Shown here: in pieces, positions 1-64,000 of the stretch
How positions within the stretch are numbered: position 1 is the stretch's first letter
Layout: each line of letters starts with the position of its first letter
From: a virus
Lineage: Duplodnaviria; Caudoviricetes
DNA: 64,000 nt
Reading direction: 5' to 3' (one strand)
Virus record (IMG/VR): IMGVR_UViG_3300021431_004525
Made by a program: the position numbers and the translations under genes
The notes under the pieces: generated by a model
The model's database searches: none
Told to the model about the DNA's origin: nothing
Seen by the model: only the letters and a program-made list of their open reading frames with translations

Positions 1-237
1 TTATTCTCCTATTCTTTTTGATAATGTTTTATATAATCCTTTTGACAATTCAGACATACTAATAATAACTGGTTGTACAGTAGGTCTTTGTCCATAAGAA
101 ATAGCTATTTCAGCTATTTTATGTCTTAAATGCACTATATTGATTTCCACAACGTCAATAAAACAGTCTCCGTATATTATTCCAGTAGGCTCATTGAATA
201 GATATGAAATATGAAGATAATATTTTCTTCTTAACAT
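1..237 (-). CDS. hypothetical phage protein
   Basis: ORF track; same strand as neighbours. Confidence 0.55.
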   Translation of the reverse strand: MLRRKYYLHISYLFNEPTGIIYGDCFIDVVEINIVHLRHKIAEIAISYGQRPTVQPVIISMSELSKGLYKTLSKRIGE

Positions 238-266
238 AAATAAGGGTTATTTTCTTGTGTTATAAT

Positions 267-830
267 TTATTCTCCTTTCTGTGCTTTAAGTCCAAGTTCA
301 AAGAAATGCTTGGCAACAAGTGCAATATCTTCATCATTAGGTTCTTCTTTCGTTCTGTTAGCAAAAAAACCTAATGTTTGTGAACCAAAGAAATTATCGC
401 TAATATACTTGTTGATTTCTTCCTCCAAGTTCACCTCTTTCGCTTCAAGAGTGTCATTTCTTAAAATCGCAAACTCTTTTTCTAACATTTCAACAGATGA
501 AAATTGCACATATATTGGATTACTACCATAATCGTAATAAACATCCCAAAAATCCATATTAAGGTCTCCATGATGCCACTTTTCACAGATATATACTTTT
601 CCCTTTTCCCAAGTTTCATCAAAAGGAGATATACATTTAACTTTAATAATTTTACTTCTATATGCAGGTTCTGGATTTTCATTTATCTCTTTCACTTCAA
701 AGGTGTCGAGGATGTCTTTTACGTCATTGTAAGCCCATACTCTTTGATGCCCATAGCAGTCTATTGGTGCTTCCATTATTCGTTTGTTTATCTCCTCCAC
801 TACAGCGGCTTTTGGTATGTACTGTTCCAT
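267..830 (-). CDS. hypothetical protein, family A (C-terminal AKHFFELGLKxQKGE)
   Basis: Shares KEVxLE...KHFFELGLK(A/V)QKGE tail with 988..1272. Confidence 0.75.
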   Translation of the reverse strand: MEQYIPKAAVVEEINKRIMEAPIDCYGHQRVWAYNDVKDILDTFEVKEINENPEPAYRSKIIKVKCISPFDETWEKGKVYICEKWHHGDLNMDFWDVYYDYGSNPIYVQFSSVEMLEKEFAILRNDTLEAKEVNLEEEINKYISDNFFGSQTLGFFANRTKEEPNDEDIALVAKHFFELGLKAQKGE

Positions 831-842
831 ATCTTTATTCTT

Positions 843-983
843 TTAAAAAAACGGGTCATAAGGGTGTGTAGGATAACCACTTTCTGTCATCTTATTACGT
901 TTATATTCTGGTAATGGGTTTTTTACATTATGTTTCTTACACCATTGTAAATATTCCTCTCTTGTATATAACTTATACTTCAT
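843..983 (-). CDS. small hypothetical protein (probable start MKYKLY)
   Basis: ORF 843..1037 trimmed to the ATG just after the stop of the upstream gene. Confidence 0.5.
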   Translation of the reverse strand: MKYKLYTREEYLQWCKKHNVKNPLPEYKRNKMTESGYPTHPYDPFF

Positions 984-987
984 ATTT

Positions 988-1272
988 CTATTCCCCTTTC
1001 TGCACTTTAAGTCCAAGTTCAAAGAAATGTTTTGCAAGGTCTAATTGACTACTCCTTTTGAGGTATTCACCAGAAGCATCTTTATCTCTTCTACCGTGAA
1101 AATGATTATGTCTCCATATATCTACTTCTTTCTCCAAGTCCACCTCTTTCAATTCAAGGGGGTCTATGTTAGATTTTAACCTATCAAGAATATTTCTTGT
1201 GTAAGTATCTATTTCTCCGTTATACAGTTTTTCTATCTCCGCCATTGTATCGGCTTTGTCTATTAGTTTCAT
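988..1272 (-). CDS. hypothetical protein, family A
   Basis: Paralog of 267..830. Confidence 0.75.
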   Translation of the reverse strand: MKLIDKADTMAEIEKLYNGEIDTYTRNILDRLKSNIDPLELKEVDLEKEVDIWRHNHFHGRRDKDASGEYLKRSSQLDLAKHFFELGLKVQKGE

Positions 1273-1283
1273 AATTATTACTT

Positions 1284-1490
1284 CTAATCATCAATTAAGT
1301 CAAGAAATTCACAACAAGAAGCTTCGCAACTAAAAGTAAGTGGGTCTAAATCATGTTCTTGTCTGTATATTGACAGTTCCTCTAACACTTCATGCGCAAG
1401 GTCTGCTGCTTTTCTAAGTACATCATCTACGTCAAGCCCGTCAAGTGTAACAATAGCAGATGCCGTGGTTGTAACTTTAAGACTTTTCAT
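1284..1490 (-). CDS. hypothetical protein
   Basis: Tightly packed ORF. Confidence 0.6.
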   Translation of the reverse strand: MKSLKVTTTASAIVTLDGLDVDDVLRKAADLAHEVLEELSIYRQEHDLDPLTFSCEASCCEFLDLIDD

Positions 1491-1494
1491 AATT

Positions 1495-2703
1495 CTATTC
1501 CTCCCTTAGTTTTTTTAGTTGTTCATATAGTGAATCAAGATGCCTTCTTTGGAATGACCTATTATTTATTACTGCCTCGATTACACCCATCTGCTCGTCA
1601 CTTGGCTTCCACTGTGACTGAGGCATTGTATTTCTCTTTTTTAAATACCATATTGCTGCACTCCAACCATCATCAAATGTAGGCTCGCCACTATGATATT
1701 CAATTTTGTCAAGGGCATCATTATAAGCATTCTTTTTTGCTTGAGCAAGTTCTTCATCAGTAATATTGTTCTGAGGCATAAGGGATTCGAGCCAATTATA
1801 TAGTTTTTCTTTCAGTGAATCCGTATATATAATAGAATCTATTATTTCAGACTTTTTTATTATATTCTTAAGTACCTTGATAGCATTCTTATCCTCTTCA
1901 CTCCAAACAGGGTTTTCACCTTTCTTAATAACTACCTTATCATCATCTATTTTAGCATAAAAACCTTTAGGGATATAACAAATGGATTCTTGCAATTCAC
2001 TGCCCCTAGCACCAAAGGGTATTCCTATTTCATCCTCAATCTTCTTTAACTCTTTCTTCTCAGCATCCCATTCATACCCAGCTTCACGCATTTTTTGGAA
2101 TAAGAGGTCACGCTGTTCTTTAGTTGCAGGCAAATAATATGTTGGATTAAGTCCACCGGACTCATACCAAAACTCATGCCAACCACTATTGTTTTTCATC
2201 ATTGAACAATAAACAAACATGCAGCCATGTTGAGTCATCGGGTCATGGTTATTGCTTTTGAATATAACGAACATGTCGCCATCAGTAAGCACATCACCAT
2301 CCTTTGCATCTTGGATGGTCCAAAGGCGAATATCTTCTTCAAAAGAAAAACCAATCCATCCGCCATAAGTTGTTTTATACCCTTCTTCTGTAATCTCTGC
2401 AATTTGCCTTGGCTCATTCTCTGTTGCTCTTCCGATAACCCACTCTCCTTCATGGAACTTTGGTTCAACTTTATCTACAGACTTCTGCCCACCTTGCTTT
2501 TCAAGCCAATCAGCCCATTCTGTTAAATTATTATCTTTAAGGTGGTCTATAATAGCACCTCTTATCATATCATCATAATCCTCACGCAATACCGGAAAGA
2601 TGGTTTCACACACAGTCCAATCTGCCGGTGCTGCAACACCATCACCGTTATTAATTTTACGGGCAGTTTCTAATGCCTCATTATATGCTTTTTCGTAATC
2701 CAT
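1495..2703 (-). CDS. modular hypothetical protein, family B
   Basis: MDYEK start; WLEKQG, LWTIQDAKDGDVL, PATKEQRD, WSEED and WKPS modules shared with 5629..6210 and 7331..8446. Confidence 0.8.
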   Translation of the reverse strand: MDYEKAYNEALETARKINNGDGVAAPADWTVCETIFPVLREDYDDMIRGAIIDHLKDNNLTEWADWLEKQGGQKSVDKVEPKFHEGEWVIGRATENEPRQIAEITEEGYKTTYGGWIGFSFEEDIRLWTIQDAKDGDVLTDGDMFVIFKSNNHDPMTQHGCMFVYCSMMKNNSGWHEFWYESGGLNPTYYLPATKEQRDLLFQKMREAGYEWDAEKKELKKIEDEIGIPFGARGSELQESICYIPKGFYAKIDDDKVVIKKGENPVWSEEDKNAIKVLKNIIKKSEIIDSIIYTDSLKEKLYNWLESLMPQNNITDEELAQAKKNAYNDALDKIEYHSGEPTFDDGWSAAIWYLKKRNTMPQSQWKPSDEQMGVIEAVINNRSFQRRHLDSLYEQLKKLREE

Positions 2704-2715
2704 AATTATTTTACT

Positions 2716-3132
2716 TTAAATTAAATTTTCAAAACAATATTTTATTGCTGTTTCACAAGTTTGTTCATAATTCCATTCTCCAGGGTAATTATCATCCTTA
2801 TAGATTCTCCATAAATCTAAAGAAGAAATTTCTGGTTGATATTTTCCAGGTTTCCAAATATTAAAACTATATAATTGATTTCCTTTATCCCAATTTAATT
2901 CTATATGAATATCATGAACTTCCCTCAACCACTTCATAGCCATCTGTAGAGTCGGTAACGCAATAAGGTTTGCTTCTTCATCTTCTATGTCAGAATTAGT
3001 CGTAGGCCAAGAAACTGGCATCACACCTTTACTTATTGTATTTACAACAAAGGAACATCCTTCATCAAATCCTTTCTCTTTCAATAATTTTGCTATCTCA
3101 AAGGAAACATAATCTTCTTTAATTTCTGCCAT
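2716..3132 (-). CDS. hypothetical protein, family C
   Basis: EDYVSFExAKLLKEKGF...PTLQMAMKWLRE...KYCxENLI. Confidence 0.8.
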   Translation of the reverse strand: MAEIKEDYVSFEIAKLLKEKGFDEGCSFVVNTISKGVMPVSWPTTNSDIEDEEANLIALPTLQMAMKWLREVHDIHIELNWDKGNQLYSFNIWKPGKYQPEISSLDLWRIYKDDNYPGEWNYEQTCETAIKYCFENLI

Positions 3133-3138
3133 AGTTAT

Positions 3139-3519
3139 TTAAATTAAATTTTCAAGACAATACTTTAATGCTGCATCAGCAGTTTCTTCATAAGTTGGAT
3201 AATCTTTTGATGTAATATATTCGTAATAATTATCTCCTTGCCATAATGATGCCACATAACTTGAATTTTTTTCATTAATATAATCGTACTTATGAGGTTC
3301 AATTACTATTACAATATTATGAACTCCCCTCAACCACTTCATAGCCATTTGAAGAGTTGGCATAGAAAAAGTATTTACTGAAGAGCAATTCCTATCTTTT
3401 AAGCCTTTTCTTTTTCCTATTCTTCCATCTGAAAAATAGTAATATAAACAAGGTTCATCAAACCCTTTATCTTTTAACAGTTTTGCTGTTTCAAAACTAA
3501 CGTAATCCTCGGTAATCAT
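3139..3519 (-). CDS. hypothetical protein, family C
   Basis: Tandem paralog of 2716..3132. Confidence 0.8.
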   Translation of the reverse strand: MITEDYVSFETAKLLKDKGFDEPCLYYYFSDGRIGKRKGLKDRNCSSVNTFSMPTLQMAMKWLRGVHNIVIVIEPHKYDYINEKNSSYVASLWQGDNYYEYITSKDYPTYEETADAALKYCLENLI

Positions 3520-3670
3520 TTCTTTTAATCTCTATAATTTTCATCATCATAAGAATTATAATATTCCCTTTCTTCCTCCTCTGGTACATAACAAGGATAA
3601 CCAATGCAAGGGTCAAAAGGACTGTTATTATCTATACAGTCAGTACCCAAATTCTTACATCCGTTCATCT

Positions 3671-4213
3671 CTATTGATATTCTTTATCTTGTATAATACC
3701 AAATTTATGAAAATATCTTAATGGTCTCCACTTGTGACCGTTTACATAAAATCCCCACTTATGCCTTGGTCTGCCCTCAAACATTAAAGTCCATGCACCA
3801 CCTTTAGGTATATCAAGATAATGTTGTTGTTCAGCCTTGGAAAACCATATTGACTTATTCATGTGTAAAAAATGTTTCCACGAATTAAATATACCCTCTA
3901 CATGGATTCTTCTCTCGTTTTTCCAATACAGCCTCTCCTTATAACCCTCATTTACATTAGCATTGGGGCCATAATTAGGTGCAATTGGAACAACATTATC
4001 GTACTTGCCTTTAAGGACAATACTTAATAAATCAGCACTATGGTCATGAAAGAACCTATTATCATCAGATTTAATCCAATGATGTATTCTTATAGAATAT
4101 CCAAAAAACAAAAATGTCCACCGTATCAAGTATGGATTATCCTCATAGCCTAACTTTTCAGCCCATCGGATTTGAAATCTCTTGAATTTGGCGACATTAC
4201 TACTACCTTTCAT
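3671..4213 (-). CDS. phage cupin-like protein
   Basis: RIHH..SDD.RFFHDH...SIVLKGKY...WTL...G...WGF pattern. Confidence 0.55.
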   Translation of the reverse strand: MKGSSNVAKFKRFQIRWAEKLGYEDNPYLIRWTFLFFGYSIRIHHWIKSDDNRFFHDHSADLLSIVLKGKYDNVVPIAPNYGPNANVNEGYKERLYWKNERRIHVEGIFNSWKHFLHMNKSIWFSKAEQQHYLDIPKGGAWTLMFEGRPRHKWGFYVNGHKWRPLRYFHKFGIIQDKEYQ

Positions 4214-4229
4214 ATGCTTGCATTTTTAG

Positions 4230-4432
4230 TCAAGAGGGAAGGATTCGAACCCCCAATTACCTTACCTCACATTCGGAACTACTTCAATGATACCTTGTCT
4301 AGAATATATTAATGTTTTGTTCCATCCTGAGAGTTCAGTGCTTTCACAGCCTCAATCATGTTTCATCAGAAATTAACCATCGTCATGGGTTTCCAAATCG
4401 ATTGCGTTCTACCACTTTGAACTATCCTCTCG
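4230..4432 (-). ncRNA. tRNA-like RNA with a large (~130 nt) insertion in place of a normal anticodon/variable region
   Basis: Minus strand: acceptor CGAGAGG/CCTCTTG, D-arm TAGTTCAAAGTGGTAGAAC, T-arm GGGGG-TTCGAAT-CCTTC; own promoter at 4441. Confidence 0.65.
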
Positions 4433-4440
4433 TTTTCGTT

Positions 4441-4474
4441 TGCAAATGTACTACAAATATTTTAAATTACCAAA
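4441..4474 (-). promoter_or_regulatory. Bacteroidota sigma-type promoter
   Basis: Minus strand TTTGG...TACATTTGCA. Confidence 0.75.
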
Positions 4475-4494
4475 CATTTTTTGCTAAAAATTGT

Positions 4495-4772
4495 TAAAAT
4501 ATTGATACTTTTTTAATATTTAATTATATTAATATATAAATTACGTTCACGACTGACCAACAAGGCACACCTTTTCGGCAAGGAGGTGAAAACAGTTTCT
4601 CCGGTTTACAGAGGTCGACATAGCCAAAAAAGGCAAACACCCGTTTCCGAATATTCTTCCAGTCAACGGAAGGCTTAGGTTCTTAAACGGCAGGGTTTCG
4701 TCAATAACCCAATTGTCTGCATCCCTTAATGGGAACGGACAAACCCCTACCCTTTAGGGAGGAGTAATTGAC
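4495..4772 (+). mobile_element. internally deleted derivative of the tnpB element (upstream region + omegaRNA + right end)
   Basis: Three blocks match ~54490-54547, 55448-55510 and 55615-55772; ends in a right-end hairpin + TAATTGAC. Confidence 0.9.
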
Positions 4773-4792
4773 ACTCAGTCAATATTTTTTCT
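4614..4792 (+). ncRNA. orphan TnpB omegaRNA (reRNA) scaffold + putative guide
   Basis: Near-identical to the 3' end of the tnpB element; guide would begin at 4773 (ACTCAGTCAATA...). Confidence 0.65.
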
Positions 4793-4836
4793 TCATACAC
4801 GTTAATAACTCTTTTTGAATTTATATTTAATCCAAA

Positions 4837-5625
4837 TTAACAGTATGACGGTTGACTCGTCTCGGATGCAATGCGTTTGTTGGCAATATCAACATATTCC
4901 TGTGATATTTCAAAGCCAATGTACTTACGGCCGAGCCGTAATGCCGCAATAGCCGTTGTGCCAGAACCCATAAAACAATCGAGCACGATGTCACCCTCAT
5001 TGCTCCAAGAACTTATGTGGTCAATAGCAAGTTGCTCAGGAAATATGGCAGGGTGTTTAAACGCTATTTTGTTAGACGCACAGTTACTTCCTACAGGATA
5101 ATACCAAATATTACCTCTTGCTGTAAATTCGTTTTTTGGAACATACATTTCGTAATGTGCCTCACCATTTCTGTTTGACTTACACGTCCTTGGTTGCATA
5201 TTCTTGACTTTTACGTCACGTATAGGGTTAAATGTCTTGCATTTGCCTTTGCTAAATACAAACATATATTCAAAATGCTGCCTGTATCGCATAGATGTTT
5301 TGTTCCATGTTGGTATTTCCTTGTGGTATATCATGGTGTCATGTAAGTTGAACCCTATTTCTTTAAAGTACAATGCTTGTCTGAAAGATGTACCACTTTC
5401 ACTACCTTTAATGGTAGAGTCACCAACCACCCATACGACAACGCCACCTTGCTTTGTTACTCGGTATAGTTCTTTGGCTACGTTCTCAAAGTCAAAAGAA
5501 TAGCCATTGTATTTACGCAGATTGTCATAAGGTGGTGACGTGACCGTCAAATCAATACATTCGTCATCAAGAAGCCTCATGCCTTCTACATTGTCTTGAC
5601 AATAAATCTTGTTTAGCTCTAACAT
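4837..5625 (-). CDS. N4-cytosine/N6-adenine DNA methyltransferase (beta-type order)
   Basis: TSPPY before HPAIFP and LDCFMGSGTT. Confidence 0.92.
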   Translation of the reverse strand: MLELNKIYCQDNVEGMRLLDDECIDLTVTSPPYDNLRKYNGYSFDFENVAKELYRVTKQGGVVVWVVGDSTIKGSESGTSFRQALYFKEIGFNLHDTMIYHKEIPTWNKTSMRYRQHFEYMFVFSKGKCKTFNPIRDVKVKNMQPRTCKSNRNGEAHYEMYVPKNEFTARGNIWYYPVGSNCASNKIAFKHPAIFPEQLAIDHISSWSNEGDIVLDCFMGSGTTAIAALRLGRKYIGFEISQEYVDIANKRIASETSQPSYC

Positions 5626-5628
5626 TTT

Positions 5629-6210
5629 TCAATCTTGCTTATGTATTATTTTGTTAAGCCAATCTTTTTGAGATTTTAGGGATTTGAGCCACTTAGAAGT
5701 AGAACTTTCACTTCCCCATTCTTTTTCAGCAGCAATAATAGCATTAGTCAAATGAATACAATCCTCTTCACTCCATTCTGATTTTGGCTGAAGACTGAAT
5801 CTTGCGGGGAGAGATTTGAGGAAATCCTCGTATTTTTTATATTTACTCCTATCCTCCATTTCGTCCAAAGGTTTTATGGACTTCATATGTACACCCCATA
5901 TTATATTGTTTAGTATTACCTTATCTTCCTCGCTCCACTCAGCAGGCTTCTGTCCACCTTGCTTTTCAAGCCAAGCAAGCATATCATTCCTTACTTTTGT
6001 TCCTCTATGATATTCGCTACAATAAATGTTTATAGCAGATACTATTTCTTTCCTTATCCTTTCATCTTCGCTCTCTTTGAGTTCGGGGAATAAAGATTCA
6101 ACACATTCTACGATATCCGGAATAGTTTGATTAACTTCAATTGTGTTCTTTGCTCTCTTAAGAGCCTCGTCATATCTTTGAGCTTTTTGTTCTATTGTAA
6201 GTTGTTTCAT
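5629..6210 (-). CDS. hypothetical protein, family B (short)
   Basis: FPELKESEDERIRK, WLEKQGGQK, WSEED. Confidence 0.8.
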   Translation of the reverse strand: MKQLTIEQKAQRYDEALKRAKNTIEVNQTIPDIVECVESLFPELKESEDERIRKEIVSAINIYCSEYHRGTKVRNDMLAWLEKQGGQKPAEWSEEDKVILNNIIWGVHMKSIKPLDEMEDRSKYKKYEDFLKSLPARFSLQPKSEWSEEDCIHLTNAIIAAEKEWGSESSTSKWLKSLKSQKDWLNKIIHKQD

Positions 6211-6212
6211 AA

Positions 6213-6410
6213 TCAGGTATCTTTATTTTTTAGTTTATTTAACTTTTTATACGCATCTTTTTTATTACTATAAGAACCAACTTTTTTCCATCTATTCCAC
6301 CAATGTTTTTTACATTCCAGTACATATAAGTCAGTTCCTCCCATATTTAGAAATGCAAAAGGCGTAAAGAATAACCAACTTGTATCGACATATCTTACCC
6401 TATATTTCAT
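6213..6410 (-). CDS. hypothetical protein
   Basis: Tightly packed ORF. Confidence 0.6.
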   Translation of the reverse strand: MKYRVRYVDTSWLFFTPFAFLNMGGTDLYVLECKKHWWNRWKKVGSYSNKKDAYKKLNKLKNKDT

Positions 6411-6412
6411 AG

Positions 6413-6805
6413 TTACAACATTTTAAGTTCATGTAATTTTTCAATCATAGCCACACAAGCATCAACTAAATTTTCATGCCGTTCAGTTGATAGATATATC
6501 TCCTTCCCCATACGTTTCATATATAATTCCACATAATAGTATGTTTTATACCCATCAGTTTGTTTATGCGTCTCAATTTCTAAAGGAAGAACATCAAGCA
6601 ATGCTGCAAGACTCCAACATCTAATGGCAGCATCTTTAATACCGTAACTCTCCATTCTTGCAAGATAATGAGGGTCTGGTTCTTCATACATCATTGCAAT
6701 ATGTTTACCTTGCGATGTAACATACAACCACCACATATCCGCACTTTCAAGTGGCAATATCTCTGCCAACTTCTTGCTTTGCGAAATATCCGTATAACTT
6801 TTCAT
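6413..6805 (-). CDS. hypothetical protein, family D
   Basis: KSYTD..QSKKLAEILPLESADM...CWSLAALL...VDACVAMIEKL. Confidence 0.8.
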   Translation of the reverse strand: MKSYTDISQSKKLAEILPLESADMWWLYVTSQGKHIAMMYEEPDPHYLARMESYGIKDAAIRCWSLAALLDVLPLEIETHKQTDGYKTYYYVELYMKRMGKEIYLSTERHENLVDACVAMIEKLHELKML

Positions 6806-7203
6806 AATTTATAAGGATTATTATCTTCCGTCACTTTAATAGCAAGACCCTTCTCAATCAATCCACGATAGTCAAGATGGTGTTTATTAAAAAAGTCTCC
6901 AAGTAAAGCCCCTCTTGTTAACTGGTACAAAGCATTTTCGTTTTGCGAAGCAAACATACTAGCAGCGGCAAAATTTCCTAGCTCTTTTCTTTCGTCCTCT
7001 GTCATACTTGATATTGGACGGAGATAGGGCTTAATAGTTGCTTTTTCTGCTTCCAACTCATTTATACACCAAGTATTTAGAGTTAAGTTATATCCATAAG
7101 TTTTATTATTTAATCCGTCTACATATTCATAAAATACTTTTACTTTATACGGCAACCTTGCACTGAGGTCTCTCAACAGTAGTTCTTTATCTTCCTTTTC
7201 CAT
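6802..7203 (-). CDS. hypothetical phage protein
   Basis: LLLRDLSARLPY...KPYLRPISSMTE...HHLDYRGLIEKGLA; 4-nt overlap with next gene. Confidence 0.75.
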   Translation of the reverse strand: MEKEDKELLLRDLSARLPYKVKVFYEYVDGLNNKTYGYNLTLNTWCINELEAEKATIKPYLRPISSMTEDERKELGNFAAASMFASQNENALYQLTRGALLGDFFNKHHLDYRGLIEKGLAIKVTEDNNPYKL

Positions 7204-7330
7204 ATCTACTTAATCTTCAATTTCGTTAGCAATATCCCGCAATACCTGTGCCCATTCAGTACCAGACATTTCAAAAGATAATTCGCTCCAACTCCCATCA
7301 ATCATATTTTGAATATACTCCTTAGCACGT

Positions 7331-8446
7331 TCATGTCTTATCCGTGTCATAGTTTAATTGTTTAAGTTGTTCTAACAATCCATGTAACTCTTCTGTGTAA
7401 GAGTCATAGGGTACACGATTTAATGCCCATTTTAAAGCCATTATCTGCTTTTCGGTTGGTTTCCAAGTGTATCTGTCTTTGAGGGACTTGAGGAAATTTG
7501 CACATCTTTTAGCATTGGTATCTTGAACCATGCAATTTTCGCAAAATACAATAAGTTGATTTATACAACACTCTTCGCTCCACTCATCAGAATCAATCTC
7601 CTTTAATTCTTTCTTGTCGAAGTCAAATTCATATCCTGCATCAGTCATTGCTTTCATTAGAGCATCACGCTGTTCTTTGGTGGCTGGTGAAAGTAATGTT
7701 AATCCCCATCCGCTTTCTTCTTTATCAATAAAACTATTTCTTACGATTCTACAATAACTAAGAACTCCAAAGTTTTCTGTACATTCTTTATATAGAAGTA
7801 TTCCACTTGTACCATCCTTAAAAGCAAGAACATCGCCATCCTTTGCATCTTGGATGGTCCAAAGCCGTGCAGTTGAAAGATTTCTTTCGTTAACAAGTTC
7901 TTTTTCAATTCCAAATACAGTTACAAGTTTGTTACAACCTTCCTCACGTTTTACAATTTGGCAAATATCATTATTATACACGACCCAATCACCCTCATGG
8001 AACTTTGACTCAGCCTTATCAGCGGGATTCTGCTCAACAGTGCAAGATGCATAAGTCTTAAAATCTTCCCACCAAGAATTTTTATCACAATCTGTAAGTT
8101 TATAACCTTTGTTGTTTTGTTCTTCAACCCTTTCTAATGCTTTAATAAACATTCGCTTTGCATTGATATCATCAAATTTCTCACCTTGCTTTTCAAGCCA
8201 AGCACGATATTTATCTATTCTTTTTTGATGGGTAGGCAAAATATTGCCTTCGCTATCTACTTCATCGTCATTTGGTACAATATATACAACTTGTTCGATG
8301 AGTTCTTTCCTTATCTTCTCATCCTCACTCTCTTTGAGTTCGGGACGTATTTCTTCAAGCACAGCCTTTGTGCTATCAGTTTGCGCGTACAAGTAAGCCT
8401 TATCTATCTTGCCTACAAGTTCTTTGTATTTCTTTTCGTAGTCCAT
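7331..8446 (-). CDS. modular hypothetical protein, family B
   Basis: Shares protein modules and DNA blocks with 1495..2703. Confidence 0.8.
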   Translation of the reverse strand: MDYEKKYKELVGKIDKAYLYAQTDSTKAVLEEIRPELKESEDEKIRKELIEQVVYIVPNDDEVDSEGNILPTHQKRIDKYRAWLEKQGEKFDDINAKRMFIKALERVEEQNNKGYKLTDCDKNSWWEDFKTYASCTVEQNPADKAESKFHEGDWVVYNNDICQIVKREEGCNKLVTVFGIEKELVNERNLSTARLWTIQDAKDGDVLAFKDGTSGILLYKECTENFGVLSYCRIVRNSFIDKEESGWGLTLLSPATKEQRDALMKAMTDAGYEFDFDKKELKEIDSDEWSEECCINQLIVFCENCMVQDTNAKRCANFLKSLKDRYTWKPTEKQIMALKWALNRVPYDSYTEELHGLLEQLKQLNYDTDKT

Positions 8447-8554
8447 AGTTATAACTTATATAAATTACTAAACATTAAACAATAATATCTTAATCTTACA
8501 AGTGGGGCAATTTTCCTTGCAACGCCAACTTTGTCTGCTATGTGAACACATTAT

Positions 8555-8743
8555 TTATCTCTTTTTAAGTTTACCAAACAGACTCATGTGATACAATATG
8601 CGGCACTTCCTACAATGATAATCATTGCCTGCTCTGTCAAGTTGAATACCACATTTAGGGCAATATTTTCTTCGGTCAAGAATGTAAATCCATACTACAA
8701 GAATTAATAGCGCAATGATTAAAATCAGTATCTCCATAATCAT
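8555..8743 (-). CDS. small membrane-anchored zinc-ribbon protein
   Basis: N-terminal hydrophobic helix; CPKC...CRKC. Confidence 0.6.
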   Translation of the reverse strand: MIMEILILIIALLILVVWIYILDRRKYCPKCGIQLDRAGNDYHCRKCRILYHMSLFGKLKKR

Positions 8744-9135
8744 ATTAGTTTAAGTTTATATAATTTTTCAATCATAGCCACGCAAGCATCAACAGGATAC
8801 TCCATTGTTATATATGGTAGTTCAGTATTCACTCCATACCCAACTTCATCATACCATAGAGAGAAGTATTTCTCGTCTATGTCAATTCTCAGAACATTAA
8901 AGCCTTTTATCTTTTTTGGGATAATTTTAAGCAATGCAGCAAGACTCCAACAAGGAATAATTTGATTACCGTAATCTTCTTGCATACTTTTTATTGTACT
9001 TCCTTGATTTGGAGATACTATAAATTCACCATCTAAAATAGTCCAAGTAGCATAATGCATATCTGCACTTTCAAGTGGCAGAATCTCTGCCAACTTCTTT
9101 GATTGAGGTAAGTCTGTATATGATTTTGTTGTCAT
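8740..9135 (-). CDS. hypothetical protein, family D
   Basis: Paralog of 6413..6805. Confidence 0.8.
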   Translation of the reverse strand: MTTKSYTDLPQSKKLAEILPLESADMHYATWTILDGEFIVSPNQGSTIKSMQEDYGNQIIPCWSLAALLKIIPKKIKGFNVLRIDIDEKYFSLWYDEVGYGVNTELPYITMEYPVDACVAMIEKLYKLKLI

Positions 9136-9141
9136 AGTTAT

Positions 9142-9546
9142 TTATCCTTTAAATTTGATTATGAATACTTCTTTATCCTCAGGTGCTCCCCATTCCGGAT
9201 TACCTTTACCAACCTTAATTGAATCTATTTCCTTTATCATACGTCTTGAAGTATCTCCTTTCTTGGGATAGCCTAACGTAAATTCAACATGGGTATATCC
9301 ACGTGTTCCATATTCACCAATTAATAAGCGATGCAATGTCGCATCTGGATGCTCTTCATTGAAATACACACAGTTTCCTAATTCGCTGTTCCAATATCCA
9401 TCAATACCAAGGGGACAATGATACAGAATACGGTTGCACCAATACGGAGTAAGTTCCCTATACTCTTCGGTCTTGATACCACTCTCAATCATCCTGTACC
9501 ACTTTTCCTTTAACGGTAATACTAATACCTTGCGATATTCTTCCAT
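9142..9546 (-). CDS. ASCH/PUA-like domain protein
   Basis: LVLPLKEKWYRMIESGIKTEEYRE (GxKxxExR) and FTLGY. Confidence 0.75.
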   Translation of the reverse strand: MEEYRKVLVLPLKEKWYRMIESGIKTEEYRELTPYWCNRILYHCPLGIDGYWNSELGNCVYFNEEHPDATLHRLLIGEYGTRGYTHVEFTLGYPKKGDTSRRMIKEIDSIKVGKGNPEWGAPEDKEVFIIKFKG

Positions 9547-9547
9547 A

Positions 9548-10888
9548 TTAAATTCCTAATTGTTTTCTTCTTATACTAAGGAGTAGGTCATTAACAAAAT
9601 CAACGTTTATCTCATCCGGAATAGTAGACTCGGCCATTGCTTTCTCCATTTCGTCTTTTCTTGCATTGAGTTTTTCCATAAGTTCATCATATTCATACTT
9701 ATGGTTTCTGATGTCAAGCAAGAACTCTGCATCAATTCCACTTCTGTCAACTTTGTAGCCCTCTCCGCGTGCAATCTCAATACCACAATTCATAAGTCTG
9801 AAGCATTCACATATGTTCTTAGCATCATATGACTTATGAAGATTACTTTCATACCTCACCGGATTACGATGTTTAACCCAATCTTGATATTCAAGCCACC
9901 TACGGCAATGTTGGCTGTAAGAATCCTTCATATAAGAAATATGGCATATCGGCATTTCATCCTTTTCAACTGAAGACAGCCTCAGTTCATTAGATGTGTG
10001 GTCTCGATTAACCATACCTTTATATCCAATAGGCTTCTGTTCCTTATACCACCTTTCAAGGTTATCAGCCGTAAAGTCGTAACTGTCATAAGACGCACTA
10101 TCAATATGTAAATGATAGAAATCCACAATAAACCTCACCATATTCTTGAACTGTGCCTTTTTAAGAGTCTCTTTCAAATCCTCACGCCCCTCTTCCTTAA
10201 TCTGCCTTACAATCTTAATTGTATCATAGTCAGTAATGTCATTCCATGCATCAATCAAATCCTCACAAGTTACACCCTCATGAAGAAAATGATTTCCCCA
10301 GTCATAGAAACAACCAAACATCGTCGGCATGTTAGCAATATTGACAAGACCACAATACTCTTGTTTTAATCCTCTATATTCAAGCCAATTGAGTATCTTA
10401 CTACTTCCTTGCTTATGGAATGTGTACACAAAGTCAAGTAATTCCCTACGCTCAGGAACATCCCAATTAATTAATTTATTTAAGCCTTTGGCCTTCTTAA
10501 TTTGTGAACGTCCATAAGAGTAGAAACTGTCAAAACACTTCTTGGTAAGAAACTCATTCTTATATGATTTAAGTTCAGTCATAATAGGATGCTCAAACTG
10601 AACATACTTGTCATCGACGAACAATGCTTCAAGTACGGTAGGATTAGACTTCAGTAGCAGATTCATGAACTTCTGCATTTCATACCATACAATGTCATTT
10701 GTCTCATTGGCAATCTGGTCTTGATAATCCAAACCAAGGCCGATTAACTGTTCGGCCGGTGCCAAGAACACACCTCCATAGTCTTCATCACTCAAAGGGG
10801 TACTGATACCGTGACAATGGCTTCCACGTAAGTAATTGTAAATCAATAAGTTACGTTCTTTTATTTCACTAAAACTATAAGTCTTCAT
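9548..10888 (-). CDS. Pol-beta-superfamily nucleotidyltransferase (RlaP/T4 NrdC.11-like)
   Basis: RGSHCHG...SDEDYGGVF; KSNPTVLEALF; YDAKN...RL. Confidence 0.85.
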   Translation of the reverse strand: MKTYSFSEIKERNLLIYNYLRGSHCHGISTPLSDEDYGGVFLAPAEQLIGLGLDYQDQIANETNDIVWYEMQKFMNLLLKSNPTVLEALFVDDKYVQFEHPIMTELKSYKNEFLTKKCFDSFYSYGRSQIKKAKGLNKLINWDVPERRELLDFVYTFHKQGSSKILNWLEYRGLKQEYCGLVNIANMPTMFGCFYDWGNHFLHEGVTCEDLIDAWNDITDYDTIKIVRQIKEEGREDLKETLKKAQFKNMVRFIVDFYHLHIDSASYDSYDFTADNLERWYKEQKPIGYKGMVNRDHTSNELRLSSVEKDEMPICHISYMKDSYSQHCRRWLEYQDWVKHRNPVRYESNLHKSYDAKNICECFRLMNCGIEIARGEGYKVDRSGIDAEFLLDIRNHKYEYDELMEKLNARKDEMEKAMAESTIPDEINVDFVNDLLLSIRRKQLGI

Positions 10889-10889
10889 T

Positions 10890-11459
10890 TCAAATAACTT
10901 TTAACAACTCTTTATCAGTGTATACTTTTGTCCATCCTCTACCTATTGCTTCAACAATATACTTATTTGAGAAACCGTGGCTTTCTTTGATTATTCCCTT
11001 ATATCCTTCTTTATCAACAATTACAACATCCCCTTTACAAAACTTTTCGTTTTCTACCATTTTAAGATTATCCCCTGAATAATGTTTTACATAGGAAAAA
11101 TATTCAACATTTGTATCTTCAATTGCTTTGACGTTTGTATTATAAAATGTGACATAATATCCATCCTCATTAATACCTCTGATTATTCCTTTCTTAAATG
11201 GCTTTGATTTAACTTGTACCTTATCCCCAATACTAAATCTTTTGTTGCCTTCATATACAGTTTTAGGTATCTCATCTTTTGTTGCAAATCTAAAGTATAC
11301 TGCTTCAGACCTACCAATTTCTGTTCCGTCAAAACAGTTGTCTCTTTCTGCAAAGTACACTTTACCTTTTACGAAATGTTTTGCAGGGTCATCGTACCAT
11401 GAACTTATATGGAATAAGTCTTCAATGCACATATACCACTTTCCTTTCTTTATTTTCAT
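10890..11459 (-). CDS. hypothetical protein with SH3/KOW-like repeats
   Basis: FSIGDKVQV and FCKGDVVIV repeats. Confidence 0.65.
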   Translation of the reverse strand: MKIKKGKWYMCIEDLFHISSWYDDPAKHFVKGKVYFAERDNCFDGTEIGRSEAVYFRFATKDEIPKTVYEGNKRFSIGDKVQVKSKPFKKGIIRGINEDGYYVTFYNTNVKAIEDTNVEYFSYVKHYSGDNLKMVENEKFCKGDVVIVDKEGYKGIIKESHGFSNKYIVEAIGRGWTKVYTDKELLKVI

Positions 11460-11462
11460 ATT

Positions 11463-11732
11463 CTACTTATGTTCTTTTGGACTAACGTATAAATTCCACA
11501 CTGCCAAGCAACTATCAGCATTAATACCAAGTTTCCTGTCTTTTAAGATATATGTAGTAAACTTGTTATCCTGCCAAATTATAATTTCTTCACCAATATC
11601 CGGTGCCGAATTCAAATAAACCTCAGTTAGATTAAAGGATTCCTCCCCATTCTCATCCAACAGAAATATATAACATTTCTGCTTAATCGACTTAATATCT
11701 ACCTGTATATACTCTTCTCCTTGTATTTCCAT
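11463..11732 (-). CDS. hypothetical protein
   Basis: Tightly packed ORF. Confidence 0.6.
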   Translation of the reverse strand: MEIQGEEYIQVDIKSIKQKCYIFLLDENGEESFNLTEVYLNSAPDIGEEIIIWQDNKFTTYILKDRKLGINADSCLAVWNLYVSPKEHK

Positions 11733-11743
11733 AATCCAATTTA

Positions 11744-11944
11744 TTACTTTTTATTAAATTTATTCTTTAATTTACTCAAATCATCCGCAGTTATCTCACG
11801 GTCTTTCTCGACCTTTGGCTTAACCTCAGATGTGTTACCTACATACTTGTGTGAATAATGTTCAAGCCTCTCTTGTCTGCACAGAGGACATTCTACTGCT
11901 GTGTAAAACAGATGATGTGTCGGGCACAAAGTCTTTTGTATCAT
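11744..11944 (-). CDS. small Cys/His zinc-binding protein
   Basis: CPTH...CPLC. Confidence 0.6.
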   Translation of the reverse strand: MIQKTLCPTHHLFYTAVECPLCRQERLEHYSHKYVGNTSEVKPKVEKDREITADDLSKLKNKFNKK

Positions 11945-12093
11945 AACTCCTTTTTAAATGATTAAACTTGTTCTTAACCTTATTAGTGATTCTCGAATGA
12001 TTACATTTCTTATCTATTGCGGCAGCGGTTAAACCGATACCGGCCAAACTAAAACATACAAAACACATATATTATATATAATAATGTATACAA

Positions 12094-12537
12094 TTATTTC
12101 TTTTCATATTCAATTGGATAATGCCAAACATTAAGACTATGATATAGTTTTAGACCATGCTCCTTTATCAAACCGGCAGCGTCTATTGAAGCATCAGCGT
12201 CCCTTTCGTAATAAGTGGTCTCTTTTGTTCCGTCTGAAAGTGTTACCACAATTTTAGGCATCGTTACTAAACGCTCATTAGAATCAACAAGAAGATGTCT
12301 CTTTTCTTTCAAGTCTTCCTCGGTATATATCTCAAATGCATACGGCATACCATGATATGCAGACTTCCAAAGCCGTTCTTTCGCTATCTTCGTTCGGTAA
12401 TATGGGAAACACACAATAATAAAGAAATCCCACACCTTATACTTTTCAAACGGTCTTGCATATATTTTTAAATCAGTCTTAGCATCCTCTGACGGATAAA
12501 ACTCTACACCGGTAACCCCTTTAATATAACGTATCAT
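12094..12537 (-). CDS. hypothetical protein
   Basis: ORF track. Confidence 0.65.
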   Translation of the reverse strand: MIRYIKGVTGVEFYPSEDAKTDLKIYARPFEKYKVWDFFIIVCFPYYRTKIAKERLWKSAYHGMPYAFEIYTEEDLKEKRHLLVDSNERLVTMPKIVVTLSDGTKETTYYERDADASIDAAGLIKEHGLKLYHSLNVWHYPIEYEKK

Positions 12538-12743
12538 AATTCCTAATGCTGTTTTAACTGAATGTACGTACCAATCTTATCGTTCAATCTCGTAATGTTG
12601 TCATTAAGCGTATCAAGTCTACGGCCTGTCTGTGACATTTCCTTTGTCTGTGCTGAAATGGTCTTCTCAAGAGAACCCAACACCTTAATTAATTCTTTTG
12701 CTTCTTGCTTTTCCATATATAATCCTATTCTTTTATTATTATT

Positions 12744-13271
12744 TTATTTTTCATTACAAAATACTGACATCAAAAAATACAGCCAAAAGAAAGCCAAAAC
12801 TATTACAAGTGCAAGGCAACAAGCACACAACAATTCATTCAAAAATCCCCATGAGTCATCACCGACGGCATCTTTCCTTATATCCTTGAATTTCACTTTG
12901 TCACCAACCCCATATGAACTATATGTGGCAAACGTAACCTTAACGTCAAATTTATGCCACTTGGGATTATCCGGTGTAATCGCAAACATGAATACCTGTT
13001 CGTCATAGTGTTTATGATGCTCATTCGCAGTCCCCTTTGCAAATACAGTACCTTCTACATCTACAGTACTATTTCCTACTTGTGAGAAAAACCCGAATAG
13101 ACTAAATCCAAGCAATAATGTTATCACGACAAACCATTTTATGTACCACTTCCTTGGTTTCTCTTCATTATTACTATTATTACCACTTGAAATACCACCG
13201 CCTCGCCTTGAACTGTTCATTGCGACAGCCGTTGCCGCCATCATAGGCACTCCGTATGCACCAAATCCCAT
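12744..13271 (-). CDS. membrane protein (two TM helices)
   Basis: Two hydrophobic segments; start moved to 13271 because the promoter at 13297 overlaps the longer ORF. Confidence 0.65.
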   Translation of the reverse strand: MGFGAYGVPMMAATAVAMNSSRRGGGISSGNNSNNEEKPRKWYIKWFVVITLLLGFSLFGFFSQVGNSTVDVEGTVFAKGTANEHHKHYDEQVFMFAITPDNPKWHKFDVKVTFATYSSYGVGDKVKFKDIRKDAVGDDSWGFLNELLCACCLALVIVLAFFWLYFLMSVFCNEK

Positions 13272-13373
13272 ATACGATATATTTTTTGTCTTACCCTGCA
13301 AAGATACTACAATTATCTTAATAAAACAAACATTTTTAGTTAAAAATAATAAAAAAATATTCCTTTTTATTAC

Positions 13374-13398
13374 ATAGTCACTAATTATTAGTGACTAT
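13374..13398. promoter_or_regulatory. perfect 12-bp inverted repeat, candidate operator
   Basis: ATAGTCACTAAT-T-ATTAGTGACTAT in a divergent intergenic region. Confidence 0.5.
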
Positions 13399-13417
13399 TA
13401 TAAATTAAACTTTAAAA

Positions 13418-14959
13418 ATGAGAAGAAGAGTATTAGCAGAAAATATGTCAGGAGGTGATTACTCTAAAGAATATTTCACTATCGTAGCTAAAAGCAGTAT
13501 AAGTTTCTTTTTTAGCGGTTCGACATCTACCAATCAACTTCAATACTCAACTGACAATGGAAGTACTTGGAGTACAGGTTCAGTGTATATATCTGGGACT
13601 AGTGGTGATAAGGTGATGTTCAAGGGAACGTGTATACCAACAACAAGTTCTCCATATGGTATTGGACAATTCGAGATTACAGGTAATTTCGATGTTGAGG
13701 GTAATGCAATGTCACTACTGTATGGAGACGGCTTCAAAGGAGAGACAAGCCTTAGTGGAAAGAGTTGTGCATTTAGTCATTTATTCAAAGGCTGCACATC
13801 GTTGGTAAGTGCCGAAAACCTATCATTACCGGCTACAACATTAGCTTATGAGTGTTATGAAAGTATGTTCGAAGATTGTACTAGTTTAACTACAGCACCA
13901 ACTCTACCAGCCACAACACTAGCACAAAACTGCTATTCTAATATGTTTAAAGGGTGTACCGGTCTAGCCACATCTCCGAGTCTACCAGCGACAACGTTAG
14001 CAGGATACTGTTATCATGCTATGTTCCAAGGTACAAACGTATTACCAGACTGCACGAATATAGACTTTAGAAGTCCCACCGTTATTGGAAGTGGAGGACT
14101 TAACGGACTATTCTATGGAACTAAACTGACCGATGCACAACTAGATACAATTCTTAAGAGCCACGGAATAACGAACTATTCACTGCCTTCCACAACTTTA
14201 GCAGGATACTGTTATTCAGATATGTTCCGAGATTGTACTAGTTTAACAACTGCTCCAAGTCTACCAGCCACAACACTAGCACAAAACTGCTATTCTAATA
14301 TGTTCGACGGTTGTACTAGTTTGACAACTGCTCCAGCATCATTGCCAGCCACAACATTAGAATACGGTTGTTATATTCAGATGTTCAATAATTGTACTAG
14401 TTTAACAACTGCTCCAGAGTTGTCCGCTACAAAGTCAGCCGATTTCTGTTGTAGTTCTATGTTCTCCCGTTGTACTAGTTTGACAACTGCCCCAACATCA
14501 TTGCCAGCCACATCAGCACAATACTGTTTTAGTGGTATGTTCTATAATTGTTCTAGTCTTACATCAGCTCCAACTCTACCCGCCACAACATTACGAAGTA
14601 ACTGTTATTCAGCTATGTTCGAAAATTGTACTAGTTTAACAACTGCTCCAAGTCTACCGGCTACAACACTAGCAAATGATTGCTATTCTAATATGTTCTA
14701 TAATTGTTCTAGTCTTACATCAGCTCCAAGGCTACCGGCTAAAACGTTAGTAAGTAGTTGTTATTATCAGATGTTCTCCGGTTGTAGTAACTTATCAAGT
14801 ATTACTTGTCTAGCAACTGATATATCAGCATCATCTTGCACAAGGAATTGGTTACTTAGAGTCAATTCGTTTGGTACGTTCACAACACCTTCATCAACTA
14901 ATTGGAAAACTGACTCTTCTAATGGCATTCCAGAAGGTTGGATTAGAATAAATTCATAA
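13418..14959 (+). CDS. BspA-like leucine-rich-repeat protein
   Basis: About a dozen LPATTLAxxCYxxMFxxCTSLTTAP repeats; IPEGW C-terminal cap. Confidence 0.85.
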   Translation: MRRRVLAENMSGGDYSKEYFTIVAKSSISFFFSGSTSTNQLQYSTDNGSTWSTGSVYISGTSGDKVMFKGTCIPTTSSPYGIGQFEITGNFDVEGNAMSLLYGDGFKGETSLSGKSCAFSHLFKGCTSLVSAENLSLPATTLAYECYESMFEDCTSLTTAPTLPATTLAQNCYSNMFKGCTGLATSPSLPATTLAGYCYHAMFQGTNVLPDCTNIDFRSPTVIGSGGLNGLFYGTKLTDAQLDTILKSHGITNYSLPSTTLAGYCYSDMFRDCTSLTTAPSLPATTLAQNCYSNMFDGCTSLTTAPASLPATTLEYGCYIQMFNNCTSLTTAPELSATKSADFCCSSMFSRCTSLTTAPTSLPATSAQYCFSGMFYNCSSLTSAPTLPATTLRSNCYSAMFENCTSLTTAPSLPATTLANDCYSNMFYNCSSLTSAPRLPAKTLVSSCYYQMFSGCSNLSSITCLATDISASSCTRNWLLRVNSFGTFTTPSSTNWKTDSSNGIPEGWIRINS

Positions 14960-15171
14960 TATGCAGATTTCCAATTAAAAAAAAATGACATAGAAGATTT
15001 ATTAAATTATAACATATTACAATTATTAGAAGAATAATTGAAAAAGCATTAGAAACAGTTAATTTAACTTTATCATCATATGGTACAGTCACTGTTTTAT
15101 TAGATACCGAAAATTTAACACATTCAATAACATTTTAATGTTTTTTATAAAATAGTATAGTATATATAGTC

Positions 15172-15208
15172 AGAGGGATATGGCATGTGAATGTCGTATC
15201 TCTTTTTT
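15172..15208 (+). terminator. intrinsic terminator
   Basis: AGAGGGATATGGCAT-GTGA-ATGTCGTATCTCT followed by a T-run. Confidence 0.65.
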
Positions 15209-15261
15209 ATTGATAAATATTTAACGCTTTATTATATTTCATATATAAGATAAATTTTGAT

Positions 15262-15585
15262 TTGAAAGGAACTGTTTATTTAATTTGCGATGCGGCGAAC
15301 AATTTGTATAAGATAGGCGTTACCAAGGGAGACATTAACAAACGTATTAAGAAACTCCAAACCGGTAATGCCACTGAGTTATTCCTCGCAAATCATCACA
15401 TATCTGAATATCCATATAGGGTTGAGACAATGTTACATAACCATTTCAGTGCTAAAAACGTGTTAAATGAATGGTTTGACCTATCTCATGAGGATGTTGT
15501 TAATTTCCGAAATATTTGCAAAATTATGGAAGAAAGAATCAAGTGTCTTGAAAATAATCCGTTCTTCATGAAGAAGATACATTAG
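15262..15585 (+). CDS. GIY-YIG/T5orf172 (MUG113-like) protein
   Basis: VYLI...YKIGVT...RIKKLQTGN...E..LH...NEWF. Confidence 0.85.
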   Translation: MKGTVYLICDAANNLYKIGVTKGDINKRIKKLQTGNATELFLANHHISEYPYRVETMLHNHFSAKNVLNEWFDLSHEDVVNFRNICKIMEERIKCLENNPFFMKKIH

Positions 15586-15980
15586 ACTGTTTTCTTACGT
15601 TCTGCCTTAATCTTAGATAGTTTCTCTTTCATTGAACGTTGGATTAGTTTCTTCTTAATAACCTCTGAGTGGCAAGTTTCAGAGAGGTTACAGAAGCAGC
15701 CAAGGTAGATTTCATCATATGTCTTATACGCTTCATACATTCTATCCCATTCTTCTCTGAAACGTTCCCCAACCTCACTGTCATCTTTCAGCATATTATC
15801 GAAATATGGGTCATACAAGGCAATGGCCTCATCACGTGTTTTAACCTTTACCTGTGCCTTTGTTTCCCTATTCTTGATATGCGTATAAGGATTGCCGAAT
15901 ATATTTGGTCTTGATACATCAAATGCATTCGGTCCATAATGTTCCTCATTTAACTTACAGTAACGTATTATTTTAGACAT
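15582..15980 (-). CDS. DUF4326-like protein
   Basis: RPNIFGNPY...R.EAI..Y...LGCFC...CH. Confidence 0.75.
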   Translation of the reverse strand: MSKIIRYCKLNEEHYGPNAFDVSRPNIFGNPYTHIKNRETKAQVKVKTRDEAIALYDPYFDNMLKDDSEVGERFREEWDRMYEAYKTYDEIYLGCFCNLSETCHSEVIKKKLIQRSMKEKLSKIKAERKKTV

Positions 15981-15992
15981 AGTTTTTAAAAG

Positions 15993-16039
15993 AAAAAAGC
16001 CTCAATGACCACTTTTTAAAATTAGTAATCATTGAGACC
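15993..16039 (-). terminator. intrinsic terminator after the OmpA gene
   Basis: CTCAATGA...TCATTGAG stem followed by a U-run on the minus strand. Confidence 0.6.
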
Positions 16040-16067
16040 GTTAATGTTAGTTTTCGTTTAAGTCTTA

Positions 16068-17090
16068 CTACTTTGTATTGGTCACGATTGCTACACGGCC
16101 TGTCTCAGCGTTCTTTCCCTTTCCTACTGCACTGTTGACTCTTACGCCACGATTGTTTGTAAGATAGTCAGAAACAGCGGCAGCACGCTTCTCAGAAAGT
16201 TTCTGATTATACTTATCACTACCGGTCATTGACGCAGTTGCAACGACATCAACGATTGCATCATTACCAATCTGGTTAAGGATATACATTGCTTCAGGAG
16301 TAAGTACTGAACTGTTCTCTGCGAATGTAACAACCCACTTGGTGTCATTATTTGCCACAGCCGGGGCGGTCTCCTTGATGATAACCTTCTCTACGACCCT
16401 TGGCTCACGCTTCTCACACTCCGCAAGTACAGAATTCAAACGGTCAATCTCATTAGCCATTGCGCCTACGTCATAGGTCTTGAAATGACGTGTACCGTTT
16501 GAGGTCTTGAAATGATAGAGATAGGTTGCAGTAAGACCGAACTGTGCGCCTCGCTTGTCGAACTTGATACCACCGAACTTGTTAAGATTCCAATATACGG
16601 CAGGAGTAACAATGAGCGAATGTGCCTTTGTCTTGCCGAAATTGAACTGCAAATCAAGTCCTGTCTTTGCTGTCAGTGCATTACCACTTCCATTCCACTC
16701 ATGCAGCCAACCAATACCGGTATTTGTCTTGAATTCAAGTGTACGTGGTGTACCGTTATAGTCACCAAACAGGTTGCTGAGATTAACAATACCATTAAGA
16801 CCTACATTGGTACCCTTTACGGCAGTCTTAATGTCCGCCCAATGATTGTCGTTAAGAATTGCAACACCCTCAACCTCAATAGCGAGAATTGGGCTGAACT
16901 CCTTACCGAACTTCAGGCCTGCAACAGTATTGAGGGGGAATACTGAATTGAAATCAAGCGGTGTCGTAGCACCGGCAGTCACTCCGATGTAAGTGTTATC
17001 GAACAACTTACTTGTCTGCACAGCAGTCTGTGCGTTCACACTAACGATGGCCATAAGAGCCATTACCAAACTAAAAATAAACTTTCTCAT
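16068..17090 (-). CDS. OmpA-family outer-membrane protein (Bacteroidota type)
   Basis: Signal peptide ending VNA-Q; beta-barrel-like N-half; C-terminal F..NSS.L...YNQKLSEKRAAAV..YL. Confidence 0.85.
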   Translation of the reverse strand: MRKFIFSLVMALMAIVSVNAQTAVQTSKLFDNTYIGVTAGATTPLDFNSVFPLNTVAGLKFGKEFSPILAIEVEGVAILNDNHWADIKTAVKGTNVGLNGIVNLSNLFGDYNGTPRTLEFKTNTGIGWLHEWNGSGNALTAKTGLDLQFNFGKTKAHSLIVTPAVYWNLNKFGGIKFDKRGAQFGLTATYLYHFKTSNGTRHFKTYDVGAMANEIDRLNSVLAECEKREPRVVEKVIIKETAPAVANNDTKWVVTFAENSSVLTPEAMYILNQIGNDAIVDVVATASMTGSDKYNQKLSEKRAAAVSDYLTNNRGVRVNSAVGKGKNAETGRVAIVTNTK

Positions 17091-17126
17091 AACTTTTTCT
17101 AATTTTTAAATGTTAAGTTTTATTTA

Positions 17127-17321
17127 TTAATATTTAATTTCTATTTCATTAGGTAAAACCTCAGACTCACCATATTCATCTGATATAATAATAACATCTT
17201 CAGATACTTTATCAACAACCCATATACGTGTCAAATCTCTTGCTTCTTCCTCTGGGTCATACCAAATAACTTTTGCGCCTTTTTTAATAGGTTTTCCATT
17301 TATATCATTTACATTCTTCAT
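17127..17321 (-). CDS. small hypothetical protein
   Basis: Probable start MKNVND; DINGKPIKKGAKV. Confidence 0.6.
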   Translation of the reverse strand: MKNVNDINGKPIKKGAKVIWYDPEEEARDLTRIWVVDKVSEDVIIISDEYGESEVLPNEIEIKY

Positions 17322-17322
17322 T

Positions 17323-18135
17323 TTAATTAATATTAAATTGTTTTTTAATAATGTCAATAATATGAAATTGTTGAATTTTTCTCATTGCGATACAACTTAG
17401 ATATTCTCTCCAATCAAAATTCTTTAAGAATGTTACAATTTCATTATATAAAGGATAGTTTTCATCAACTTTAATTTTATATTCTGCTGAATAATGTTCT
17501 CCATCTAAAAGTATTTTTCCTGCTGTACCATCACCCCATGCACACATTCTTAAATCATATTCAAAATTATCATAACCTTTACTATCATTACGACATATTT
17601 TTATAAATGGTAATTTAGTAGAAGATTTTTTATTTATGCCGCCATTTTTCGGTCTTCTATAAATGTTAAAGCAACAATGCAAGGGTATATTACTATATTC
17701 GAAAGTACCGAGGTCTTCACTATATATTAAATCAAATTCATATAATGATTGTGTATTATTTAATTGACTAATAGGAAGAATAAATGCAATATAATCACAA
17801 ACGGTAACGGCTTTTTTGAAAAACTTTTGTGCCAAATTCATTCTACTGCCGTATGGCGGATTACCTATTATAAGTCTTCCTTTTTTATACTCAATAGGAA
17901 ATGTAAGCCAATCATGTTCAATAATATTTTCACCTTTTATTTCAGGTTTAATATCAATACATAATGTGGGTTTTGTATCGACGAATGGGTGGTTTAGAAA
18001 TGCTCCATTCCCAACTGAAGGCTCAACAATTTCAGTAATATTGTCAGAACCTATTAATTCTAACACTTTGTCGTAACAGTAGTTAGCTGTTTCTACTGGT
18101 GTGTAGTATTTATCTAATTCAATCTTCATTGCCAA
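17323..18135 (-). CDS. N6-adenine DNA methyltransferase
   Basis: DKYYTP, EPSVGNGAF, IIGNPPYG. Confidence 0.85.
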   Translation of the reverse strand: MAMKIELDKYYTPVETANYCYDKVLELIGSDNITEIVEPSVGNGAFLNHPFVDTKPTLCIDIKPEIKGENIIEHDWLTFPIEYKKGRLIIGNPPYGSRMNLAQKFFKKAVTVCDYIAFILPISQLNNTQSLYEFDLIYSEDLGTFEYSNIPLHCCFNIYRRPKNGGINKKSSTKLPFIKICRNDSKGYDNFEYDLRMCAWGDGTAGKILLDGEHYSAEYKIKVDENYPLYNEIVTFLKNFDWREYLSCIAMRKIQQFHIIDIIKKQFNIN

Positions 18136-18722
18136 TTATTATTAATAAACCACTGGGCGGCTTCCTGTGCTTGTTCCTTGGTGTTCCATTTCTGATGGTT
18201 ATATTTATCGGTCACGTCAAGTTTACCAACCTTTGCATACCAATGCTCTCCGCCATCCCATTGCATATATCTTACATCTTCCAAACAAGGTTTGTCTTCA
18301 TCAGGAAATGTTAATTCCTCTTTATATACCTCTTCAGTAATATGGAAGAACCTACTATCAATTGTCACCACTGACATATTTTTCGGTAAATAGATATCAC
18401 GTCCCCTCTCAAAATCATTTATCCTCTGATTATAGGCGATATTCTCAATCTGAACCATATCAGAGATAAGGAAATTCTCTGTGAACGGATGTAGACGCAT
18501 CACTGCGTCCTCAAATTCATTCGATGCATGACTTGTACCAAGTTTACCGTCATTAAGTATACGGTTGGCAATTTTTCTTGAACCGTCCCTTATAATAGAT
18601 GCAGGATATTTCTGCCAATGCAGTTTAATCTGCTCTACGCTACTCGGAGAGAAATACCATACGGATTTACTATCCTCCTTTGGCTCAATTGCCTCTACTT
18701 TTACAAACTTGTACTTTTTCAT
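18126..18722 (-). CDS. hypothetical protein
   Basis: First gene after the promoter at 18748. Confidence 0.7.
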   Translation of the reverse strand: MKKYKFVKVEAIEPKEDSKSVWYFSPSSVEQIKLHWQKYPASIIRDGSRKIANRILNDGKLGTSHASNEFEDAVMRLHPFTENFLISDMVQIENIAYNQRINDFERGRDIYLPKNMSVVTIDSRFFHITEEVYKEELTFPDEDKPCLEDVRYMQWDGGEHWYAKVGKLDVTDKYNHQKWNTKEQAQEAAQWFINNNWQ

Positions 18723-18747
18723 ATTAATATCCTTTCATCTTTCGGAA

Positions 18748-18781
18748 TGCAAAGGTACTGCAAATTTCTGAAAGTACCAAA
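18748..18781 (-). promoter_or_regulatory. Bacteroidota sigma-type promoter
   Basis: TTTGG...TACCTTTGCA. Confidence 0.75.
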
Positions 18782-18800
18782 TATTTTCTGTTAAAAATTA

Positions 18801-19943
18801 TTAATTGGACAAAATTTCAGCGGCGGCATTATTGAATTTATCCCACCATTCCTTGTGTAATTCAGTCTTTTCATCTTCTTTGAAGTCTATTTCGCCCAAA
18901 TTTGCATCGTCATCATAGTTTGTATATATAGCAGGGTTCACTCCAATCAGGTATCCTTTTGACAATAAAAACATCAATCTGTCATATGTTTTCTGATATG
19001 TATCAATTGTCTCTTCAGGAAGACCTACAATGATATTTGCTATGAGTCTTATGTCATTTTCCTTGGCGGCTTCTACTGCCATATCGAATGCTTTTTCACT
19101 GCTTGGTTTCCTATATTTCCTTAATATTCCATCATTATAGGACTCAAGACCAATCTCAGCGACTTTGACCCCGATTTCATTGAATTTCGCTGATTTTCCG
19201 ACTAACATCGGTGAGGTTGTCTGAACAATAAACCCATTGAAATCATTTTTATTTGTCATTACAGACAAGTCCTTTAACTTATGGTAATTGTCTGCTTGTC
19301 CAAAGGTTTTATCATCAATATAGATTAATCTGTAATCAAGCGGCTCAAATGATTTAATCTGTTGTTCAATGTACTTATCCTCAACAGATGTAATCTTTCC
19401 ATGAGGTACGATGCAGAACTTACAATTGTTAAGACATCCGTAAGACATTGTTAATCTTGGTATAACCCTTTCACCGTTGAATAGCGTATAGTCAGTACCG
19501 AACTTATAGGTTGCACCAAGTTCCCTTGCTGTGTCTTTTGTAGTGTTACATATTCTTATATTAGGGAACTGTATACGCATTTCCCACATGAATTGGTCGT
19601 TATATCCACCGATTAGGAATTTCTGTTTGGGGCAAGCCTTTACAATGTCATATATGAATTGTTGGTTTGCATTCATTAATGAGAATAGAACAAAGTCGTA
19701 TTTTGTGATTTTTATACGATTTATCACCTCAGAAATGTGATTTTTGCACCAGAATACCTCTTTATTATCATTTGGTAAGAAATATGAAATCTCTGCAATC
19801 CACTTGGGTATCTCAAAAGTATTCTCACCCATGTAATATCCGATATTCTCCCACCTCTTGTAGAAAACATCCCAATATGTATCACAGGCATTATGCCTCT
19901 TGAACATACTGTTGGCGAATTGCACAAATAAAATATTCTTCAT
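18801..19943 (-). CDS. radical SAM protein (B12-binding-class-like architecture)
   Basis: SYGCLNNCKFC (CxxxCxxC), IDDKTF, IGLES, IIVGLPEET. Confidence 0.85.
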   Translation of the reverse strand: MKNILFVQFANSMFKRHNACDTYWDVFYKRWENIGYYMGENTFEIPKWIAEISYFLPNDNKEVFWCKNHISEVINRIKITKYDFVLFSLMNANQQFIYDIVKACPKQKFLIGGYNDQFMWEMRIQFPNIRICNTTKDTARELGATYKFGTDYTLFNGERVIPRLTMSYGCLNNCKFCIVPHGKITSVEDKYIEQQIKSFEPLDYRLIYIDDKTFGQADNYHKLKDLSVMTNKNDFNGFIVQTTSPMLVGKSAKFNEIGVKVAEIGLESYNDGILRKYRKPSSEKAFDMAVEAAKENDIRLIANIIVGLPEETIDTYQKTYDRLMFLLSKGYLIGVNPAIYTNYDDDANLGEIDFKEDEKTELHKEWWDKFNNAAAEILSN

Positions 19944-19989
19944 AAAATTATTGATAATAATATATTTGTTTGGACTAAATTAAAATCTC

Positions 19990-20403
19990 CTACTCATCAT
20001 CATCTATGAAAAAGTTGTTATCCAAAACATACTTTATTGCCTTTTCGTATGTCTCTTCATAAGTGTCACCATAAACCCAAGTTTTCCATGTATATGTATC
20101 TAAAGAAGTCATGTCGTATACACCAACCTTGAAATTTCCATCTTCCGTATCACCGAGTAAAAGTGTGAAATCAAAGAATATAAAATATTTTTCTCTTAAC
20201 CAACGCATAGTCATCTGTAATGTCGGGCATGAATAACAATTTTCATCGTCTTCTCCGTTCCAATTTACCGGTTCATGTCTTTGGGCATGTTTTCTGACTG
20301 ATTTTTCATATTCAGTCTCATAGAAGTCAAAACATTTACAATTGAATCCCTTTTCCTTTAATAGTTTTGCTGTTTCAAAACTTACAAATGCTTCTTTACT
20401 CAT
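19990..20403 (-). CDS. hypothetical protein, family C
   Basis: FVSFETAKLLKEKGF...PTLQMTMRWLRE; start set at MSKEA. Confidence 0.75.
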   Translation of the reverse strand: MSKEAFVSFETAKLLKEKGFNCKCFDFYETEYEKSVRKHAQRHEPVNWNGEDDENCYSCPTLQMTMRWLREKYFIFFDFTLLLGDTEDGNFKVGVYDMTSLDTYTWKTWVYGDTYEETYEKAIKYVLDNNFFIDDDE

Positions 20404-20632
20404 AATTCTAAATTTCTTTTTCAATACTTTTAATCCATTCCTCAATGCTTATAGCCTTACAGTCATCTTTTTCCAATAGACGATGCAAATCGGAAATGGC
20501 AATACTTACTCTTTTCTTGTCCTCACTAATCTTATAGTCCAAAACATGTACATAGCCATCAATACCTATTAACGCACAAGGGTCTGGTGGCGTTGTAGGT
20601 TCATCGTCAATCTCCCAATATGTATGCATTAT

Positions 20633-20866
20633 TCACCTTTCTTTATTAACTATCGTAATATCCAATGTTAAAGAACCTTTAGTTCCATCACTGTTTTCAT
20701 GCCAAGGGCTGAACTTATAGCCGGCATAATCAAGTTTAAAACTGTTTCCTAAATATATACCGTCTGAATTGTGCAACTGTATATTTACCTCATGTTCAAG
20801 TATTTCATCAAACAGATTGCTTTTTGACAAATGGCCTGCTACTTCCAAAAACTCCTTTACTTTCAT
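20633..20866 (-). CDS. hypothetical protein
   Basis: Tightly packed ORF. Confidence 0.6.
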   Translation of the reverse strand: MKVKEFLEVAGHLSKSNLFDEILEHEVNIQLHNSDGIYLGNSFKLDYAGYKFSPWHENSDGTKGSLTLDITIVNKER

Positions 20867-20870
20867 ATTA

Positions 20871-21134
20871 TTATAACTCTTTTATCTCATAAGAAATAGT
20901 TGAATAATCTTGGAGTGCTCTATCATATTCATACTTTCTAACTCGGTATTTCTTTGTCTTATCAATGGTGTTCCACCAATATGACTTTCCATTGTTATCT
21001 CTGATAGAACTTACGCCATCAGTTTTTAATATATCTTTAACCAATGACTCACCATCCATAATATTATCAAACAATAACTCTTCCATAGATTTATAGTACC
21101 TAATTGTATATACTTTTCTTAATAATTCTTCCAA
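20871..21134 (-). CDS. hypothetical protein
   Basis: Tightly packed ORF. Confidence 0.6.
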   Translation of the reverse strand: MEELLRKVYTIRYYKSMEELLFDNIMDGESLVKDILKTDGVSSIRDNNGKSYWWNTIDKTKKYRVRKYEYDRALQDYSTISYEIKEL

Positions 21135-21925
21135 AGTGTTTCTACCTTTGTCTTTGGCTTTCTATTACCACTAATTGTGTTAACTTCAAACTGAAGTTTT
21201 GTAAATCCATTCTCAGTCAATTGATTATACAATTCATTGTCATATCCACTGATAAGCAATTTAGCCTTGCTTCTAAGACAAGTTTCAATAAATTCCTGCT
21301 GTTGCTCATCAGTCATATCAACGACATATCTTTCAGCAGAAGACCTTGTAGACAGTACATAAGGTGGGTCTGCATAAATGAATACGTTTGGTGAACTATA
21401 TTCATCCATCAGTTTCATTCCATCCCTACGTAACACCATTACTTTGCTTAATCTCTGATGTATCTCCGGAAGACGGTCAATCGTAGACATGAAGTCACTT
21501 ACAGACTTGGCCATATTCCTTCTAACCACTCTGTTCATGGAAAAACCGCCAATACCATTATGACTGCTACGGTTTACATAGAAGAAATAATATGCCCTCA
21601 TAAGTTCTGAGAGATTATCTTCTTTAAGTTTTTCCTTAAACTCCTGACGGAAATATTCATCGTAATAAGAACAGTCACACAATGCCTTGAACTGCTCAAA
21701 CAACTCCTTATCAGTTAATACCTTGAAAAGACAATATACATTATTGTATAAATCATTGTATATCTCAATAGGTGCGATTAAATCTTCCGGCGTATGGAAA
21801 CCAACACCGAAAGAACCGCCAAAAGGCTCGATATAAGTATCATATGAACCCTTCTCAGGAAATTGTGCTAAAATATTATTAAACATGGAATTTTTGCCAC
21901 CGAACCACTTTACTATACTGTTCAT
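21119..21925 (-). CDS. Dam-like (D12 class) DNA adenine methyltransferase
   Basis: WFGGK, YIEPFGGS, YND, YADPPY, ETLWKNY. Confidence 0.92.
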   Translation of the reverse strand: MNSIVKWFGGKNSMFNNILAQFPEKGSYDTYIEPFGGSFGVGFHTPEDLIAPIEIYNDLYNNVYCLFKVLTDKELFEQFKALCDCSYYDEYFRQEFKEKLKEDNLSELMRAYYFFYVNRSSHNGIGGFSMNRVVRRNMAKSVSDFMSTIDRLPEIHQRLSKVMVLRRDGMKLMDEYSSPNVFIYADPPYVLSTRSSAERYVVDMTDEQQQEFIETCLRSKAKLLISGYDNELYNQLTENGFTKLQFEVNTISGNRKPKTKVETLWKNY

Positions 21926-21940
21926 TATCAGTAACTTACA

Positions 21941-22531
21941 TTAGTTTGCTAAATGTTTACTTGAAATAAGTTGTCTAAGGAACTCATTTTTCTCGCCGCC
22001 CAATACTTCTTCTACCCATTCTTTATGATGCTCATCATATGTATAGTCATTTGGGTCATGGTCAAAAGTACCTGTATATGCTACGCAGTGCATTGGTATT
22101 GCAGGATACTTATTAGACCTCCAAATATCAAAACTTTGGAACTTATCCTTATCAAACACACGGTCATCAACAAGAATAGCAATTGATGTTGTGATGCTGT
22201 TCAAATCTTCCTCCTTAAAAATCGCATAGTCCACTTTATGTTCATCAAGTTGGTCGATGATTTCCTCAATGTCAAATGATGTACCGGCATCAAGGACAAT
22301 AATTGTCTTATCGAACTTTGCCCACTCTTTATACTTTTCGTCATATGGGAACTTATTGGCATATTCTACTATGGAATGTGCTGCTTGAATACCTTTCTGC
22401 ATCGGTGACAATTGTCTTAATACCAAACAATACATACGGTATAAGCGTTCATCATCGACTTTCACATTGAAGTCATCTTCTGTAAGGCCACTATTGCCAT
22501 CATTAATCTTAATTAATTTTGCTACATTCAT
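21941..22531 (-). CDS. peptidyl-tRNA hydrolase PTH2-like protein
   Basis: MYCLVLRQLSPMQKGIQAAH...W....KTIIVL...F.E.DLN...TSIA. Confidence 0.7.
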   Translation of the reverse strand: MNVAKLIKINDGNSGLTEDDFNVKVDDERLYRMYCLVLRQLSPMQKGIQAAHSIVEYANKFPYDEKYKEWAKFDKTIIVLDAGTSFDIEEIIDQLDEHKVDYAIFKEEDLNSITTSIAILVDDRVFDKDKFQSFDIWRSNKYPAIPMHCVAYTGTFDHDPNDYTYDEHHKEWVEEVLGGEKNEFLRQLISSKHLAN

Positions 22532-22551
22532 ATTTTTTATTTATTTTATAA

Positions 22552-22585
22552 TGCAAAGATACTAAATTTATTCGAAATAACCAAG
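22552..22585 (-). promoter_or_regulatory. Bacteroidota sigma-type promoter
   Basis: CTTGG...TATCTTTGCA. Confidence 0.7.
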
Positions 22586-22629
22586 GAATTAATAGAATTT
22601 AACACTATTTATTATAAAATGTATTTGCA

Positions 22630-23019
22630 ATGGATAAGAATCAGTTAAAGAATGAGATAAAGTCTATCATACGTGAAAGTCTTAGGGAAATGTCTTTAAG
22701 GAATCATGTAAGGAAAATTGTTAGTGAGGAAGTGAATAGATTATTTGAATCAAAGGTCATCAATGAAGCAGGTGAAGGCGATGGTGAAGGAAATGCCAAC
22801 ATCAAGCGTAAGGCTGTAATGAATTTGCTTAAGGATGATAAGTACGACCACGCATATTTGGCTTATCAGTTATGGAATCCGAAAGATGATAATGAAAAAG
22901 ACACATATCGTTCATTATTCAGTAAGAAAGCCACAGGTAAACCGGATAACGACGGTGCTGTAAGAAGTTTCACTGATGATGAAATTACAAAACTTTATGA
23001 ATTAATCCGAAATAAATAA
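22630..23019 (+). CDS. hypothetical protein with repeated IIxES-type N-terminal motif (possible late/virion protein)
   Basis: IKSIIRESLRE...RKIVSEEVNRLFES; opposite strand; own terminator. Confidence 0.65.
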   Translation: MDKNQLKNEIKSIIRESLREMSLRNHVRKIVSEEVNRLFESKVINEAGEGDGEGNANIKRKAVMNLLKDDKYDHAYLAYQLWNPKDDNEKDTYRSLFSKKATGKPDNDGAVRSFTDDEITKLYELIRNK

Positions 23020-23051
23020 AAGATGCCTCCCGATTAAAGGAGGCATTTATT
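23017..23051. terminator. bidirectional terminator between convergent genes
   Basis: ATGCCTCC-8nt-GGAGGCAT flanked by A/T runs. Confidence 0.75.
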
Positions 23052-23729
23052 TTACTCAGCCAATTTCTTTGCGATTTCCTCTTCTTTTGATGCATATTCT
23101 TCAAGGCCGGCAGCAAACTTTCTCAAGTCCTCTTCCCATTTTTCACGGGTCGCCTCTATGTCTTGATATTGCAGTTGCATTCTGATTTTATCAGTCTTAG
23201 TATAATCTGGGTCTCCATCATTAACTGTCAAAAGCCAATCATCATTTTTAGTCAATGGGAAATAACGATAACAACCGGCCCACAGAAAATGTTGGAATGA
23301 TGCAATGTCATCGAAATCGACAGTCCACACCATACGTCCATTATGAAAGCATGTTCCATTATATATCGCACCATCATCTGCCCTTACGCCTTTAATGTTA
23401 TTAAGTGCTTTTCCGACAAGTCCGATTGGCTCAATCCATTCGCCACCGGCCCAACCAAATCGAGGAAATTTAATTTGGTCTTTTTCTGACCATTCACCTT
23501 TGGGGTCATCCTTTGCTCTTGCTAACCAACATTCATTATGCGTAATTAGTTTTTCAGCGTCATCTTCATCTTTCAAACCATATTTGTCAGAATTAACCAT
23601 ACCATCAAATACGTCCGAAATCTGTTGTGGTGTCAACTTGGAAAGTTCTTCTTTTACTTTCTCTTTAATTGGCCTTGCAAATTCCTCTGCCTCAGCCTCA
23701 TTCAAATTCCTAAATTCTTTAATACTCAT
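23052..23729 (-). CDS. hypothetical protein
   Basis: 225 aa ORF. Confidence 0.7.
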   Translation of the reverse strand: MSIKEFRNLNEAEAEEFARPIKEKVKEELSKLTPQQISDVFDGMVNSDKYGLKDEDDAEKLITHNECWLARAKDDPKGEWSEKDQIKFPRFGWAGGEWIEPIGLVGKALNNIKGVRADDGAIYNGTCFHNGRMVWTVDFDDIASFQHFLWAGCYRYFPLTKNDDWLLTVNDGDPDYTKTDKIRMQLQYQDIEATREKWEEDLRKFAAGLEEYASKEEEIAKKLAE

Positions 23730-23741
23730 ATTATTTAAATT

Positions 23742-24194
23742 TTAACGTTCTAATTTTCTTCTTTTATCCCAGGATATAAGCCACACTGAAGCATTGTTAA
23801 TCTCTTCGATACGGTCATGTAATGGAATGAATTGGAAACCGTTATCCCTAAACGGCTTAAAAATCTCATCCACATAAGGAACCATATCTTCGTCAAAGTC
23901 AACCATTGCATAGTATGAATGGAACTTATCCTCATTGGCACTTGCATACATATTAGGTGACATACAACGCTTAATTTCAAGTGAAATATGATTCTGTGCT
24001 ACTGTGATATATTCATCAAGTGAAGTAATGTCACCATACTTGGTTCTGAAATAAGCCTCTTGTGCCGTTAAAGGCTTTTTATTCCGATGCCAAGGAAACA
24101 CCTTTTTACAACAATTCAGAAACTTACGTCCCTTACTCATACTTTTATTTGCATCTTTAATTTCCTCGTTTCCGGGAAGTTCAAATTCTGCCAT
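23742..24194 (-). CDS. hypothetical protein
   Basis: ORF track. Confidence 0.7.
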   Translation of the reverse strand: MAEFELPGNEEIKDANKSMSKGRKFLNCCKKVFPWHRNKKPLTAQEAYFRTKYGDITSLDEYITVAQNHISLEIKRCMSPNMYASANEDKFHSYYAMVDFDEDMVPYVDEIFKPFRDNGFQFIPLHDRIEEINNASVWLISWDKRRKLER

Positions 24195-24218
24195 AAATAT
24201 TTTTTTTTATTTAATCAT

Positions 24219-24659
24219 TTAAAACCAAGCAACAAAATATGTCTTACCATTGTAAACTATATCAACAATGGTATAATCGCCAAGAGACAAATTATTTACG
24301 GTTTTTTCTAATGGAGACTGCTCAACATCGACAAAAAATATAGATGCAAAAAAGTCATTAATCGACGGATTAAACACATTTCTATAATCTTCCTTATAAC
24401 GTTTTATTGCATTTTCATCCGCATACTTTTTCAAAGCATCAAGACCTATTTCATACTCAATCTTACGTGCAAGATATTTACTACTTCTATTTAATGCATC
24501 AGTAGTTTTCTTAAACATTACACGGTTTCTTGTTAAACTTGAAAACTCCAAATCGTTTTCCAAACGTCTAAGGTCACTAATATTAAGTGCCTTAGCAAGT
24601 ACTTTCAATCCTAATTCTTTATCCATAATTCTAAATAATTTTTTAATTCTTTCAAACAT
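24219..24659 (-). CDS. hypothetical protein
   Basis: ORF track. Confidence 0.65.
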   Translation of the reverse strand: MFERIKKLFRIMDKELGLKVLAKALNISDLRRLENDLEFSSLTRNRVMFKKTTDALNRSSKYLARKIEYEIGLDALKKYADENAIKRYKEDYRNVFNPSINDFFASIFFVDVEQSPLEKTVNNLSLGDYTIVDIVYNGKTYFVAWF

Positions 24660-24661
24660 TT

Positions 24662-24916
24662 TTAATAATATGATGGTCTTGGTAAAATTAAATCAACCAA
24701 CGCTTCCTTTGATAATTCAAGAAGTTTTGCTCTCTTCTTCTCATAATCACTGAGCCTTTCCTCATAAGCCTGTGCAACAAAAGATGTTGATATAGTATCG
24801 GTTCTATTTGCTGCTGATGCTACCGTCGTCATACATTCTGCTGTGTCATGTATAAAACGCGGGCATTTTTGACACATATTCAATCCCTTATAGGGGCAAT
24901 CATCTGGTTCGTACAT
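24662..24916 (-). CDS. small Cys-rich hypothetical protein
   Basis: CPY...CQKC...C. Confidence 0.6.
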   Translation of the reverse strand: MYEPDDCPYKGLNMCQKCPRFIHDTAECMTTVASAANRTDTISTSFVAQAYEERLSDYEKKRAKLLELSKEALVDLILPRPSYY

Positions 24917-24961
24917 AATAAAATCAATTAATATAAATTAGGTAATGATATAGCAGTTGAC

Positions 24962-25195
24962 CTATTTTATGCTTTTAAGAAATGCAACCACTTTATCTGC
25001 TTTATCTTTACTAATCATCTTATTTTTAAATGTAAAAGTTATATCAAAATCCTTAAAAGATGTCATATATTCGTCTTTTTTCTGTGGCACTCTAAACCGA
25101 TGCCTATCAAGGATATATCCGTATTTTACTAAATCTTCCATATCTAAATTTGGGTTAAATTCTGTATTATTGCCATAAATTATTATCGTACTCAT
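24962..25195 (-). CDS. hypothetical protein
   Basis: ATGA overlap with the upstream gene. Confidence 0.6.
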   Translation of the reverse strand: MSTIIIYGNNTEFNPNLDMEDLVKYGYILDRHRFRVPQKKDEYMTSFKDFDITFTFKNKMISKDKADKVVAFLKSIK

Positions 25196-25203
25196 TCGAG
25201 TAC
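25188..25203. repeat. 16-bp palindromic motif GTACTCATTCGAGTAC, copy 1
   Basis: Identical at 27343, 44706 and 55866. Confidence 0.9.
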
Positions 25204-25725
25204 ACGGTCACGATATTTTAACTTCCACATGCGTTCATCCAAAGCATCCTCGCATGAAGTTTTGGCGTTAAGCATCATTTCATCCCCGGTGGTTTCCTCG
25301 AACAGAAGGTCATATTCCTCAAACAGAAAATGCCCCATAATGTCAAAAGATTCCTCATGTAAACCATTATTCCCATTATACTCAGGTTTAATGTATGAAC
25401 ATAGTGTGAAAAGATAACGATTACTTCTAAGCAGTTTATATGGGAAGATATACATCACCGGAATAGGATTACCCTTTTCATCCATTTTACTTACTTTCCA
25501 AAATCTGAAAAGAAGTTTATTCACCTCTTCATATCTTTTGTCATATGCATCTTCAAAACCCTTAATTGCATTTTCAACATCTTCCTTCATGTGCTTGATT
25601 TCTTCCATATGGTCCGTATCGTGGAAGGTCTTCAGATAGTTGTAAACAAGTTCATGCATCTTATGAACCCTTGTTTCATCAGGAAGATTAAACTTCTCTA
25701 AAAAAATTTTCTCATTGGTATCCAT
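25192..25725 (-). CDS. hypothetical protein
   Basis: ORF track. Confidence 0.7.
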   Translation of the reverse strand: MDTNEKIFLEKFNLPDETRVHKMHELVYNYLKTFHDTDHMEEIKHMKEDVENAIKGFEDAYDKRYEEVNKLLFRFWKVSKMDEKGNPIPVMYIFPYKLLRSNRYLFTLCSYIKPEYNGNNGLHEESFDIMGHFLFEEYDLLFEETTGDEMMLNAKTSCEDALDERMWKLKYRDRVLE

Positions 25726-26050
25726 TTTCTATTAATCCTAATTGTGTAATAAAATTATTAATTATATTCTCTGCCTCCTCTGTCAATTCAGCGGTCTTTG
25801 CTTTCTTCAATACCGGCACATTCTCTCTTAGGTAATGCTTTGAAACCAAGACATATCCGGTTGATGTGTCTGTTTTGTACTCCCTTGTTATATAAGTATT
25901 GGCCGGATACCGTCTTGCCAGTTCATGCTTATTGTTAATTTTCCTACTGACTGATAAATCAAGTATATCGTCACTACCTGTGAATGGTACAAACACAACA
26001 GGTGATGTATCCATCAGTTTCCTATACTTCTCAGTTACGTTTTTATCCAT
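25712..26050 (-). CDS. hypothetical protein
   Basis: ORF track. Confidence 0.65.
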   Translation of the reverse strand: MDKNVTEKYRKLMDTSPVVFVPFTGSDDILDLSVSRKINNKHELARRYPANTYITREYKTDTSTGYVLVSKHYLRENVPVLKKAKTAELTEEAENIINNFITQLGLIENGYQ

Positions 26051-26333
26051 TGCTTATAATGTTTAAGATGGGTTTATGGAGAAAACATGCTAACGTAATA
26101 CCCATTACTATAATGGTCATTACCTTTAACAACGACTCATCATATTTCGATATGTCGGTACTCATATTCGCCATTAATCTTGCATCTTCTTCCGAAAAGT
26201 CAAACGTTGGCATGATAAAAAACGTCATAATACAAAATACTATTACCAACGTTAAGAATAACGGAAAATCAACAAATGCCGCAAGTGCCGAGAATGTTAC
26301 GATTGATAATCTGTAAAAATTTTTCTTATCCAT
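26043..26333 (-). CDS. small membrane protein
   Basis: Hydrophobic segments; start placed downstream of the promoter at 26341. Confidence 0.6.
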   Translation of the reverse strand: MDKKNFYRLSIVTFSALAAFVDFPLFLTLVIVFCIMTFFIMPTFDFSEEDARLMANMSTDISKYDESLLKVMTIIVMGITLACFLHKPILNIISNG

Positions 26334-26397
26334 TTGTATATGCAAAGGTACTACTTTTTTCTTTAAAAAAAGAATATATTTTGTTAATATAAGTTAA

Positions 26398-27267
26398 CTA
26401 CAACTTCTTTTGTATTTCCTTAACGAAATCAATATGCTCTTGTGACATAGGTACACCGGTGAAGTTGACACCCAAGAATGTGGCAATCACATCCTCATCA
26501 CTTGCATTCTCGCCAAGTTCTCCGTAGGTAATCATTTGCGAGTTACAAAAAAGATGCTTCGCTTTATCTGATAAATCGGAATAATAGTTACCGTGCAAGT
26601 CCTTAAATTCATCGAACAAAAATCTTATAAGGCAATGCAGACGCTGTTTTCCATCAACTATGTCGAAAAAAGCGACTTCAGTATTACCTTTGTCTATCTC
26701 CTTTTCAATATACTCATAAGACCTCTTACGGACAACCAACATACCACAATTGATTGACTGATAGATACTTTCAATGAATAACTGCTCTTGTTCCAACGTC
26801 CAACAATAATCACGTTGGTAATACTGCTTATTGCCGTCCTTATCAATGATATAAGGATTATCGTTCACTTCCGGAATACAAATGCCCTTATATACATATT
26901 CCTTTTTGTCACGTTTACGGGGAGTATCACGAAGACAATCAATTCCAAGTAAACCTAACATACAAGAAATATCAAAGTTGACTGTACGTAATTCACTTCT
27001 CCAACACTTATTAGGGAATGGGTTTGCCCCTACATAGATAAGGCTGCGTTGGTATTGACCATCTTCAAGAACAACATCATCCAAGTAGTCCTCTGTATTC
27101 GATACCTTGATGGAATGGTCATACACTTCTTTAACCGTAACTAATTCATCACGTTCCGGATTAGTTGAATAGCCACCCAAGAGTTTCTTCTTAACGATAA
27201 CCTTATCACCAACTTTAATGTTATTTGATAAAAACTCCTTAATTAACTTTTCTTTCTTCTCAGCCAT
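26398..27267 (-). CDS. DUF262 (GmrS/ParB-Srx-like fold) domain protein
   Basis: YYQRDYCW...FIESI...DIVDGKQRL...F..VN. Confidence 0.85.
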   Translation of the reverse strand: MAEKKEKLIKEFLSNNIKVGDKVIVKKKLLGGYSTNPERDELVTVKEVYDHSIKVSNTEDYLDDVVLEDGQYQRSLIYVGANPFPNKCWRSELRTVNFDISCMLGLLGIDCLRDTPRKRDKKEYVYKGICIPEVNDNPYIIDKDGNKQYYQRDYCWTLEQEQLFIESIYQSINCGMLVVRKRSYEYIEKEIDKGNTEVAFFDIVDGKQRLHCLIRFLFDEFKDLHGNYYSDLSDKAKHLFCNSQMITYGELGENASDEDVIATFLGVNFTGVPMSQEHIDFVKEIQKKL

Positions 27268-27269
27268 AA

Positions 27270-27557
27270 TTATTTCTTTTTAAATTTACTTGAGTCAAAT
27301 CTTTTCTTAGGGTGTTCTGCATCGAGTATATCACCTAACAACGTACTCATTCGAGTACACTGACGTTCTAATTGTTCCATTTTCTCAAGGATTGACCGTG
27401 TAATCTTCACATTGTTCTCCTGCGACACATAGAAGCACTCATAACTTATCCCAAATATAACTGCAAATGAAATCCATGCCCACCAAGTGAACCATTCAAT
27501 TGTGAGAAAACCAGATGTCAATACAAGGGCAATCCCGATAAAAACCAAGTATCTCAT
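27270..27557 (-). CDS. small membrane protein
   Basis: Two N-terminal TM segments. Confidence 0.65.
   Translation of the reverse strand: MRYLVFIGIALVLTSGFLTIEWFTWWAWISFAVIFGISYECFYVSQENNVKITRSILEKMEQLERQCTRMSTLLGDILDAEHPKKRFDSSKFKKK
27343..27358. repeat. 16-bp palindromic motif, copy 2 (intragenic)
   Basis: GTACTCATTCGAGTAC. Confidence 0.9.
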
Positions 27558-28159
27558 TATCCGATAAATTTCATGTAATTATCCATGACATATTCACTAT
27601 TCCGGTTAAAATAGTCTGCAAATTCATCAAGACTTAACTTCTTAACCTCATTTGGATGTGAATAATACAAATCCATAAGTTCAGTATCTTCAAGTTTATC
27701 CAGTTCGTCAAGTTTAAATTTTTCTGTTTTAGGAAAAATTAGAACTGATTTTGCCGTCTCGTGATACAGATGTTTGCGGTAACTATACTTTCCACCGGCA
27801 TTTACAATATCTACAAGTTCAGATATGTAGTTATCCCAATCTTCAAAATCCTCTACACTCTGTCTGCAAGTAAATGCTCTGCAATAAGAACCATTTGGGT
27901 CTTCCCGATGGATGGCAATTTCTTCATCCATGTCAAAGTATTCATAATAATCATTTAATGATGAAATCCATTCATCCTTGTCAATCATCACCATCATTTC
28001 GACACCACCCTTGGTATGAACTCCGGATAGTTCCCAACGATTATCATCACAATCATAGACATAAAAACCCAGTGCTTCAAAAAAATCTTTTCCGGAATCA
28101 TTGATGATGGCTTCGTTCAACGTCTCAATAAGACTTGGTGTAATCTCTTTATACTCCAT
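27557..28159 (-). CDS. acidic hypothetical protein
   Basis: D/E-rich 200 aa ORF. Confidence 0.7.
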   Translation of the reverse strand: MEYKEITPSLIETLNEAIINDSGKDFFEALGFYVYDCDDNRWELSGVHTKGGVEMMVMIDKDEWISSLNDYYEYFDMDEEIAIHREDPNGSYCRAFTCRQSVEDFEDWDNYISELVDIVNAGGKYSYRKHLYHETAKSVLIFPKTEKFKLDELDKLEDTELMDLYYSHPNEVKKLSLDEFADYFNRNSEYVMDNYMKFIG

Positions 28160-28170
28160 GTTATTTTATT

Positions 28171-28884
28171 TTAAGCGGTCTCAAAATGTGTCGCAACACT
28201 ATCACCTGATACATGTGTCACATCGGATGGTGTTCCGTCTCCGACAACACTCGCTATAATCCCTTTTTCAGTTTTTGGTTTATCCTTGATATATTTCTCT
28301 ATAATATCAATGGCTTGGTCTTTCTCTGTTGTGCCGTTTATCTTTTCATATATAAGGTGCAAAATGTCCTCACCATTGATTTTATTCTCACAGAAGTATA
28401 TCTCAAATACTTTCCTTACGTCCTTATTAATGGGTTTAAAACGATTGACTGAGCCTAATGTGGAATGTAACTGCTTCCAATCCTTATACACCTTGATGGT
28501 AGGATAGCGTTCACTTATTCCATAGACATACTTGTCCTCACCGGTAAGACCACCGGTTGCCTTAGTCCATTTATCCCTTGACTTGTTGGTTATATTTTCA
28601 AGTTGCCAATTATTGTAACAAAAGGCGATATAAGCCTTAACCTCTTTCCTATCCATCAGCATAGGATTAAGGGTGTTTCTGTAAATCACGACAAAGTTAG
28701 GATTTTTCCAAATAGACACCACATTGATATTGATACCTGTTCTCGCATCAGACGGAGAAAGATGGTCTGACAGACGAACTACAAACGTATCGTCAATAAT
28801 ACAATATGTGCTATTTGATTTTTCGTTCTCCTTAATTTCAACCTTATCTGATAATGTTTTGATAAATTGCTTTATGTATTTCAT
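28171..28884 (-). CDS. hypothetical protein
   Basis: S.S.Y...VRLSDH motif. Confidence 0.7.
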   Translation of the reverse strand: MKYIKQFIKTLSDKVEIKENEKSNSTYCIIDDTFVVRLSDHLSPSDARTGININVVSIWKNPNFVVIYRNTLNPMLMDRKEVKAYIAFCYNNWQLENITNKSRDKWTKATGGLTGEDKYVYGISERYPTIKVYKDWKQLHSTLGSVNRFKPINKDVRKVFEIYFCENKINGEDILHLIYEKINGTTEKDQAIDIIEKYIKDKPKTEKGIIASVVGDGTPSDVTHVSGDSVATHFETA

Positions 28885-28887
28885 TTT

Positions 28888-29268
28888 TTAAATAAAAAAC
28901 TGGGATTTATACCTGTTATACATTCCCATCATGGTTTGCATCTTTGCTCTCAACTCCTTATAATAGTTTGGGTGTTCCGCAAAGAACCTCTCCTTTGTGT
29001 CTTTATACTCACCCCTTACAGTTAACGGCTGATTGCGTTCAATGTTCTTCTGAAGGTCTTTAATGTTAATACCCTCATAGATATAGCCCTTCTGTTCCTT
29101 GAACTGATTAAGAGCGTCAGAAACGGTATACTGCTCACGGATAGGGTACTTGATAGGCAATACATCGGGGTCGAAATCCCACCTATCTTCAATCTTCAAT
29201 ACGACTTGTTCACCTAAACCTCTTTCCACATACTCATTGAGTATTCTGATTTTCTTACTATTTGTCAT
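28888..29268 (-). CDS. hypothetical protein
   Basis: First gene after the promoter at 29287. Confidence 0.7.
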   Translation of the reverse strand: MTNSKKIRILNEYVERGLGEQVVLKIEDRWDFDPDVLPIKYPIREQYTVSDALNQFKEQKGYIYEGINIKDLQKNIERNQPLTVRGEYKDTKERFFAEHPNYYKELRAKMQTMMGMYNRYKSQFFI

Positions 29269-29375
29269 ACTATCTTCAAATTATACTGCAAATGTACTAC
29301 AAAAATCTGAAAAAACAAAGAAAAGAAAGTTAAATTCCATTAATGATTTTTGGTTTAACTTTCTTTTGGCTGGTG

Positions 29376-30326
29376 TTAGGCTGCTTCTTTCTTCTCTGGG
29401 TCAAACTCATTGCAGAGATAATCATACTCCTTGCGAACGTCCGGACCGAATAGAATACGAACCCTATCATTGAAGCATTGTGGAAATTCCGGTGTACCCT
29501 TTGGCAGTGCTAATTCCTCTTTAATCTGCTTTTCAATATCACAATGAATAATATGGTCAATTTCCATACATTTTTCACAATGTTCATCGTATTTGTAATC
29601 CCCTCGTATACTTTCATGTTCACTTTTATATTTGTCAGCAATTTTCTTATGTTTGGCATATTCAGGATATTGTTCATGTTTCTCATACAATTCCCAATAA
29701 CGCAGTTTCCTATATAGTTTCTCGCATAAATTATCATCATGGAGAATATCAACAGACATTACAGAAACCGGTAAAAAAGAGAAACCAAGATTAAGTTCCG
29801 GCTTAAAAAGCCAATTCTCGACCACCTTATCACCATAGCCATGCTCTTTGAATACCGGAAGATGGTGTTCGATAAACCATTTTCTCTGATAATCAAGCAT
29901 TGCGTTAAAATGTGTCGTATAGTCATTGAACTTCTCCGCACCATAGTGCCTAAGACATCTGTATTCATTAATATAGTTGATATCACAACAATCACCGCTA
30001 CGATGAAATAAATCGCCATTAAGGCAATAACACATGACATCATCACCATATTCTTTGAGATAATCGGCAAAATGCTCAATAGTTCCGTCAAAGGCCGGGA
30101 TGGTATATTGCTTTTTGTTGGCAATCTTAATCCATCCTTTGCCACCAACCCATACCTCCTTAACGTCCTCAACCTTTTCCCAACGGGTATAAGGCACAAT
30201 AGGAACTAACTGAAACTTATCATCTGACAATTTCACCTTGATGCACTTAATTTCGCCGGTAGGTAAATTTGTCTTAGGATTACCATCCCAATCCTTACCA
30301 ATGTAAATGAAATTCAGTTTTGCCAT
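29376..30326 (-). CDS. hypothetical protein
   Basis: 316 aa ORF. Confidence 0.75.
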   Translation of the reverse strand: MAKLNFIYIGKDWDGNPKTNLPTGEIKCIKVKLSDDKFQLVPIVPYTRWEKVEDVKEVWVGGKGWIKIANKKQYTIPAFDGTIEHFADYLKEYGDDVMCYCLNGDLFHRSGDCCDINYINEYRCLRHYGAEKFNDYTTHFNAMLDYQRKWFIEHHLPVFKEHGYGDKVVENWLFKPELNLGFSFLPVSVMSVDILHDDNLCEKLYRKLRYWELYEKHEQYPEYAKHKKIADKYKSEHESIRGDYKYDEHCEKCMEIDHIIHCDIEKQIKEELALPKGTPEFPQCFNDRVRILFGPDVRKEYDYLCNEFDPEKKEAA

Positions 30327-30779
30327 TATCTTAGGGAATTATTAATATTAATTGAATCCAATTTATTTTGAATTGAATCGAGAGTAATTGTTAAGGAATC
30401 AATCTTTTCTTCCATACGATTGTCTCTTTCACGGATATCAAAATATGCCGACATAATTTGAAATGCCAATAATGTTGCCATGATTGCAATTAGTCCCCCA
30501 TTGTCTCCTTTACATGTTTCCATATTATTTTAATTTTTTAATAAGTTCATCAAAACTTCCCCAAAATACAGGATTTCCATCCTTGTCATTGATACCAATC
30601 ATATCGGTTTCAGATATATTATCCTCAAATTTACTGCGTAGCAAACCCAACGTATGAAACTCAATGGATGCAACGCTATTTGGAATATGCAGCCGACAAC
30701 CATAAGCATTAACAAATGCCGGTGAAGAACTTAAATGCTGGAATGTTTCAACGTCAAATTTATTAGCCATAACAATAAC

Positions 30780-31037
30780 TTACATATTAGTATAGTCTAT
30801 ACCATACATCATCTTCCAATATTCATCATCACTGATGATATTTGTCTTGTCCTTATGTTTCAAGTAACCGCAACGATTGATACGCACATAACTTACAGCA
30901 GCAAGGCTATTTACATCTGATGCAATGGTAACGGCTTGGTCGTAATCACGGCACTTAATAGCATGATACTCGACCTCTTTGCCCGTAGTTGCAGCGACAA
31001 AATCAGTCGGCCTTATTTGAAAAGTTACATATACCAT
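30780..31037 (-). CDS. hypothetical protein
   Basis: First gene after the promoter at 31062. Confidence 0.65.
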   Translation of the reverse strand: MVYVTFQIRPTDFVAATTGKEVEYHAIKCRDYDQAVTIASDVNSLAAVSYVRINRCGYLKHKDKTNIISDDEYWKMMYGIDYTNM

Positions 31038-31278
31038 AATACTATTTTTTTAATTTGATGGTGCAAAGGTAATGTATTTTTTTGAAACCACCAAATTATT
31101 TGCGTTAATTGATGTTAATGGAGTCAACTTTTTCAGATTTGGTAACAAGTATATGATATGCCTTATCAAAAACTGCATTACCAATTGCTACTGCTTTGTC
31201 GAAATTCATCCATAACAGATAAAGGATGAAAAGACCAATAATTGTTTTTATCAAATCTTTCATAAAAATAAATCTATT

Positions 31279-31554
31279 TCAAGGTACTATATAATCAACT
31301 GAATATTCATAGTATTTTTCCGGACTATAGATATAGTCACGGAGTTCATTCTTTTCTTCTCGTTCCCCATATAAAATAATATCCGCAAATTTCGTCATGT
31401 CTTTACATCTTACAAACTCAATACCGCTTCCACCGCCACCATCAATGATAATCGGATAAACGCCGGATTTTTCCAATTCCATTATTAATTGGGTTATTTT
31501 ATCTGCTTTTCGCTTTTGAAGTTTGGTTAATTTTTTAATATCAATATCTACCAT
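31279..31554 (-). CDS. hypothetical protein
   Basis: ORF track. Confidence 0.6.
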   Translation of the reverse strand: MVDIDIKKLTKLQKRKADKITQLIMELEKSGVYPIIIDGGGGSGIEFVRCKDMTKFADIILYGEREEKNELRDYIYSPEKYYEYSVDYIVP

Positions 31555-31869
31555 ATTCCAAGTCCTTTTAAAATTGCGTATATCACACTGATTATAAGAA
31601 ATAACGCAAAAAGTACAACGAAAATGTTATATAAAATTTCTTTTGCTTTCATATTAATTAATCTTTTCTTTGTTCAAGATACCACAAAATCCATTCAACG
31701 GCTTCCACCTTATAGCACCATCGCTGCTTATATTTAGCCCATGACTTGATTACAGCAAAGTCTGTATCACCATCCTTGAACAGATTTACAACGTGCCATA
31801 AATCCCCATCGTAATAGTGGAACTTAAATCCTACTTTAATTTTTTTCTCTTTCATATTCTTTTACTGCT

Positions 31870-31966
31870 TAGGTCCTGGACCGTTAACAAATAAAAAATT
31901 TTATTAATTAAAAATAAAATTTTTGTTAACTTATGTTAACGTATACTTATGGGACCTAGGTCCTGG
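31870..31966. repeat. palindrome-rich intergenic element
   Basis: Direct repeat TAGGTCCTGG at both ends; GGTCC-T-GGACC and GGACCTAGGTCC palindromes; AT-rich inverted repeat between them. Confidence 0.7.
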
Positions 31967-31967
31967 C

Positions 31968-32192
31968 TCAATAATAAATCAACCTTATTTCGTTCCATTC
32001 TTCATCACATTCAGCCACATGGATAAGTTCTGTATCGACATGGCCTACATCAGCATAATCAACACCCTCGGATGCAAGAAACTTAGCACATTCTAAGGCT
32101 CTTTCATCATTTTCAGACGCAAAGTAGTCCGAATCCGGATAATGTTTCTCACCATCAATAACACATTCGTAATCTGCTCTATAGTTATTCAT
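31968..32192 (-). CDS. acidic hypothetical protein
   Basis: ORF track. Confidence 0.6.
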   Translation of the reverse strand: MNNYRADYECVIDGEKHYPDSDYFASENDERALECAKFLASEGVDYADVGHVDTELIHVAECDEEWNEIRLIYY

Positions 32193-32503
32193 AGGAAACC
32201 GGTCATAAAATGTTCTTTATACTCCTTATACGTTATTTTACCCTTATGGTTTATGAAAGCGTCAATATAGTTCGCATTATCCCTATCATCAGACAAAGCC
32301 AACTCATTGCCACTAAGTGCTTCAAGTCTCAAATCCGGTGGCTCATTGAAGAACTCATCCGGCTCAAAGTCGGAAAAATCTATTTTATCTTTAATGATTT
32401 CAGCAGCCAAGTTCTTCCGTGCGTCATCAAAATTTTGTTCCGCTTCAATTATTTTCCTAATTAACCTCTCATATTTGTCCATAAACTCATTTTTAAGACT
32501 CAC
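32189..32503 (-). CDS. hypothetical protein
   Basis: ORF track. Confidence 0.6.
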   Translation of the reverse strand: MSLKNEFMDKYERLIRKIIEAEQNFDDARKNLAAEIIKDKIDFSDFEPDEFFNEPPDLRLEALSGNELALSDDRDNANYIDAFINHKGKITYKEYKEHFMTGFL

Positions 32504-32755
32504 AGAGCCGTTTTATATATTCAGATGATAAACTATACGTTTTAGAAATTTTAACGTCTTAGAAACGATTTTTTCTGTTTATAGTGCAAAGTTAGGAAAA
32601 ATAAACGATAATACCAAAATATTTTAGTTAAAGTAAGTTAAATTCAAGAAAAAGGTGGTACTTAATGGTACCGTCCAACTCTTATCTTCTAATAGTTTAA
32701 GGGTCAAAGAGATAAATTATTAGAATGCCGTAAAAGTCTGCGAAACCGGCCAAGC

Positions 32756-32872
32756 CTACACGCGAAGGAACGCCCGGACATAGTAGTTGTAGTTCTTACG
32801 GTTGGCATCCACACTACCACCGTTCGTATACACGCGGTATGCGTGGCTACTATCATACTCAGAACTCGACCA
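32756..32872 (-). repeat. putative DGR variable region VR1
   Basis: Versus VR2: 23 differences at codon positions 1-2 and only 2 at position 3 over 23 codons. Confidence 0.8.
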
Positions 32873-33772
32873 AAGCCAGCGATACAACAGAGTAGCACCC
32901 TTCAACATTATAAGCGAAAGATTAATCTGTGTAGTATTTTCAAACATCTTCTCCAATTCACCTATCGCCCCTACATACCAATCTCCGGACTTCGTTCCTT
33001 TGGTTTTATATTTAGAAATCCACTTGAACATTGGGTAATTTGTAGGTTTATATTCCTTCGATTTAAGAACATTTTCAGTTAATTCCTTGCCGTTTAAGGA
33101 TTTTTCATAAGTTTCATAAGAAACTGCATTGTTAATAAGAGGACGCATACTATGTTCAAGTGTACACCACTTTTTTTCGACTTCATCTCTTGAAACGACA
33201 ACCGGTTTTCCATCCTCATTGAAAAATCCGACAACACCGATTATATTACCATCTTTTTCCGGAGTATAGTCTGACCGATGAATACACGTCTTGTTTCCAT
33301 TATCATCGGTCATACAAAAATCACCAATGGACACCTTATCTCCTTCAATATTCTGTGGGTATGCGTCAGCAATTGTTTCCATAATAATATCAATGGATTT
33401 TGCCTTAACCGGCTCTTTAATCACCTTATCGGTGATAAACATTTTTCTTGCACAAATCTGGCTTAATTCATCATTGACAAAAAATTCTGTTCCGGAAGGA
33501 ATAACTGCTTCAAATACAATATCTTTATTGCTTAAGCCTCCATGTTCATCCTCTGCATACAGCAAAGCATGGATAAATCCACCTCTTACTGAATTACGTC
33601 TGTTATTATTATATTCAATGCTTAAATCGTCAGCAACCATTTCCTTATTTAATTCTACATTAGTACGCTGATACGGAGTTGAATAAGTTCCATTTGGATT
33701 CTTCGTTAATACTTTATAGCAAATAATATCCTCTTTTGTTATAAGTTTTTTAATTCCGGTTGATAGACACAT
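32756..33772 (-). CDS. putative DGR target protein 1 (C-terminal C-type-lectin-like/DUF1566-like fold)
   Basis: WY.G.IGEL...WSSSEY....AY.V...G.........VRAF; paralog of 56956..57969. Confidence 0.8.
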   Translation of the reverse strand: MCLSTGIKKLITKEDIICYKVLTKNPNGTYSTPYQRTNVELNKEMVADDLSIEYNNNRRNSVRGGFIHALLYAEDEHGGLSNKDIVFEAVIPSGTEFFVNDELSQICARKMFITDKVIKEPVKAKSIDIIMETIADAYPQNIEGDKVSIGDFCMTDDNGNKTCIHRSDYTPEKDGNIIGVVGFFNEDGKPVVVSRDEVEKKWCTLEHSMRPLINNAVSYETYEKSLNGKELTENVLKSKEYKPTNYPMFKWISKYKTKGTKSGDWYVGAIGELEKMFENTTQINLSLIMLKGATLLYRWLWSSSEYDSSHAYRVYTNGGSVDANRKNYNYYVRAFLRV

Positions 33773-33801
33773 ATTTTTTTGTTATTTTAATGTTTTTACA
33801 T

Positions 33802-33836
33802 TGCAAAAGTACAAAATAAATTTGAAATAACCAAAT
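33802..33836 (-). promoter_or_regulatory. promoter of DGR target 1
   Basis: TTTGG...TACTTTTGCA. Confidence 0.7.
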
Positions 33837-34360
33837 ATTTTTTAATTAAGTAATATTAAATGGTTTTACTTTTTACTATTGTAAGACCGCCTTGTTTTTC
33901 TTTCGTTTCAAACTTAGCAAGTTCGGCAAAATAATTTTCCTTCTGTTCTATATTAAAAGCGTTATCCCTATCTTTTTCAGTGGCAAATAGTCTAACTTTT
34001 GGTATCTCATACCATTCTATTGCATCATCATACCACCCATCACGTTTTTTAGTGATGATTGCATATCCATATATCATAGTGCTTAATTATTGATATTAAT
34101 TATTTTCCACTTTAGTCCAGACAAACATTGTATCAGAGCCATCACCATAATTTGCCCCATCAGCACAGAAGAAAAACTCATTAGGCTGCGTAAGGTCTAC
34201 CTTATGGAAATGGTAAGCACAAGCACCGATAGTGTCCTCTTTGGTGAAAAACTCTACTGCCCGGTCATAAGACATCTTACCAATCTCCTCAAGGTCGTAA
34301 TAGTAAGACGGATTTACGCTTGCTGAAAAAATGGTTACTTTCATATTAATTAATTTTTAA

Positions 34361-34708
34361 TTATTTCTTAAAATCAAATCTCCAATAAGGAAAACCATTT
34401 GAAGTATTCTCATAACGTAAAATACGTACAAGAGTTAAGTTCTCATTATCAAGCATTATACGTAAGAATTTCTCAACATCTTCCGGATGGCGGTCTGAAT
34501 AGAACGCTTGGCCTTGATTGCCCCATATCTTCTGACACGTCTCATTATACTTCTTGCTATCCCATCCATAAAGCCGGTCAGAATATACAGATTCGCTTGC
34601 CTTTTCATTATTACCAAAGCCATATTGAATAATACCGCCATCATATCTGGCGAAATCATAACCAATCATAACGCCATTGCCATCGAAATAAATTACTTCT
34701 TCAATCAT
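34361..34708 (-). CDS. hypothetical protein
   Basis: VYSDRL...N.SNGFPYW.F; after the promoter at 34731. Confidence 0.7.
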   Translation of the reverse strand: MIEEVIYFDGNGVMIGYDFARYDGGIIQYGFGNNEKASESVYSDRLYGWDSKKYNETCQKIWGNQGQAFYSDRHPEDVEKFLRIMLDNENLTLVRILRYENTSNGFPYWRFDFKK

Positions 34709-34804
34709 ATATTACTTTTTAATTTGACACTGCAAAGGTATAAAGAAAAAACGGAATATCCAAACATTTTTAGTTAATAAATCTGAACATTCCGTTAATT
34801 GTTG

Positions 34805-35308
34805 TTAATCATCGTCATCCATTACCTTCATCTTCTTCTTTTTCCTACTCTCTTTATAGATTTTCTTCTGTTCTTTCTTCACCTCTTTCCAATATTGTTC
34901 CTCTTTCTTAGTACCTACATAATCAGTGGTATAGGTGGTTGTTACCTCACCATTCTCATTATAAGATGTGGTATAGGTGGTATGATAGACCGGTTTCCTT
35001 GTATCGGCATGGGTATTAAGGTAACTCTTTACAAGATACACTTCATCACTACGTCCGCCACCGGATGAATTTTTGAAACCGGTATCAGTGTTCTGTTCGG
35101 TCCGTCTTGATTGGTCGTTAAGATAGACACTATTCTCCCTCATAAAGTTACGATAGTGTGAAGGACGATAGACACTCTTATCTGAATAGGTACGAGAGAA
35201 ATCCGGCTTATAGCCATAAGGTCTGTTAGGAACATAATAGGTCGTTCCGCAACTTGTAAGCAAAAGCACACTTACCAAACAAATCAAAAACAAAACACTC
35301 TTTTTCAT
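34805..35308 (-). CDS. putative lipoprotein
   Basis: MKKSVLFLICLVSVLLLTSC lipobox; start placed downstream of the promoter at 35379. Confidence 0.65.
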   Translation of the reverse strand: MKKSVLFLICLVSVLLLTSCGTTYYVPNRPYGYKPDFSRTYSDKSVYRPSHYRNFMRENSVYLNDQSRRTEQNTDTGFKNSSGGGRSDEVYLVKSYLNTHADTRKPVYHTTYTTSYNENGEVTTTYTTDYVGTKKEEQYWKEVKKEQKKIYKESRKKKKMKVMDDDD

Positions 35309-35452
35309 ATTATTTAATTTTACAATAATCTTCCAACTTATTACTCTTATTATTATATATACTTCTTTAATTTGACGATGCAAAGTTAGCGAAAAAAACG
35401 CAGACCACCAAACAATTTTAGTTAATCTGCGCTAAAGAACTGTTAATGTGTG

Positions 35453-36211
35453 TTAATCACTTTCAAACTTCTCAATAAGTTGCCTTAGAATAGGTAATAC
35501 CTTATCACGATACTTTTCTTTCTGTCCGGATAATATCATATCAATATTCTGTATATCCGCATCTTTGAGGGAACTGAACGAATCAGATAGGCTGGTTAAA
35601 ATCTCAATCCCACTATTAACATCGGCAATAAGTTGTGTGGAAACAAGTGAATTAATTTGAGAAACAGCCTCCTCTGCATTACTGAAACTTAAACTAATCC
35701 AAGAATTTTGAATATCCCTTACAATACGTCCGGAAGTAGAATATTTATTCTTTTCTCCATCTGTACGATAATCCATCTCAAAAGAAATGCACACCATTTC
35801 ATCACCCATTGAATTATTAAGACGATAGGTTGAATAATTACTATTCCAATTCATCTTCATTCCTATCACATTGGTAAGATACCAGTGGATTTTTCTTTCC
35901 TCATTATAATAAGGCAGTGTCATTGGGTCATAACATATTGATGGAAATGCAAGTGTTTTATTATACTCCGTTACATCTGTAATAAGTTGGTCTGCATCTG
36001 TATAAGTCTTATCATTGAAGATAACGCTTTTCTTCATTGTCGGCTTTGCCGTCACAGAGAAGAAATAATCAAGGCCGCCACCTTCAGGGGAAATATATAC
36101 ATCATATAAGTTTGCGACCTTTTCCTCGGCAAAATCATTACGCTTGCACACATAATAGTCGGTATTGAGTGTGCGTAGTAACGTATTAGATGATTTAAAT
36201 AACTTGTTCAT
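35453..36211 (-). CDS. hypothetical protein
   Basis: 252 aa ORF. Confidence 0.7.
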   Translation of the reverse strand: MNKLFKSSNTLLRTLNTDYYVCKRNDFAEEKVANLYDVYISPEGGGLDYFFSVTAKPTMKKSVIFNDKTYTDADQLITDVTEYNKTLAFPSICYDPMTLPYYNEERKIHWYLTNVIGMKMNWNSNYSTYRLNNSMGDEMVCISFEMDYRTDGEKNKYSTSGRIVRDIQNSWISLSFSNAEEAVSQINSLVSTQLIADVNSGIEILTSLSDSFSSLKDADIQNIDMILSGQKEKYRDKVLPILRQLIEKFESD

Positions 36212-36216
36212 ATTAA

Positions 36217-36933
36217 TTAATCTTTAAGTGCTTCCGGATTTGTGAGTTTATCATCAATCCTATCAAACATAGTTCTGTATTCCTCGTCTTGTTTCATCCA
36301 AACCTTAATACCATTCATAATAACCTTCAAGATATGTTTATCTGTACCGAACTTGCCGACACCAGCAAGATATGTACGCATATCCTCGTCATTAAGCAAA
36401 TCCCATGGGCCACAAGTAGGATAGTTCATACAGAACTTATCTTCACCATTTCTGCATTCGTAGTCAATTGAGAAATAGTAAGGACGCTTGACAAGTGGCT
36501 TACCATCTTCATCGTAACCCTTAACATAACAGATACGCATCCACCTACCCATGTGTCCGACTTCCCATCCCTTACCTAAGTAATCCTCGATAATGCCGGA
36601 AATGTAATTCCTTGTACTTGTCTCAATCCCCTTAACCTTATCAATAAGGCTTGTACGTTTCGCCAATAGGTCTGCCTTATACTTCTCGCCCTCCGGTGTC
36701 TTGAAATATTCCTCCCTTTTCAGTTCTTTCTTTGCAGAAGCGATGGCATTCTTCACACAAGTAATGTCATGCTCCAATACAGGAGTCTTTGACTTCCGTA
36801 CATTGTAGTCAAACACACTGCCATTCAGATACTCGTCAGTCAGTTCAACAACCTTATCGGTCTCACCTTTAAGAGTATAATACTCATTCTTTAACTCGAT
36901 GTACTTCTTGTAAAGTTCTGCTTTCTTTGTCAT
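36217..36933 (-). CDS. hypothetical protein
   Basis: 238 aa; after the promoter at 36964. Confidence 0.7.
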   Translation of the reverse strand: MTKKAELYKKYIELKNEYYTLKGETDKVVELTDEYLNGSVFDYNVRKSKTPVLEHDITCVKNAIASAKKELKREEYFKTPEGEKYKADLLAKRTSLIDKVKGIETSTRNYISGIIEDYLGKGWEVGHMGRWMRICYVKGYDEDGKPLVKRPYYFSIDYECRNGEDKFCMNYPTCGPWDLLNDEDMRTYLAGVGKFGTDKHILKVIMNGIKVWMKQDEEYRTMFDRIDDKLTNPEALKD

Positions 36934-37055
36934 AACTCAATCTGTTTTATTTGTTTAACGTGGTGCAAAGGTACAAAGGATATTTCAATCTACCAAACAA
37001 TTTTACTTAATAAATGTGAAACAAGTGTTAAAAGATTAAAAACGCATAAATCTCG

Positions 37056-37448
37056 TTAAACGTCATATTTCTCAATTTCTTTTTTCTGTTTCTTAATAAG
37101 TTCCTTGCAACTATCAATCTTCATCAAGGCAATACCGATTTCGGCTTGATTATCCTTAATTTTATCCAGAAGAATATTATATATTTTCCTCTTTGCATCA
37201 ATTTCAGTCGTGAACACATTATAATGCGTCTTTTGTGCATCACGGGACACATAATCAATCTTGAATTCACCCTCTTCCTCCGGAGAATTGGGTACTTTCT
37301 CTGCAATTGTAATTGTCACAGAATTATCAGATGGATATTCCACCTTACTGGCATGCCCTTCAAAAATTGATGGTATATCGCCATATTCAATGATATACAG
37401 AACATCACCCACTTTAACATCACCAAATGTCTTATACTCTCTTTCCAT
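37056..37448 (-). CDS. hypothetical protein
   Basis: KTFGDVKVGD start. Confidence 0.65.
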   Translation of the reverse strand: MEREYKTFGDVKVGDVLYIIEYGDIPSIFEGHASKVEYPSDNSVTITIAEKVPNSPEEEGEFKIDYVSRDAQKTHYNVFTTEIDAKRKIYNILLDKIKDNQAEIGIALMKIDSCKELIKKQKKEIEKYDV

Positions 37449-37644
37449 AAACTATCTTTGTCTGAAGTTAAATAAACAATGTAAAGTAAAATTATAACTA
37501 TCTTCTTCAAGCATAGAAGTTAATTCCTCTGTAATATCCTTTTCCGGAATAAATTGAAGAATATAACTTTTTAATTCTTCAGCGATTTCTTTTGGACGTA
37601 ACCTTAAATCCTTTGCTACGATGCGTTTGTACTCTCTTTCCATA

Positions 37645-37923
37645 TTACTCCCAAGTTACTTTCTTTTCCAAATATCCTTTACCTTTGCATCGTGGACAAG
37701 TATGATGTTCATAATATCCACCCATTGGACCATCCCAATGTTCATAAGGTTCTATCCATTTGCCCCTCCAACCACCTTCTCCGCCACATTCTGGACATAC
37801 AATACGTGTACCATCTAAGATTTTCTCATGGTGCTTACAATCTTCCAAAGATGTAAATTCTTGTCCATCCTTTGCTACATATACTTTGTAGTCAACGGTT
37901 TTCTGTCTTGTTACTTCTTTCAT
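37645..37923 (-). CDS. DnaJ-type zinc-finger protein
   Basis: CPECGGEG and CPRCKGKG. Confidence 0.7.
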   Translation of the reverse strand: MKEVTRQKTVDYKVYVAKDGQEFTSLEDCKHHEKILDGTRIVCPECGGEGGWRGKWIEPYEHWDGPMGGYYEHHTCPRCKGKGYLEKKVTWE

Positions 37924-38240
37924 ATTTATTTTTTAATTCTTCTATTTCATCATGCAATGCTTCAATGTTATCATTATTGAAAGCAACTCTGTTACTGATT
38001 ATAAATGTTCCGATATATAGAACTCCAACAGATACAGCAACAGCCCAATCACCCCATTTATACGCAAAATTACCAAACATTATACCGAGCAGAAAGATAA
38101 ACATTTTATCCCACGTAAAAACCTTTGGCTTAAATTCTTGATACTTCTTCATATTCTTATATTTTATTTCTGACTGCAAAGGTAATAAAAAAAGTCGAGA
38201 ATACCAAATGTTTTCCCGACTTTAACATTAGTTTAACAGT

Positions 38241-38738
38241 TTAAGGACGATATTTCTTGAATATATCACTGATTAACTTTTCATGACCAAATGCCCACCG
38301 ATAACCCTTGATGTCTTGTACCTTGATGAACTTAATCATTCCAACCTCTTTGCCCTCATTACCGGCATGGGAGAATTTGAAATCCTCTGCTTTCTTATCC
38401 TTGATAAATGCACAGAAACGGAAGGTAACATTCTGTCTGTTTTCCTTTGGACTATCATTGTAGCCGACAAACTGCAAATCACTCTCTTTAAGTGATACAC
38501 CGGTTTCCTCCTTTAATTCTTTACAAGCATTTTCTGCTGCGGTGACATTGAACTCAAGGTAGCCACAAGGACAATTCCAGTAACCCTGATAGTCTGCCGC
38601 TTCCTCTCCACGTTCAGACCCTAAAACACACCAATCGTTTTCTTTGTCTTTAGCAAAAACAAATACTGCCGTTGCCATAGACCTACTAAACCACCCAAGA
38701 AATTTCCCATTCTTGTCATAACATTCTTGATTCTGCAT
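38241..38738 (-). CDS. NUDIX hydrolase
   Basis: WNCPCGYLE..........KELKEETG Nudix box; WAFGH. Confidence 0.88.
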   Translation of the reverse strand: MQNQECYDKNGKFLGWFSRSMATAVFVFAKDKENDWCVLGSERGEEAADYQGYWNCPCGYLEFNVTAAENACKELKEETGVSLKESDLQFVGYNDSPKENRQNVTFRFCAFIKDKKAEDFKFSHAGNEGKEVGMIKFIKVQDIKGYRWAFGHEKLISDIFKKYRP

Positions 38739-40056
38739 ATTCTAATTCTAAAATTTTATGTTTTAATTCATCTAAATTTTTGTATATTTTTTCACCAAAT
38801 AAAGTCTCTGGTGCAATAAATCTATCATCTTCTGCATAATAGAAAAGTTTTTTAATGTTTTCTTTGCATAAATTGTATTTTCGTAAATCTCTTTCTCGAT
38901 TTGTTTTTAATCCTTTTTCGCCACCATAAACATCAAGTGCTTTAAAGTGTTGTATTCCTTGACATTCAATAGCAACATCTAAATCCTTGATATAATAATC
39001 AAGATGTTGTAAACCTAACCATTTAGCATGATACCCATTTTTATATTTAATACCACATTCATCAAGTAATTTGCCAATTTTCAGTTCCAATTTGGATTTT
39101 CTACAATTAGGACAACTTTCACCGGCAAGATGTTTATTTGGTGACATCCAAAACTCGCCATGCTCCGGACAAATGATACAAACTTTATTTATGGCTTTTG
39201 TATAAACGACTTTTGAGTAATCATATTTGTCACCATGAATTTGTCTAAATTCTTTTATTACACTTTCGGTTGTTTTATATTTTCCTGCACAAGATGGGCA
39301 ACCTTTACCTCTTAAATGATTATTCGGTGTAACACAAAACTCGCCATGCTCCGGACAAATGATACAAACTTTCTTGTTTGATTTTTCATAAATCACCTTG
39401 GAATAGTCATACTTATTACCCCATATCTGTTTTGCCTTCTCAATAAACTCTTCAGTGTTGGACGTTAGTGCTGCGTGTTGACATCCTTTGCATCCTTGTC
39501 CTCGTACATGATTACTAGGGGTTTGCCAAAACTCACCGTGTTCCGGACAAATAATTCGCATTTTAGTAACCATATTAGTAAACGTATTTTCGTCATACTG
39601 ATATTTGTCACCATGAACTTTTCTTGCCCTTTCTATAAATTCAGTATATTGTATTTGATAACGTTCCTTATCATTCTTTTCTTTATTATTTTTTAGAAAA
39701 TTGCAAGGCTTTATGCTAAATTCGCCATATTTAGGACAGATTATAATAACCGGAATTTTCTCATTTATATACTCTACTTTGGAATAATCATACCTATCCC
39801 CATGTAAATTTTTAGCCTTACGAATAAACTCTTGTTTTAATTTTTCTCTCTGTTTCTCTTTGGTACATTCCGGACATTCTTGTCCTCCAAGTAAATGTGT
39901 CGCGGAAACTTCCCATATTAAATTATGTTTCTTACAGATTATTTTGACTTTTTCTTTCGGACTTTTGTATTCGACTAATGAATAATCATATCTATCTCCG
40001 TACTTTTCTTTTAATTTGTTAATAAATCTTTCTTGTAAATCCATTATTTTATTCAT
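38716..40056 (-). CDS. free-standing homing endonuclease (DUF723-like Zn repeats + C-terminal PD-(D/E)XK-like domain)
   Basis: Repeated YDYSKVxY...IICPEHGEF..TP..HL.G..CP.C; HLDYY...AIECQGIQH. Confidence 0.82.
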   Translation of the reverse strand: MNKIMDLQERFINKLKEKYGDRYDYSLVEYKSPKEKVKIICKKHNLIWEVSATHLLGGQECPECTKEKQREKLKQEFIRKAKNLHGDRYDYSKVEYINEKIPVIIICPKYGEFSIKPCNFLKNNKEKNDKERYQIQYTEFIERARKVHGDKYQYDENTFTNMVTKMRIICPEHGEFWQTPSNHVRGQGCKGCQHAALTSNTEEFIEKAKQIWGNKYDYSKVIYEKSNKKVCIICPEHGEFCVTPNNHLRGKGCPSCAGKYKTTESVIKEFRQIHGDKYDYSKVVYTKAINKVCIICPEHGEFWMSPNKHLAGESCPNCRKSKLELKIGKLLDECGIKYKNGYHAKWLGLQHLDYYIKDLDVAIECQGIQHFKALDVYGGEKGLKTNRERDLRKYNLCKENIKKLFYYAEDDRFIAPETLFGEKIYKNLDELKHKILELEYAESRML

Positions 40057-40136
40057 TTATATAAATAAATATAATGAACTCTCGCAAAAAAGCAACTTTT
40101 ATTGTTTAATAAAAATCTTTAATTATTTTTTTTTAA

Positions 40137-40185
40137 TCATCCGAGGAATTTTTCCGGACTTATCATAACACTCTTGATTTTTCAC
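40137..40185 (-). pseudogene. relic original 5' end of the NUDIX gene
   Basis: Reads (V)KNQECYDKSGK(+1 A)FLG* versus live MQNQECYDKNGKFLGW. Confidence 0.8.
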
Positions 40186-40254
40186 TGCAAAGATACGAAA
40201 AATATTTCAAATAACCAAACAAATTACATTCTTTAACACAACTTTAACTTCTGT

Positions 40255-41496
40255 TTATGCTGCATAACGAACAAATAATTCATCAAGCCATCCATTATGT
40301 CTTGCCACATCGTATGCACCATTACTATATTTTCTAAATTCGTTTCTCGTCTTATATTTCTTTGCTTCGGCAAAAACGTTCTCCTTTGTCCAGAATCCTC
40401 TTGGTTTTTGTACTTCTTTAAACCAATCCATTTCGTTCAACCAACCATTTACTCTTGCAACTTGGTATGCTTTATTGTATGATGTTTTAAACTCACTTTT
40501 TGTTTTGAACTTCTTGGCAGCTTCAAATACATTCTGCTTGATATTCCAATATCCGTATGGCTTTAGTAATGATGTGAACCAACTCATTTCCTCAAGCCAA
40601 CCATTTCGTCTTGCAATATCGTATGCTGTATGACAACCATCAGAAAATTTTTTTCTTGTCTGATACTTCTTTGCTTCCGCAAACACTTTCTCTTTTGACC
40701 AGTATTCATTTGGCCTTTGTGATGATATAAGCCAAACCATTTCATCAATCCAATTATTTTTACAAGCAAAAGTGTATGCGCTGCTACAACCTTTTTTAAA
40801 TTCTCTTTTTGTTTTATATTTCTTTGCTTCTGAGAAAACCATCTCTTTTGTCCAGAAAAAATTTGGCTTCCTCCCTTCTTCAAACCAATTCATTTCTTTC
40901 AACAGACCTTTTCGTCTTGCCGCAACGTATGCACTACCACAACCACTCTGAAATTCATACTTCGTTTTATATTTCTTTGCTTCCGCAAATATAGTTTTTT
41001 TGTTCCATTTTCCACTATTAATTGCGCCCAATGAGCCACTACCAATACCGGTTTTTGCAATATTTAAAACATTATATCCTTTATTTTTATAATAGTTCTT
41101 CCAATAATCTTCTCTATCCAATCCTTCCTCGATTGTTAGATTATCCTCAATAATCTCCATTGCCGGAACTTCAAAACCATTTGCATCTGCATATTTGTAT
41201 ACTGTATCTTCTTCTTTTGTTCTGTGTCGACAAATGGTATCAACCTTATGTATTGTTCTACCAATGTAAATTGAGTTTGTTTCTTTGAAATAATATTTGT
41301 AAACACAATCAATTTTATTAGTTAATAGTTTTACTCTACCATCTTCAAACCAATTCATTTCATTAATCCATCCTTCTCGATAAGCAATCGCGTGCGCACT
41401 TGGACACCCTGTTTGAAAATCTGATTTTGTCTCATATTTTTTTGCTTCTGCAAACACATTATCCTTTGTCCAGAATCCTCTTGGTTTTCTTTCCAT
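40255..41496 (-). CDS. GIY-YIG homing endonuclease with C-terminal helical repeats
   Basis: CVYKY.....IYIGRT; repeats WxKExVFAEAKKYxT..EF....AY..A..NGWL. Confidence 0.8.
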   Translation of the reverse strand: MERKPRGFWTKDNVFAEAKKYETKSDFQTGCPSAHAIAYREGWINEMNWFEDGRVKLLTNKIDCVYKYYFKETNSIYIGRTIHKVDTICRHRTKEEDTVYKYADANGFEVPAMEIIEDNLTIEEGLDREDYWKNYYKNKGYNVLNIAKTGIGSGSLGAINSGKWNKKTIFAEAKKYKTKYEFQSGCGSAYVAARRKGLLKEMNWFEEGRKPNFFWTKEMVFSEAKKYKTKREFKKGCSSAYTFACKNNWIDEMVWLISSQRPNEYWSKEKVFAEAKKYQTRKKFSDGCHTAYDIARRNGWLEEMSWFTSLLKPYGYWNIKQNVFEAAKKFKTKSEFKTSYNKAYQVARVNGWLNEMDWFKEVQKPRGFWTKENVFAEAKKYKTRNEFRKYSNGAYDVARHNGWLDELFVRYAA

Positions 41497-41617
41497 AATT
41501 CTTAATTTATTTTATTTGTTAATAATGTTATTTCTTAATTTCGATACAAAGGTACAAAAAAAAGTTGAGAAAACCAAACATTTTCCCAACTTTAACACTT
41601 TTTTAACACTTTATTTT

Positions 41618-41944
41618 TCAAAGAAAATCAAAAACAAGATAATCTCGATGATATTCCGCATCATGTTTAGTTGCGAACATATTGTTAATGACACGCATAA
41701 ATTCATCACGTTTCTCATTCTCCCCAATATAGGTAATTGCTACTTTACCGGTGTCATTAATATAGTAATATTCATTTACCACACGAATTTTTGAACGCTT
41801 GATGTTATTTACTTTTTTCTTATTAAACAATTTAATGTCATAAGTATCATCCCAAGGGATATAACATTCAACTTGTCCAAATTCTATTTTCCCATTTAAC
41901 TTCAACGATACAATAGTACCCTCTTTTAATTTTTGATTTTTCAT
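41618..41944 (-). CDS. hypothetical protein
   Basis: C-terminal YYYIN.TG....TYIG.N..RD...N.F.T...A shared with 44105..44581. Confidence 0.7.
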   Translation of the reverse strand: MKNQKLKEGTIVSLKLNGKIEFGQVECYIPWDDTYDIKLFNKKKVNNIKRSKIRVVNEYYYINDTGKVAITYIGENEKRDEFMRVINNMFATKHDAEYHRDYLVFDFL

Positions 41945-41945
41945 A

Positions 41946-42266
41946 TTAATTGAATTTATATTCTTTTCCGTTTACAAACTTCACGTTTGTCTGATAAACC
42001 GCTACCTGTGTAGGTTTCTGCCTTTTGGAAATTGTTCCGTCTTTCTTGTAGTTAGCCCCATGAAATATCATTATCGGCATTTGTCTCACATAATCGTAAT
42101 AGTACGTCATTTTTTCAACCTTTATTGTCTGAAAGTGGTCTGTAACAATATCACCGATTTTAATATCATAATTCTCTTCAGCATATTGCCTTAAAATTGC
42201 TTCTTTGTCTTTGTCAAACTTTTCGGAAAGTTCATCTAATTTTTTCTTTAGTTCTTCTTTTGTCAT
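41946..42266 (-). CDS. hypothetical protein
   Basis: IGD...KKDGT motif, similar to 58810..59118. Confidence 0.65.
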   Translation of the reverse strand: MTKEELKKKLDELSEKFDKDKEAILRQYAEENYDIKIGDIVTDHFQTIKVEKMTYYYDYVRQMPIMIFHGANYKKDGTISKRQKPTQVAVYQTNVKFVNGKEYKFN

Positions 42267-42841
42267 AATATTTACTTCTTTTCTACTTCTTTTATTAAAA
42301 ATTCTATTGCATCACATTCATATTCCGATATACAATGTTGTGCGCCACTCCAATATTCATAGCACGAATCTAAAAATCTACGGGCAGCCTGTATTGCTTC
42401 TTCTTTTGTCATAATATTAATCTATTTAAAAATTTCTTCCGGTTTAACTATAAAACTATCATAATAGTGACCATCATCATCTGTCAATCTCTTGTAATAG
42501 TTATCCATTGTTTCATAATTGCAAAAACTATATGATATACTAATATCTCCATCCGGACGAAGATATGCGTCACTAAACATCACATAATCCTCTCCTTCCT
42601 TTGGCTTATAGTTCTTTTCAAACCATTTCTCAACTGCGAGAGAAAACTCATTTTTGGCTGAATCGTATTCTTCTTTTGCCAACTTTAAACGAATATCCGG
42701 TCTCATTTTTTATTCTTTTTACGATTACGTTTTCTTGCTCTATCTCTTTCTTCTTGTGTGATATAACCACCTTTACGTCCAGTTACCTCAAAGTAATTGT
42801 CACGATATATACGGCCAAGTTTTGTTAAAAGATTACTCATA

Positions 42842-43285
42842 TTATCCAAATGTTTCAAAAACGTCCTTAACCTTAGTTACCTTATCCTCTTCAATGAATT
42901 CCATATCTGTGATTGGATAGTCACGCCCTAACAGGTATCTCGGTTCATGCACACGATAATAAAACTCACCGTCTGTATTCCAATATTCATCAATAGATAC
43001 GTAGTTTCCGTCACCATTTACAAGTACGTCTCCGTCATAGATTTTCTTTCCGTTACAATCCTTGAAACCGGTCCAATTCCTGTAAGCAATAAAATGGCAT
43101 TTCTGTTTTTTATAATTTACATAGATATACCATCCGGCAGTAGAAGATTCAATTTCCCTAAAACCGTCGTTACGCAATTTACTTGTTATTTTATCAAGTT
43201 GTTCATCCAACTCATCATAACCGGTGGCTTTGGCAACTTTCTTACCGTCGAAATAAATCTCAAATTCCTTATTGTTTACTTTCAT
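42842..43285 (-). CDS. protein with YopX-like C-terminal domain
   Basis: WTGFKDCNGKKIYDGDVL. Confidence 0.65.
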   Translation of the reverse strand: MKVNNKEFEIYFDGKKVAKATGYDELDEQLDKITSKLRNDGFREIESSTAGWYIYVNYKKQKCHFIAYRNWTGFKDCNGKKIYDGDVLVNGDGNYVSIDEYWNTDGEFYYRVHEPRYLLGRDYPITDMEFIEEDKVTKVKDVFETFG

Positions 43286-43550
43286 AATATATTGTTTTTA
43301 ATTGTAGTGCAAAAGTACGAAAAATATCTGAAACTACCAAATATTTCGGTGACTTTAACACTATTTTAACATCTACCAATATTCTTCGTCAACCAATTCT
43401 TCTGTTAACCTATATTCAGACGTATCTGTTTCTTCACGTTTGTATTCTTGCAATTTCATAATTGCTGAATGTTTGTCCCAGAATATATCATTCCTATTCC
43501 ACGTAAAACTCCAATTACCCCATCAACGACCAACATGATAGAACCGACTT

Positions 43551-44093
43551 TCAATCAGCCATCTTCTCTTTTTCTTCATTTTTCAAGACACATTCCTTTA
43601 TGATTTCCTCTGTAATAATATCATCATTGGCTTGGCTAAGTTTACTAAGTTTATAAACATCGAACTCTTTGGCAGAAAACTTGAACTGAATCCATTCCGG
43701 TTCATACTCACGATAATCAAGCCATGTTTTTGTTTCGTCCTTTTCAAGAACATACTTAACAAAACGCAGCAAGCGTTCACCGGCTTTCTTTGACTTTACA
43801 AATCCGGAAACATCATAATCGCTTACACCCCTTGAAGCCCAATACTCACCGCCACCTTCAGGACGTACATCAGGGGCAACGACCTTGATTTCATCCTTTT
43901 TGTCAAACTCGATACCGGCAACAAACCCCTTTCTTCCGCAACCGATAAATGTACCACATGGCTTATACTTGTGCCAACCCTCTCTGATAACAAATGGAAC
44001 TTCGGACGGGTCTTTGTGATTCAATTCACAATTACTGATTGCATCCACAATACCTTTATAGGCATCCTTTAATGAATAGATTTTTTCTTCCAT
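43551..44093 (-). CDS. hypothetical protein
   Basis: 180 aa ORF. Confidence 0.7.
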   Translation of the reverse strand: MEEKIYSLKDAYKGIVDAISNCELNHKDPSEVPFVIREGWHKYKPCGTFIGCGRKGFVAGIEFDKKDEIKVVAPDVRPEGGGEYWASRGVSDYDVSGFVKSKKAGERLLRFVKYVLEKDETKTWLDYREYEPEWIQFKFSAKEFDVYKLSKLSQANDDIITEEIIKECVLKNEEKEKMAD

Positions 44094-44104
44094 AAAAAAG
44101 TTGT

Positions 44105-44581
44105 TTAATATTTTCCGTTGGTAATCTCGTTATATCTGTTTTTTGCTTCTTCTTCGGTTTTAAACTGATTACCGGTCAAGAATAGCCATTTGTCACGCAT
44201 CTTGTTTTTGCCTATATAGGTAGCACAGATAACACCCTCTGTATTAATGAAATAATAACCATTTACAAGGACAATATCTCGTTCAGATACTATTTCACTA
44301 AAACCTCCATTGACTTCTTTTATTCTATATTTCTTAGAAGATGGTATAAACTCTGCGATACGGCAGAAATAAGTCCCCTTTGTATTTGAATAGAGAACAA
44401 ATGCACCAATATTATATTCCTGTTTATACTTACGGAAATACTCCGGATTATTGAAATTGATATCGAACACGCTACAATCAAAAGGAATACGTGACAAATT
44501 ATCCACATCAATTAATTCTCCTTTTCGGAAAATAATCTGACTACCTACTTTTACGCTATTAATGCACTCAACGATTTCCAT
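44105..44581 (-). CDS. hypothetical protein
   Basis: C-terminus paralogous to 41618..41944. Confidence 0.7.
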   Translation of the reverse strand: MEIVECINSVKVGSQIIFRKGELIDVDNLSRIPFDCSVFDINFNNPEYFRKYKQEYNIGAFVLYSNTKGTYFCRIAEFIPSSKKYRIKEVNGGFSEIVSERDIVLVNGYYFINTEGVICATYIGKNKMRDKWLFLTGNQFKTEEEAKNRYNEITNGKY

Positions 44582-44705
44582 TCTAACCTGTTTTTATTTT
44601 GTTTGACTTGAAAGTTTATTTGTTATTTTCATAATGCAAAGGTACAAAATTATTTTGATTTGACCAAGGAAAATTAGTTATTTAACATAATTTTAACACC
44701 TTCTT

Positions 44706-44721
44706 GTACTCATTCGAGTAC
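44706..44721. repeat. 16-bp palindromic motif, copy 3 (intergenic)
   Basis: GTACTCATTCGAGTAC. Confidence 0.9.
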
Positions 44722-44726
44722 GCCGG

Positions 44727-45044
44727 TTACTCTGTTGGTTGCAATTTGTTCACAAGTTCATCAAAACCACCTCTGAACACTTCTTTTCCCTCATTGCAGA
44801 TTGTTATCTCGCATTTATCCCTACGCTCATAGGTATCTCCAAATCCACTGAAAGCATTGACACTGATTTCCGAACCGCCAGATTGACACCCACTTGCATT
44901 GTCGATGAATAAAGTTGCATAACCAATATCGTCCTTTACTTGTGGATTACCGCCACGTTTTCCGGAGATTGCATATCCTAACCTACTCTGATTATCAAAC
45001 TTATGTGCTACGTCTTTATTTGTATATTTACTTGTCGAATTCAT
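44727..45044 (-). CDS. hypothetical protein
   Basis: Ends VF.G.FDEL..KL like 30525..30770. Confidence 0.65.
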   Translation of the reverse strand: MNSTSKYTNKDVAHKFDNQSRLGYAISGKRGGNPQVKDDIGYATLFIDNASGCQSGGSEISVNAFSGFGDTYERRDKCEITICNEGKEVFRGGFDELVNKLQPTE

Positions 45045-45264
45045 ATTAATTTATTTTTGCTTTTCTTTGAGTGAAATAAGTTTTTTATAAACCCATTTAA
45101 TAAACCAAATAGTGACAACTGCCGGCCAAAATAGCCATACAGACATGGTTGCGGCATTTGCAATTGGTTCATCAATCTCCGTAACCTTTTTGCTTTCTCT
45201 GTCATAGTATATACATGCCACAACAAAGCCAACGATATAATAGATAATACCGACTATATCCATA

Positions 45265-45744
45265 TTATTTGTCTTTTAAATCTTTCATTTTCACCCAACC
45301 AATAGGTAGATTATCAATAATCTCCGACTCCTTTTTAGCATCTTCCAGAACATCTTCATCATATTCCTCTGAATTATCAAGATACCACTGGTATTCCAAT
45401 CTCCGGTCTTTGAGGGTTTCGTCCGACACATTCACATAATCGTAATACAAGACAAATGCCTTAACAAATGCCATCCGTATTTCATCATCAGCGTATGAAA
45501 AGAAATGCAGTTCTCTTGTTAGAAAGTCGAAACTGAAACGCACCAACTCATTTCTCCATTTACCTTTGTCGAAAATATCCACAGAGGTATAATCAGGCGT
45601 ACCGGATAATTGTTCAACTCCGTACCCATAGTATTCAAAACTATTATTCAGCGGTGCATCCGCTTTGGTGATTTTATTTACCAATTTCTTCACCCATCCG
45701 TATGTGGGTTTCTTTTCCTTTGCCATATTATCAAAGACTTTCAA
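45265..45744 (-). CDS. hypothetical protein
   Basis: ORF track. Confidence 0.65.
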   Translation of the reverse strand: MKVFDNMAKEKKPTYGWVKKLVNKITKADAPLNNSFEYYGYGVEQLSGTPDYTSVDIFDKGKWRNELVRFSFDFLTRELHFFSYADDEIRMAFVKAFVLYYDYVNVSDETLKDRRLEYQWYLDNSEEYDEDVLEDAKKESEIIDNLPIGWVKMKDLKDK

Positions 45745-45903
45745 TTACTTTTGCAACAATCCAACTACCATTTTTCATTGTAATGCTCATATAGCCCAAA
45801 TTCCATGGACATATTCTCTTAACTGCCATAAGGTCTAATGTATGCCACTCATTATCCAATCCCAAATATTTCAACATAAACCTTAATTGATTTTTATTAG
45901 TTA

Positions 45904-46233
45904 TTACTCACCGGCATAGTAATCAAGTCCGGTGGTTTTAACGTAGTTCTTTGTTTCTCTTGTGATTCTCGATTTTTCCTTAGTGGTATTTGTGGCTGTG
46001 AAAATATCAAATGGTTCACCAAATACATCACAGGTATCTACATCTTCATATTCACCGGCGTAGACTGTGACCTCAATAACTTCTTCATCATTTTTAAACT
46101 GATTAGCAAGGGCAATTGCATCATCTGTTGCATCACCCTCATTGTAATAGTTTTTCAGACAATACATAGGTGTGACATCTTCACCGGTCTTGATGTTTAA
46201 TGCGCTGATAGTAAAGATATTCTGTTTTTTCAT
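45904..46233 (-). CDS. acidic hypothetical protein
   Basis: ORF track. Confidence 0.65.
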   Translation of the reverse strand: MKKQNIFTISALNIKTGEDVTPMYCLKNYYNEGDATDDAIALANQFKNDEEVIEVTVYAGEYEDVDTCDVFGEPFDIFTATNTTKEKSRITRETKNYVKTTGLDYYAGE

Positions 46234-46238
46234 ATCAT

Positions 46239-46523
46239 TTAGAATTTATCAAAGATACCCATATCCTTACAAATCTTTTCCATGAGGGAAGCAATATGGC
46301 TATCATCCACACCTTTTTCACGTTGGATAGGATAACGTACATCACTTTCAACCTTAAACCACATGTTATACGACATCGCCCATTTACGTCTTTCATCGGG
46401 AATACCGGCACGGACGTTCTTAATCTCGCTATTGATGGTTTCTTCAAGTCCATTCTCTTTGATATACTTTTCAAGGCTTGAACGGACTTCATCATAATGA
46501 TGCTGTAACTTTAACTTTCCCAT
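46239..46523 (-). CDS. hypothetical protein
   Basis: After the promoter at 46546. Confidence 0.65.
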   Translation of the reverse strand: MGKLKLQHHYDEVRSSLEKYIKENGLEETINSEIKNVRAGIPDERRKWAMSYNMWFKVESDVRYPIQREKGVDDSHIASLMEKICKDMGIFDKF

Positions 46524-47167
46524 ATTTTCTTACTTATTCTGATAGTGCAAAGGTACGAAAAATATTTGAAATAACAAAGGTTTTTCTTTATTTTAACTAA
46601 AGTTTAACACTTAGGTTTCAATAGTCCTCTCGTTCCATTCCACCGGATTGTGTCTATTGCCTTTTGTAGTCCGCGAAGATAATAGTACATTTCCCTTCCC
46701 GTAAGACACAAATCAGTACCGAAATTGCTTGCAGACATGCCACCACTTTCAAGACGTGTATAAAGGCTGTAACCGCCATTAGATTGGTATAAAACATACT
46801 GCTCCTTAGTTTGTCCGTTGATATTTTCAAGAATCGCCTTAAGCGTTTTTTCATTTATCTTATCCATTTTATTTAATTTTTTATTCTTTATAGTACAAAT
46901 GTAAAATATCAGCAAGGTTTGCTATTTCCTCAATAGTAAGTTCAGACTGGTAGTGAAGCGCATCATCACCCATGTCAAAACATAAACCTAATATTGGTGA
47001 ATATTCAACAAAATGAATTGTTATTGTTGAGTTGGCCATTCTATATCCCCAACAATCAAGGCTATGTTTACCAGTATCAGTAATGATACCATGTTTTAAC
47101 ACTAACTCTTTAATGTCAGTTATAATCTCATTACGAAGATTAAATACTTTTTCTGCAAAATTCATCT

Positions 47168-48199
47168 TTAATAGACCTTTATAGTATTCTTTAATACAAC
47201 ACCTTCAATATCATTTTGGCTTATAAACCTAAGTGTATCATAGGTTTTAACGGCATTTTCTCCCAATGCAACAATCTTCCAATCAGGTTCATGCCAACCT
47301 CCGGAAAGTATTTTATTTTTAGACAATCCGGTATTTTTAGAGATAATCTTCAATGCCTTATCTGTTATTTTACCCCAACCTTTATTCCAACTACTGGTTT
47401 CAACGCCTTTAATCGGTGTCTCAAGAGAATTAATAAGGAAATAAGCATACACCTCAAATTGTCCTTCCATGCCCTCAATGTATTTAGCAGCCAAGAGATA
47501 TGTTTCACCCTCATAATTGTAACCATAAGGGATTGAACGCTTATCATCAAACGTTTCCTCATACTCTTTAAACTCAATACGCAATTCCGTTATATCTGCA
47601 AGATTCTCTTCCGGTGTAGAAATATTCTTGAAGAACTTAATACCGAAATAGCGGCAGAAACGCATAAAAATACGGACAAACTTTTCATCTGAATAGTTAC
47701 TGCCACCATTCATTTTGCCATATTCCTCCGGTGTCAGCCAACGCAAGAACGGCTTTTCATCATGGCCTACGTTAATTTCCTCACCATCCTCATACTTGCG
47801 ATAGGTGTCCTCCCAACCAAGCAGAAAACCAATTTTGAAATTTGACGTACTATACTCTGTCTTTTTCTCTTTGATGTAAATTACCAAACCGCCATTGTTA
47901 TTGTCACCATAGTCAAAGACACGCACAATACTTGCAAAATTGTCTGGGTCAACATCTTCCAACACCTTTGTCGGTACTTCATCTGTGCAATCATAGAAAC
48001 TACTACTTGTGGCTACTGCCGCCGGAGTAAGGAATGAATAACCCTTTTTCCATGTGTCCTTATGGTAATCCTGAAAGAACATATCCATCAAAGCCATATA
48101 CATCACCCGACCAAAACCCCACTGATGGTGAAGAAATGTAACCTTACGTTCCTTTTTGTTATTCTCCTTGATAACCAATACTTGTGTTCTCTGACCCAT
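47168..48199 (-). CDS. hypothetical protein
   Basis: 343 aa; MGQR..., HQWG and DNNNG motifs. Confidence 0.75.
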   Translation of the reverse strand: MGQRTQVLVIKENNKKERKVTFLHHQWGFGRVMYMALMDMFFQDYHKDTWKKGYSFLTPAAVATSSSFYDCTDEVPTKVLEDVDPDNFASIVRVFDYGDNNNGGLVIYIKEKKTEYSTSNFKIGFLLGWEDTYRKYEDGEEINVGHDEKPFLRWLTPEEYGKMNGGSNYSDEKFVRIFMRFCRYFGIKFFKNISTPEENLADITELRIEFKEYEETFDDKRSIPYGYNYEGETYLLAAKYIEGMEGQFEVYAYFLINSLETPIKGVETSSWNKGWGKITDKALKIISKNTGLSKNKILSGGWHEPDWKIVALGENAVKTYDTLRFISQNDIEGVVLKNTIKVY

Positions 48200-48631
48200 A
48201 ACTTCTATCTTTATATTGATTCATATTTATTTTGCATCCTCTATTGTATAGTCTTGTACCTCATGCTCAACGACCATGACATTTGCATCGTCACCGGTAG
48301 CATAGCAATCTACATAGTCCATAATATCATCCACATCGTTAATGTCAGTATCAACGATAACACGCATTGTAACGTTAAGATAAATTTTACTCATTGTTAT
48401 ATTATTTTATGTTAATCAAATTCAACTTCTTCGCCAATTAACTCATGTGCTTCATATATAGCACTTATTTCACCAGAAGAATCAATTGCATCTACAATTT
48501 CATAAGCATAATCATCTATTTCACCGGTCTTTTCAATCCGGTCTTTCAACTGCTCAATTAATTTTTGATTTCTTTCTGTCATGTCTTGTATAATTTACAA
48601 CCATTTTCACTTGTAATTGACAAATACAACC

Positions 48632-48940
48632 TTAATCGGTTGTAATCTGCTTAAGATACTCATTGATAATCTCCTTGCACCGGTTCTTAACGTCCTCTGT
48701 CAGAATGGCAGTGTCTGTATCAAGATAGTCACCGCTTTCCTTCTCAAAGTAACTTACATTGAAATGCCAACTATCTTCATCGAGCCAGTATTCGGCTTGA
48801 ATATCCTTAGTGACGTTTTTATCTTCTTCGTCAGGGATAGTTTCAAACGAAAGAATACATGTATCATCATCGAGCATTTCAACACACTCAACAACAAGGT
48901 TTCCCACCTTAGTTCCTCTGAAATCATTAATCTCTGCCAT
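48632..48940 (-). CDS. acidic hypothetical protein
   Basis: After the promoter at 48967. Confidence 0.65.
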   Translation of the reverse strand: MAEINDFRGTKVGNLVVECVEMLDDDTCILSFETIPDEEDKNVTKDIQAEYWLDEDSWHFNVSYFEKESGDYLDTDTAILTEDVKNRCKEIINEYLKQITTD

Positions 48941-49299
48941 AACTCTTACTTGTTTAATTTTGGTGGTGCAAAGTTACAAATAATTTCTGAAACTACCAAA
49001 CGTTTTACCGACTTTAACACTTTTTTAGCACTTTACGCTGCAATAGCCTTGATGATAACAAGTTCATCGAACAAAGTAAGATTTACCTCGATATCGTCAT
49101 AATGTTTCCAACTATTTGGTTTATCTGTGAAACTATCTATATCCACAATGGTGTTCCACACATACTTGCATTTAAGCATGGCCGCACAAATATCATGGGT
49201 AGATAATGTTGTCGTAAGGAACAAAGTATGCGTTTTCTTGTTCCGCTTATTCCTTTTGAAACCGGTAACACTATAATGATGTAACATAACGACAAACTT

Positions 49300-49647
49300 T
49301 TATTTATTATTTCTGTTCTTAATACGTTCTAAAAGTGCATCAGCATACACAAATCTAATATAAGAAGGACAACTACCATCACTCTTACAGAAATACCCAT
49401 CTTTGAAAAGATGCGGATAAACGTCCAGCACTCTTTTAATTGCCTTATTAAAGTAGGAACTATTATTAGTGTCAACTTGCACTTCTACATCATAAGGGCA
49501 TACCATTATAGGATATACCTCTGTCGAACTACCAGAAATCCATGTATAATCAATGATATGCTTTTGTATGACATTATTAGACAAGCAAGCCTCATATATA
49601 TCCCTTGCTATTTTGTCTTTTATTTCGGACAAATCTATTTTATACAT
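49300..49647 (-). CDS. hypothetical protein
   Basis: ORF track. Confidence 0.65.
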   Translation of the reverse strand: MYKIDLSEIKDKIARDIYEACLSNNVIQKHIIDYTWISGSSTEVYPIMVCPYDVEVQVDTNNSSYFNKAIKRVLDVYPHLFKDGYFCKSDGSCPSYIRFVYADALLERIKNRNNK

Positions 49648-49652
49648 AACTT

Positions 49653-50180
49653 TTACAATATTGAATTAGTAATTACAAAGTCACCGATAAGCAGTCTTGC
49701 AGTATCATCCCAAATGGCGCGCTCATTAGGATAATAGTCACGAAGCCAATCAATAATGTCACCATACATAGTTTGGCCGGAATTGAGAATAGTTGTTCTT
49801 TTCTTTCCGTAAATCTTTGTACGTCCTTTATTCAGAAGGGATAATTCACCTTTGACCTTTTCAAACAACTCCTTTGCAGTCATAGAACCTTTGAGTTTTC
49901 TTGTACGTTCTACCTCAATGGTTTTCTGATAGTCGTAGATAATATTGATATCATACTTGACCTCAATCTCTTTTCTGGGCGTTCCTGTAGGCTCTGTAAT
50001 CTCGACCTCATGCGAGAATACGGCAAAACCCCAAATATCACACACTTTTTCATTGCTCATATCCTCTTTGTAGCAATCGCCCAAAGATGCAAATTCACGG
50101 ATTCCCTTCATACATTCCTCAATAGATGTAAGGTTGTGAAGAACGTCCAACTTTTTAAAATCAAAAACTGAATATAACAT
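49653..50180 (-). CDS. hypothetical protein
   Basis: Start placed downstream of the promoter at 50222. Confidence 0.65.
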   Translation of the reverse strand: MLYSVFDFKKLDVLHNLTSIEECMKGIREFASLGDCYKEDMSNEKVCDIWGFAVFSHEVEITEPTGTPRKEIEVKYDINIIYDYQKTIEVERTRKLKGSMTAKELFEKVKGELSLLNKGRTKIYGKKRTTILNSGQTMYGDIIDWLRDYYPNERAIWDDTARLLIGDFVITNSIL

Positions 50181-50642
50181 AACTCTAAAATTTAATTGTT
50201 TAACTTGTTTCTTAAATCTGATGCAAAGATACAATAAAAAAACGAATTATCCAAACTATTTTACTTAATAATTGTGAATAATTCGTTAAAAAATGTTAAT
50301 CAGATAATTTTCTTCATCAAAAGCAACCGGTGCATACGTCTGTAGGCCGTCAATCTGTCTATACATTTCACCTCAAATAAGAATATAGTTTCGTCTTTGA
50401 TGAAACGTATATATTTTACATACACCATCTTTTCTACCGAAGGTAAATTTATTTCACCCTCTGCCAAATACCACTGATATCCATCGTAATGTATAACTCT
50501 GGGAATACAACGCTCCGGATAGAAGATGTATAGAACGGCTCTGAAAATCTTTTTCTTAATCTTAGTTAATAATTTCATATTATCTTATTTTTATATTTAA
50601 CACATTTGTGTGAATAATTGCTGCCAATCAGTAGATTTATTT

Positions 50643-51326
50643 TTAGTAGAGTTTATAATCAAATGGATTACGTCCGGCTTCACCCCACTTCTTGATGGTG
50701 TTCACACATTCCTCTAACTTACCCATAGTCTTGGCAATCTTAACCGGAGACTGAGAGAAAAGTTGGTGCTTAAAGCCTAATTCTCTTGGTGTCTTACCAC
50801 CGAGCATACGACCCTCATAGACCGGCTGACCCTTGAACAGACGGATAGTAATTTCACGATTCTTGCTAACCTTATTGATAAGGTTGTTAAGGGCAATCTT
50901 CATATCGTCCAACTTCCAAGACAGCTGGATGGCGAAATCGTAAATCTCGTTCTCCTTCTTCTTGCCACATTCGTGCATAACGTTGATGATACGCTCGACC
51001 TCACGATACTTCGACTGATAAGCGGAATACTCCTTGCTATAAGGCTTCATAATCTGCTCTGAAACAATGCCGTAGGAGCGATATGCGTGACCATAGAACA
51101 CCGATAAGGACTTGAAGGGTGCAGCACTCTTAATCAGTTTCTCAACCTCCTCTGCAAGGATTGAAATGTCCTTATGATTACCAACGGTAGACTCTTCGCC
51201 GGTTCTGCGAACACGCTTCTTAGCAACTTTCTTTGGCTTCAGCGACTTCTTATAGTCAGCCATAGTCATTTTAACACCGTTAACTGTGATGTACTGCGTC
51301 TTGTCGAAATCAGATATTCCTGCCAT
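50643..51326 (-). CDS. basic hypothetical protein
   Basis: 227 aa; after the promoter at 51369. Confidence 0.75.
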   Translation of the reverse strand: MAGISDFDKTQYITVNGVKMTMADYKKSLKPKKVAKKRVRRTGEESTVGNHKDISILAEEVEKLIKSAAPFKSLSVFYGHAYRSYGIVSEQIMKPYSKEYSAYQSKYREVERIINVMHECGKKKENEIYDFAIQLSWKLDDMKIALNNLINKVSKNREITIRLFKGQPVYEGRMLGGKTPRELGFKHQLFSQSPVKIAKTMGKLEECVNTIKKWGEAGRNPFDYKLY

Positions 51327-51917
51327 AATTGTAATTTTTAAATGTTTATACTTTGTTTATTTTGATAGTGCAAAGGTACGGCAAAAATTTGAATCTACCA
51401 AACTTTTTCTGTTAATAAAGGCAAAGAATCTGTTAAAAAATGTTTAGCCTTCTAAAAGTTGTGATTTATAATCATTCAATTCCTTCTTAATGTTATCTAT
51501 TTCCTCTTTAAGTGTCTGGATTTGCTTGTCTTGTTCCTCATTTCTTACACGCTCAATAGATATAAGACAAAGAACAATAAAAAACAATCCGGCAGTAAAG
51601 CCACCTATATAGTCAACAGCCATATAGCAACCCAACCCATACAATAAGAATATAAATAAATTCTTTAAACTATATTCCTTAAACATAACTCAATATTAAT
51701 TAGTTTTTAATACTCCCATCCGCATAAAGGTTTCCGGCCAATCTTTCCACCTTGTTCATCATCTGATATTTTCTTTCCTTTTAAACGGATATACTTATTG
51801 ACTTGTTTTTTAAGCCAACGTCTGGAATGTGAAAGATGCCTCCACGGATTATCCATGTTTCCATCTTTCTTCCACCAATATTCAAGATGTTCAATCTGTT
51901 CTCTTGTTAATGCCATA

Positions 51918-52340
51918 TTAATAAGGACAATTAATACTATCTAAATAGTTTAACATTTTCTCTGATGTATTGCACGCATATTCATTTCGTTCATCAAACC
52001 AACCGGTTTTAGCGTTTTCTGCCAATATCTTGATATAAGCCATACACAATTTGAACATGTTAGACTGCAAAGTCCGGTGGTCACTTGCCATACGTTCTGC
52101 GGCCTTACGCTCATTGTGACTGCAATTATTCACATAGTCCGAAAAGAAACGTGCAAATACATCATCATTGGTTTCACCACTGCGAGGACAAAGTGTAGAC
52201 TTGAAACGCTCATAGACCTTTTTCATAAGGAACTCACGACCCATATCTGTGACATCGTGGTCTCCTTCAAGCAGTTCAACAATCTGGCCGTTGTTCAACT
52301 CATAGTCCTCATACTCTCTACCATTCAATTCAAACTTCAT
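51918..52340 (-). CDS. hypothetical protein
   Basis: HRTLQS...FDERN motif. Confidence 0.7.
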   Translation of the reverse strand: MKFELNGREYEDYELNNGQIVELLEGDHDVTDMGREFLMKKVYERFKSTLCPRSGETNDDVFARFFSDYVNNCSHNERKAAERMASDHRTLQSNMFKLCMAYIKILAENAKTGWFDERNEYACNTSEKMLNYLDSINCPY

Positions 52341-52352
52341 ATTTAATACTTT

Positions 52353-52790
52353 TTAAATTGTTTTATGCCAAACCGGAAGATAACCATTATCCAAGTGTTC
52401 CTCACCGGAAATTAAATTGACAAATTCCTCAAAATCTTTCTTTGATTCAGTTTTCCAAAAATAACCAAGAGGTGCATCATATTCATCAAGCCATAATGAC
52501 CAATGACCAATACAACCATTATCCATTAATTTAATTCTATCCTGACAGATTTCATTACCGTCATCGACCATTTCATGTCCGGAATAGATATAGTCAATCA
52601 TTTCCTTTGCGGAAGAAAAATGGTACTTTTCAAGATGCTCAAGGTGTTCTACCTCTTTTTTAATTTTTTCGGCATACTCCTTAATTTTCTTCTTATAGAG
52701 TGCTTCTTCTGACATTTGAGATTCCACACCCATTTCGTCCATCATGTTCTGCCAATTATTTTTGGACTTTTCTGACATTTTAAACTCCAT
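52353..52790 (-). CDS. hypothetical protein
   Basis: After the promoter at 52815. Confidence 0.65.
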   Translation of the reverse strand: MEFKMSEKSKNNWQNMMDEMGVESQMSEEALYKKKIKEYAEKIKKEVEHLEHLEKYHFSSAKEMIDYIYSGHEMVDDGNEICQDRIKLMDNGCIGHWSLWLDEYDAPLGYFWKTESKKDFEEFVNLISGEEHLDNGYLPVWHKTI

Positions 52791-52879
52791 AGTAGATTTC
52801 CTTTTGAATTATAGTGCAAAGATAATAAAAAAAGTTGAGACTACCAAGGATAATTTCAACTTTAACATTATTTTAACGC

Positions 52880-53188
52880 TTATTCTTTAATAAATCCATT
52901 TTTCACACACCAGTCATATAGACCTTGCAATGCTTCGTTTGGTGTTTTACCATAGGCAAACGCATTATTATATGGCGGTTCTGTTGCATCCGGATTAAGG
53001 CATACAAAATTTCCCTCTGTACCATAGGAGGCTAACCAATCTTTTCCATCATTATGAAGATATAGCCACCCAATATCACCACCTTCCTTATTGTCTGTCT
53101 TATAAGCGACTACATTACCATCTTTATCCAGTACCTTATTACGACCAATATGGGATGGTAACTTTAAAAGTAATTCATCTGTCGACAT
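52880..53188 (-). CDS. hypothetical protein
   Basis: ORF track. Confidence 0.65.
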   Translation of the reverse strand: MSTDELLLKLPSHIGRNKVLDKDGNVVAYKTDNKEGGDIGWLYLHNDGKDWLASYGTEGNFVCLNPDATEPPYNNAFAYGKTPNEALQGLYDWCVKNGFIKE

Positions 53189-53196
53189 GTCAAATA

Positions 53197-53700
53197 TTAT
53201 CTAATTTTTACTATCTTAACTTTTGTTTTCTTGAAATTTTTCTCACCGGCATGTTGCAATATATCTATGTAATGATTAAACCTCTTATTCATGGTGTCTC
53301 GCACTTCATAATACCCATGTCCTTCTATATGTACCACACTCCCTAAAGGAATGTATTTAAGCAAATCCCTGCTCACGGCACAATACTTAATCTCACCCTT
53401 TTTGAGTTTATTCAAATCTATTTTTGTTCCATCGGCAGTTACAAGTGGGTCATTATCACATTGTGATTCCACCGGATTATATGTTGTAAGTGTAACATGT
53501 GTAGTGAAACGTCCGGAATTATTGACTTTTTTCAGACTATCAGTCTTGACTTGAATACTATCTGTTACCGGTTTATCATTGATAGGTTTTCCGGTCTGCT
53601 CTTGCGTCTGATACAGAGAAAGCATAAACATAAACATAAGCATGTAAATGAAAACCACATTTGTGAGAGCGAATAGTATATACACAAAGAAATTCTTCAT
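53197..53700 (-). CDS. membrane-anchored 3D-domain protein (lytic-transglycosylase-like)
   Basis: N-terminal TM; TTYNP..QCD.DP..TADG, AVSRDL, PLGS.V, V.DTM, IDIL. Confidence 0.8.
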   Translation of the reverse strand: MKNFFVYILFALTNVVFIYMLMFMFMLSLYQTQEQTGKPINDKPVTDSIQVKTDSLKKVNNSGRFTTHVTLTTYNPVESQCDNDPLVTADGTKIDLNKLKKGEIKYCAVSRDLLKYIPLGSVVHIEGHGYYEVRDTMNKRFNHYIDILQHAGEKNFKKTKVKIVKIR

Positions 53701-53759
53701 ATTAATTAATTTTTAGTGTAACAAACAATAACGTAACGTATTTCTCTCCTTACCACAAC

Positions 53760-54200
53760 TTACTCACTCCAAGTTTTATTTGAAACAATATCAGCCTTAT
53801 TCTTATAATCCTCAATGGCAACATAATCATTCTTGAAAGTAGTTCCATCATACTCCGGAGAATATGCGAAAACAATCTCCTGATATACTTTCTCTTTATG
53901 CTTGTTTTCCTCATGCCAGAAACGATGTGCCGTAATATCAAACAAGAATGTTGAGATAATTACCGGTTCACACTTGACCACATATTTAGTGTTGATGGTC
54001 TTGTTTCGACCTTTGTAATCTTCAAGAGACACAAGTTGATGGCTTCCTTCCGGTACTGCTTCCGCAAAAAATTCATTCCAATTAGAGCCACCCATGCCAC
54101 CACCACAAGACATCTTGACACGATAGCCGACCTTTTCAGAACTATTGACGAACTTTGAAGGTGCGCAAGGCAAACCAATCTCAATCAAATTCCTTTTCAT
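53760..54200 (-). CDS. hypothetical protein
   Basis: After the promoter at 54245. Confidence 0.65.
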   Translation of the reverse strand: MKRNLIEIGLPCAPSKFVNSSEKVGYRVKMSCGGGMGGSNWNEFFAEAVPEGSHQLVSLEDYKGRNKTINTKYVVKCEPVIISTFLFDITAHRFWHEENKHKEKVYQEIVFAYSPEYDGTTFKNDYVAIEDYKNKADIVSNKTWSE

Positions 54201-54349
54201 ATTAATTGATTTTTTAAGTGTTTATATTTTATTTATTTTGATGGTACAAAGGTACAAATAATTTCTAAATTACCCAAATATTTTCACCACTTTAACACAA
54301 ATTTAACACTACGCGGCAGAATGATTGATACCAAGTGTCTGTAATTCAT

Positions 54350-55772
54350 ATAATTCTTTCAAGGAAACTCCATCCTTTAGGGTGGAGAGGAATTGAAAGT
54401 GGTCTTTTATTATTAAACTTATTTATTTTTTCATTTGCAAATTTACAATGTTTTCGGCAGAAAACAAAATATTTTTTGCAAAAAATATTTAATTATTGAT
54501 ATTTTTTATATTTATTAACATATTTATATATAAATTACGTTCACGACGTGAACAATACATAAATAAAATGATACTGACGTATAACATACAACTGCAACCG
54601 GATAAAACCACATATGACTACTGGGTTTCACTCCTTACAGATACTGCAAAAGCATACGACCTTTGCAGCGGCCTGCTTGCAGATAACAATACACCACTTA
54701 CCATCAAGTCAGTACATAATACATGCTATAACGTGGTACGTGAACAATTCCCCAACCTACCGGCACAATCCGTAATACGTGTACAAAAAGAAGCAATGTC
54801 CGCACTAAGAAGCAGAAAAGGCAACAAGCATAACGGAGATAAGCCAACAAAACATAACTTATCTCTCACACTCGATAAACGCATGTATTCAAGGCTTACA
54901 CCGGAAAACATTGCAATATGCGGAGGCATAAAGGGAAAACGCACCACCGTACCATTCGTCACCTACGACAAGGAAAAACAGATGTTTTCCATGTATAAGC
55001 CGTGTGACCCATTATTATTCCTACGTAGCAATACCCTATGGCTTTCTGTACCATTTAATGTACCGGATACCGTAGTATGCAATGACAACTCCATCGGTGT
55101 GGACTTGGGTATGAAACGTCTATTCGTCACATCTGAAGGTAATGCCTTCGTGGATAAGGAATACCTTCGTAATCGTAGAAAACTGCGTTACCTTAAACGC
55201 TGTTTGCAGAGTAAAGGTACTAAATCCGCAAAGAGACATTTGAAAAAAGTATCACGTAGGGAACGTAATATGTCAAGAGATATGCAGAACCGTGCGGTTC
55301 TTGCATTGATTGAATCCACCGATGCCGGTGTGATTGTAATGGAGGATTTAAGCAAGATTAAGAAAAACACGTCAAAGAGCAATGACGGATTTAAACGTAA
55401 GCGTCACAACAACGCAATTGCGCAAGTGCCGTTTGCGGAGTTCAAGACACGACTGACCAACAAGGCACACCTTTTCGGCAAGGAGGTGAAAACAGTTTCT
55501 CCGGTTTACACCAGTCAAACAGATTGCAGGAATGACAAGCGTAATGGCAAGCGTAATGGTTGCCGTTACTACTGCAAGGATGGTTTGGTATTGGATGCAG
55601 ACTGGAACGCAGCAGTCAACATAGCCAAGAAAGGCAAACACCCGTTTTCGAATATTCTTCCAGTCGACGGAAGGCTTAGGTTCTTAAACGGCAGGGTTTC
55701 GTCAATAACCCAATTGTCTGCATCCCTTAATGGGAACGGACAAGCCCCTCACTTTAGGGAGGGGTAATTGAC
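54350..55772 (+). mobile_element. IS200/IS605-family element lacking tnpA (IS1341-like)
   Basis: Left-end hairpin CTCCATCC-TTTA-GGGTGGAG from 54367; right-end hairpin CCCCTCACTTTAGGGAGGGG + TAATTGAC; left boundary inferred. Confidence 0.82.
54568..55767 (+). CDS. tnpB: RNA-guided endonuclease TnpB
   Basis: RuvC I IGVDLG, RuvC II VMEDL, YTSQ, RuvC III LDADWNAAVNI; all three acidic residues present. Confidence 0.93.
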   Translation: MILTYNIQLQPDKTTYDYWVSLLTDTAKAYDLCSGLLADNNTPLTIKSVHNTCYNVVREQFPNLPAQSVIRVQKEAMSALRSRKGNKHNGDKPTKHNLSLTLDKRMYSRLTPENIAICGGIKGKRTTVPFVTYDKEKQMFSMYKPCDPLLFLRSNTLWLSVPFNVPDTVVCNDNSIGVDLGMKRLFVTSEGNAFVDKEYLRNRRKLRYLKRCLQSKGTKSAKRHLKKVSRRERNMSRDMQNRAVLALIESTDAGVIVMEDLSKIKKNTSKSNDGFKRKRHNNAIAQVPFAEFKTRLTNKAHLFGKEVKTVSPVYTSQTDCRNDKRNGKRNGCRYYCKDGLVLDADWNAAVNIAKKGKHPFSNILPVDGRLRFLNGRVSSITQLSASLNGNGQAPHFREG

Positions 55773-55792
55773 ATATTAAACATTGAATAATA
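55615..55792 (+). ncRNA. TnpB omegaRNA overlapping the tnpB 3' end + guide (ATATTAAACATTGAAT...)
   Basis: Hairpins such as CCGTTT/AAACGG and TCCC-TTAAT-GGGA; conserved in the orphan copy. Confidence 0.7.
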
Positions 55793-55865
55793 AAAAAGTA
55801 TGCTATATCATACATAATTTCAAACAACTGGGAAATTACATATAACATAGCATAGGCCTATATAC

Positions 55866-55881
55866 GTACTCATTCGAGTAC
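55866..55881. repeat. 16-bp palindromic motif, copy 4 (intergenic)
   Basis: GTACTCATTCGAGTAC. Confidence 0.9.
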
Positions 55882-55882
55882 A

Positions 55883-56125
55883 TTAGTAATCATCGACATC
55901 TAATTCTTCCATGCCATGTAACCAGTCATTATATCTTTCCGCTATCGGCATAGTGACATATAATTCATCGGTTGTACCGCCATATTGTTGCCAACTCTCA
56001 TAACAACGTTCAATGTAGATAACAGAACCGGTATTTAACTTTACCTTAATTTTTCTCCGTTTAGGCTGATTCACATACAGAAACTCAACCTTAGTTACTT
56101 TAATTTCATCATCTTTTCTTGCCAT
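55883..56125 (-). CDS. hypothetical protein
   Basis: CYESWQQYGG motif. Confidence 0.65.
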   Translation of the reverse strand: MARKDDEIKVTKVEFLYVNQPKRRKIKVKLNTGSVIYIERCYESWQQYGGTTDELYVTMPIAERYNDWLHGMEELDVDDY

Positions 56126-56411
56126 ACTACGCTACTTCTTTAAGTTCATATCCATAGCCACGGAGCAGAATTTCCGGATTATCCTCACCTGAAATCCATT
56201 GACCGCAAAAATCAAGGCAGGCTTCATCCTTGGCTTCCAAATCTGTCCAGACTATTCCCTTGTCCTCGCACTGCTTATCAAACATGTCTGAAAGCATTGC
56301 CAACTCTCCGTATGATGGTTGTCTTTCCATGATTTATGTTTTTAAATAAATTAATCTTCAATCTACTTGTTTACCGGTTCCTTATTATTCATTTTTTGTC
56401 AGTCCAATTTA

Positions 56412-56807
56412 TTAAATCATATCACAGATGGCAACACGCTTTCCGGCACGTATTAACTTAGGGAGATAAGTATCAAGGGCATGGTATGGAAAACCGGTCA
56501 AATTATGCCATATACCCTTATAGTTACAAAGACTAATCCCCAGAATATTAGCAATATCTACTGCATCATTTTCGTAACTCTCATAGAAATCACCACAACG
56601 GAACAGAAGAATAGCATCCGGATACTTTGCCTTCAGTTCATGGTAAGTTACCACTTTCTCTTGAGCCTTGATACTCTCTATTTTCTTTTCGATAGACTGC
56701 TGACGTTGAAAAAGTGCTTCAGAAACAGCCTTTGCGTTCTGATAGGTCTTGTTCACGAAAGAAAGTTCATTCTCTAACTGCTTGATAAGTTCCTTATTAC
56801 TTTCCAT
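56412..56807 (-). CDS. stand-alone MutS domain I (mismatch-recognition) protein with N-terminal coiled coil
   Basis: [22 protein letters not shown]...[25 protein letters not shown]. Confidence 0.88.
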
Positions 56808-56955
56808 AACTTTTGATTTTATTTGTTGTTCTGTTTTAATTACGATGCAAAGGTAATACATTTTTTCCAAATAACCAAGGAAATTACGCTAAATTATGTT
56901 AACAATATGTTAAAAAATATAAGGTGGTTTCAAAAGTCTGCAAAACAGACCGACC

Positions 56956-57072
56956 CTACACACGAAGGAATGCCCGGACATAGTGGAGGCTGCTCTTATT
57001 GTTGATACCCATGTAACTGCCGTACATATCCACGAGGTATGCGTCGACACAATCATACTCAGAACTCGACCA
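56956..57072 (-). repeat. putative DGR variable region VR2
   Basis: NNC/NNT codon variation relative to VR1. Confidence 0.8.
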
Positions 57073-57969
57073 ATATAATGAATCAAGCAACGTAGCACCA
57101 TTCAATAAAAACAATGAAAAATTAATAAGAATAGCGTTCTTTGACATTTTTTCCAACTCGCCAGCAGCACCTATATACCAATCTCCGGACTTCGTACCTT
57201 TGGTCTTATATTCACTAATACATTTGAATATAGGATATTTCTCTGGTTTGTAAACCTTTGATTTAAGGGCATTTTCAGTTAATTCCTTGCCATTTAAAGA
57301 TTTTTCATAAGTTTCATAAGAAACTGCATTGTTAATAATAGGACATTTGGACAATCCAAGAGTACACCAACGCTGCATACTACTTTCACGGGAAATAACT
57401 ACCGGATTACTATTCTCGTCATAGAAGCCAACTACACCAATAATATCCTTATCTATCTCTGCGGTATATTCATCACGATGAATATATTTCTTACTGCCAT
57501 CTGGCTGAACGACGCAAAAATCGCCAATAGATACTTTACCCTCCTCTATCGTCTGCCTATAATCATCCTGTAACATATCTATAATACAACCGATACTTTC
57601 ACGTCCATACGCTTTATCCACTACCCTGTCAGTAATGAAAATTTTACGGGCACAGATTTCAGAAAAATCATCAGATACATAAAACTCAGTACCAGCCGGA
57701 ATAGTTGATGTGAAAACCCTACAGCCTTCGCTAAAACCGCCAGTCGCATTTTTTACTATTAAGAGTGCATGAATAAATCCATCACCTATGTAGTTACGTC
57801 CATCCTTACAATATGTACGTTTATCTTTGGCCTTAAGAGTTTTATTCAGTTTAACAGATGTGCCTTGATATGGAGTTACATAACCACAATTATCACAAGA
57901 CCGAAGCACTTTGTAACAAGTGATGTCGTTTTTAGCGACCATCAATTTAATGTTTGTTGTTAGACACAT
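56956..57969 (-). CDS. putative DGR target protein 2 (C-terminal lectin-like fold)
   Basis: YWSSSEY....AY.V....G.........VRAFLRV; paralog of 32756..33772. Confidence 0.8.
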   Translation of the reverse strand: MCLTTNIKLMVAKNDITCYKVLRSCDNCGYVTPYQGTSVKLNKTLKAKDKRTYCKDGRNYIGDGFIHALLIVKNATGGFSEGCRVFTSTIPAGTEFYVSDDFSEICARKIFITDRVVDKAYGRESIGCIIDMLQDDYRQTIEEGKVSIGDFCVVQPDGSKKYIHRDEYTAEIDKDIIGVVGFYDENSNPVVISRESSMQRWCTLGLSKCPIINNAVSYETYEKSLNGKELTENALKSKVYKPEKYPIFKCISEYKTKGTKSGDWYIGAAGELEKMSKNAILINFSLFLLNGATLLDSLYWSSSEYDCVDAYLVDMYGSYMGINNKSSLHYVRAFLRV

Positions 57970-58002
57970 AATTCTTATTTTTAAATCGTTTTCTTAATGT
58001 TT

Positions 58003-58036
58003 TGCAAAGGTAGTGAAAATATTTCAAGCCACCAAA
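58003..58036 (-). promoter_or_regulatory. promoter of DGR target 2
   Basis: TTTGG...TACCTTTGCA. Confidence 0.7.
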
Positions 58037-58069
58037 GAAATTTATGACTTTAACACTATTTTACATTTC

Positions 58070-58471
58070 TTATACGGCCATGTGAATAGCGTTAAGCAAC
58101 CGGTTAAAAGTTTCCTCCGCATCTGTAAAAGGAATAAAATTGTTGTAGCCTCCACGATAATCTTTTTCATGCGCTGCTGTCCGGCAGAAAAACGGGCCCC
58201 TACAGCGTAAATTCGCATAGGCACGACCACCGGCATTACACGAATTGTCATAAGAAAAGTAGACATAGTGTCCGTCTCTCTCAATGAAACCTGACATATC
58301 ATAATGCCCTTTGGAGTAACTTACAAGACTTGCTCCTATATTCTTACAGATACGACTTATTTCACGTTTAAAAGCGTTCTGAAACGTGTTAAACTGCTTG
58401 GAAACGTATACACCATCGTCCTGCATATCTACCCCGCTCCACTTCTTTACAAATGCTGTTATCTTCTCCAT
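58070..58471 (-). CDS. hypothetical protein
   Basis: GHY..SGF....YVY...RTA....DY.GG.N motif. Confidence 0.7.
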   Translation of the reverse strand: MEKITAFVKKWSGVDMQDDGVYVSKQFNTFQNAFKREISRICKNIGASLVSYSKGHYDMSGFIERDGHYVYFSYDNSCNAGGRAYANLRCRGPFFCRTAAHEKDYRGGYNNFIPFTDAEETFNRLLNAIHMAV

Positions 58472-58491
58472 AACTTACTTTTAATTAATAT

Positions 58492-58797
58492 TTAAACACA
58501 TTCCTCAACGTCCACTTCATCAATCTGTTCCAATTGCGTTCCCTCACCATCCTCAACATCAATCTCGTAGACATTTACGGCAAAGGGAATACATTGATTG
58601 GCATCACCACTACCAGTAGCAGGCTCTCCATCTTCATCAAGACCTCCCCAAACCTCAAAACTTAAACCATCCTCCTCAAAGTAATATACCCATGTATCTT
58701 CATAGGTCTCCTTATCAATTTCAGACTTCTCGACCTTATGGTTATAACGCTTTCCGTTATAGTTAAAACCAATTACAATATACTTCTCAAACTCCAT
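58492..58797 (-). CDS. very acidic small protein
   Basis: D/E-rich. Confidence 0.65.
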   Translation of the reverse strand: MEFEKYIVIGFNYNGKRYNHKVEKSEIDKETYEDTWVYYFEEDGLSFEVWGGLDEDGEPATGSGDANQCIPFAVNVYEIDVEDGEGTQLEQIDEVDVEECV

Positions 58798-58809
58798 ATT
58801 AATTGATAT

Positions 58810-59118
58810 TTAATCGTTACACAATTCCACATCAGCATTACAACGCACAAACACACTGGCCGTAGGATGGGCAGTACCATCTTTCTTAATCTTAGCCAAA
58901 ATAGGACGTACTTCATCCGTACCATTGTTAATCTCATAACCCTTGACGATACCATATTCATCATATCCGGTTGGAAAGTTACCACCATATTGTCTGTGAT
59001 GTACCACAACCTTAGTACCTACCGGCCACGGGCTATTACTCTCAACGTATGACTTTCTAAGGTCAGCCATTTGTTGCTCTAATGCCATGTACTTCTCAAT
59101 ATACTCCTTCTGTTCCAT
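58810..59118 (-). CDS. hypothetical protein
   Basis: VGTKV...KIKKDGT. Confidence 0.65.
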   Translation of the reverse strand: MEQKEYIEKYMALEQQMADLRKSYVESNSPWPVGTKVVVHHRQYGGNFPTGYDEYGIVKGYEINNGTDEVRPILAKIKKDGTAHPTASVFVRCNADVELCND

Positions 59119-59129
59119 AATTTTACTAA

Positions 59130-59423
59130 TTAATATACAAATGTATAAGTTGCTACCTCAACATCAATTCCATTCTCCTTGATATAATCATCCTCGATGT
59201 TCATATCAATATCATAGTCCTCACCTTTAAAGTTCTTCTCAAACTTGTTGAATATCCAACGTCTTACATCATAGATGTCATTACGAACAATTCCACACTC
59301 ATGGTTGCCCTTTACACACAGAACCATTTTGTTTTTCTTCTCTCCAAATTCATTAGTGAAGGTTGTCTTAGACACCTTTTTCACTTCTACTGAACCATAA
59401 CCTGCAAAATGCTTAACTTTCAT
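59130..59423 (-). CDS. hypothetical protein
   Basis: After the promoter at 59450. Confidence 0.7.
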   Translation of the reverse strand: MKVKHFAGYGSVEVKKVSKTTFTNEFGEKKNKMVLCVKGNHECGIVRNDIYDVRRWIFNKFEKNFKGEDYDIDMNIEDDYIKENGIDVEVATYTFVY

Positions 59424-60417
59424 AATCTATAAATGTTTTAATTTGATAGCGCAAAGATACAACAAATTTATGAATTATCCAAATATTTTCGTCACTTTAA
59501 CACAATTTTAACACTTATTCTTTAATAAAGACACCAAGAAATCCCATTAATCTTTAGTTTGTGGGTAGTTCACTTACATATTATATTAGCAATCCGGTCA
59601 ATCCTTAACGCATCATCAAAAATTTCCTCAATGGTATTGCCACGACCAATCATATTAAATTTAGATTTATATTTCTTGTCAAGTTCAATGGCTTGTTCTT
59701 TTGTGACAAGAACTTCTACATAGCCATCATAATCATCATTAAAACCGGTACCTTGTACGTCAATACCCATCCTTCTTAATTCATCGGCAAGATAATTCAG
59801 ACGATACTGGCGACCTTTGCAGTCATAGTAATGTACTTCTGCGTATACCTTTTCCATATTTTTATTGTTTATGCCCAACGTTTCCAATATGCTATTGAAT
59901 TTGATGTACTGAAGCCGAAATACTCTTTTACCCTATATTCTGTCGCATCACCCTCGTTAGCGTTGAATGTGGCTCTCATATCCCACTTTCCACGTTTCTC
60001 AACTCCATTGTTAAATACCTCACCAATAAGGTTTTCCTTTGGAGTTTTCCAAATGACAAGCAATGCCCCATTATCGTGCTTGTATATTGCAATTTTTACC
60101 ATATCTTTTATTTATTACTATACGTTTTCAAATTCGTTTGGTGTAAACTCGTCATCATCTGTATCTCGCTCACTTAAGTGTATTGCCACACAGCCAGCGA
60201 TAAAGTCTTTGAGAGAAATCGTATCATCACCCAATGCCCTCTGAATCATGTCGGCATGGAATAAATTGTAGTGGCTTTCGAGCAGCCATGAAAGTTTTTC
60301 GTCCATAATATTTATCTCCTTTTAATTTTTATTTCTTTTGTGATGCAAAGGTACAAAAAAATGCGCAGACCACAAAATAATCTGCGCTAATAAATGTTAA
60401 TTAATTGTTAAAATTTA

Positions 60418-60780
60418 CTAATCCCATTCCATCTTACGTTTCAATTCCTCCAGTGCTTCCAAAGCACCAAGGACATTACAATCACGTTTGGTACTTCCAA
60501 GTCCATCAATAAAATCCAGAATGGTTTTCAGACACTTAATCGGCAACTCATGCAGATAGACAAACTCACCCCAATTATCCACTTCATCATCCGGATAATG
60601 CAGAATATATACCATCACTTCATTGGTGTCCTTAAATGCACAAATTTGAGCACAGACACAATCCTCCTCATTTGGAACTCTGATACCATCGGGTAAATCC
60701 AGATACTTCTCACGGGCAGTACAACCACGTTTGCCAAACTTCCATATCTTGCCGAAAACAGATGTATTATCCCTTCTCAT
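60418..60780 (-). CDS. hypothetical protein
   Basis: ORF track. Confidence 0.6.
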   Translation of the reverse strand: MRRDNTSVFGKIWKFGKRGCTAREKYLDLPDGIRVPNEEDCVCAQICAFKDTNEVMVYILHYPDDEVDNWGEFVYLHELPIKCLKTILDFIDGLGSTKRDCNVLGALEALEELKRKMEWD

Positions 60781-61238
60781 ATAATTTATATTAGTTAATT
60801 TTTATTATTATTTCTATATTCCGCTAACTTGCTTTGAGCATATTCTTCCACACTGGCATATTTCTCGCGTTCTTCTGCTCTTTTACGGCTTTCTTCCAAT
60901 TCTTCAAATGAAGGTTGGACCGCTATCTCTCTTAGTCTTTCCGGATAAAACATGATATAAATCGGTTAATCTTTATCGTCAATTACTATCAGCCATGTGA
61001 ACCAGTCACAATCACGCATCCATGTATTACGTCTGCCATCAAACCTACCTACCAGTTCAATCTGTGGCCATTTGTCAGTACAAAGCCTTGAAGAACGACT
61101 TTCTTCTTCTGTTAATGCACCGGACTTAACAAATGGTAAACTATGTAAGTGACATAACTTATCATTGTCAATAGGATATTTTGTCTTGTAATACTTTCCG
61201 GTCTTATGATTCTTGATTAACCACATATTATCTGATTT

Positions 61239-61652
61239 TTAATCCCATTCAGCAATATACTTATCTGTCTCGTTGTCGTAGATGTTCACTTGCGGACACT
61301 TTGCACTCCTATAGAACTCTGCTGCCTTTTTAAGAGCCAAAACTTCATTGTCTGTATCAATATGCTTGCCGGTTTCCTCAATCACATCACCATTCTCATT
61401 CAACTCATAGCAATGCACGGAATAACGTGCTTCAAGCGATTTGATATACTTCTCTACGTGTTTATTAACGTCATGGATAACACCATCGCCCATTGTGGCA
61501 CAATAACGCTCTATATGGTTGTTTACTTCGTCCTCATGAACACCATTATCAATGTCCATTGACTCCCATACAAGGGCATGAATGAAATCCTTGAAAGCCT
61601 TTTTAACTTTCTCGTAGTTTTCGTAATTCTCTTTAATTCTAATCTTATCCAT
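61239..61652 (-). CDS. hypothetical protein
   Basis: After the promoter at 61681. Confidence 0.7.
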   Translation of the reverse strand: MDKIRIKENYENYEKVKKAFKDFIHALVWESMDIDNGVHEDEVNNHIERYCATMGDGVIHDVNKHVEKYIKSLEARYSVHCYELNENGDVIEETGKHIDTDNEVLALKKAAEFYRSAKCPQVNIYDNETDKYIAEWD

Positions 61653-61755
61653 ATCTACTTATATTATTTAATTTTGATGGTGCAAAGTTACAAAGAAAAT
61701 TTAAAATAAACGAAAGAATTACATTATTTAACCTGAAATTAACGCTTTTTTACAT

Positions 61756-62142
61756 TTAAAGGTTGTATTCAGTTTGAAGATAATCAGCAAACTCATGGAT
61801 ATTAATACCGGTTTTCATCCAATTATTGTATTCATCCTTGCAACCATTATACACTTTCAAACATTCAGAAACCTTTGTATATCCAAATGTCTCCGCAAAA
61901 TCATCAATGTCGGTTGCATCTGCATAATACATTGCATCGGACAAAGAACAATACAAAGCATATACCAACCCCGTATCATCCAGAGACGTATCATTGCAAT
62001 AATAATCAAACTGAAGGTCAATACCATTCACGCATACTTTCACAATGTGATGTTGCTTAATATAATTCTCACTCCACGGGGTAGCAGTTCCGGCATACTC
62101 ACTCGATAAGGTAATCTTATTACCGTCAAAATTAATCTCCAT
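61756..62142 (-). CDS. hypothetical protein
   Basis: LYC.LSDA.....DDFA..FGY motif. Confidence 0.7.
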   Translation of the reverse strand: MEINFDGNKITLSSEYAGTATPWSENYIKQHHIVKVCVNGIDLQFDYYCNDTSLDDTGLVYALYCSLSDAMYYADATDIDDFAETFGYTKVSECLKVYNGCKDEYNNWMKTGINIHEFADYLQTEYNL

Positions 62143-62150
62143 AAACTATC

Positions 62151-62675
62151 TTATTTTATTTTTTCTTTTGCAATATCCATAATATGTGTAAGTTCACCAT
62201 TCCACAAACCCCAATCGGGATTAATATAGTAGTCAACATCAAACTTGACGTTCTTAAAGTCAAAAGCCAAAATCATTGTCTGCTCACCATCCATATCCAA
62301 AGGTATTTCAAGTAATTTGTACTTCTCGTCAAGCCAATCAAAGACTGAAGCAAACGGACTATCCGCCTTGTACATTGTGTAGCCATCATAGAGAAAATGC
62401 TCCTTCAATGCAGATAAAGCCATTTCCTTTGCTGCTGCGTCTGTTACACAACCAAAATAGTTCTCTACCCTTTTATTGTATTCACTGACGATAAGGTCTG
62501 CAATACCATCCAAACCAATTGCCACACAATGCTCGTCCAGAAAAATCTCAACATCTAATATATCGACCTCTCTGTCAGCAAGATAGCCGGAAGGCGAATC
62601 TGCCTTGATGATTTCCGTGAAAACGTTGATAACGTCCTTCTCGTTGAATTGTGCAAGATATTCTGAATTGTCCAT
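62151..62675 (-). CDS. acidic hypothetical protein
   Basis: Start placed downstream of the promoter at 62701. Confidence 0.65.
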   Translation of the reverse strand: MDNSEYLAQFNEKDVINVFTEIIKADSPSGYLADREVDILDVEIFLDEHCVAIGLDGIADLIVSEYNKRVENYFGCVTDAAAKEMALSALKEHFLYDGYTMYKADSPFASVFDWLDEKYKLLEIPLDMDGEQTMILAFDFKNVKFDVDYYINPDWGLWNGELTHIMDIAKEKIK

Positions 62676-62997
62676 ATTGTTTATTGTTTTAATTTGATAC
62701 TGCAAAGGTACAAATAATTACTAAAACTACCAAAGAAAAAGTGTTAATTCTTTGTTAATAAAACGTTAATTAATCATAATCAACATCTTTCAACTGCCAG
62801 TAAGCATCTTCGGTAGTGTCTTTCTTTATAAAATCCAGTACCGCCTTTGCATCATCGGCATTATCCACATAGCCATTAACGATAGGGTAAATGTCTGCAT
62901 AAGTTTTATTATATGACCTCATGATTATTAAAATCACCTCGTCACCAATTTCCTCTATCCGCTTCTTACTTAACATAATTAATGTGAATTAATTTTT

Positions 62998-63312
62998 CTA
63001 GTTACTATTTTTTACTAACTGATACCAATGCAGATTGGAATATGTGTTCTTTCCTATAAAATTACTCATATAGTCTCTCAATGCCTCCTCCTTAGTATAG
63101 CCATTATCCATTGAACTGATACCTCTGTTGTCATCAAATCCAGCACGGATATAATGTGCTCTGCTCTCACCATTTACAATAATATCCCAGTCACGGCCAT
63201 TCTCACTTACCTCAACTTTAAGGCCAAACAGATTATTTGCAGCCTCCTCAATGGAATTAACCGGATACGGTATACCATTATAAACAACTATGTAATTACT
63301 TGCATTATCCAT
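62998..63312 (-). CDS. hypothetical protein
   Basis: ORF track. Confidence 0.65.
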   Translation of the reverse strand: MDNASNYIVVYNGIPYPVNSIEEAANNLFGLKVEVSENGRDWDIIVNGESRAHYIRAGFDDNRGISSMDNGYTKEEALRDYMSNFIGKNTYSNLHWYQLVKNSN

Positions 63313-63318
63313 AACTAA

Positions 63319-63648
63319 CTATTTCTGAAATAACTCCTTAACATACATAATTCTCTCCGGCTGCTCACGCTCCCACATCTTAATTGTATCACCTCCAATC
63401 ATTTCATCAGCGTCATAAATGCGATAGACCTTTACACTATGTAATCGGTACTTTGAAATTGCCTTATTAGCCGCCTTTTCAGCAGATTTTAAGTTCTTAT
63501 ACACCTTCAGATGGTTGTTGTCAAAATACCAATTCATTACGTCACGACCTTGCAACATATAAGGTATGGTATAAATCCAACCCACTACGATGAACTTGTT
63601 GAAAGCAATTGTATTCATATCTTTAACACCTATAATGATTATCTTCAA
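63319..63648 (-). CDS. hypothetical protein
   Basis: ORF track. Confidence 0.6.
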   Translation of the reverse strand: MKIIIIGVKDMNTIAFNKFIVVGWIYTIPYMLQGRDVMNWYFDNNHLKVYKNLKSAEKAANKAISKYRLHSVKVYRIYDADEMIGGDTIKMWEREQPERIMYVKELFQK

Positions 63649-63889
63649 TATATCCTATTAGTTTATCGACAAATTTATCAACACTATCACATGTATTATT
63701 TGTTTCTACTCTTGTGCCAGTCCAATCCGTATGAGTGGACATATTCTGTTCACAGAACTCTTTGATAATTTCTCTATTTGTTCTAAAACTTGCCATATTC
63801 TATCTGTTTTTTAATTACGATACAAAGGTACAACATTTTTTTGAGAAAAACGAAGAAATTACATTCTTTAACACAACTTTAACTTCTGT

Positions 63890-64000
63890 TTAGGCCGCTT
63901 TTGGAAATAATTCATCCAACCAACCATTTGCCCTTGCAATTTCGTATGCACCATTACTATATTTTCCAAATTCACCTTTTGTTTTATACTTTTTTGCTTC
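63890..64000 (-). CDS. 3' end of a paralog of the 40255..41496 homing endonuclease (truncated by the window edge)
   Basis: EAKKYKTKGEFGKYSNGAYEIARANGWLDELFPKAA*. Confidence 0.8.
   Translation of the reverse strand, partial: EAKKYKTKGEFGKYSNGAYEIARANGWLDELFPKAA

Follow-up and report, generated by a model that had tools for sequence, protein, structure and literature searches.

Among elements of the IS605 family, those of the IS1341 group carry tnpB as their only gene, and the TnpB of ISDra2 acts with an RNA from the right end of its element. P elements and Ac/Ds provide examples of internally deleted, non-autonomous DNA transposons that arose from interrupted gap repair; IS605 elements move as single strands, and to our knowledge decay by this route has not been described for them. 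Protein-less mini-elements of the IS200/IS605 type, termed PATEs (palindrome-associated transposable elements), often encode omegaRNAs (Meers et al., PMC10055086), and omegaRNA-only elements that need a TnpB in trans have already been described in that form. TldR is a domesticated, nuclease-dead TnpB with guide RNAs (PMC10705468).

Here we compare these systems with a locus in 64,000 nt of Caudoviricetes DNA (IMG/VR record IMGVR_UViG_3300021431_004525; the whole stretch is called the window below). The window holds an intact tnpB-only element at 54350–55772 and, ~51 kb away, a remnant of 275 nt derived from such an IS605-family element at 4498–4772. An initial annotation had taken the shorter copy for a stand-alone omegaRNA cassette with a new guide, a small step towards a domesticated multi-guide system. 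On balance, we consider it rather probable that this copy is a relic, a young and immobile deletion derivative of a tnpB-only element of the IS1341 type.

The intact element and its omegaRNA

The intact copy (54350–55772, plus strand) has a left-end hairpin at 54368–54387 and a terminal hairpin before its final TAATTGAC. Its tnpB gene (54568–55767, plus strand) encodes a protein of 399 aa that matches the Pfam families Cas12f1-like_TNB (2.3e-13) and OrfB_IS605 (2.7e-7). Residues D179, E259 and D345, which form the RuvC D-E-D triad, are invariant among 29 homologues, and by this triad the resident TnpB, encoded in the same genome as the remnant, is predicted to be catalytically intact. Two further intact copies (L001 and L011), ~95% identical, were found at other sites in related phage contigs. 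Since the three copies at three sites diverge directly after TAATTGAC, and TTCAT precedes the left end of each (54345–54349, plus strand, in the window), the element can be bounded at 54350–55772 and TTCAT assigned as its transposon-adjacent motif (TAM); the same motif precedes the match to the remnant's guide in the empty site described below. TnpB domains with the catalytic triad, hairpins at both ends and insertion 3′ of TTCAT without target duplication all place the element in the IS200/IS605 group.

A protein search with TnpB returned 1666 relatives, the nearest named genomes being those of Prevotella and of rumen or faecal Bacteroidales. The flanking phage genes have relatives on contigs of 100–680 kb, which identifies the host genome as that of a jumbo phage (the window's own ENA scaffold measures 391,794 bp); the element-bearing genome is that of a giant phage of gut or rumen Bacteroidales. 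GenBank phages gave no DNA match to either copy. No Y1 transposase (TnpA) lies within the element, and three complete related jumbo phages encode one PF01797 protein each (G014, 83652–84014; G025, 186545–186922; G026, 32426–32785), suggesting that these phages are themselves equipped to move tnpB-only elements and minis. With three intact copies at three sites, the element is mobile and multi-copy in this phage group. The 106.7-kb contig of the closest IMG/VR relative, G002 (IMGVR_UViG_3300028048_000091), stops at both ends inside right-end hairpins of the element (22–55 and 106651–106683); its assembly probably broke at repeated element copies, which would imply several copies in that phage.

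To describe the RNA, we aligned 36 distinct homologues over their 3′ regions; no two have the same flank. The alignment strongly supports seven helices and a pseudoknot, with 89.4% of cells paired as against 30–43% when the partners are slid; both sides have changed in 30 of the 42 pairs, and the covariation score is 0.471, compared with 0.06–0.12. In the pseudoknot, GTCAAy in the P5 loop pairs with rTTGAC, the six bases directly before the guide, and compensatory changes are seen at both ends, columns 116/220 and 121/215 covarying among the homologues. A pairing suggested by RNAalifold, between GACU in the stretch deleted from the remnant and the element end, was dropped once this covarying pseudoknot had been found. 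Inside the tnpB coding region, ~150 nt ahead of the core, is one more hairpin, P1, which the 36 homologues conserve; in its best register 86% of cells are paired, against 36–43% when slid, and the window's family pairs one register over. From the same 36 homologues we built a covariance model, R1 (158 positions, 36 pairs), which finds the core of the intact copy at full length (55618–55772, plus strand; 142.8 bits), with P1 at ~55468–55488 and the guide starting at 55773. Rfam holds no family for this RNA and returned nothing at gathering score; a HEARO match was dismissed, as it lay on the opposite strand and reached 20 of the 83 bits needed. The analysis supplies a family-specific omegaRNA model with its pseudoknot, together with the TAM.

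The family of the remnant's parent resembles the IS1341 group and ISDra2 in having a TnpB with a RuvC triad, subterminal hairpins, a 5-nt TAM, an omegaRNA overlapping the 3′ end of tnpB, a pseudoknot beside the guide, and a guide formed by the right flank. It differs in that its RNA adds the conserved hairpin ~150 nt upstream of the core, and the remnant itself differs further, having neither tnpB, nor a left end, nor 99 nt of the long RNA.

Segments, joints and class of the remnant

The likeness of the remnant to the intact copy is far beyond chance. A repeat finder matched 4548–4610 to 55448–55510 (100% over 63 nt), 4609–4748 to 55610–55749 (95%) and 4471–4553 to 54465–54547 (77%). Three segments, all on the plus strand, make up the element-derived stretch: a 55-nt piece of the tnpB leader (4498–4553), a 63-nt piece of the tnpB 3′ coding region that holds P1 (4548–4610, the hairpin at ~4568–4588), and the terminal 156 nt with the omegaRNA core (4617–4772). 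Open reading frames inside it reach at most 39 aa, hence it contains no protein gene. Both copies terminate in TAATTGAC, at 4772 and at 55772, so that the right end and terminal stretch are preserved much as the initial annotation had described them; the guides, read from 4773 and from 55773 onward, do differ between the copies, as it had also stated.

Two of the joints are internal to the element. The leader piece ends in CACGAC (4548–4553), and this motif occurs in the intact copy at 54542 and 55448, exactly 906 bp apart, bearing out the proposal that 906 bp were lost between CACGAC microhomologies. A second loss, proposed to span about 100 bp between CAGTCAA repeats, is likewise real and amounts to 99 bp (55511–55609), but its joint (4611–4616, plus strand) is not a clean CAGTCAA: it reads TTTACAGAGGTCGACAT in the copy, carries 3–4 substitutions and offers at most 2 nt (CA) of sure microhomology.

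The third joint, at 4494–4497 on the plus strand, marks the left boundary. Sibling contigs L315 and L317 match the window through TTAA at these positions and then run into a gene of 341 aa, and the leader of intact elements reads cTTAAAATATTGATAC; TTAA is common to the stop codon region of that gene and to the element leader. Together these matches point to a deletion that removed the rest of the 341-aa gene along with the left end of the element. The suggestion that the region upstream of tnpB had been kept consequently holds for 4498–4553 and not for 4440–4497, where the phage has a minus-strand promoter of its own that belongs to a 23-copy family and merely resembles an internal stretch of the element. 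DNA to the left of ~4498 is phage backbone, identical in element-free siblings, and contains no left-end hairpin, in agreement with the view that this is not a normal mobilisable mini-element. As its left end is absent, the remnant is fixed in place and not mobilisable.

R1 recovers the remnant core (4617–4772) at full length, over model positions 1–158, with 128.5 bits. Helices P2–P7 are all kept, with one C·A mismatch that is common to the intact copy L001 and one bulged A, and both pseudoknot strands are present, GTCAAT in the P5 loop and ATTGAC at the element end. The remnant thus retains a complete omegaRNA core as well as P1, only the 99-nt middle of the long RNA being missing.

Like a PATE, the remnant has no protein gene and a length of a few hundred bases, and the omegaRNA at its right end is whole and would depend on the TnpB of another element. 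Unlike PATEs, which have hairpins at both ends and are moved by TnpA, it would spread only by recombination. Because it has no left end, it falls outside both PATEs and IS605 MITEs, and is best called an LE-less solo omegaRNA remnant. OmegaRNA cores without an upstream tnpB also occur in related jumbo phages (G028, 68482–68618, L303; G032, 199568–199731, L304; G036, 14825–14957, L306; G031, 193904–194049, L307). The core in G028 scores 89.7 bits and has a left-end hairpin ~60 nt upstream; left-end-like hairpins in G028, G032 and G036 make these three PATE-like, and G032 also has a P1-like motif. The G031 core begins directly after TTCAT and adjoins the 3′ end of a tRNA.

Empty alleles, the guide and the age of the locus

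The methyltransferase gene to the right of the remnant (4837–5625, minus strand) is identical in sibling contigs. Contigs with this identical gene fall into two classes, carrying either the cassette (the window's scaffold) or an empty allele (at least four contigs, from related samples) in which the methyltransferase gene is followed by 37 nt, the 341-aa gene and a tRNA-like gene. Read in the orientation of the window, the empty alleles in L315–L317 show GTCTTCAT and then 26 nt identical to 4773–4798. The uninterrupted site, TTCAT plus guide, falls in codons 9–10 of the 341-aa gene, and the insertion left no target duplication. With TTCAT and the 26 nt uninterrupted in siblings, the guide segment of the remnant (4773–4798, plus strand) is the old flank of an ordinary insertion, an origin newly found here through the sibling empty allele, and the claim that the guide had been newly acquired falls. 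A perfect TTCAT + 26-nt target, of the kind that the initial annotation had recommended looking for, is thus present in sibling phages. Every contig with the gene next to the intact element at 54 kb also has the element, contigs from the empty-allele samples among them.

Neither Pfam nor PHROG has a family for the 341-aa gene, and comparison showed that it is not a paralogue of the window's 337-aa genes. Just upstream of where it lay, at 4810–4813, the window carries three clustered substitutions relative to L315–L317, which change the ATG start of the gene to GTG in the cassette allele.

The cassette is known from the window's scaffold and one short Logan contig with the same joints, compared with at least four contigs for the empty allele, and on these contigs it appears to be the minority allele. 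Exact words of the cassette scaffold gave nothing in IMG/VR, and JGI metagenomes yielded two intact copies only and no second cassette; neither collection held an orthologous cassette. It is also absent from G002, where the gene order at the locus differs, so that the comparison bears on the left boundary only. Within the window, neither guide has further matches beyond chance at up to three mismatches.

The cassette and the empty alleles agree at 99% or more in their flanks, so the remnant is young, too young for neutral decay or purifying selection to have become visible. Its parent was another member of the family: the leader is 96% identical to that of L011 and 83% to the window's intact copy, the P1 piece is 100% identical to the window's copy and the core 94%, a mosaic that excludes derivation from the window's own intact element. 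The private substitutions of the remnant probably predate its decay. At so young a locus an intact scaffold is expected by default and is no evidence of selection, and the flanks place the remnant too recently for substitution counts to form a valid selection test; nothing points to its maintenance by selection, and it would be intact because it is recent.

A search with R1 for further omegaRNA copies in the window, another of the recommended checks, gave a third and far more decayed relic (18.9 bits over 59482–59573). It consists of a lone right-end hairpin of ~35 nt (59540–59573, plus strand) that ends in TAGTTCAC, belongs to a related subfamily and resembles the terminal hairpins of L194 and L196. 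The window therefore holds a decay series of intact copy, remnant and ~35-nt relic, and the lone hairpin indicates that such remnants do decay in this genome. Two occurrences of GTAATTGAC, at 48613 and 60978, were rejected as further relics as they have no hairpin context.

Decay, homing and domestication

Decay of a full element accounts for this arrangement in a few steps. The element inserted 3′ of TTCAT in codons 9–10 of the 341-aa gene, between the methyltransferase and tRNA-like genes. One deletion then ran from the stop of the gene (TTAA) into the element leader, removing the remainder of the gene and the left end; another took 906 bp of tnpB between the CACGAC repeats, and a third 99 bp. 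The outcome is 55 nt of leader, P1 and the complete omegaRNA core joined to the old insertion flank. A few features speak weakly against plain decay: all three deletions spare exactly P1, the core and a promoter-like TTGATA-17-TATATT; the private changes lie in loops or are neutral for pairing, except for one bulged A; a terminator-like hairpin and T6 follow at a sensible guide length; and the minis in related phages keep the omegaRNA core too. They carry little weight because the remnant is young, its private changes are probably older than the decay, and the flank belongs to the old gene's coding sequence. Even as a mere relic, the remnant would document the decay of IS605 elements in jumbo phages.

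It is possible, though we doubt it, that the remnant is instead a working guide RNA in trans and a non-autonomous homing allele. It would be transcribed from its leader, loaded onto the TnpB of the intact copy and, in mixed infections, direct cutting of TTCAT + guide in the 341-aa gene of siblings; recombinational repair would then transfer the cassette, and with it the gene loss, to these genomes, or else the cut would merely harm a competitor. Its omegaRNA core and pseudoknot are complete, the cognate TnpB has an intact RuvC triad, and a perfect TAM + 26-nt target exists in co-circulating siblings that themselves carry the intact element, so that the RNA, if transcribed, should be accepted by the resident TnpB, and its use in trans is plausible. 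PATEs that encode omegaRNAs are presumed to depend on a TnpB supplied in trans (PMC10055086), and homing without TnpA has been discussed for IStrons (PMC13565253). Doubts arise mainly over transcription. At the very edge of the left joint the leader keeps the hexamers TTGATA (4502–4507) and TATATT (4525–4530) with a 17-nt spacer, a sigma-70-like arrangement (10/12), but this is not the host-type consensus of Bacteroidetes promoters, such matches are frequent in AT-rich DNA (5 found against 2.6 expected), and the TAnnTTTG box of that type is absent from the plus strand of 4498–4553; judging from gene order, antisense read-through from the methyltransferase operon is also probable. At the other end, a hairpin and six T follow after ~18–24 nt of guide, as would suit a functional RNA, yet guide bases 6–11 (GTCAAT, 4778–4783) are complementary to ATTGAC at the element end and can compete with the pseudoknot, and the 99-nt middle of the long RNA is missing. 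Were the RNA used, the usual logic of TnpB homing would apply, here between phage genomes (PMC10055086; PMC13565253), and cleavage of the sibling empty allele would reflect ordinary IS605/TnpB homing specificity rather than a new one. The same complementarity, with its six T, could make the transcript a decoy whose guide folds back on the element end, hides the seed and soaks up TnpB, and ATTGAC is in fact also a pseudoknot strand. We give this very little credence: the stem is short and AT-rich, its benefit is not evident, and the empty alleles carry the identical flank as part of the old gene's coding sequence, which makes the guide hairpin an accident of the insertion site.

Distinctly less probable than trans use as such is a combined reading in which homing first gave rise to the cassette as a by-product and the cassette now acts as a non-autonomous homing allele. 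TnpB would have cut an empty site in a mixed infection, and the broken end would have taken an element-bearing genome as its template, copying the right end with the omegaRNA first, with two template switches at short homologies and rejoining at TTAA after ~1 kb of resection. This would have produced a minimal unit of promoter, omegaRNA and guide which, with TnpB in trans, would spread by its own action among the phages and carry the loss of the 341-aa gene with it. Several microhomology-type joints and the kept break-proximal end would fit interrupted gap repair after a TnpB cut, and they recall P elements and Ac/Ds, where several internal deletions at short or imperfect microhomology likewise leave the end nearest the break; for those elements gap repair is the established origin, whereas here it is conjectured from the joints. 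A multi-guide system in the making, with extra cassettes aiming one TnpB at several useful targets, is scarcely credible and is refuted as it stands. Its sole attraction is that one TnpB coexists with two scaffolds and different guides. A CRISPR-like system would have several conserved units with non-self targets; here there is one unit and no array, present as a minority allele whose flanks match the empty site at 99% or better and not conserved in relatives (IMG/VR, JGI metagenomes and G002, the closest IMG/VR relative), and its guide is an insertion flank that targets the empty allele of the phage itself. The search for foreign targets gave no credible one: the single IMG/VR match to TTCAT + guide covers 14 bases of the guide, lies in unrelated coding DNA and is about what chance would produce. 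TldR (PMC10705468) offers a parallel in a TnpB-type guide RNA kept outside a mobile context; in contrast to it, TnpB here keeps D179, E259 and D345, the guide targets an empty allele and not a promoter, and conservation is lacking. Decay of a full element therefore remains the explanation we favour. If the RNA is nevertheless used, the locus would be a natural TnpB guide unit freed from transposition, with RNA-guided cutting between the genomes of co-infecting phages as its sole means of spread or competition, and with the cassette and the exact TAM/target alleles both in hand, TnpB homing in phages is directly testable.

The surroundings of the locus have features of their own. To the left of the remnant lies the tRNA-like gene (4229–4432, minus strand) with a promoter at 4440–4487 of the consensus Bacteroidetes type. 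ARAGORN reports this gene only when introns are allowed, as a tRNA-Gln(TTG)-like gene whose anticodon loop contains a 116-nt insert, and Rfam gives no tRNA match; its conservation is 95% in G002 and 99% or more among sibling strains. The conserved minus-strand promoter motif occurs at 23 or more sites in the window (for example, 18747–18794, 54223–54310 and 59428–59515) and stands upstream of most genes; in reverse complement it reads TTTG, ~19 nt, TAnnTTTG, with extended flanks. Both the intact element and the 59.5-kb relic lie directly beside such a motif. Elsewhere, the window contains diverged direct-repeat arrays at 13827–14854 and 40273–41488, with periods of 78 nt and 153 nt.

Follow-up and report, generated by a model that had tools for sequence, protein, structure and literature searches.

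Two genes of a gut Bacteroidales phage of ~0.4 Mb raise the question of how a pair of early proteins came by C-terminal tips that look as if written by a diversity-generating retroelement (DGR), with no template repeat (TR) or reverse transcriptase (RT) nearby, and whether such writing continues. The genes (copy 1, P0001, and copy 2, P0002) are situated in the phage early region, within the 64,000-nucleotide stretch of DNA analysed here (the window). Our preferred reading, to which we assign a probability of about one half, is that they encode two-domain proteins whose DGR-written variable regions (VRs) are still rewritten in trans by a distant cassette, and which serve as intracellular binding modules.

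The gene pair and its setting

A preliminary description of this DNA had called the two open reading frames paralogs; both were recovered, and their products are 57% identical over their full length. The exact P0001 protein was present on four contigs, the longest of 391,794 bp, and genomes with members of this family carry two to six VRs each.

Table 1. Positions of the two genes, their parts and adjoining features in the window
Feature	Position	Strand	Basis or remark
Copy 1 gene, P0001	32756..33772	minus	338 aa; N-terminal beta domain, helical linker and C-terminal lectin-fold domain with VR
Copy 1 N-terminal domain (aa 1-125)	33398..33772	minus	family alignment
Copy 1 DUF1566/Lcl_C C-type-lectin-like domain (aa 141-338)	32759..33352	minus	predicted-structure comparison
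Copy 1 template-homologous block	32732..32872	minus	final 117 nt of gene (W301-stop) and ~24 nt past stop
Copy 1 hypervariable core (codons 308-330)	32783..32851	minus	differences of 13/10/2 at first/second/third positions
TAnnTTTG box, 31 nt upstream of copy 1 ATG	33804..33811	minus	motif search
Copy 2 gene, P0002	56956..57969	minus	337 aa; paralog of P0001
Copy 2 template-homologous block	56932..57072	minus	alignment and flank words
Copy 2 hypervariable core	56983..57051	minus	codon comparison with copy 1
TAnnTTTG box, 35 nt upstream of copy 2 ATG	58005..58012	minus	motif search
Small protein with MutS domain I, immediately downstream of copy 2	56412..56870	minus	Pfam MutS_I, E=5e-22

The VR had been placed on a C-terminal C-type-lectin fold, and structure comparison agreed. 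From the P0001 model (pLDDT 90.7), the C-terminal ~200 residues matched 4eps in VIA-align (Z 18.4, 190 residues aligned), as well as 8q4e, the Lcl C-terminal domain (Z 12.2), and TvpA 2y3c (Z 6.7); the Pfam Lcl_C match of P0001 was weak (E=1.4e-4, under the curated cut-off). As modelled, the VR sits at the end of a C-type-lectin-fold (CLec) domain of the CLec2/DUF1566 class of DGR targets.

Less can be read from the N-terminal beta domain of ~120 aa, for which Foldseek, Pfam and PDB profile searches returned no match. In the family alignment its invariant residues were M1, C2, L3, T5, D15, K20, T32, G65, H68, A69, P92, G94, F97 and A108, and it also occurs alone, as a protein of ~150 aa in IMG/VR phages of ~98 kb. 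A patch within it (aa 23-62) is fast-evolving, with many non-synonymous changes. Nearly all of its best 50 VIA-align rows were ADP-ribosyltransferase (ART)-fold proteins, every score weak (Z<=4.9), including Tpt1/KptA, Arr, TreX, Tne2, scabin, DT, PT, PARPs and DarT, and no ART catalytic motif (H-Y-E, R-S-E or R-H-R-R) was assigned to the invariant residues. The modelled domain weakly resembles ART folds and is possibly NAD-using. That the family is a retargetable enzyme, with an ART-like, NAD-using N-terminal domain aimed by a DGR-diversified lectin head, is improbable in our view; if true, its targets early in infection would be shifting host proteins inside the cell, defence proteins for example, and a very common human-gut jumbo phage would be putting targeted hypermutation to use in counter-defence rather than receptor binding. 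A broader role as intracellular effectors with an adaptable head is plausible, judging from gene context and the N-terminal fold matches (Z<5).

The genomic setting was largely as first described. Neither protein has a signal peptide, and the claim that they are not tail fibres is consistent with eight gene contexts, where small early or accessory genes surround them and structural neighbours were absent. Each gene had been credited with its own host-type promoter, and a Bacteroidetes-type TAnnTTTG box stands 31-35 nt upstream of each ATG; shuffled sequence gives 38 +/- 6 such motifs, and the coding strand has 71. The window also encodes two DNA methyltransferases, GmrSD_N, NUDIX and the MutS-I gene of Table 1. 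Small MutS_I proteins (131-152 aa) adjoin copy-2-type genes in four loci, including L002, L003 and L004; in L032 the MutS_I gene is not adjacent and lies 4.4 kb upstream of the copy-2-type gene. No avd, TR or RT was found beside the small MutS_I gene. Wu et al. 2018 (PMC5758913) describe small MutS-like (MSL) genes as accessories of DGRs, and by its sequence the small MutS_I protein could be an MSL-like accessory of this kind.

Codon-position signature of the variable regions

The last 117 nt of the two genes align without gaps, as had been stated. The constant flanks are marked by the words TGGTCGAGTTCTGAGTATGAT and TATGTCCGGGCNTTCCTTCGNGTGTAG; the window has exactly two occurrences of each, where chance would give zero. 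The reported differences over the 23 core codons (13 at first, 10 at second and only 2 at third positions) were reproduced exactly. Over the 311 codons outside the VR, P0001 and P0002 differ at 99 first, 71 second and 171 third positions (third, 55%), so that third-position differences are far rarer in the VR (2/26) than elsewhere (171/311, p=1.6e-6), also when only amino-acid-changing codons are counted (1/17 vs 84/128, p=2e-6). Near-identical third positions are confined to the template-homologous block, which in copy 1 has the length and layout of the VR/TR of a DGR in a 282-kb IMG/VR phage.

Conservation past the stop had been described over 24 bp, and 19 of 25 post-stop bases are common to both copies, up to GCAGACTTTT; the GC-rich VR end beginning GTCCGGGC, together with the stop and ~24 nt beyond, is conserved between the copies and in relatives. 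The overall description, of DGR-type VRs on a lectin fold with no TR or RT nearby, stood, except for a GTCTG-5nt-CAGAC hairpin, which copy 2 has but copy 1 and five relatives lack, and which does not fold better than shuffled controls do (z ~0).

Seven VRs from four related phage contigs share a common nucleotide scaffold in which third bases are fixed and first and second bases scrambled. The third bases (C or T) are kept across genomes even in codons whose amino acids differ, and adenine is the most frequent base at the variable first and second positions. NNY codons end in C more often in the VR (57%) than in window ORFs (27%, p=6.5e-5), an excess that fits a templated AAC origin and not the phage's own codon usage.

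A working relative offered a proxy for the template. In the 282-kb jumbo phage (IMGVR_UViG_3300045988_163575), target, avd-like gene, TR and RT all lie within 2 kb; the VR has the 38-codon layout of the window VRs, ending YVRAFLRV, each of the 16 mismatches between VR and TR is at a TR adenine, and VR/TR identity extends ~30 nt beyond the stop. Mismatches were checked against template adenines with this sibling TR in place of the cognate TR. A fills 35% of its columns, yet it stands at 20 of the 27 columns where the window VRs differ (p=3.8e-6); the remaining 7 are not A. The L025 pair had 26 of 28 differing columns on A, and in the STEW19 pair 13 of 31 were non-adenine. Two sibling TRs are not themselves templates of the window VRs, because they differ from them by 18-24 non-adenine mismatches. 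Taken together, the codon pattern, shared scaffold, lectin fold, sibling cassette and adenine-column match argue for DGR-written tips, and the VR variation in both copies is very probably of DGR-type origin.

The proposed writing cassette and its persistence

Under the preferred reading of a distant, still active cassette, the last 38 codons and ~24 post-stop nt of each gene would form the DGR variable region. The cassette, with an avd-like gene, an AAC/AAT-rich template repeat and a DGR-clade RT, would lie outside the window, elsewhere in the ~0.4-Mb genome, a location that, like its continued activity, we infer. Its template would be transcribed and then reverse-transcribed with errors at adenines, and the cDNA would replace the VR, scrambling codon positions 1 and 2 and keeping the third base; it would serve both copies in trans, rarely. 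The proteins, expressed from host-type promoters in an early/accessory region, would most likely be intracellular in the infected cell and act as binding modules of changeable specificity.

The absence of an RT or template repeat nearby was confirmed, as the 64 kb held no third copy, AAY-rich stretch, RT or Avd. No cognate TR, RT or Avd was found in 349,697 bases (window and related loci, partly overlapping), no RT lay within at least 30 kb of copy 1, in all eight contexts the 10 kb around each family member was free of RTs, and IMG/VR and 802 Bacteroidales genomes yielded neither a cognate TR nor a cognate RT. Searching with a profile built from the VR ends retrieved numerous short, Asn-rich ORFs with the pattern WSSSEY..NNA.NVNTNNGNVNNNNKNNNNYVRAF, one of which is flanked by an avd-like gene and by an RVT_1 RT 39% identical to that of Bacteroides phage Bacuni_F1, the phage that also gave the nearest GenBank phage match, a DUF1566 target beside avd/TR/RT.

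The negative searches favour a reading that we hold to be a substantial possibility, short of even odds: the VRs were DGR-written in an ancestor or a related phage, for example one with a cassette like that of the 282-kb phage, were kept by descent or recombination, and are now frozen in a phage lacking a cassette, changing only by ordinary mutation and recombination. Consistent with this, no avd-TR-RT cassette was found downstream of the tandem targets of L025 (a Jug-like 41-kb contig), which are homologous to the 282-kb-phage target, and Lak-A1 has an Lcl_C-type protein and no RVT_1 in its whole 541-kb record. Differences off the sibling's adenines are also more frequent in the window (7/27) and STEW19 (13/31) than in L025 (2/28) or the active sibling (0/16), and the VR is identical in P0002, P0003 and P0004 (three near-identical assemblies) despite N-terminal differences. 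Because of this identity and the seven non-A columns, VR rewriting is rare at best, with long periods between events. Against frozen VRs, however, the searches covered only a fraction of the ~0.4-Mb genome, and assemblies often break at DGR regions, the TR-bearing contigs found being mostly 1-3 kb. Moreover, VRs are almost wholly different between strains whose gene bodies are 85-90% identical, which points to rewriting ongoing during lineage diversification, and the P0001 tail, YVRAFLRV, is that of its genome-mate, whereas its closest orthologues end RVRAFA(A/V/T)F. In the VR, copy 2 and its close orthologue in L032 differ at 58% of first and second positions, compared to 10-13% elsewhere, and at third positions no more than elsewhere; in the L002 orthologue, 8 of 26 VR residues differ vs 19 of 311 elsewhere.

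An origin without any retroelement, in which strong diversifying selection acts on a surface loop of the lectin fold and the paralogs keep flanks and silent sites alike through gene conversion, is disfavoured and has in our estimation little chance of being right. The STEW19 copies are identical over their central nt 193-700, so gene conversion does occur in the family, and the N-terminal patch at aa 23-62 likewise evolves fast. Gene conversion, however, would not spare third positions amid 23 first- and second-position changes in 69 nt. The C/T choice conserved across genomes where amino acids differ, a VR codon usage unlike the phage's, and variable columns that coincide with adenines of a homologous, working TR also tell against this origin. 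Least probable, and very unlikely, is that the tips are swapped by recombining with a store of silent VR cassettes that lack promoters and lie elsewhere in the genome, whether or not a DGR acted in an ancestor: the two tandem genes of L025 do carry four VR blocks, but no VR-like copies besides full-length genes were found in the window or related loci.

Relation to known systems

Phage DGRs are understood chiefly as a means to alter tail-fibre tropism. Here the DGR signature marks small, promoter-equipped, non-structural proteins amid anti-restriction and anti-defence genes of a ~0.4-Mb gut phage. Discovery of the cassette, together with an intracellular role of the proteins, would extend DGR biology to adaptable intracellular effectors and allow one to test directly what such hypervariable phage proteins bind. 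Should the phage lack a cassette, it would instead show clearly that DGR products can persist and spread as orphans.

The Jug (jumbo gut) phages of Bacteroides/Phocaeicola have genomes of 360-402 kb (PMC12363816). Contigs with family members are similar (374-401 kb, from gut metagenomes, with Bacteroidetes-type promoter boxes), and the window phage probably belongs to this clade, reported to be very abundant in humans, a membership drawn from size and habitat only. The available portion of the Jug-phage paper makes no mention of DGRs, RTs or hypervariable genes.

Targets of the CLec2/DUF1566 type are category 'd' of Wu et al. 2018 (PMC5758913), with examples in Bacuni_F1 gp47 (with avd-TR-RT) and Legionella LdtA. 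Like the window genes, they have a C-terminal VR on a DUF1566/Lcl_C fold, running from after WSS(S/T)EY to VR..F, with NNC/NNT codons scrambled at first and second bases and homology that extends past the stop. They differ in adjoining their RT and in being surface or virion proteins (fimbrial-tip-like, lipoprotein), whereas the window genes lie in an early region, lack a signal peptide and encode an N-terminal domain unrelated to theirs, and no RT is found for at least 30 kb around copy 1. The DGR of the 282-kb phage shares the 38-codon VR/TR design, the YVRAFLRV-stop end and a jumbo-phage carrier; its TR, in contrast, has 18-20 non-adenine differences to the window VRs, and it serves a single 319-aa target in cis, an L025-type module outside the MCL... 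N-domain family.

Quimbyvirus, a Bacteroides phage of ~75 kb, carries a DGR for which the RT, the TR and one structural target have been described (Benler et al. 2021, PMC8008677). The window phage, of ~0.4 Mb, shows two targets, neither of them structural, and no cassette was found in the searches above. The likeness lies in the second Quimbyvirus target, a non-structural C-type-lectin protein encoded, as here, amid methyltransferases and other defence and counter-defence genes.

Two paralogous genes and their variable tips

The two window genes (see table) were confirmed as real open reading frames on the minus strand, and their products, P0001 (copy 1) and P0002 (copy 2), shared 57% identity over their full length. 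As the preliminary description had stated, their final 117 nt aligned without gaps, with constant flanks on either side of 23 variable codons, each of the two flanking words occurring exactly twice in the window with none expected by chance. Across codons 308-330, the core of the variable region (VR), the copies differed at 13 first, 10 second and 2 third positions, counts that our codon-by-codon recount reproduced, versus 99, 71 and 171 differences in the other 311 codons of the gene. Third bases differed in 2 of 26 VR codons versus 171 of 311 elsewhere (p=1.6e-6), and among codons with a changed amino acid in 1 of 17 versus 84 of 128 (p=2e-6). Since silent sites were nearly the same while coding sites were scrambled, the last 38 codons and about 24 nt past the stop make up one block, a pattern that, judged from sequence, neither drift nor gene conversion alone would produce. 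The hairpin proposed beyond the stop did not hold up: it was present in copy 2 only, was not conserved in relatives and was no stabler than shuffled sequence.

Features of the window and of the related tandem-gene contig
Feature	Location	Strand	Remarks
Copy 1 ORF	window 32756-33772	-	338 aa
Copy 2 ORF	window 56956-57969	-	337 aa
Stand-alone MutS-domain-I protein	window 56412-56870	-	directly after copy 2
TnpB/IS605 OrfB gene (Cas12f1-like TNB, OrfB_IS605)	window 54496-55767	+	
Two tandem genes	L025 10001-13937		637 and 651 aa; JGI 3300037400, 41-kb contig

In 25 family clusters the C-terminus read WSSSE(Y/C), followed by hypervariable residues on a fixed A..V....G.V....K.....VRAF scaffold. At the DNA level, a common scaffold was shared by seven VRs from four contigs: the two window copies, related locus L002, two copies on the 384-kb STEW19 contig and the C-terminal VRs of the two L025 genes. 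Third bases of these VRs were constant even across differing amino acids, and first and second bases were scrambled, with A the commonest; 57% of the VR NNY codons ended in C versus 27% in the window ORFs (p=6.5e-5). Between copy 2 and its close orthologue at L032, first and second VR positions were 58% different versus 10-13% elsewhere, and third-position divergence was no higher in the VR than elsewhere. The two STEW19 copies matched completely over nt 193-700, yet 31 of 96 VR nucleotides differed between them. The tail of P0001, YVRAFLRV, was that of its genome-mate; the closest orthologues of P0001 ended in RVRAFA(A/V/T)F. A second fast-evolving patch was seen within gene nt 1-192 at L032 and L033 (aa 23-62 of the N-terminal domain), where the STEW19 copies differed at 26 positions, including 17 at codon positions one and two; this patch was not DGR-like (DGR, diversity-generating retroelement).

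Protein architecture and genomic setting

The AlphaFold model, for which 25 family members were used, was confident (pLDDT 90.7). A structural search matched residues 141-338 to the Bacteroides ovatus fimbrial protein 4eps (Z 18.4, 190 residues aligned) and the C-terminal domain of Legionella Lcl (Z 12.2), and more weakly to the DGR variable protein TvpA and classical C-type lectins, bearing out the C-type-lectin fold previously suggested for the C-terminus; the Pfam Lcl_C/DUF1566 match to this part was sub-threshold. The Lcl_C/DUF1566 fold is category 'd' (CLec2) of the DGR targets of Wu et al. 2018 (PMC5758913). The best match among GenBank phages was the DUF1566 protein of Bacteroides phage Bacuni_F1, which has annotated accessory gene (avd), template repeat (TR) and reverse transcriptase (RT) immediately downstream and the same VR layout as the window genes (WSSTEY...VRPVSAFL).

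Residues 1-125 formed a separate beta domain that starts with an invariant MCLxT and yielded no Pfam, PDB-sequence or significant Foldseek match; its Atlas neighbours were all hypothetical phage proteins. In an exhaustive structural search nearly all of the best 50 matches had the ADP-ribosyltransferase fold (Tpt1/KptA, Arr, TreX, Tne2, scabin, diphtheria and pertussis toxins, PARPs and DarT), every one at Z of 4.9 or below, and a possible kinship with that fold is offered as a lead only. Genomic context and these weak fold matches suggest that the proteins may serve inside the cell as binding modules of changeable specificity, perhaps joined to an NAD-using enzyme. IMG/VR phages of roughly 98 kb (L026-L031, on contigs of 76-100 kb) also carried the MCLxT domain by itself, as a product of some 150 aa; at L027 the ORF continued into a downstream membrane-protein gene to give a 289-aa product.

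Exact copies of the proteins were present on metagenome contigs as long as 391,794 bp, and family members on contigs between 374 and 401 kb in length. Such sizes, together with the gut origin, agree with the Jug phages of Bacteroides/Phocaeicola (PMC12363816), from which we infer that this is probably such a phage. Structural genes were absent from the window, which encoded two DNA methyltransferases, GmrSD_N, RlaP, radical-SAM, NUDIX and GIY-YIG proteins alongside TnpB and the MutS-domain-I protein. A TAnnTTTG box lay 31-35 nt upstream of each copy's ATG, and the motif was enriched on the coding strand (71 occurrences vs 38 +/- 6 in shuffles). The MutS-domain-I gene adjoined the target at L002, L003 and L004 and lay 4.4 kb upstream of it at L032. 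Small MutS-like (MSL) genes are established as accessories of DGRs (PMC5758913); no avd, TR or RT was found beside the window gene. The TnpB gene was shared with the JGI contig L004 and missing at the L003 site, so its insertion is polymorphic, and by coordinate offset the 391,794-bp ENA contig apparently ends within it. The contig of the distant family member P0027 (L024), where it lies beside methyltransferase, TROVE and Eco57I genes, had about 3 kb without a called gene (11197-14152).

Sibling cassettes and a proxy template

When a profile of the VR ends was run over 1.8 billion representative proteins, numerous short ORFs rich in Asn came up, with the form ...YWSSSEYSSNNARNVNTNNGNVNNNNKNNNNYVRAF...; among them was P0054, flanked by an avd-like gene of 134 aa and an RVT_1 protein of 400 aa that shares 39% identity with the Bacuni_F1 DGR RT. 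A relative lay in a 282-kb IMG/VR jumbo phage (IMGVR_UViG_3300045988_163575, L066-L068), where about 2 kb contained a complete DGR comprising a 319-aa target, a 134-aa avd-like gene, a 57-aa TR ORF and an RT. Its VR and TR had the 38-codon layout of the window VRs and ended in YVRAFLRV-stop; all 16 VR/TR mismatches fell on TR adenines, and identity continued about 30 nt beyond the stop. Judged on these features, this cassette is a working DGR of exactly the window-VR design in a jumbo phage. The longest contigs with TR-ORF clusters were 211 kb, 123 kb and 72 kb, none being near 390 kb. The TR of the 282-kb phage and those of L057-L059 were ruled out as the cognate template by 18-24 non-adenine mismatches to the window VRs; nine of these positions did not vary among the seven Jug-type VRs, an indication that these share a separate template of their own.

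The 282-kb phage TR, in which adenine makes up 35% of the 117 columns, was used as a proxy against which differing VR columns were scored. Differences fell on its adenines in 20 of 27 columns for the window pair (Fisher p 3.8e-6), 26 of 28 for the L025 pair (p 2e-13) and 18 of 31 for the STEW19 pair (p 0.004). In the window pair the other seven of the 27 columns were non-adenine in the sibling TR. In each L025 gene a module of about 310 aa is duplicated internally, with one internal and one C-terminal VR, giving four VR blocks in tandem on the window-type scaffold, and the adenine pattern of the C-terminal VRs suggests recent writing. The same 41-kb contig was rich in counter-defence and NAD/SAM genes (L054/L056: Tad2-like, Macro domain, NAPRTase, SAM synthetase, SAM lyase, protein kinase, Thg1, CinA and VWA). 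The codon-position pattern, the common VR scaffold and the adenine columns uphold the claim of DGR-type variation, and there is good support for both tips having a DGR origin (probability about 0.9).

Search for the retroelement

The reported lack of a nearby RT or TR was confirmed in the 64-kb window and related loci (349,697 bases together), and family members had no RT closer than 10 kb in any of eight contexts. Neither cognate element was found in IMG/VR, JGI metagenome contigs, GTDB genome contigs or GenBank phages, where this phage group is missing, nor in 802 Bacteroidales genomes. Exact scans with the 21-mer flank gave no match in IMG/VR, two chance matches in JGI metagenome contigs and 16 in GTDB genome contigs, also chance (a Nostoc gene and a Phocaeicola TonB-receptor gene). 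Degenerate VR/TR patterns had no match in IMG/VR, and neither blastn with the copy 1 VR nor megablast with 6 kb of the window hit GenBank phages; in 401 Bacteroidaceae and 401 further Bacteroidales genomes the matches to that VR were all chance stretches of about 30 nt within ordinary genes. Shorter protein relatives, as TR-encoded ORFs would be, were absent at E<=0.01, and longer ones were only L025-type proteins. The Prevotella phage Lak-A1 (L049, MK250016.1 398834-404085) encodes a 299-aa protein with an Lcl_C-like end (YWSSRE...) and had no RVT_1 match in its whole 541,643-bp record, so a megaphage can carry such a protein while lacking RVT_1.

We give even odds to a cassette that sits in another part of the phage's own genome and would still, if rarely, rewrite both tips. 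Somewhat less probable is that the VRs are orphaned or borrowed. Rare rewriting and orphan status are alike favoured by the identical VRs of P0002 and its orthologues from other assemblies, P0003 and P0004, despite different N-terminal parts, by the seven non-adenine columns, and by the L025 contig, which lacks the avd-TR-RT cassette found downstream of the homologous target in the 282-kb phage and showed no RT when walked to 39 kb. Selection with gene conversion and no retroelement is improbable, and cassette switching is the least probable of all. Wu et al. (PMC5758913) expect phage DGR targets within about 50 kb of the RT, against which the distance here is at least 30 kb. The closest published parallel to the window genes is Quimbyvirus (PMC8008677), whose second DGR target is non-structural and lies in a defence-related island.
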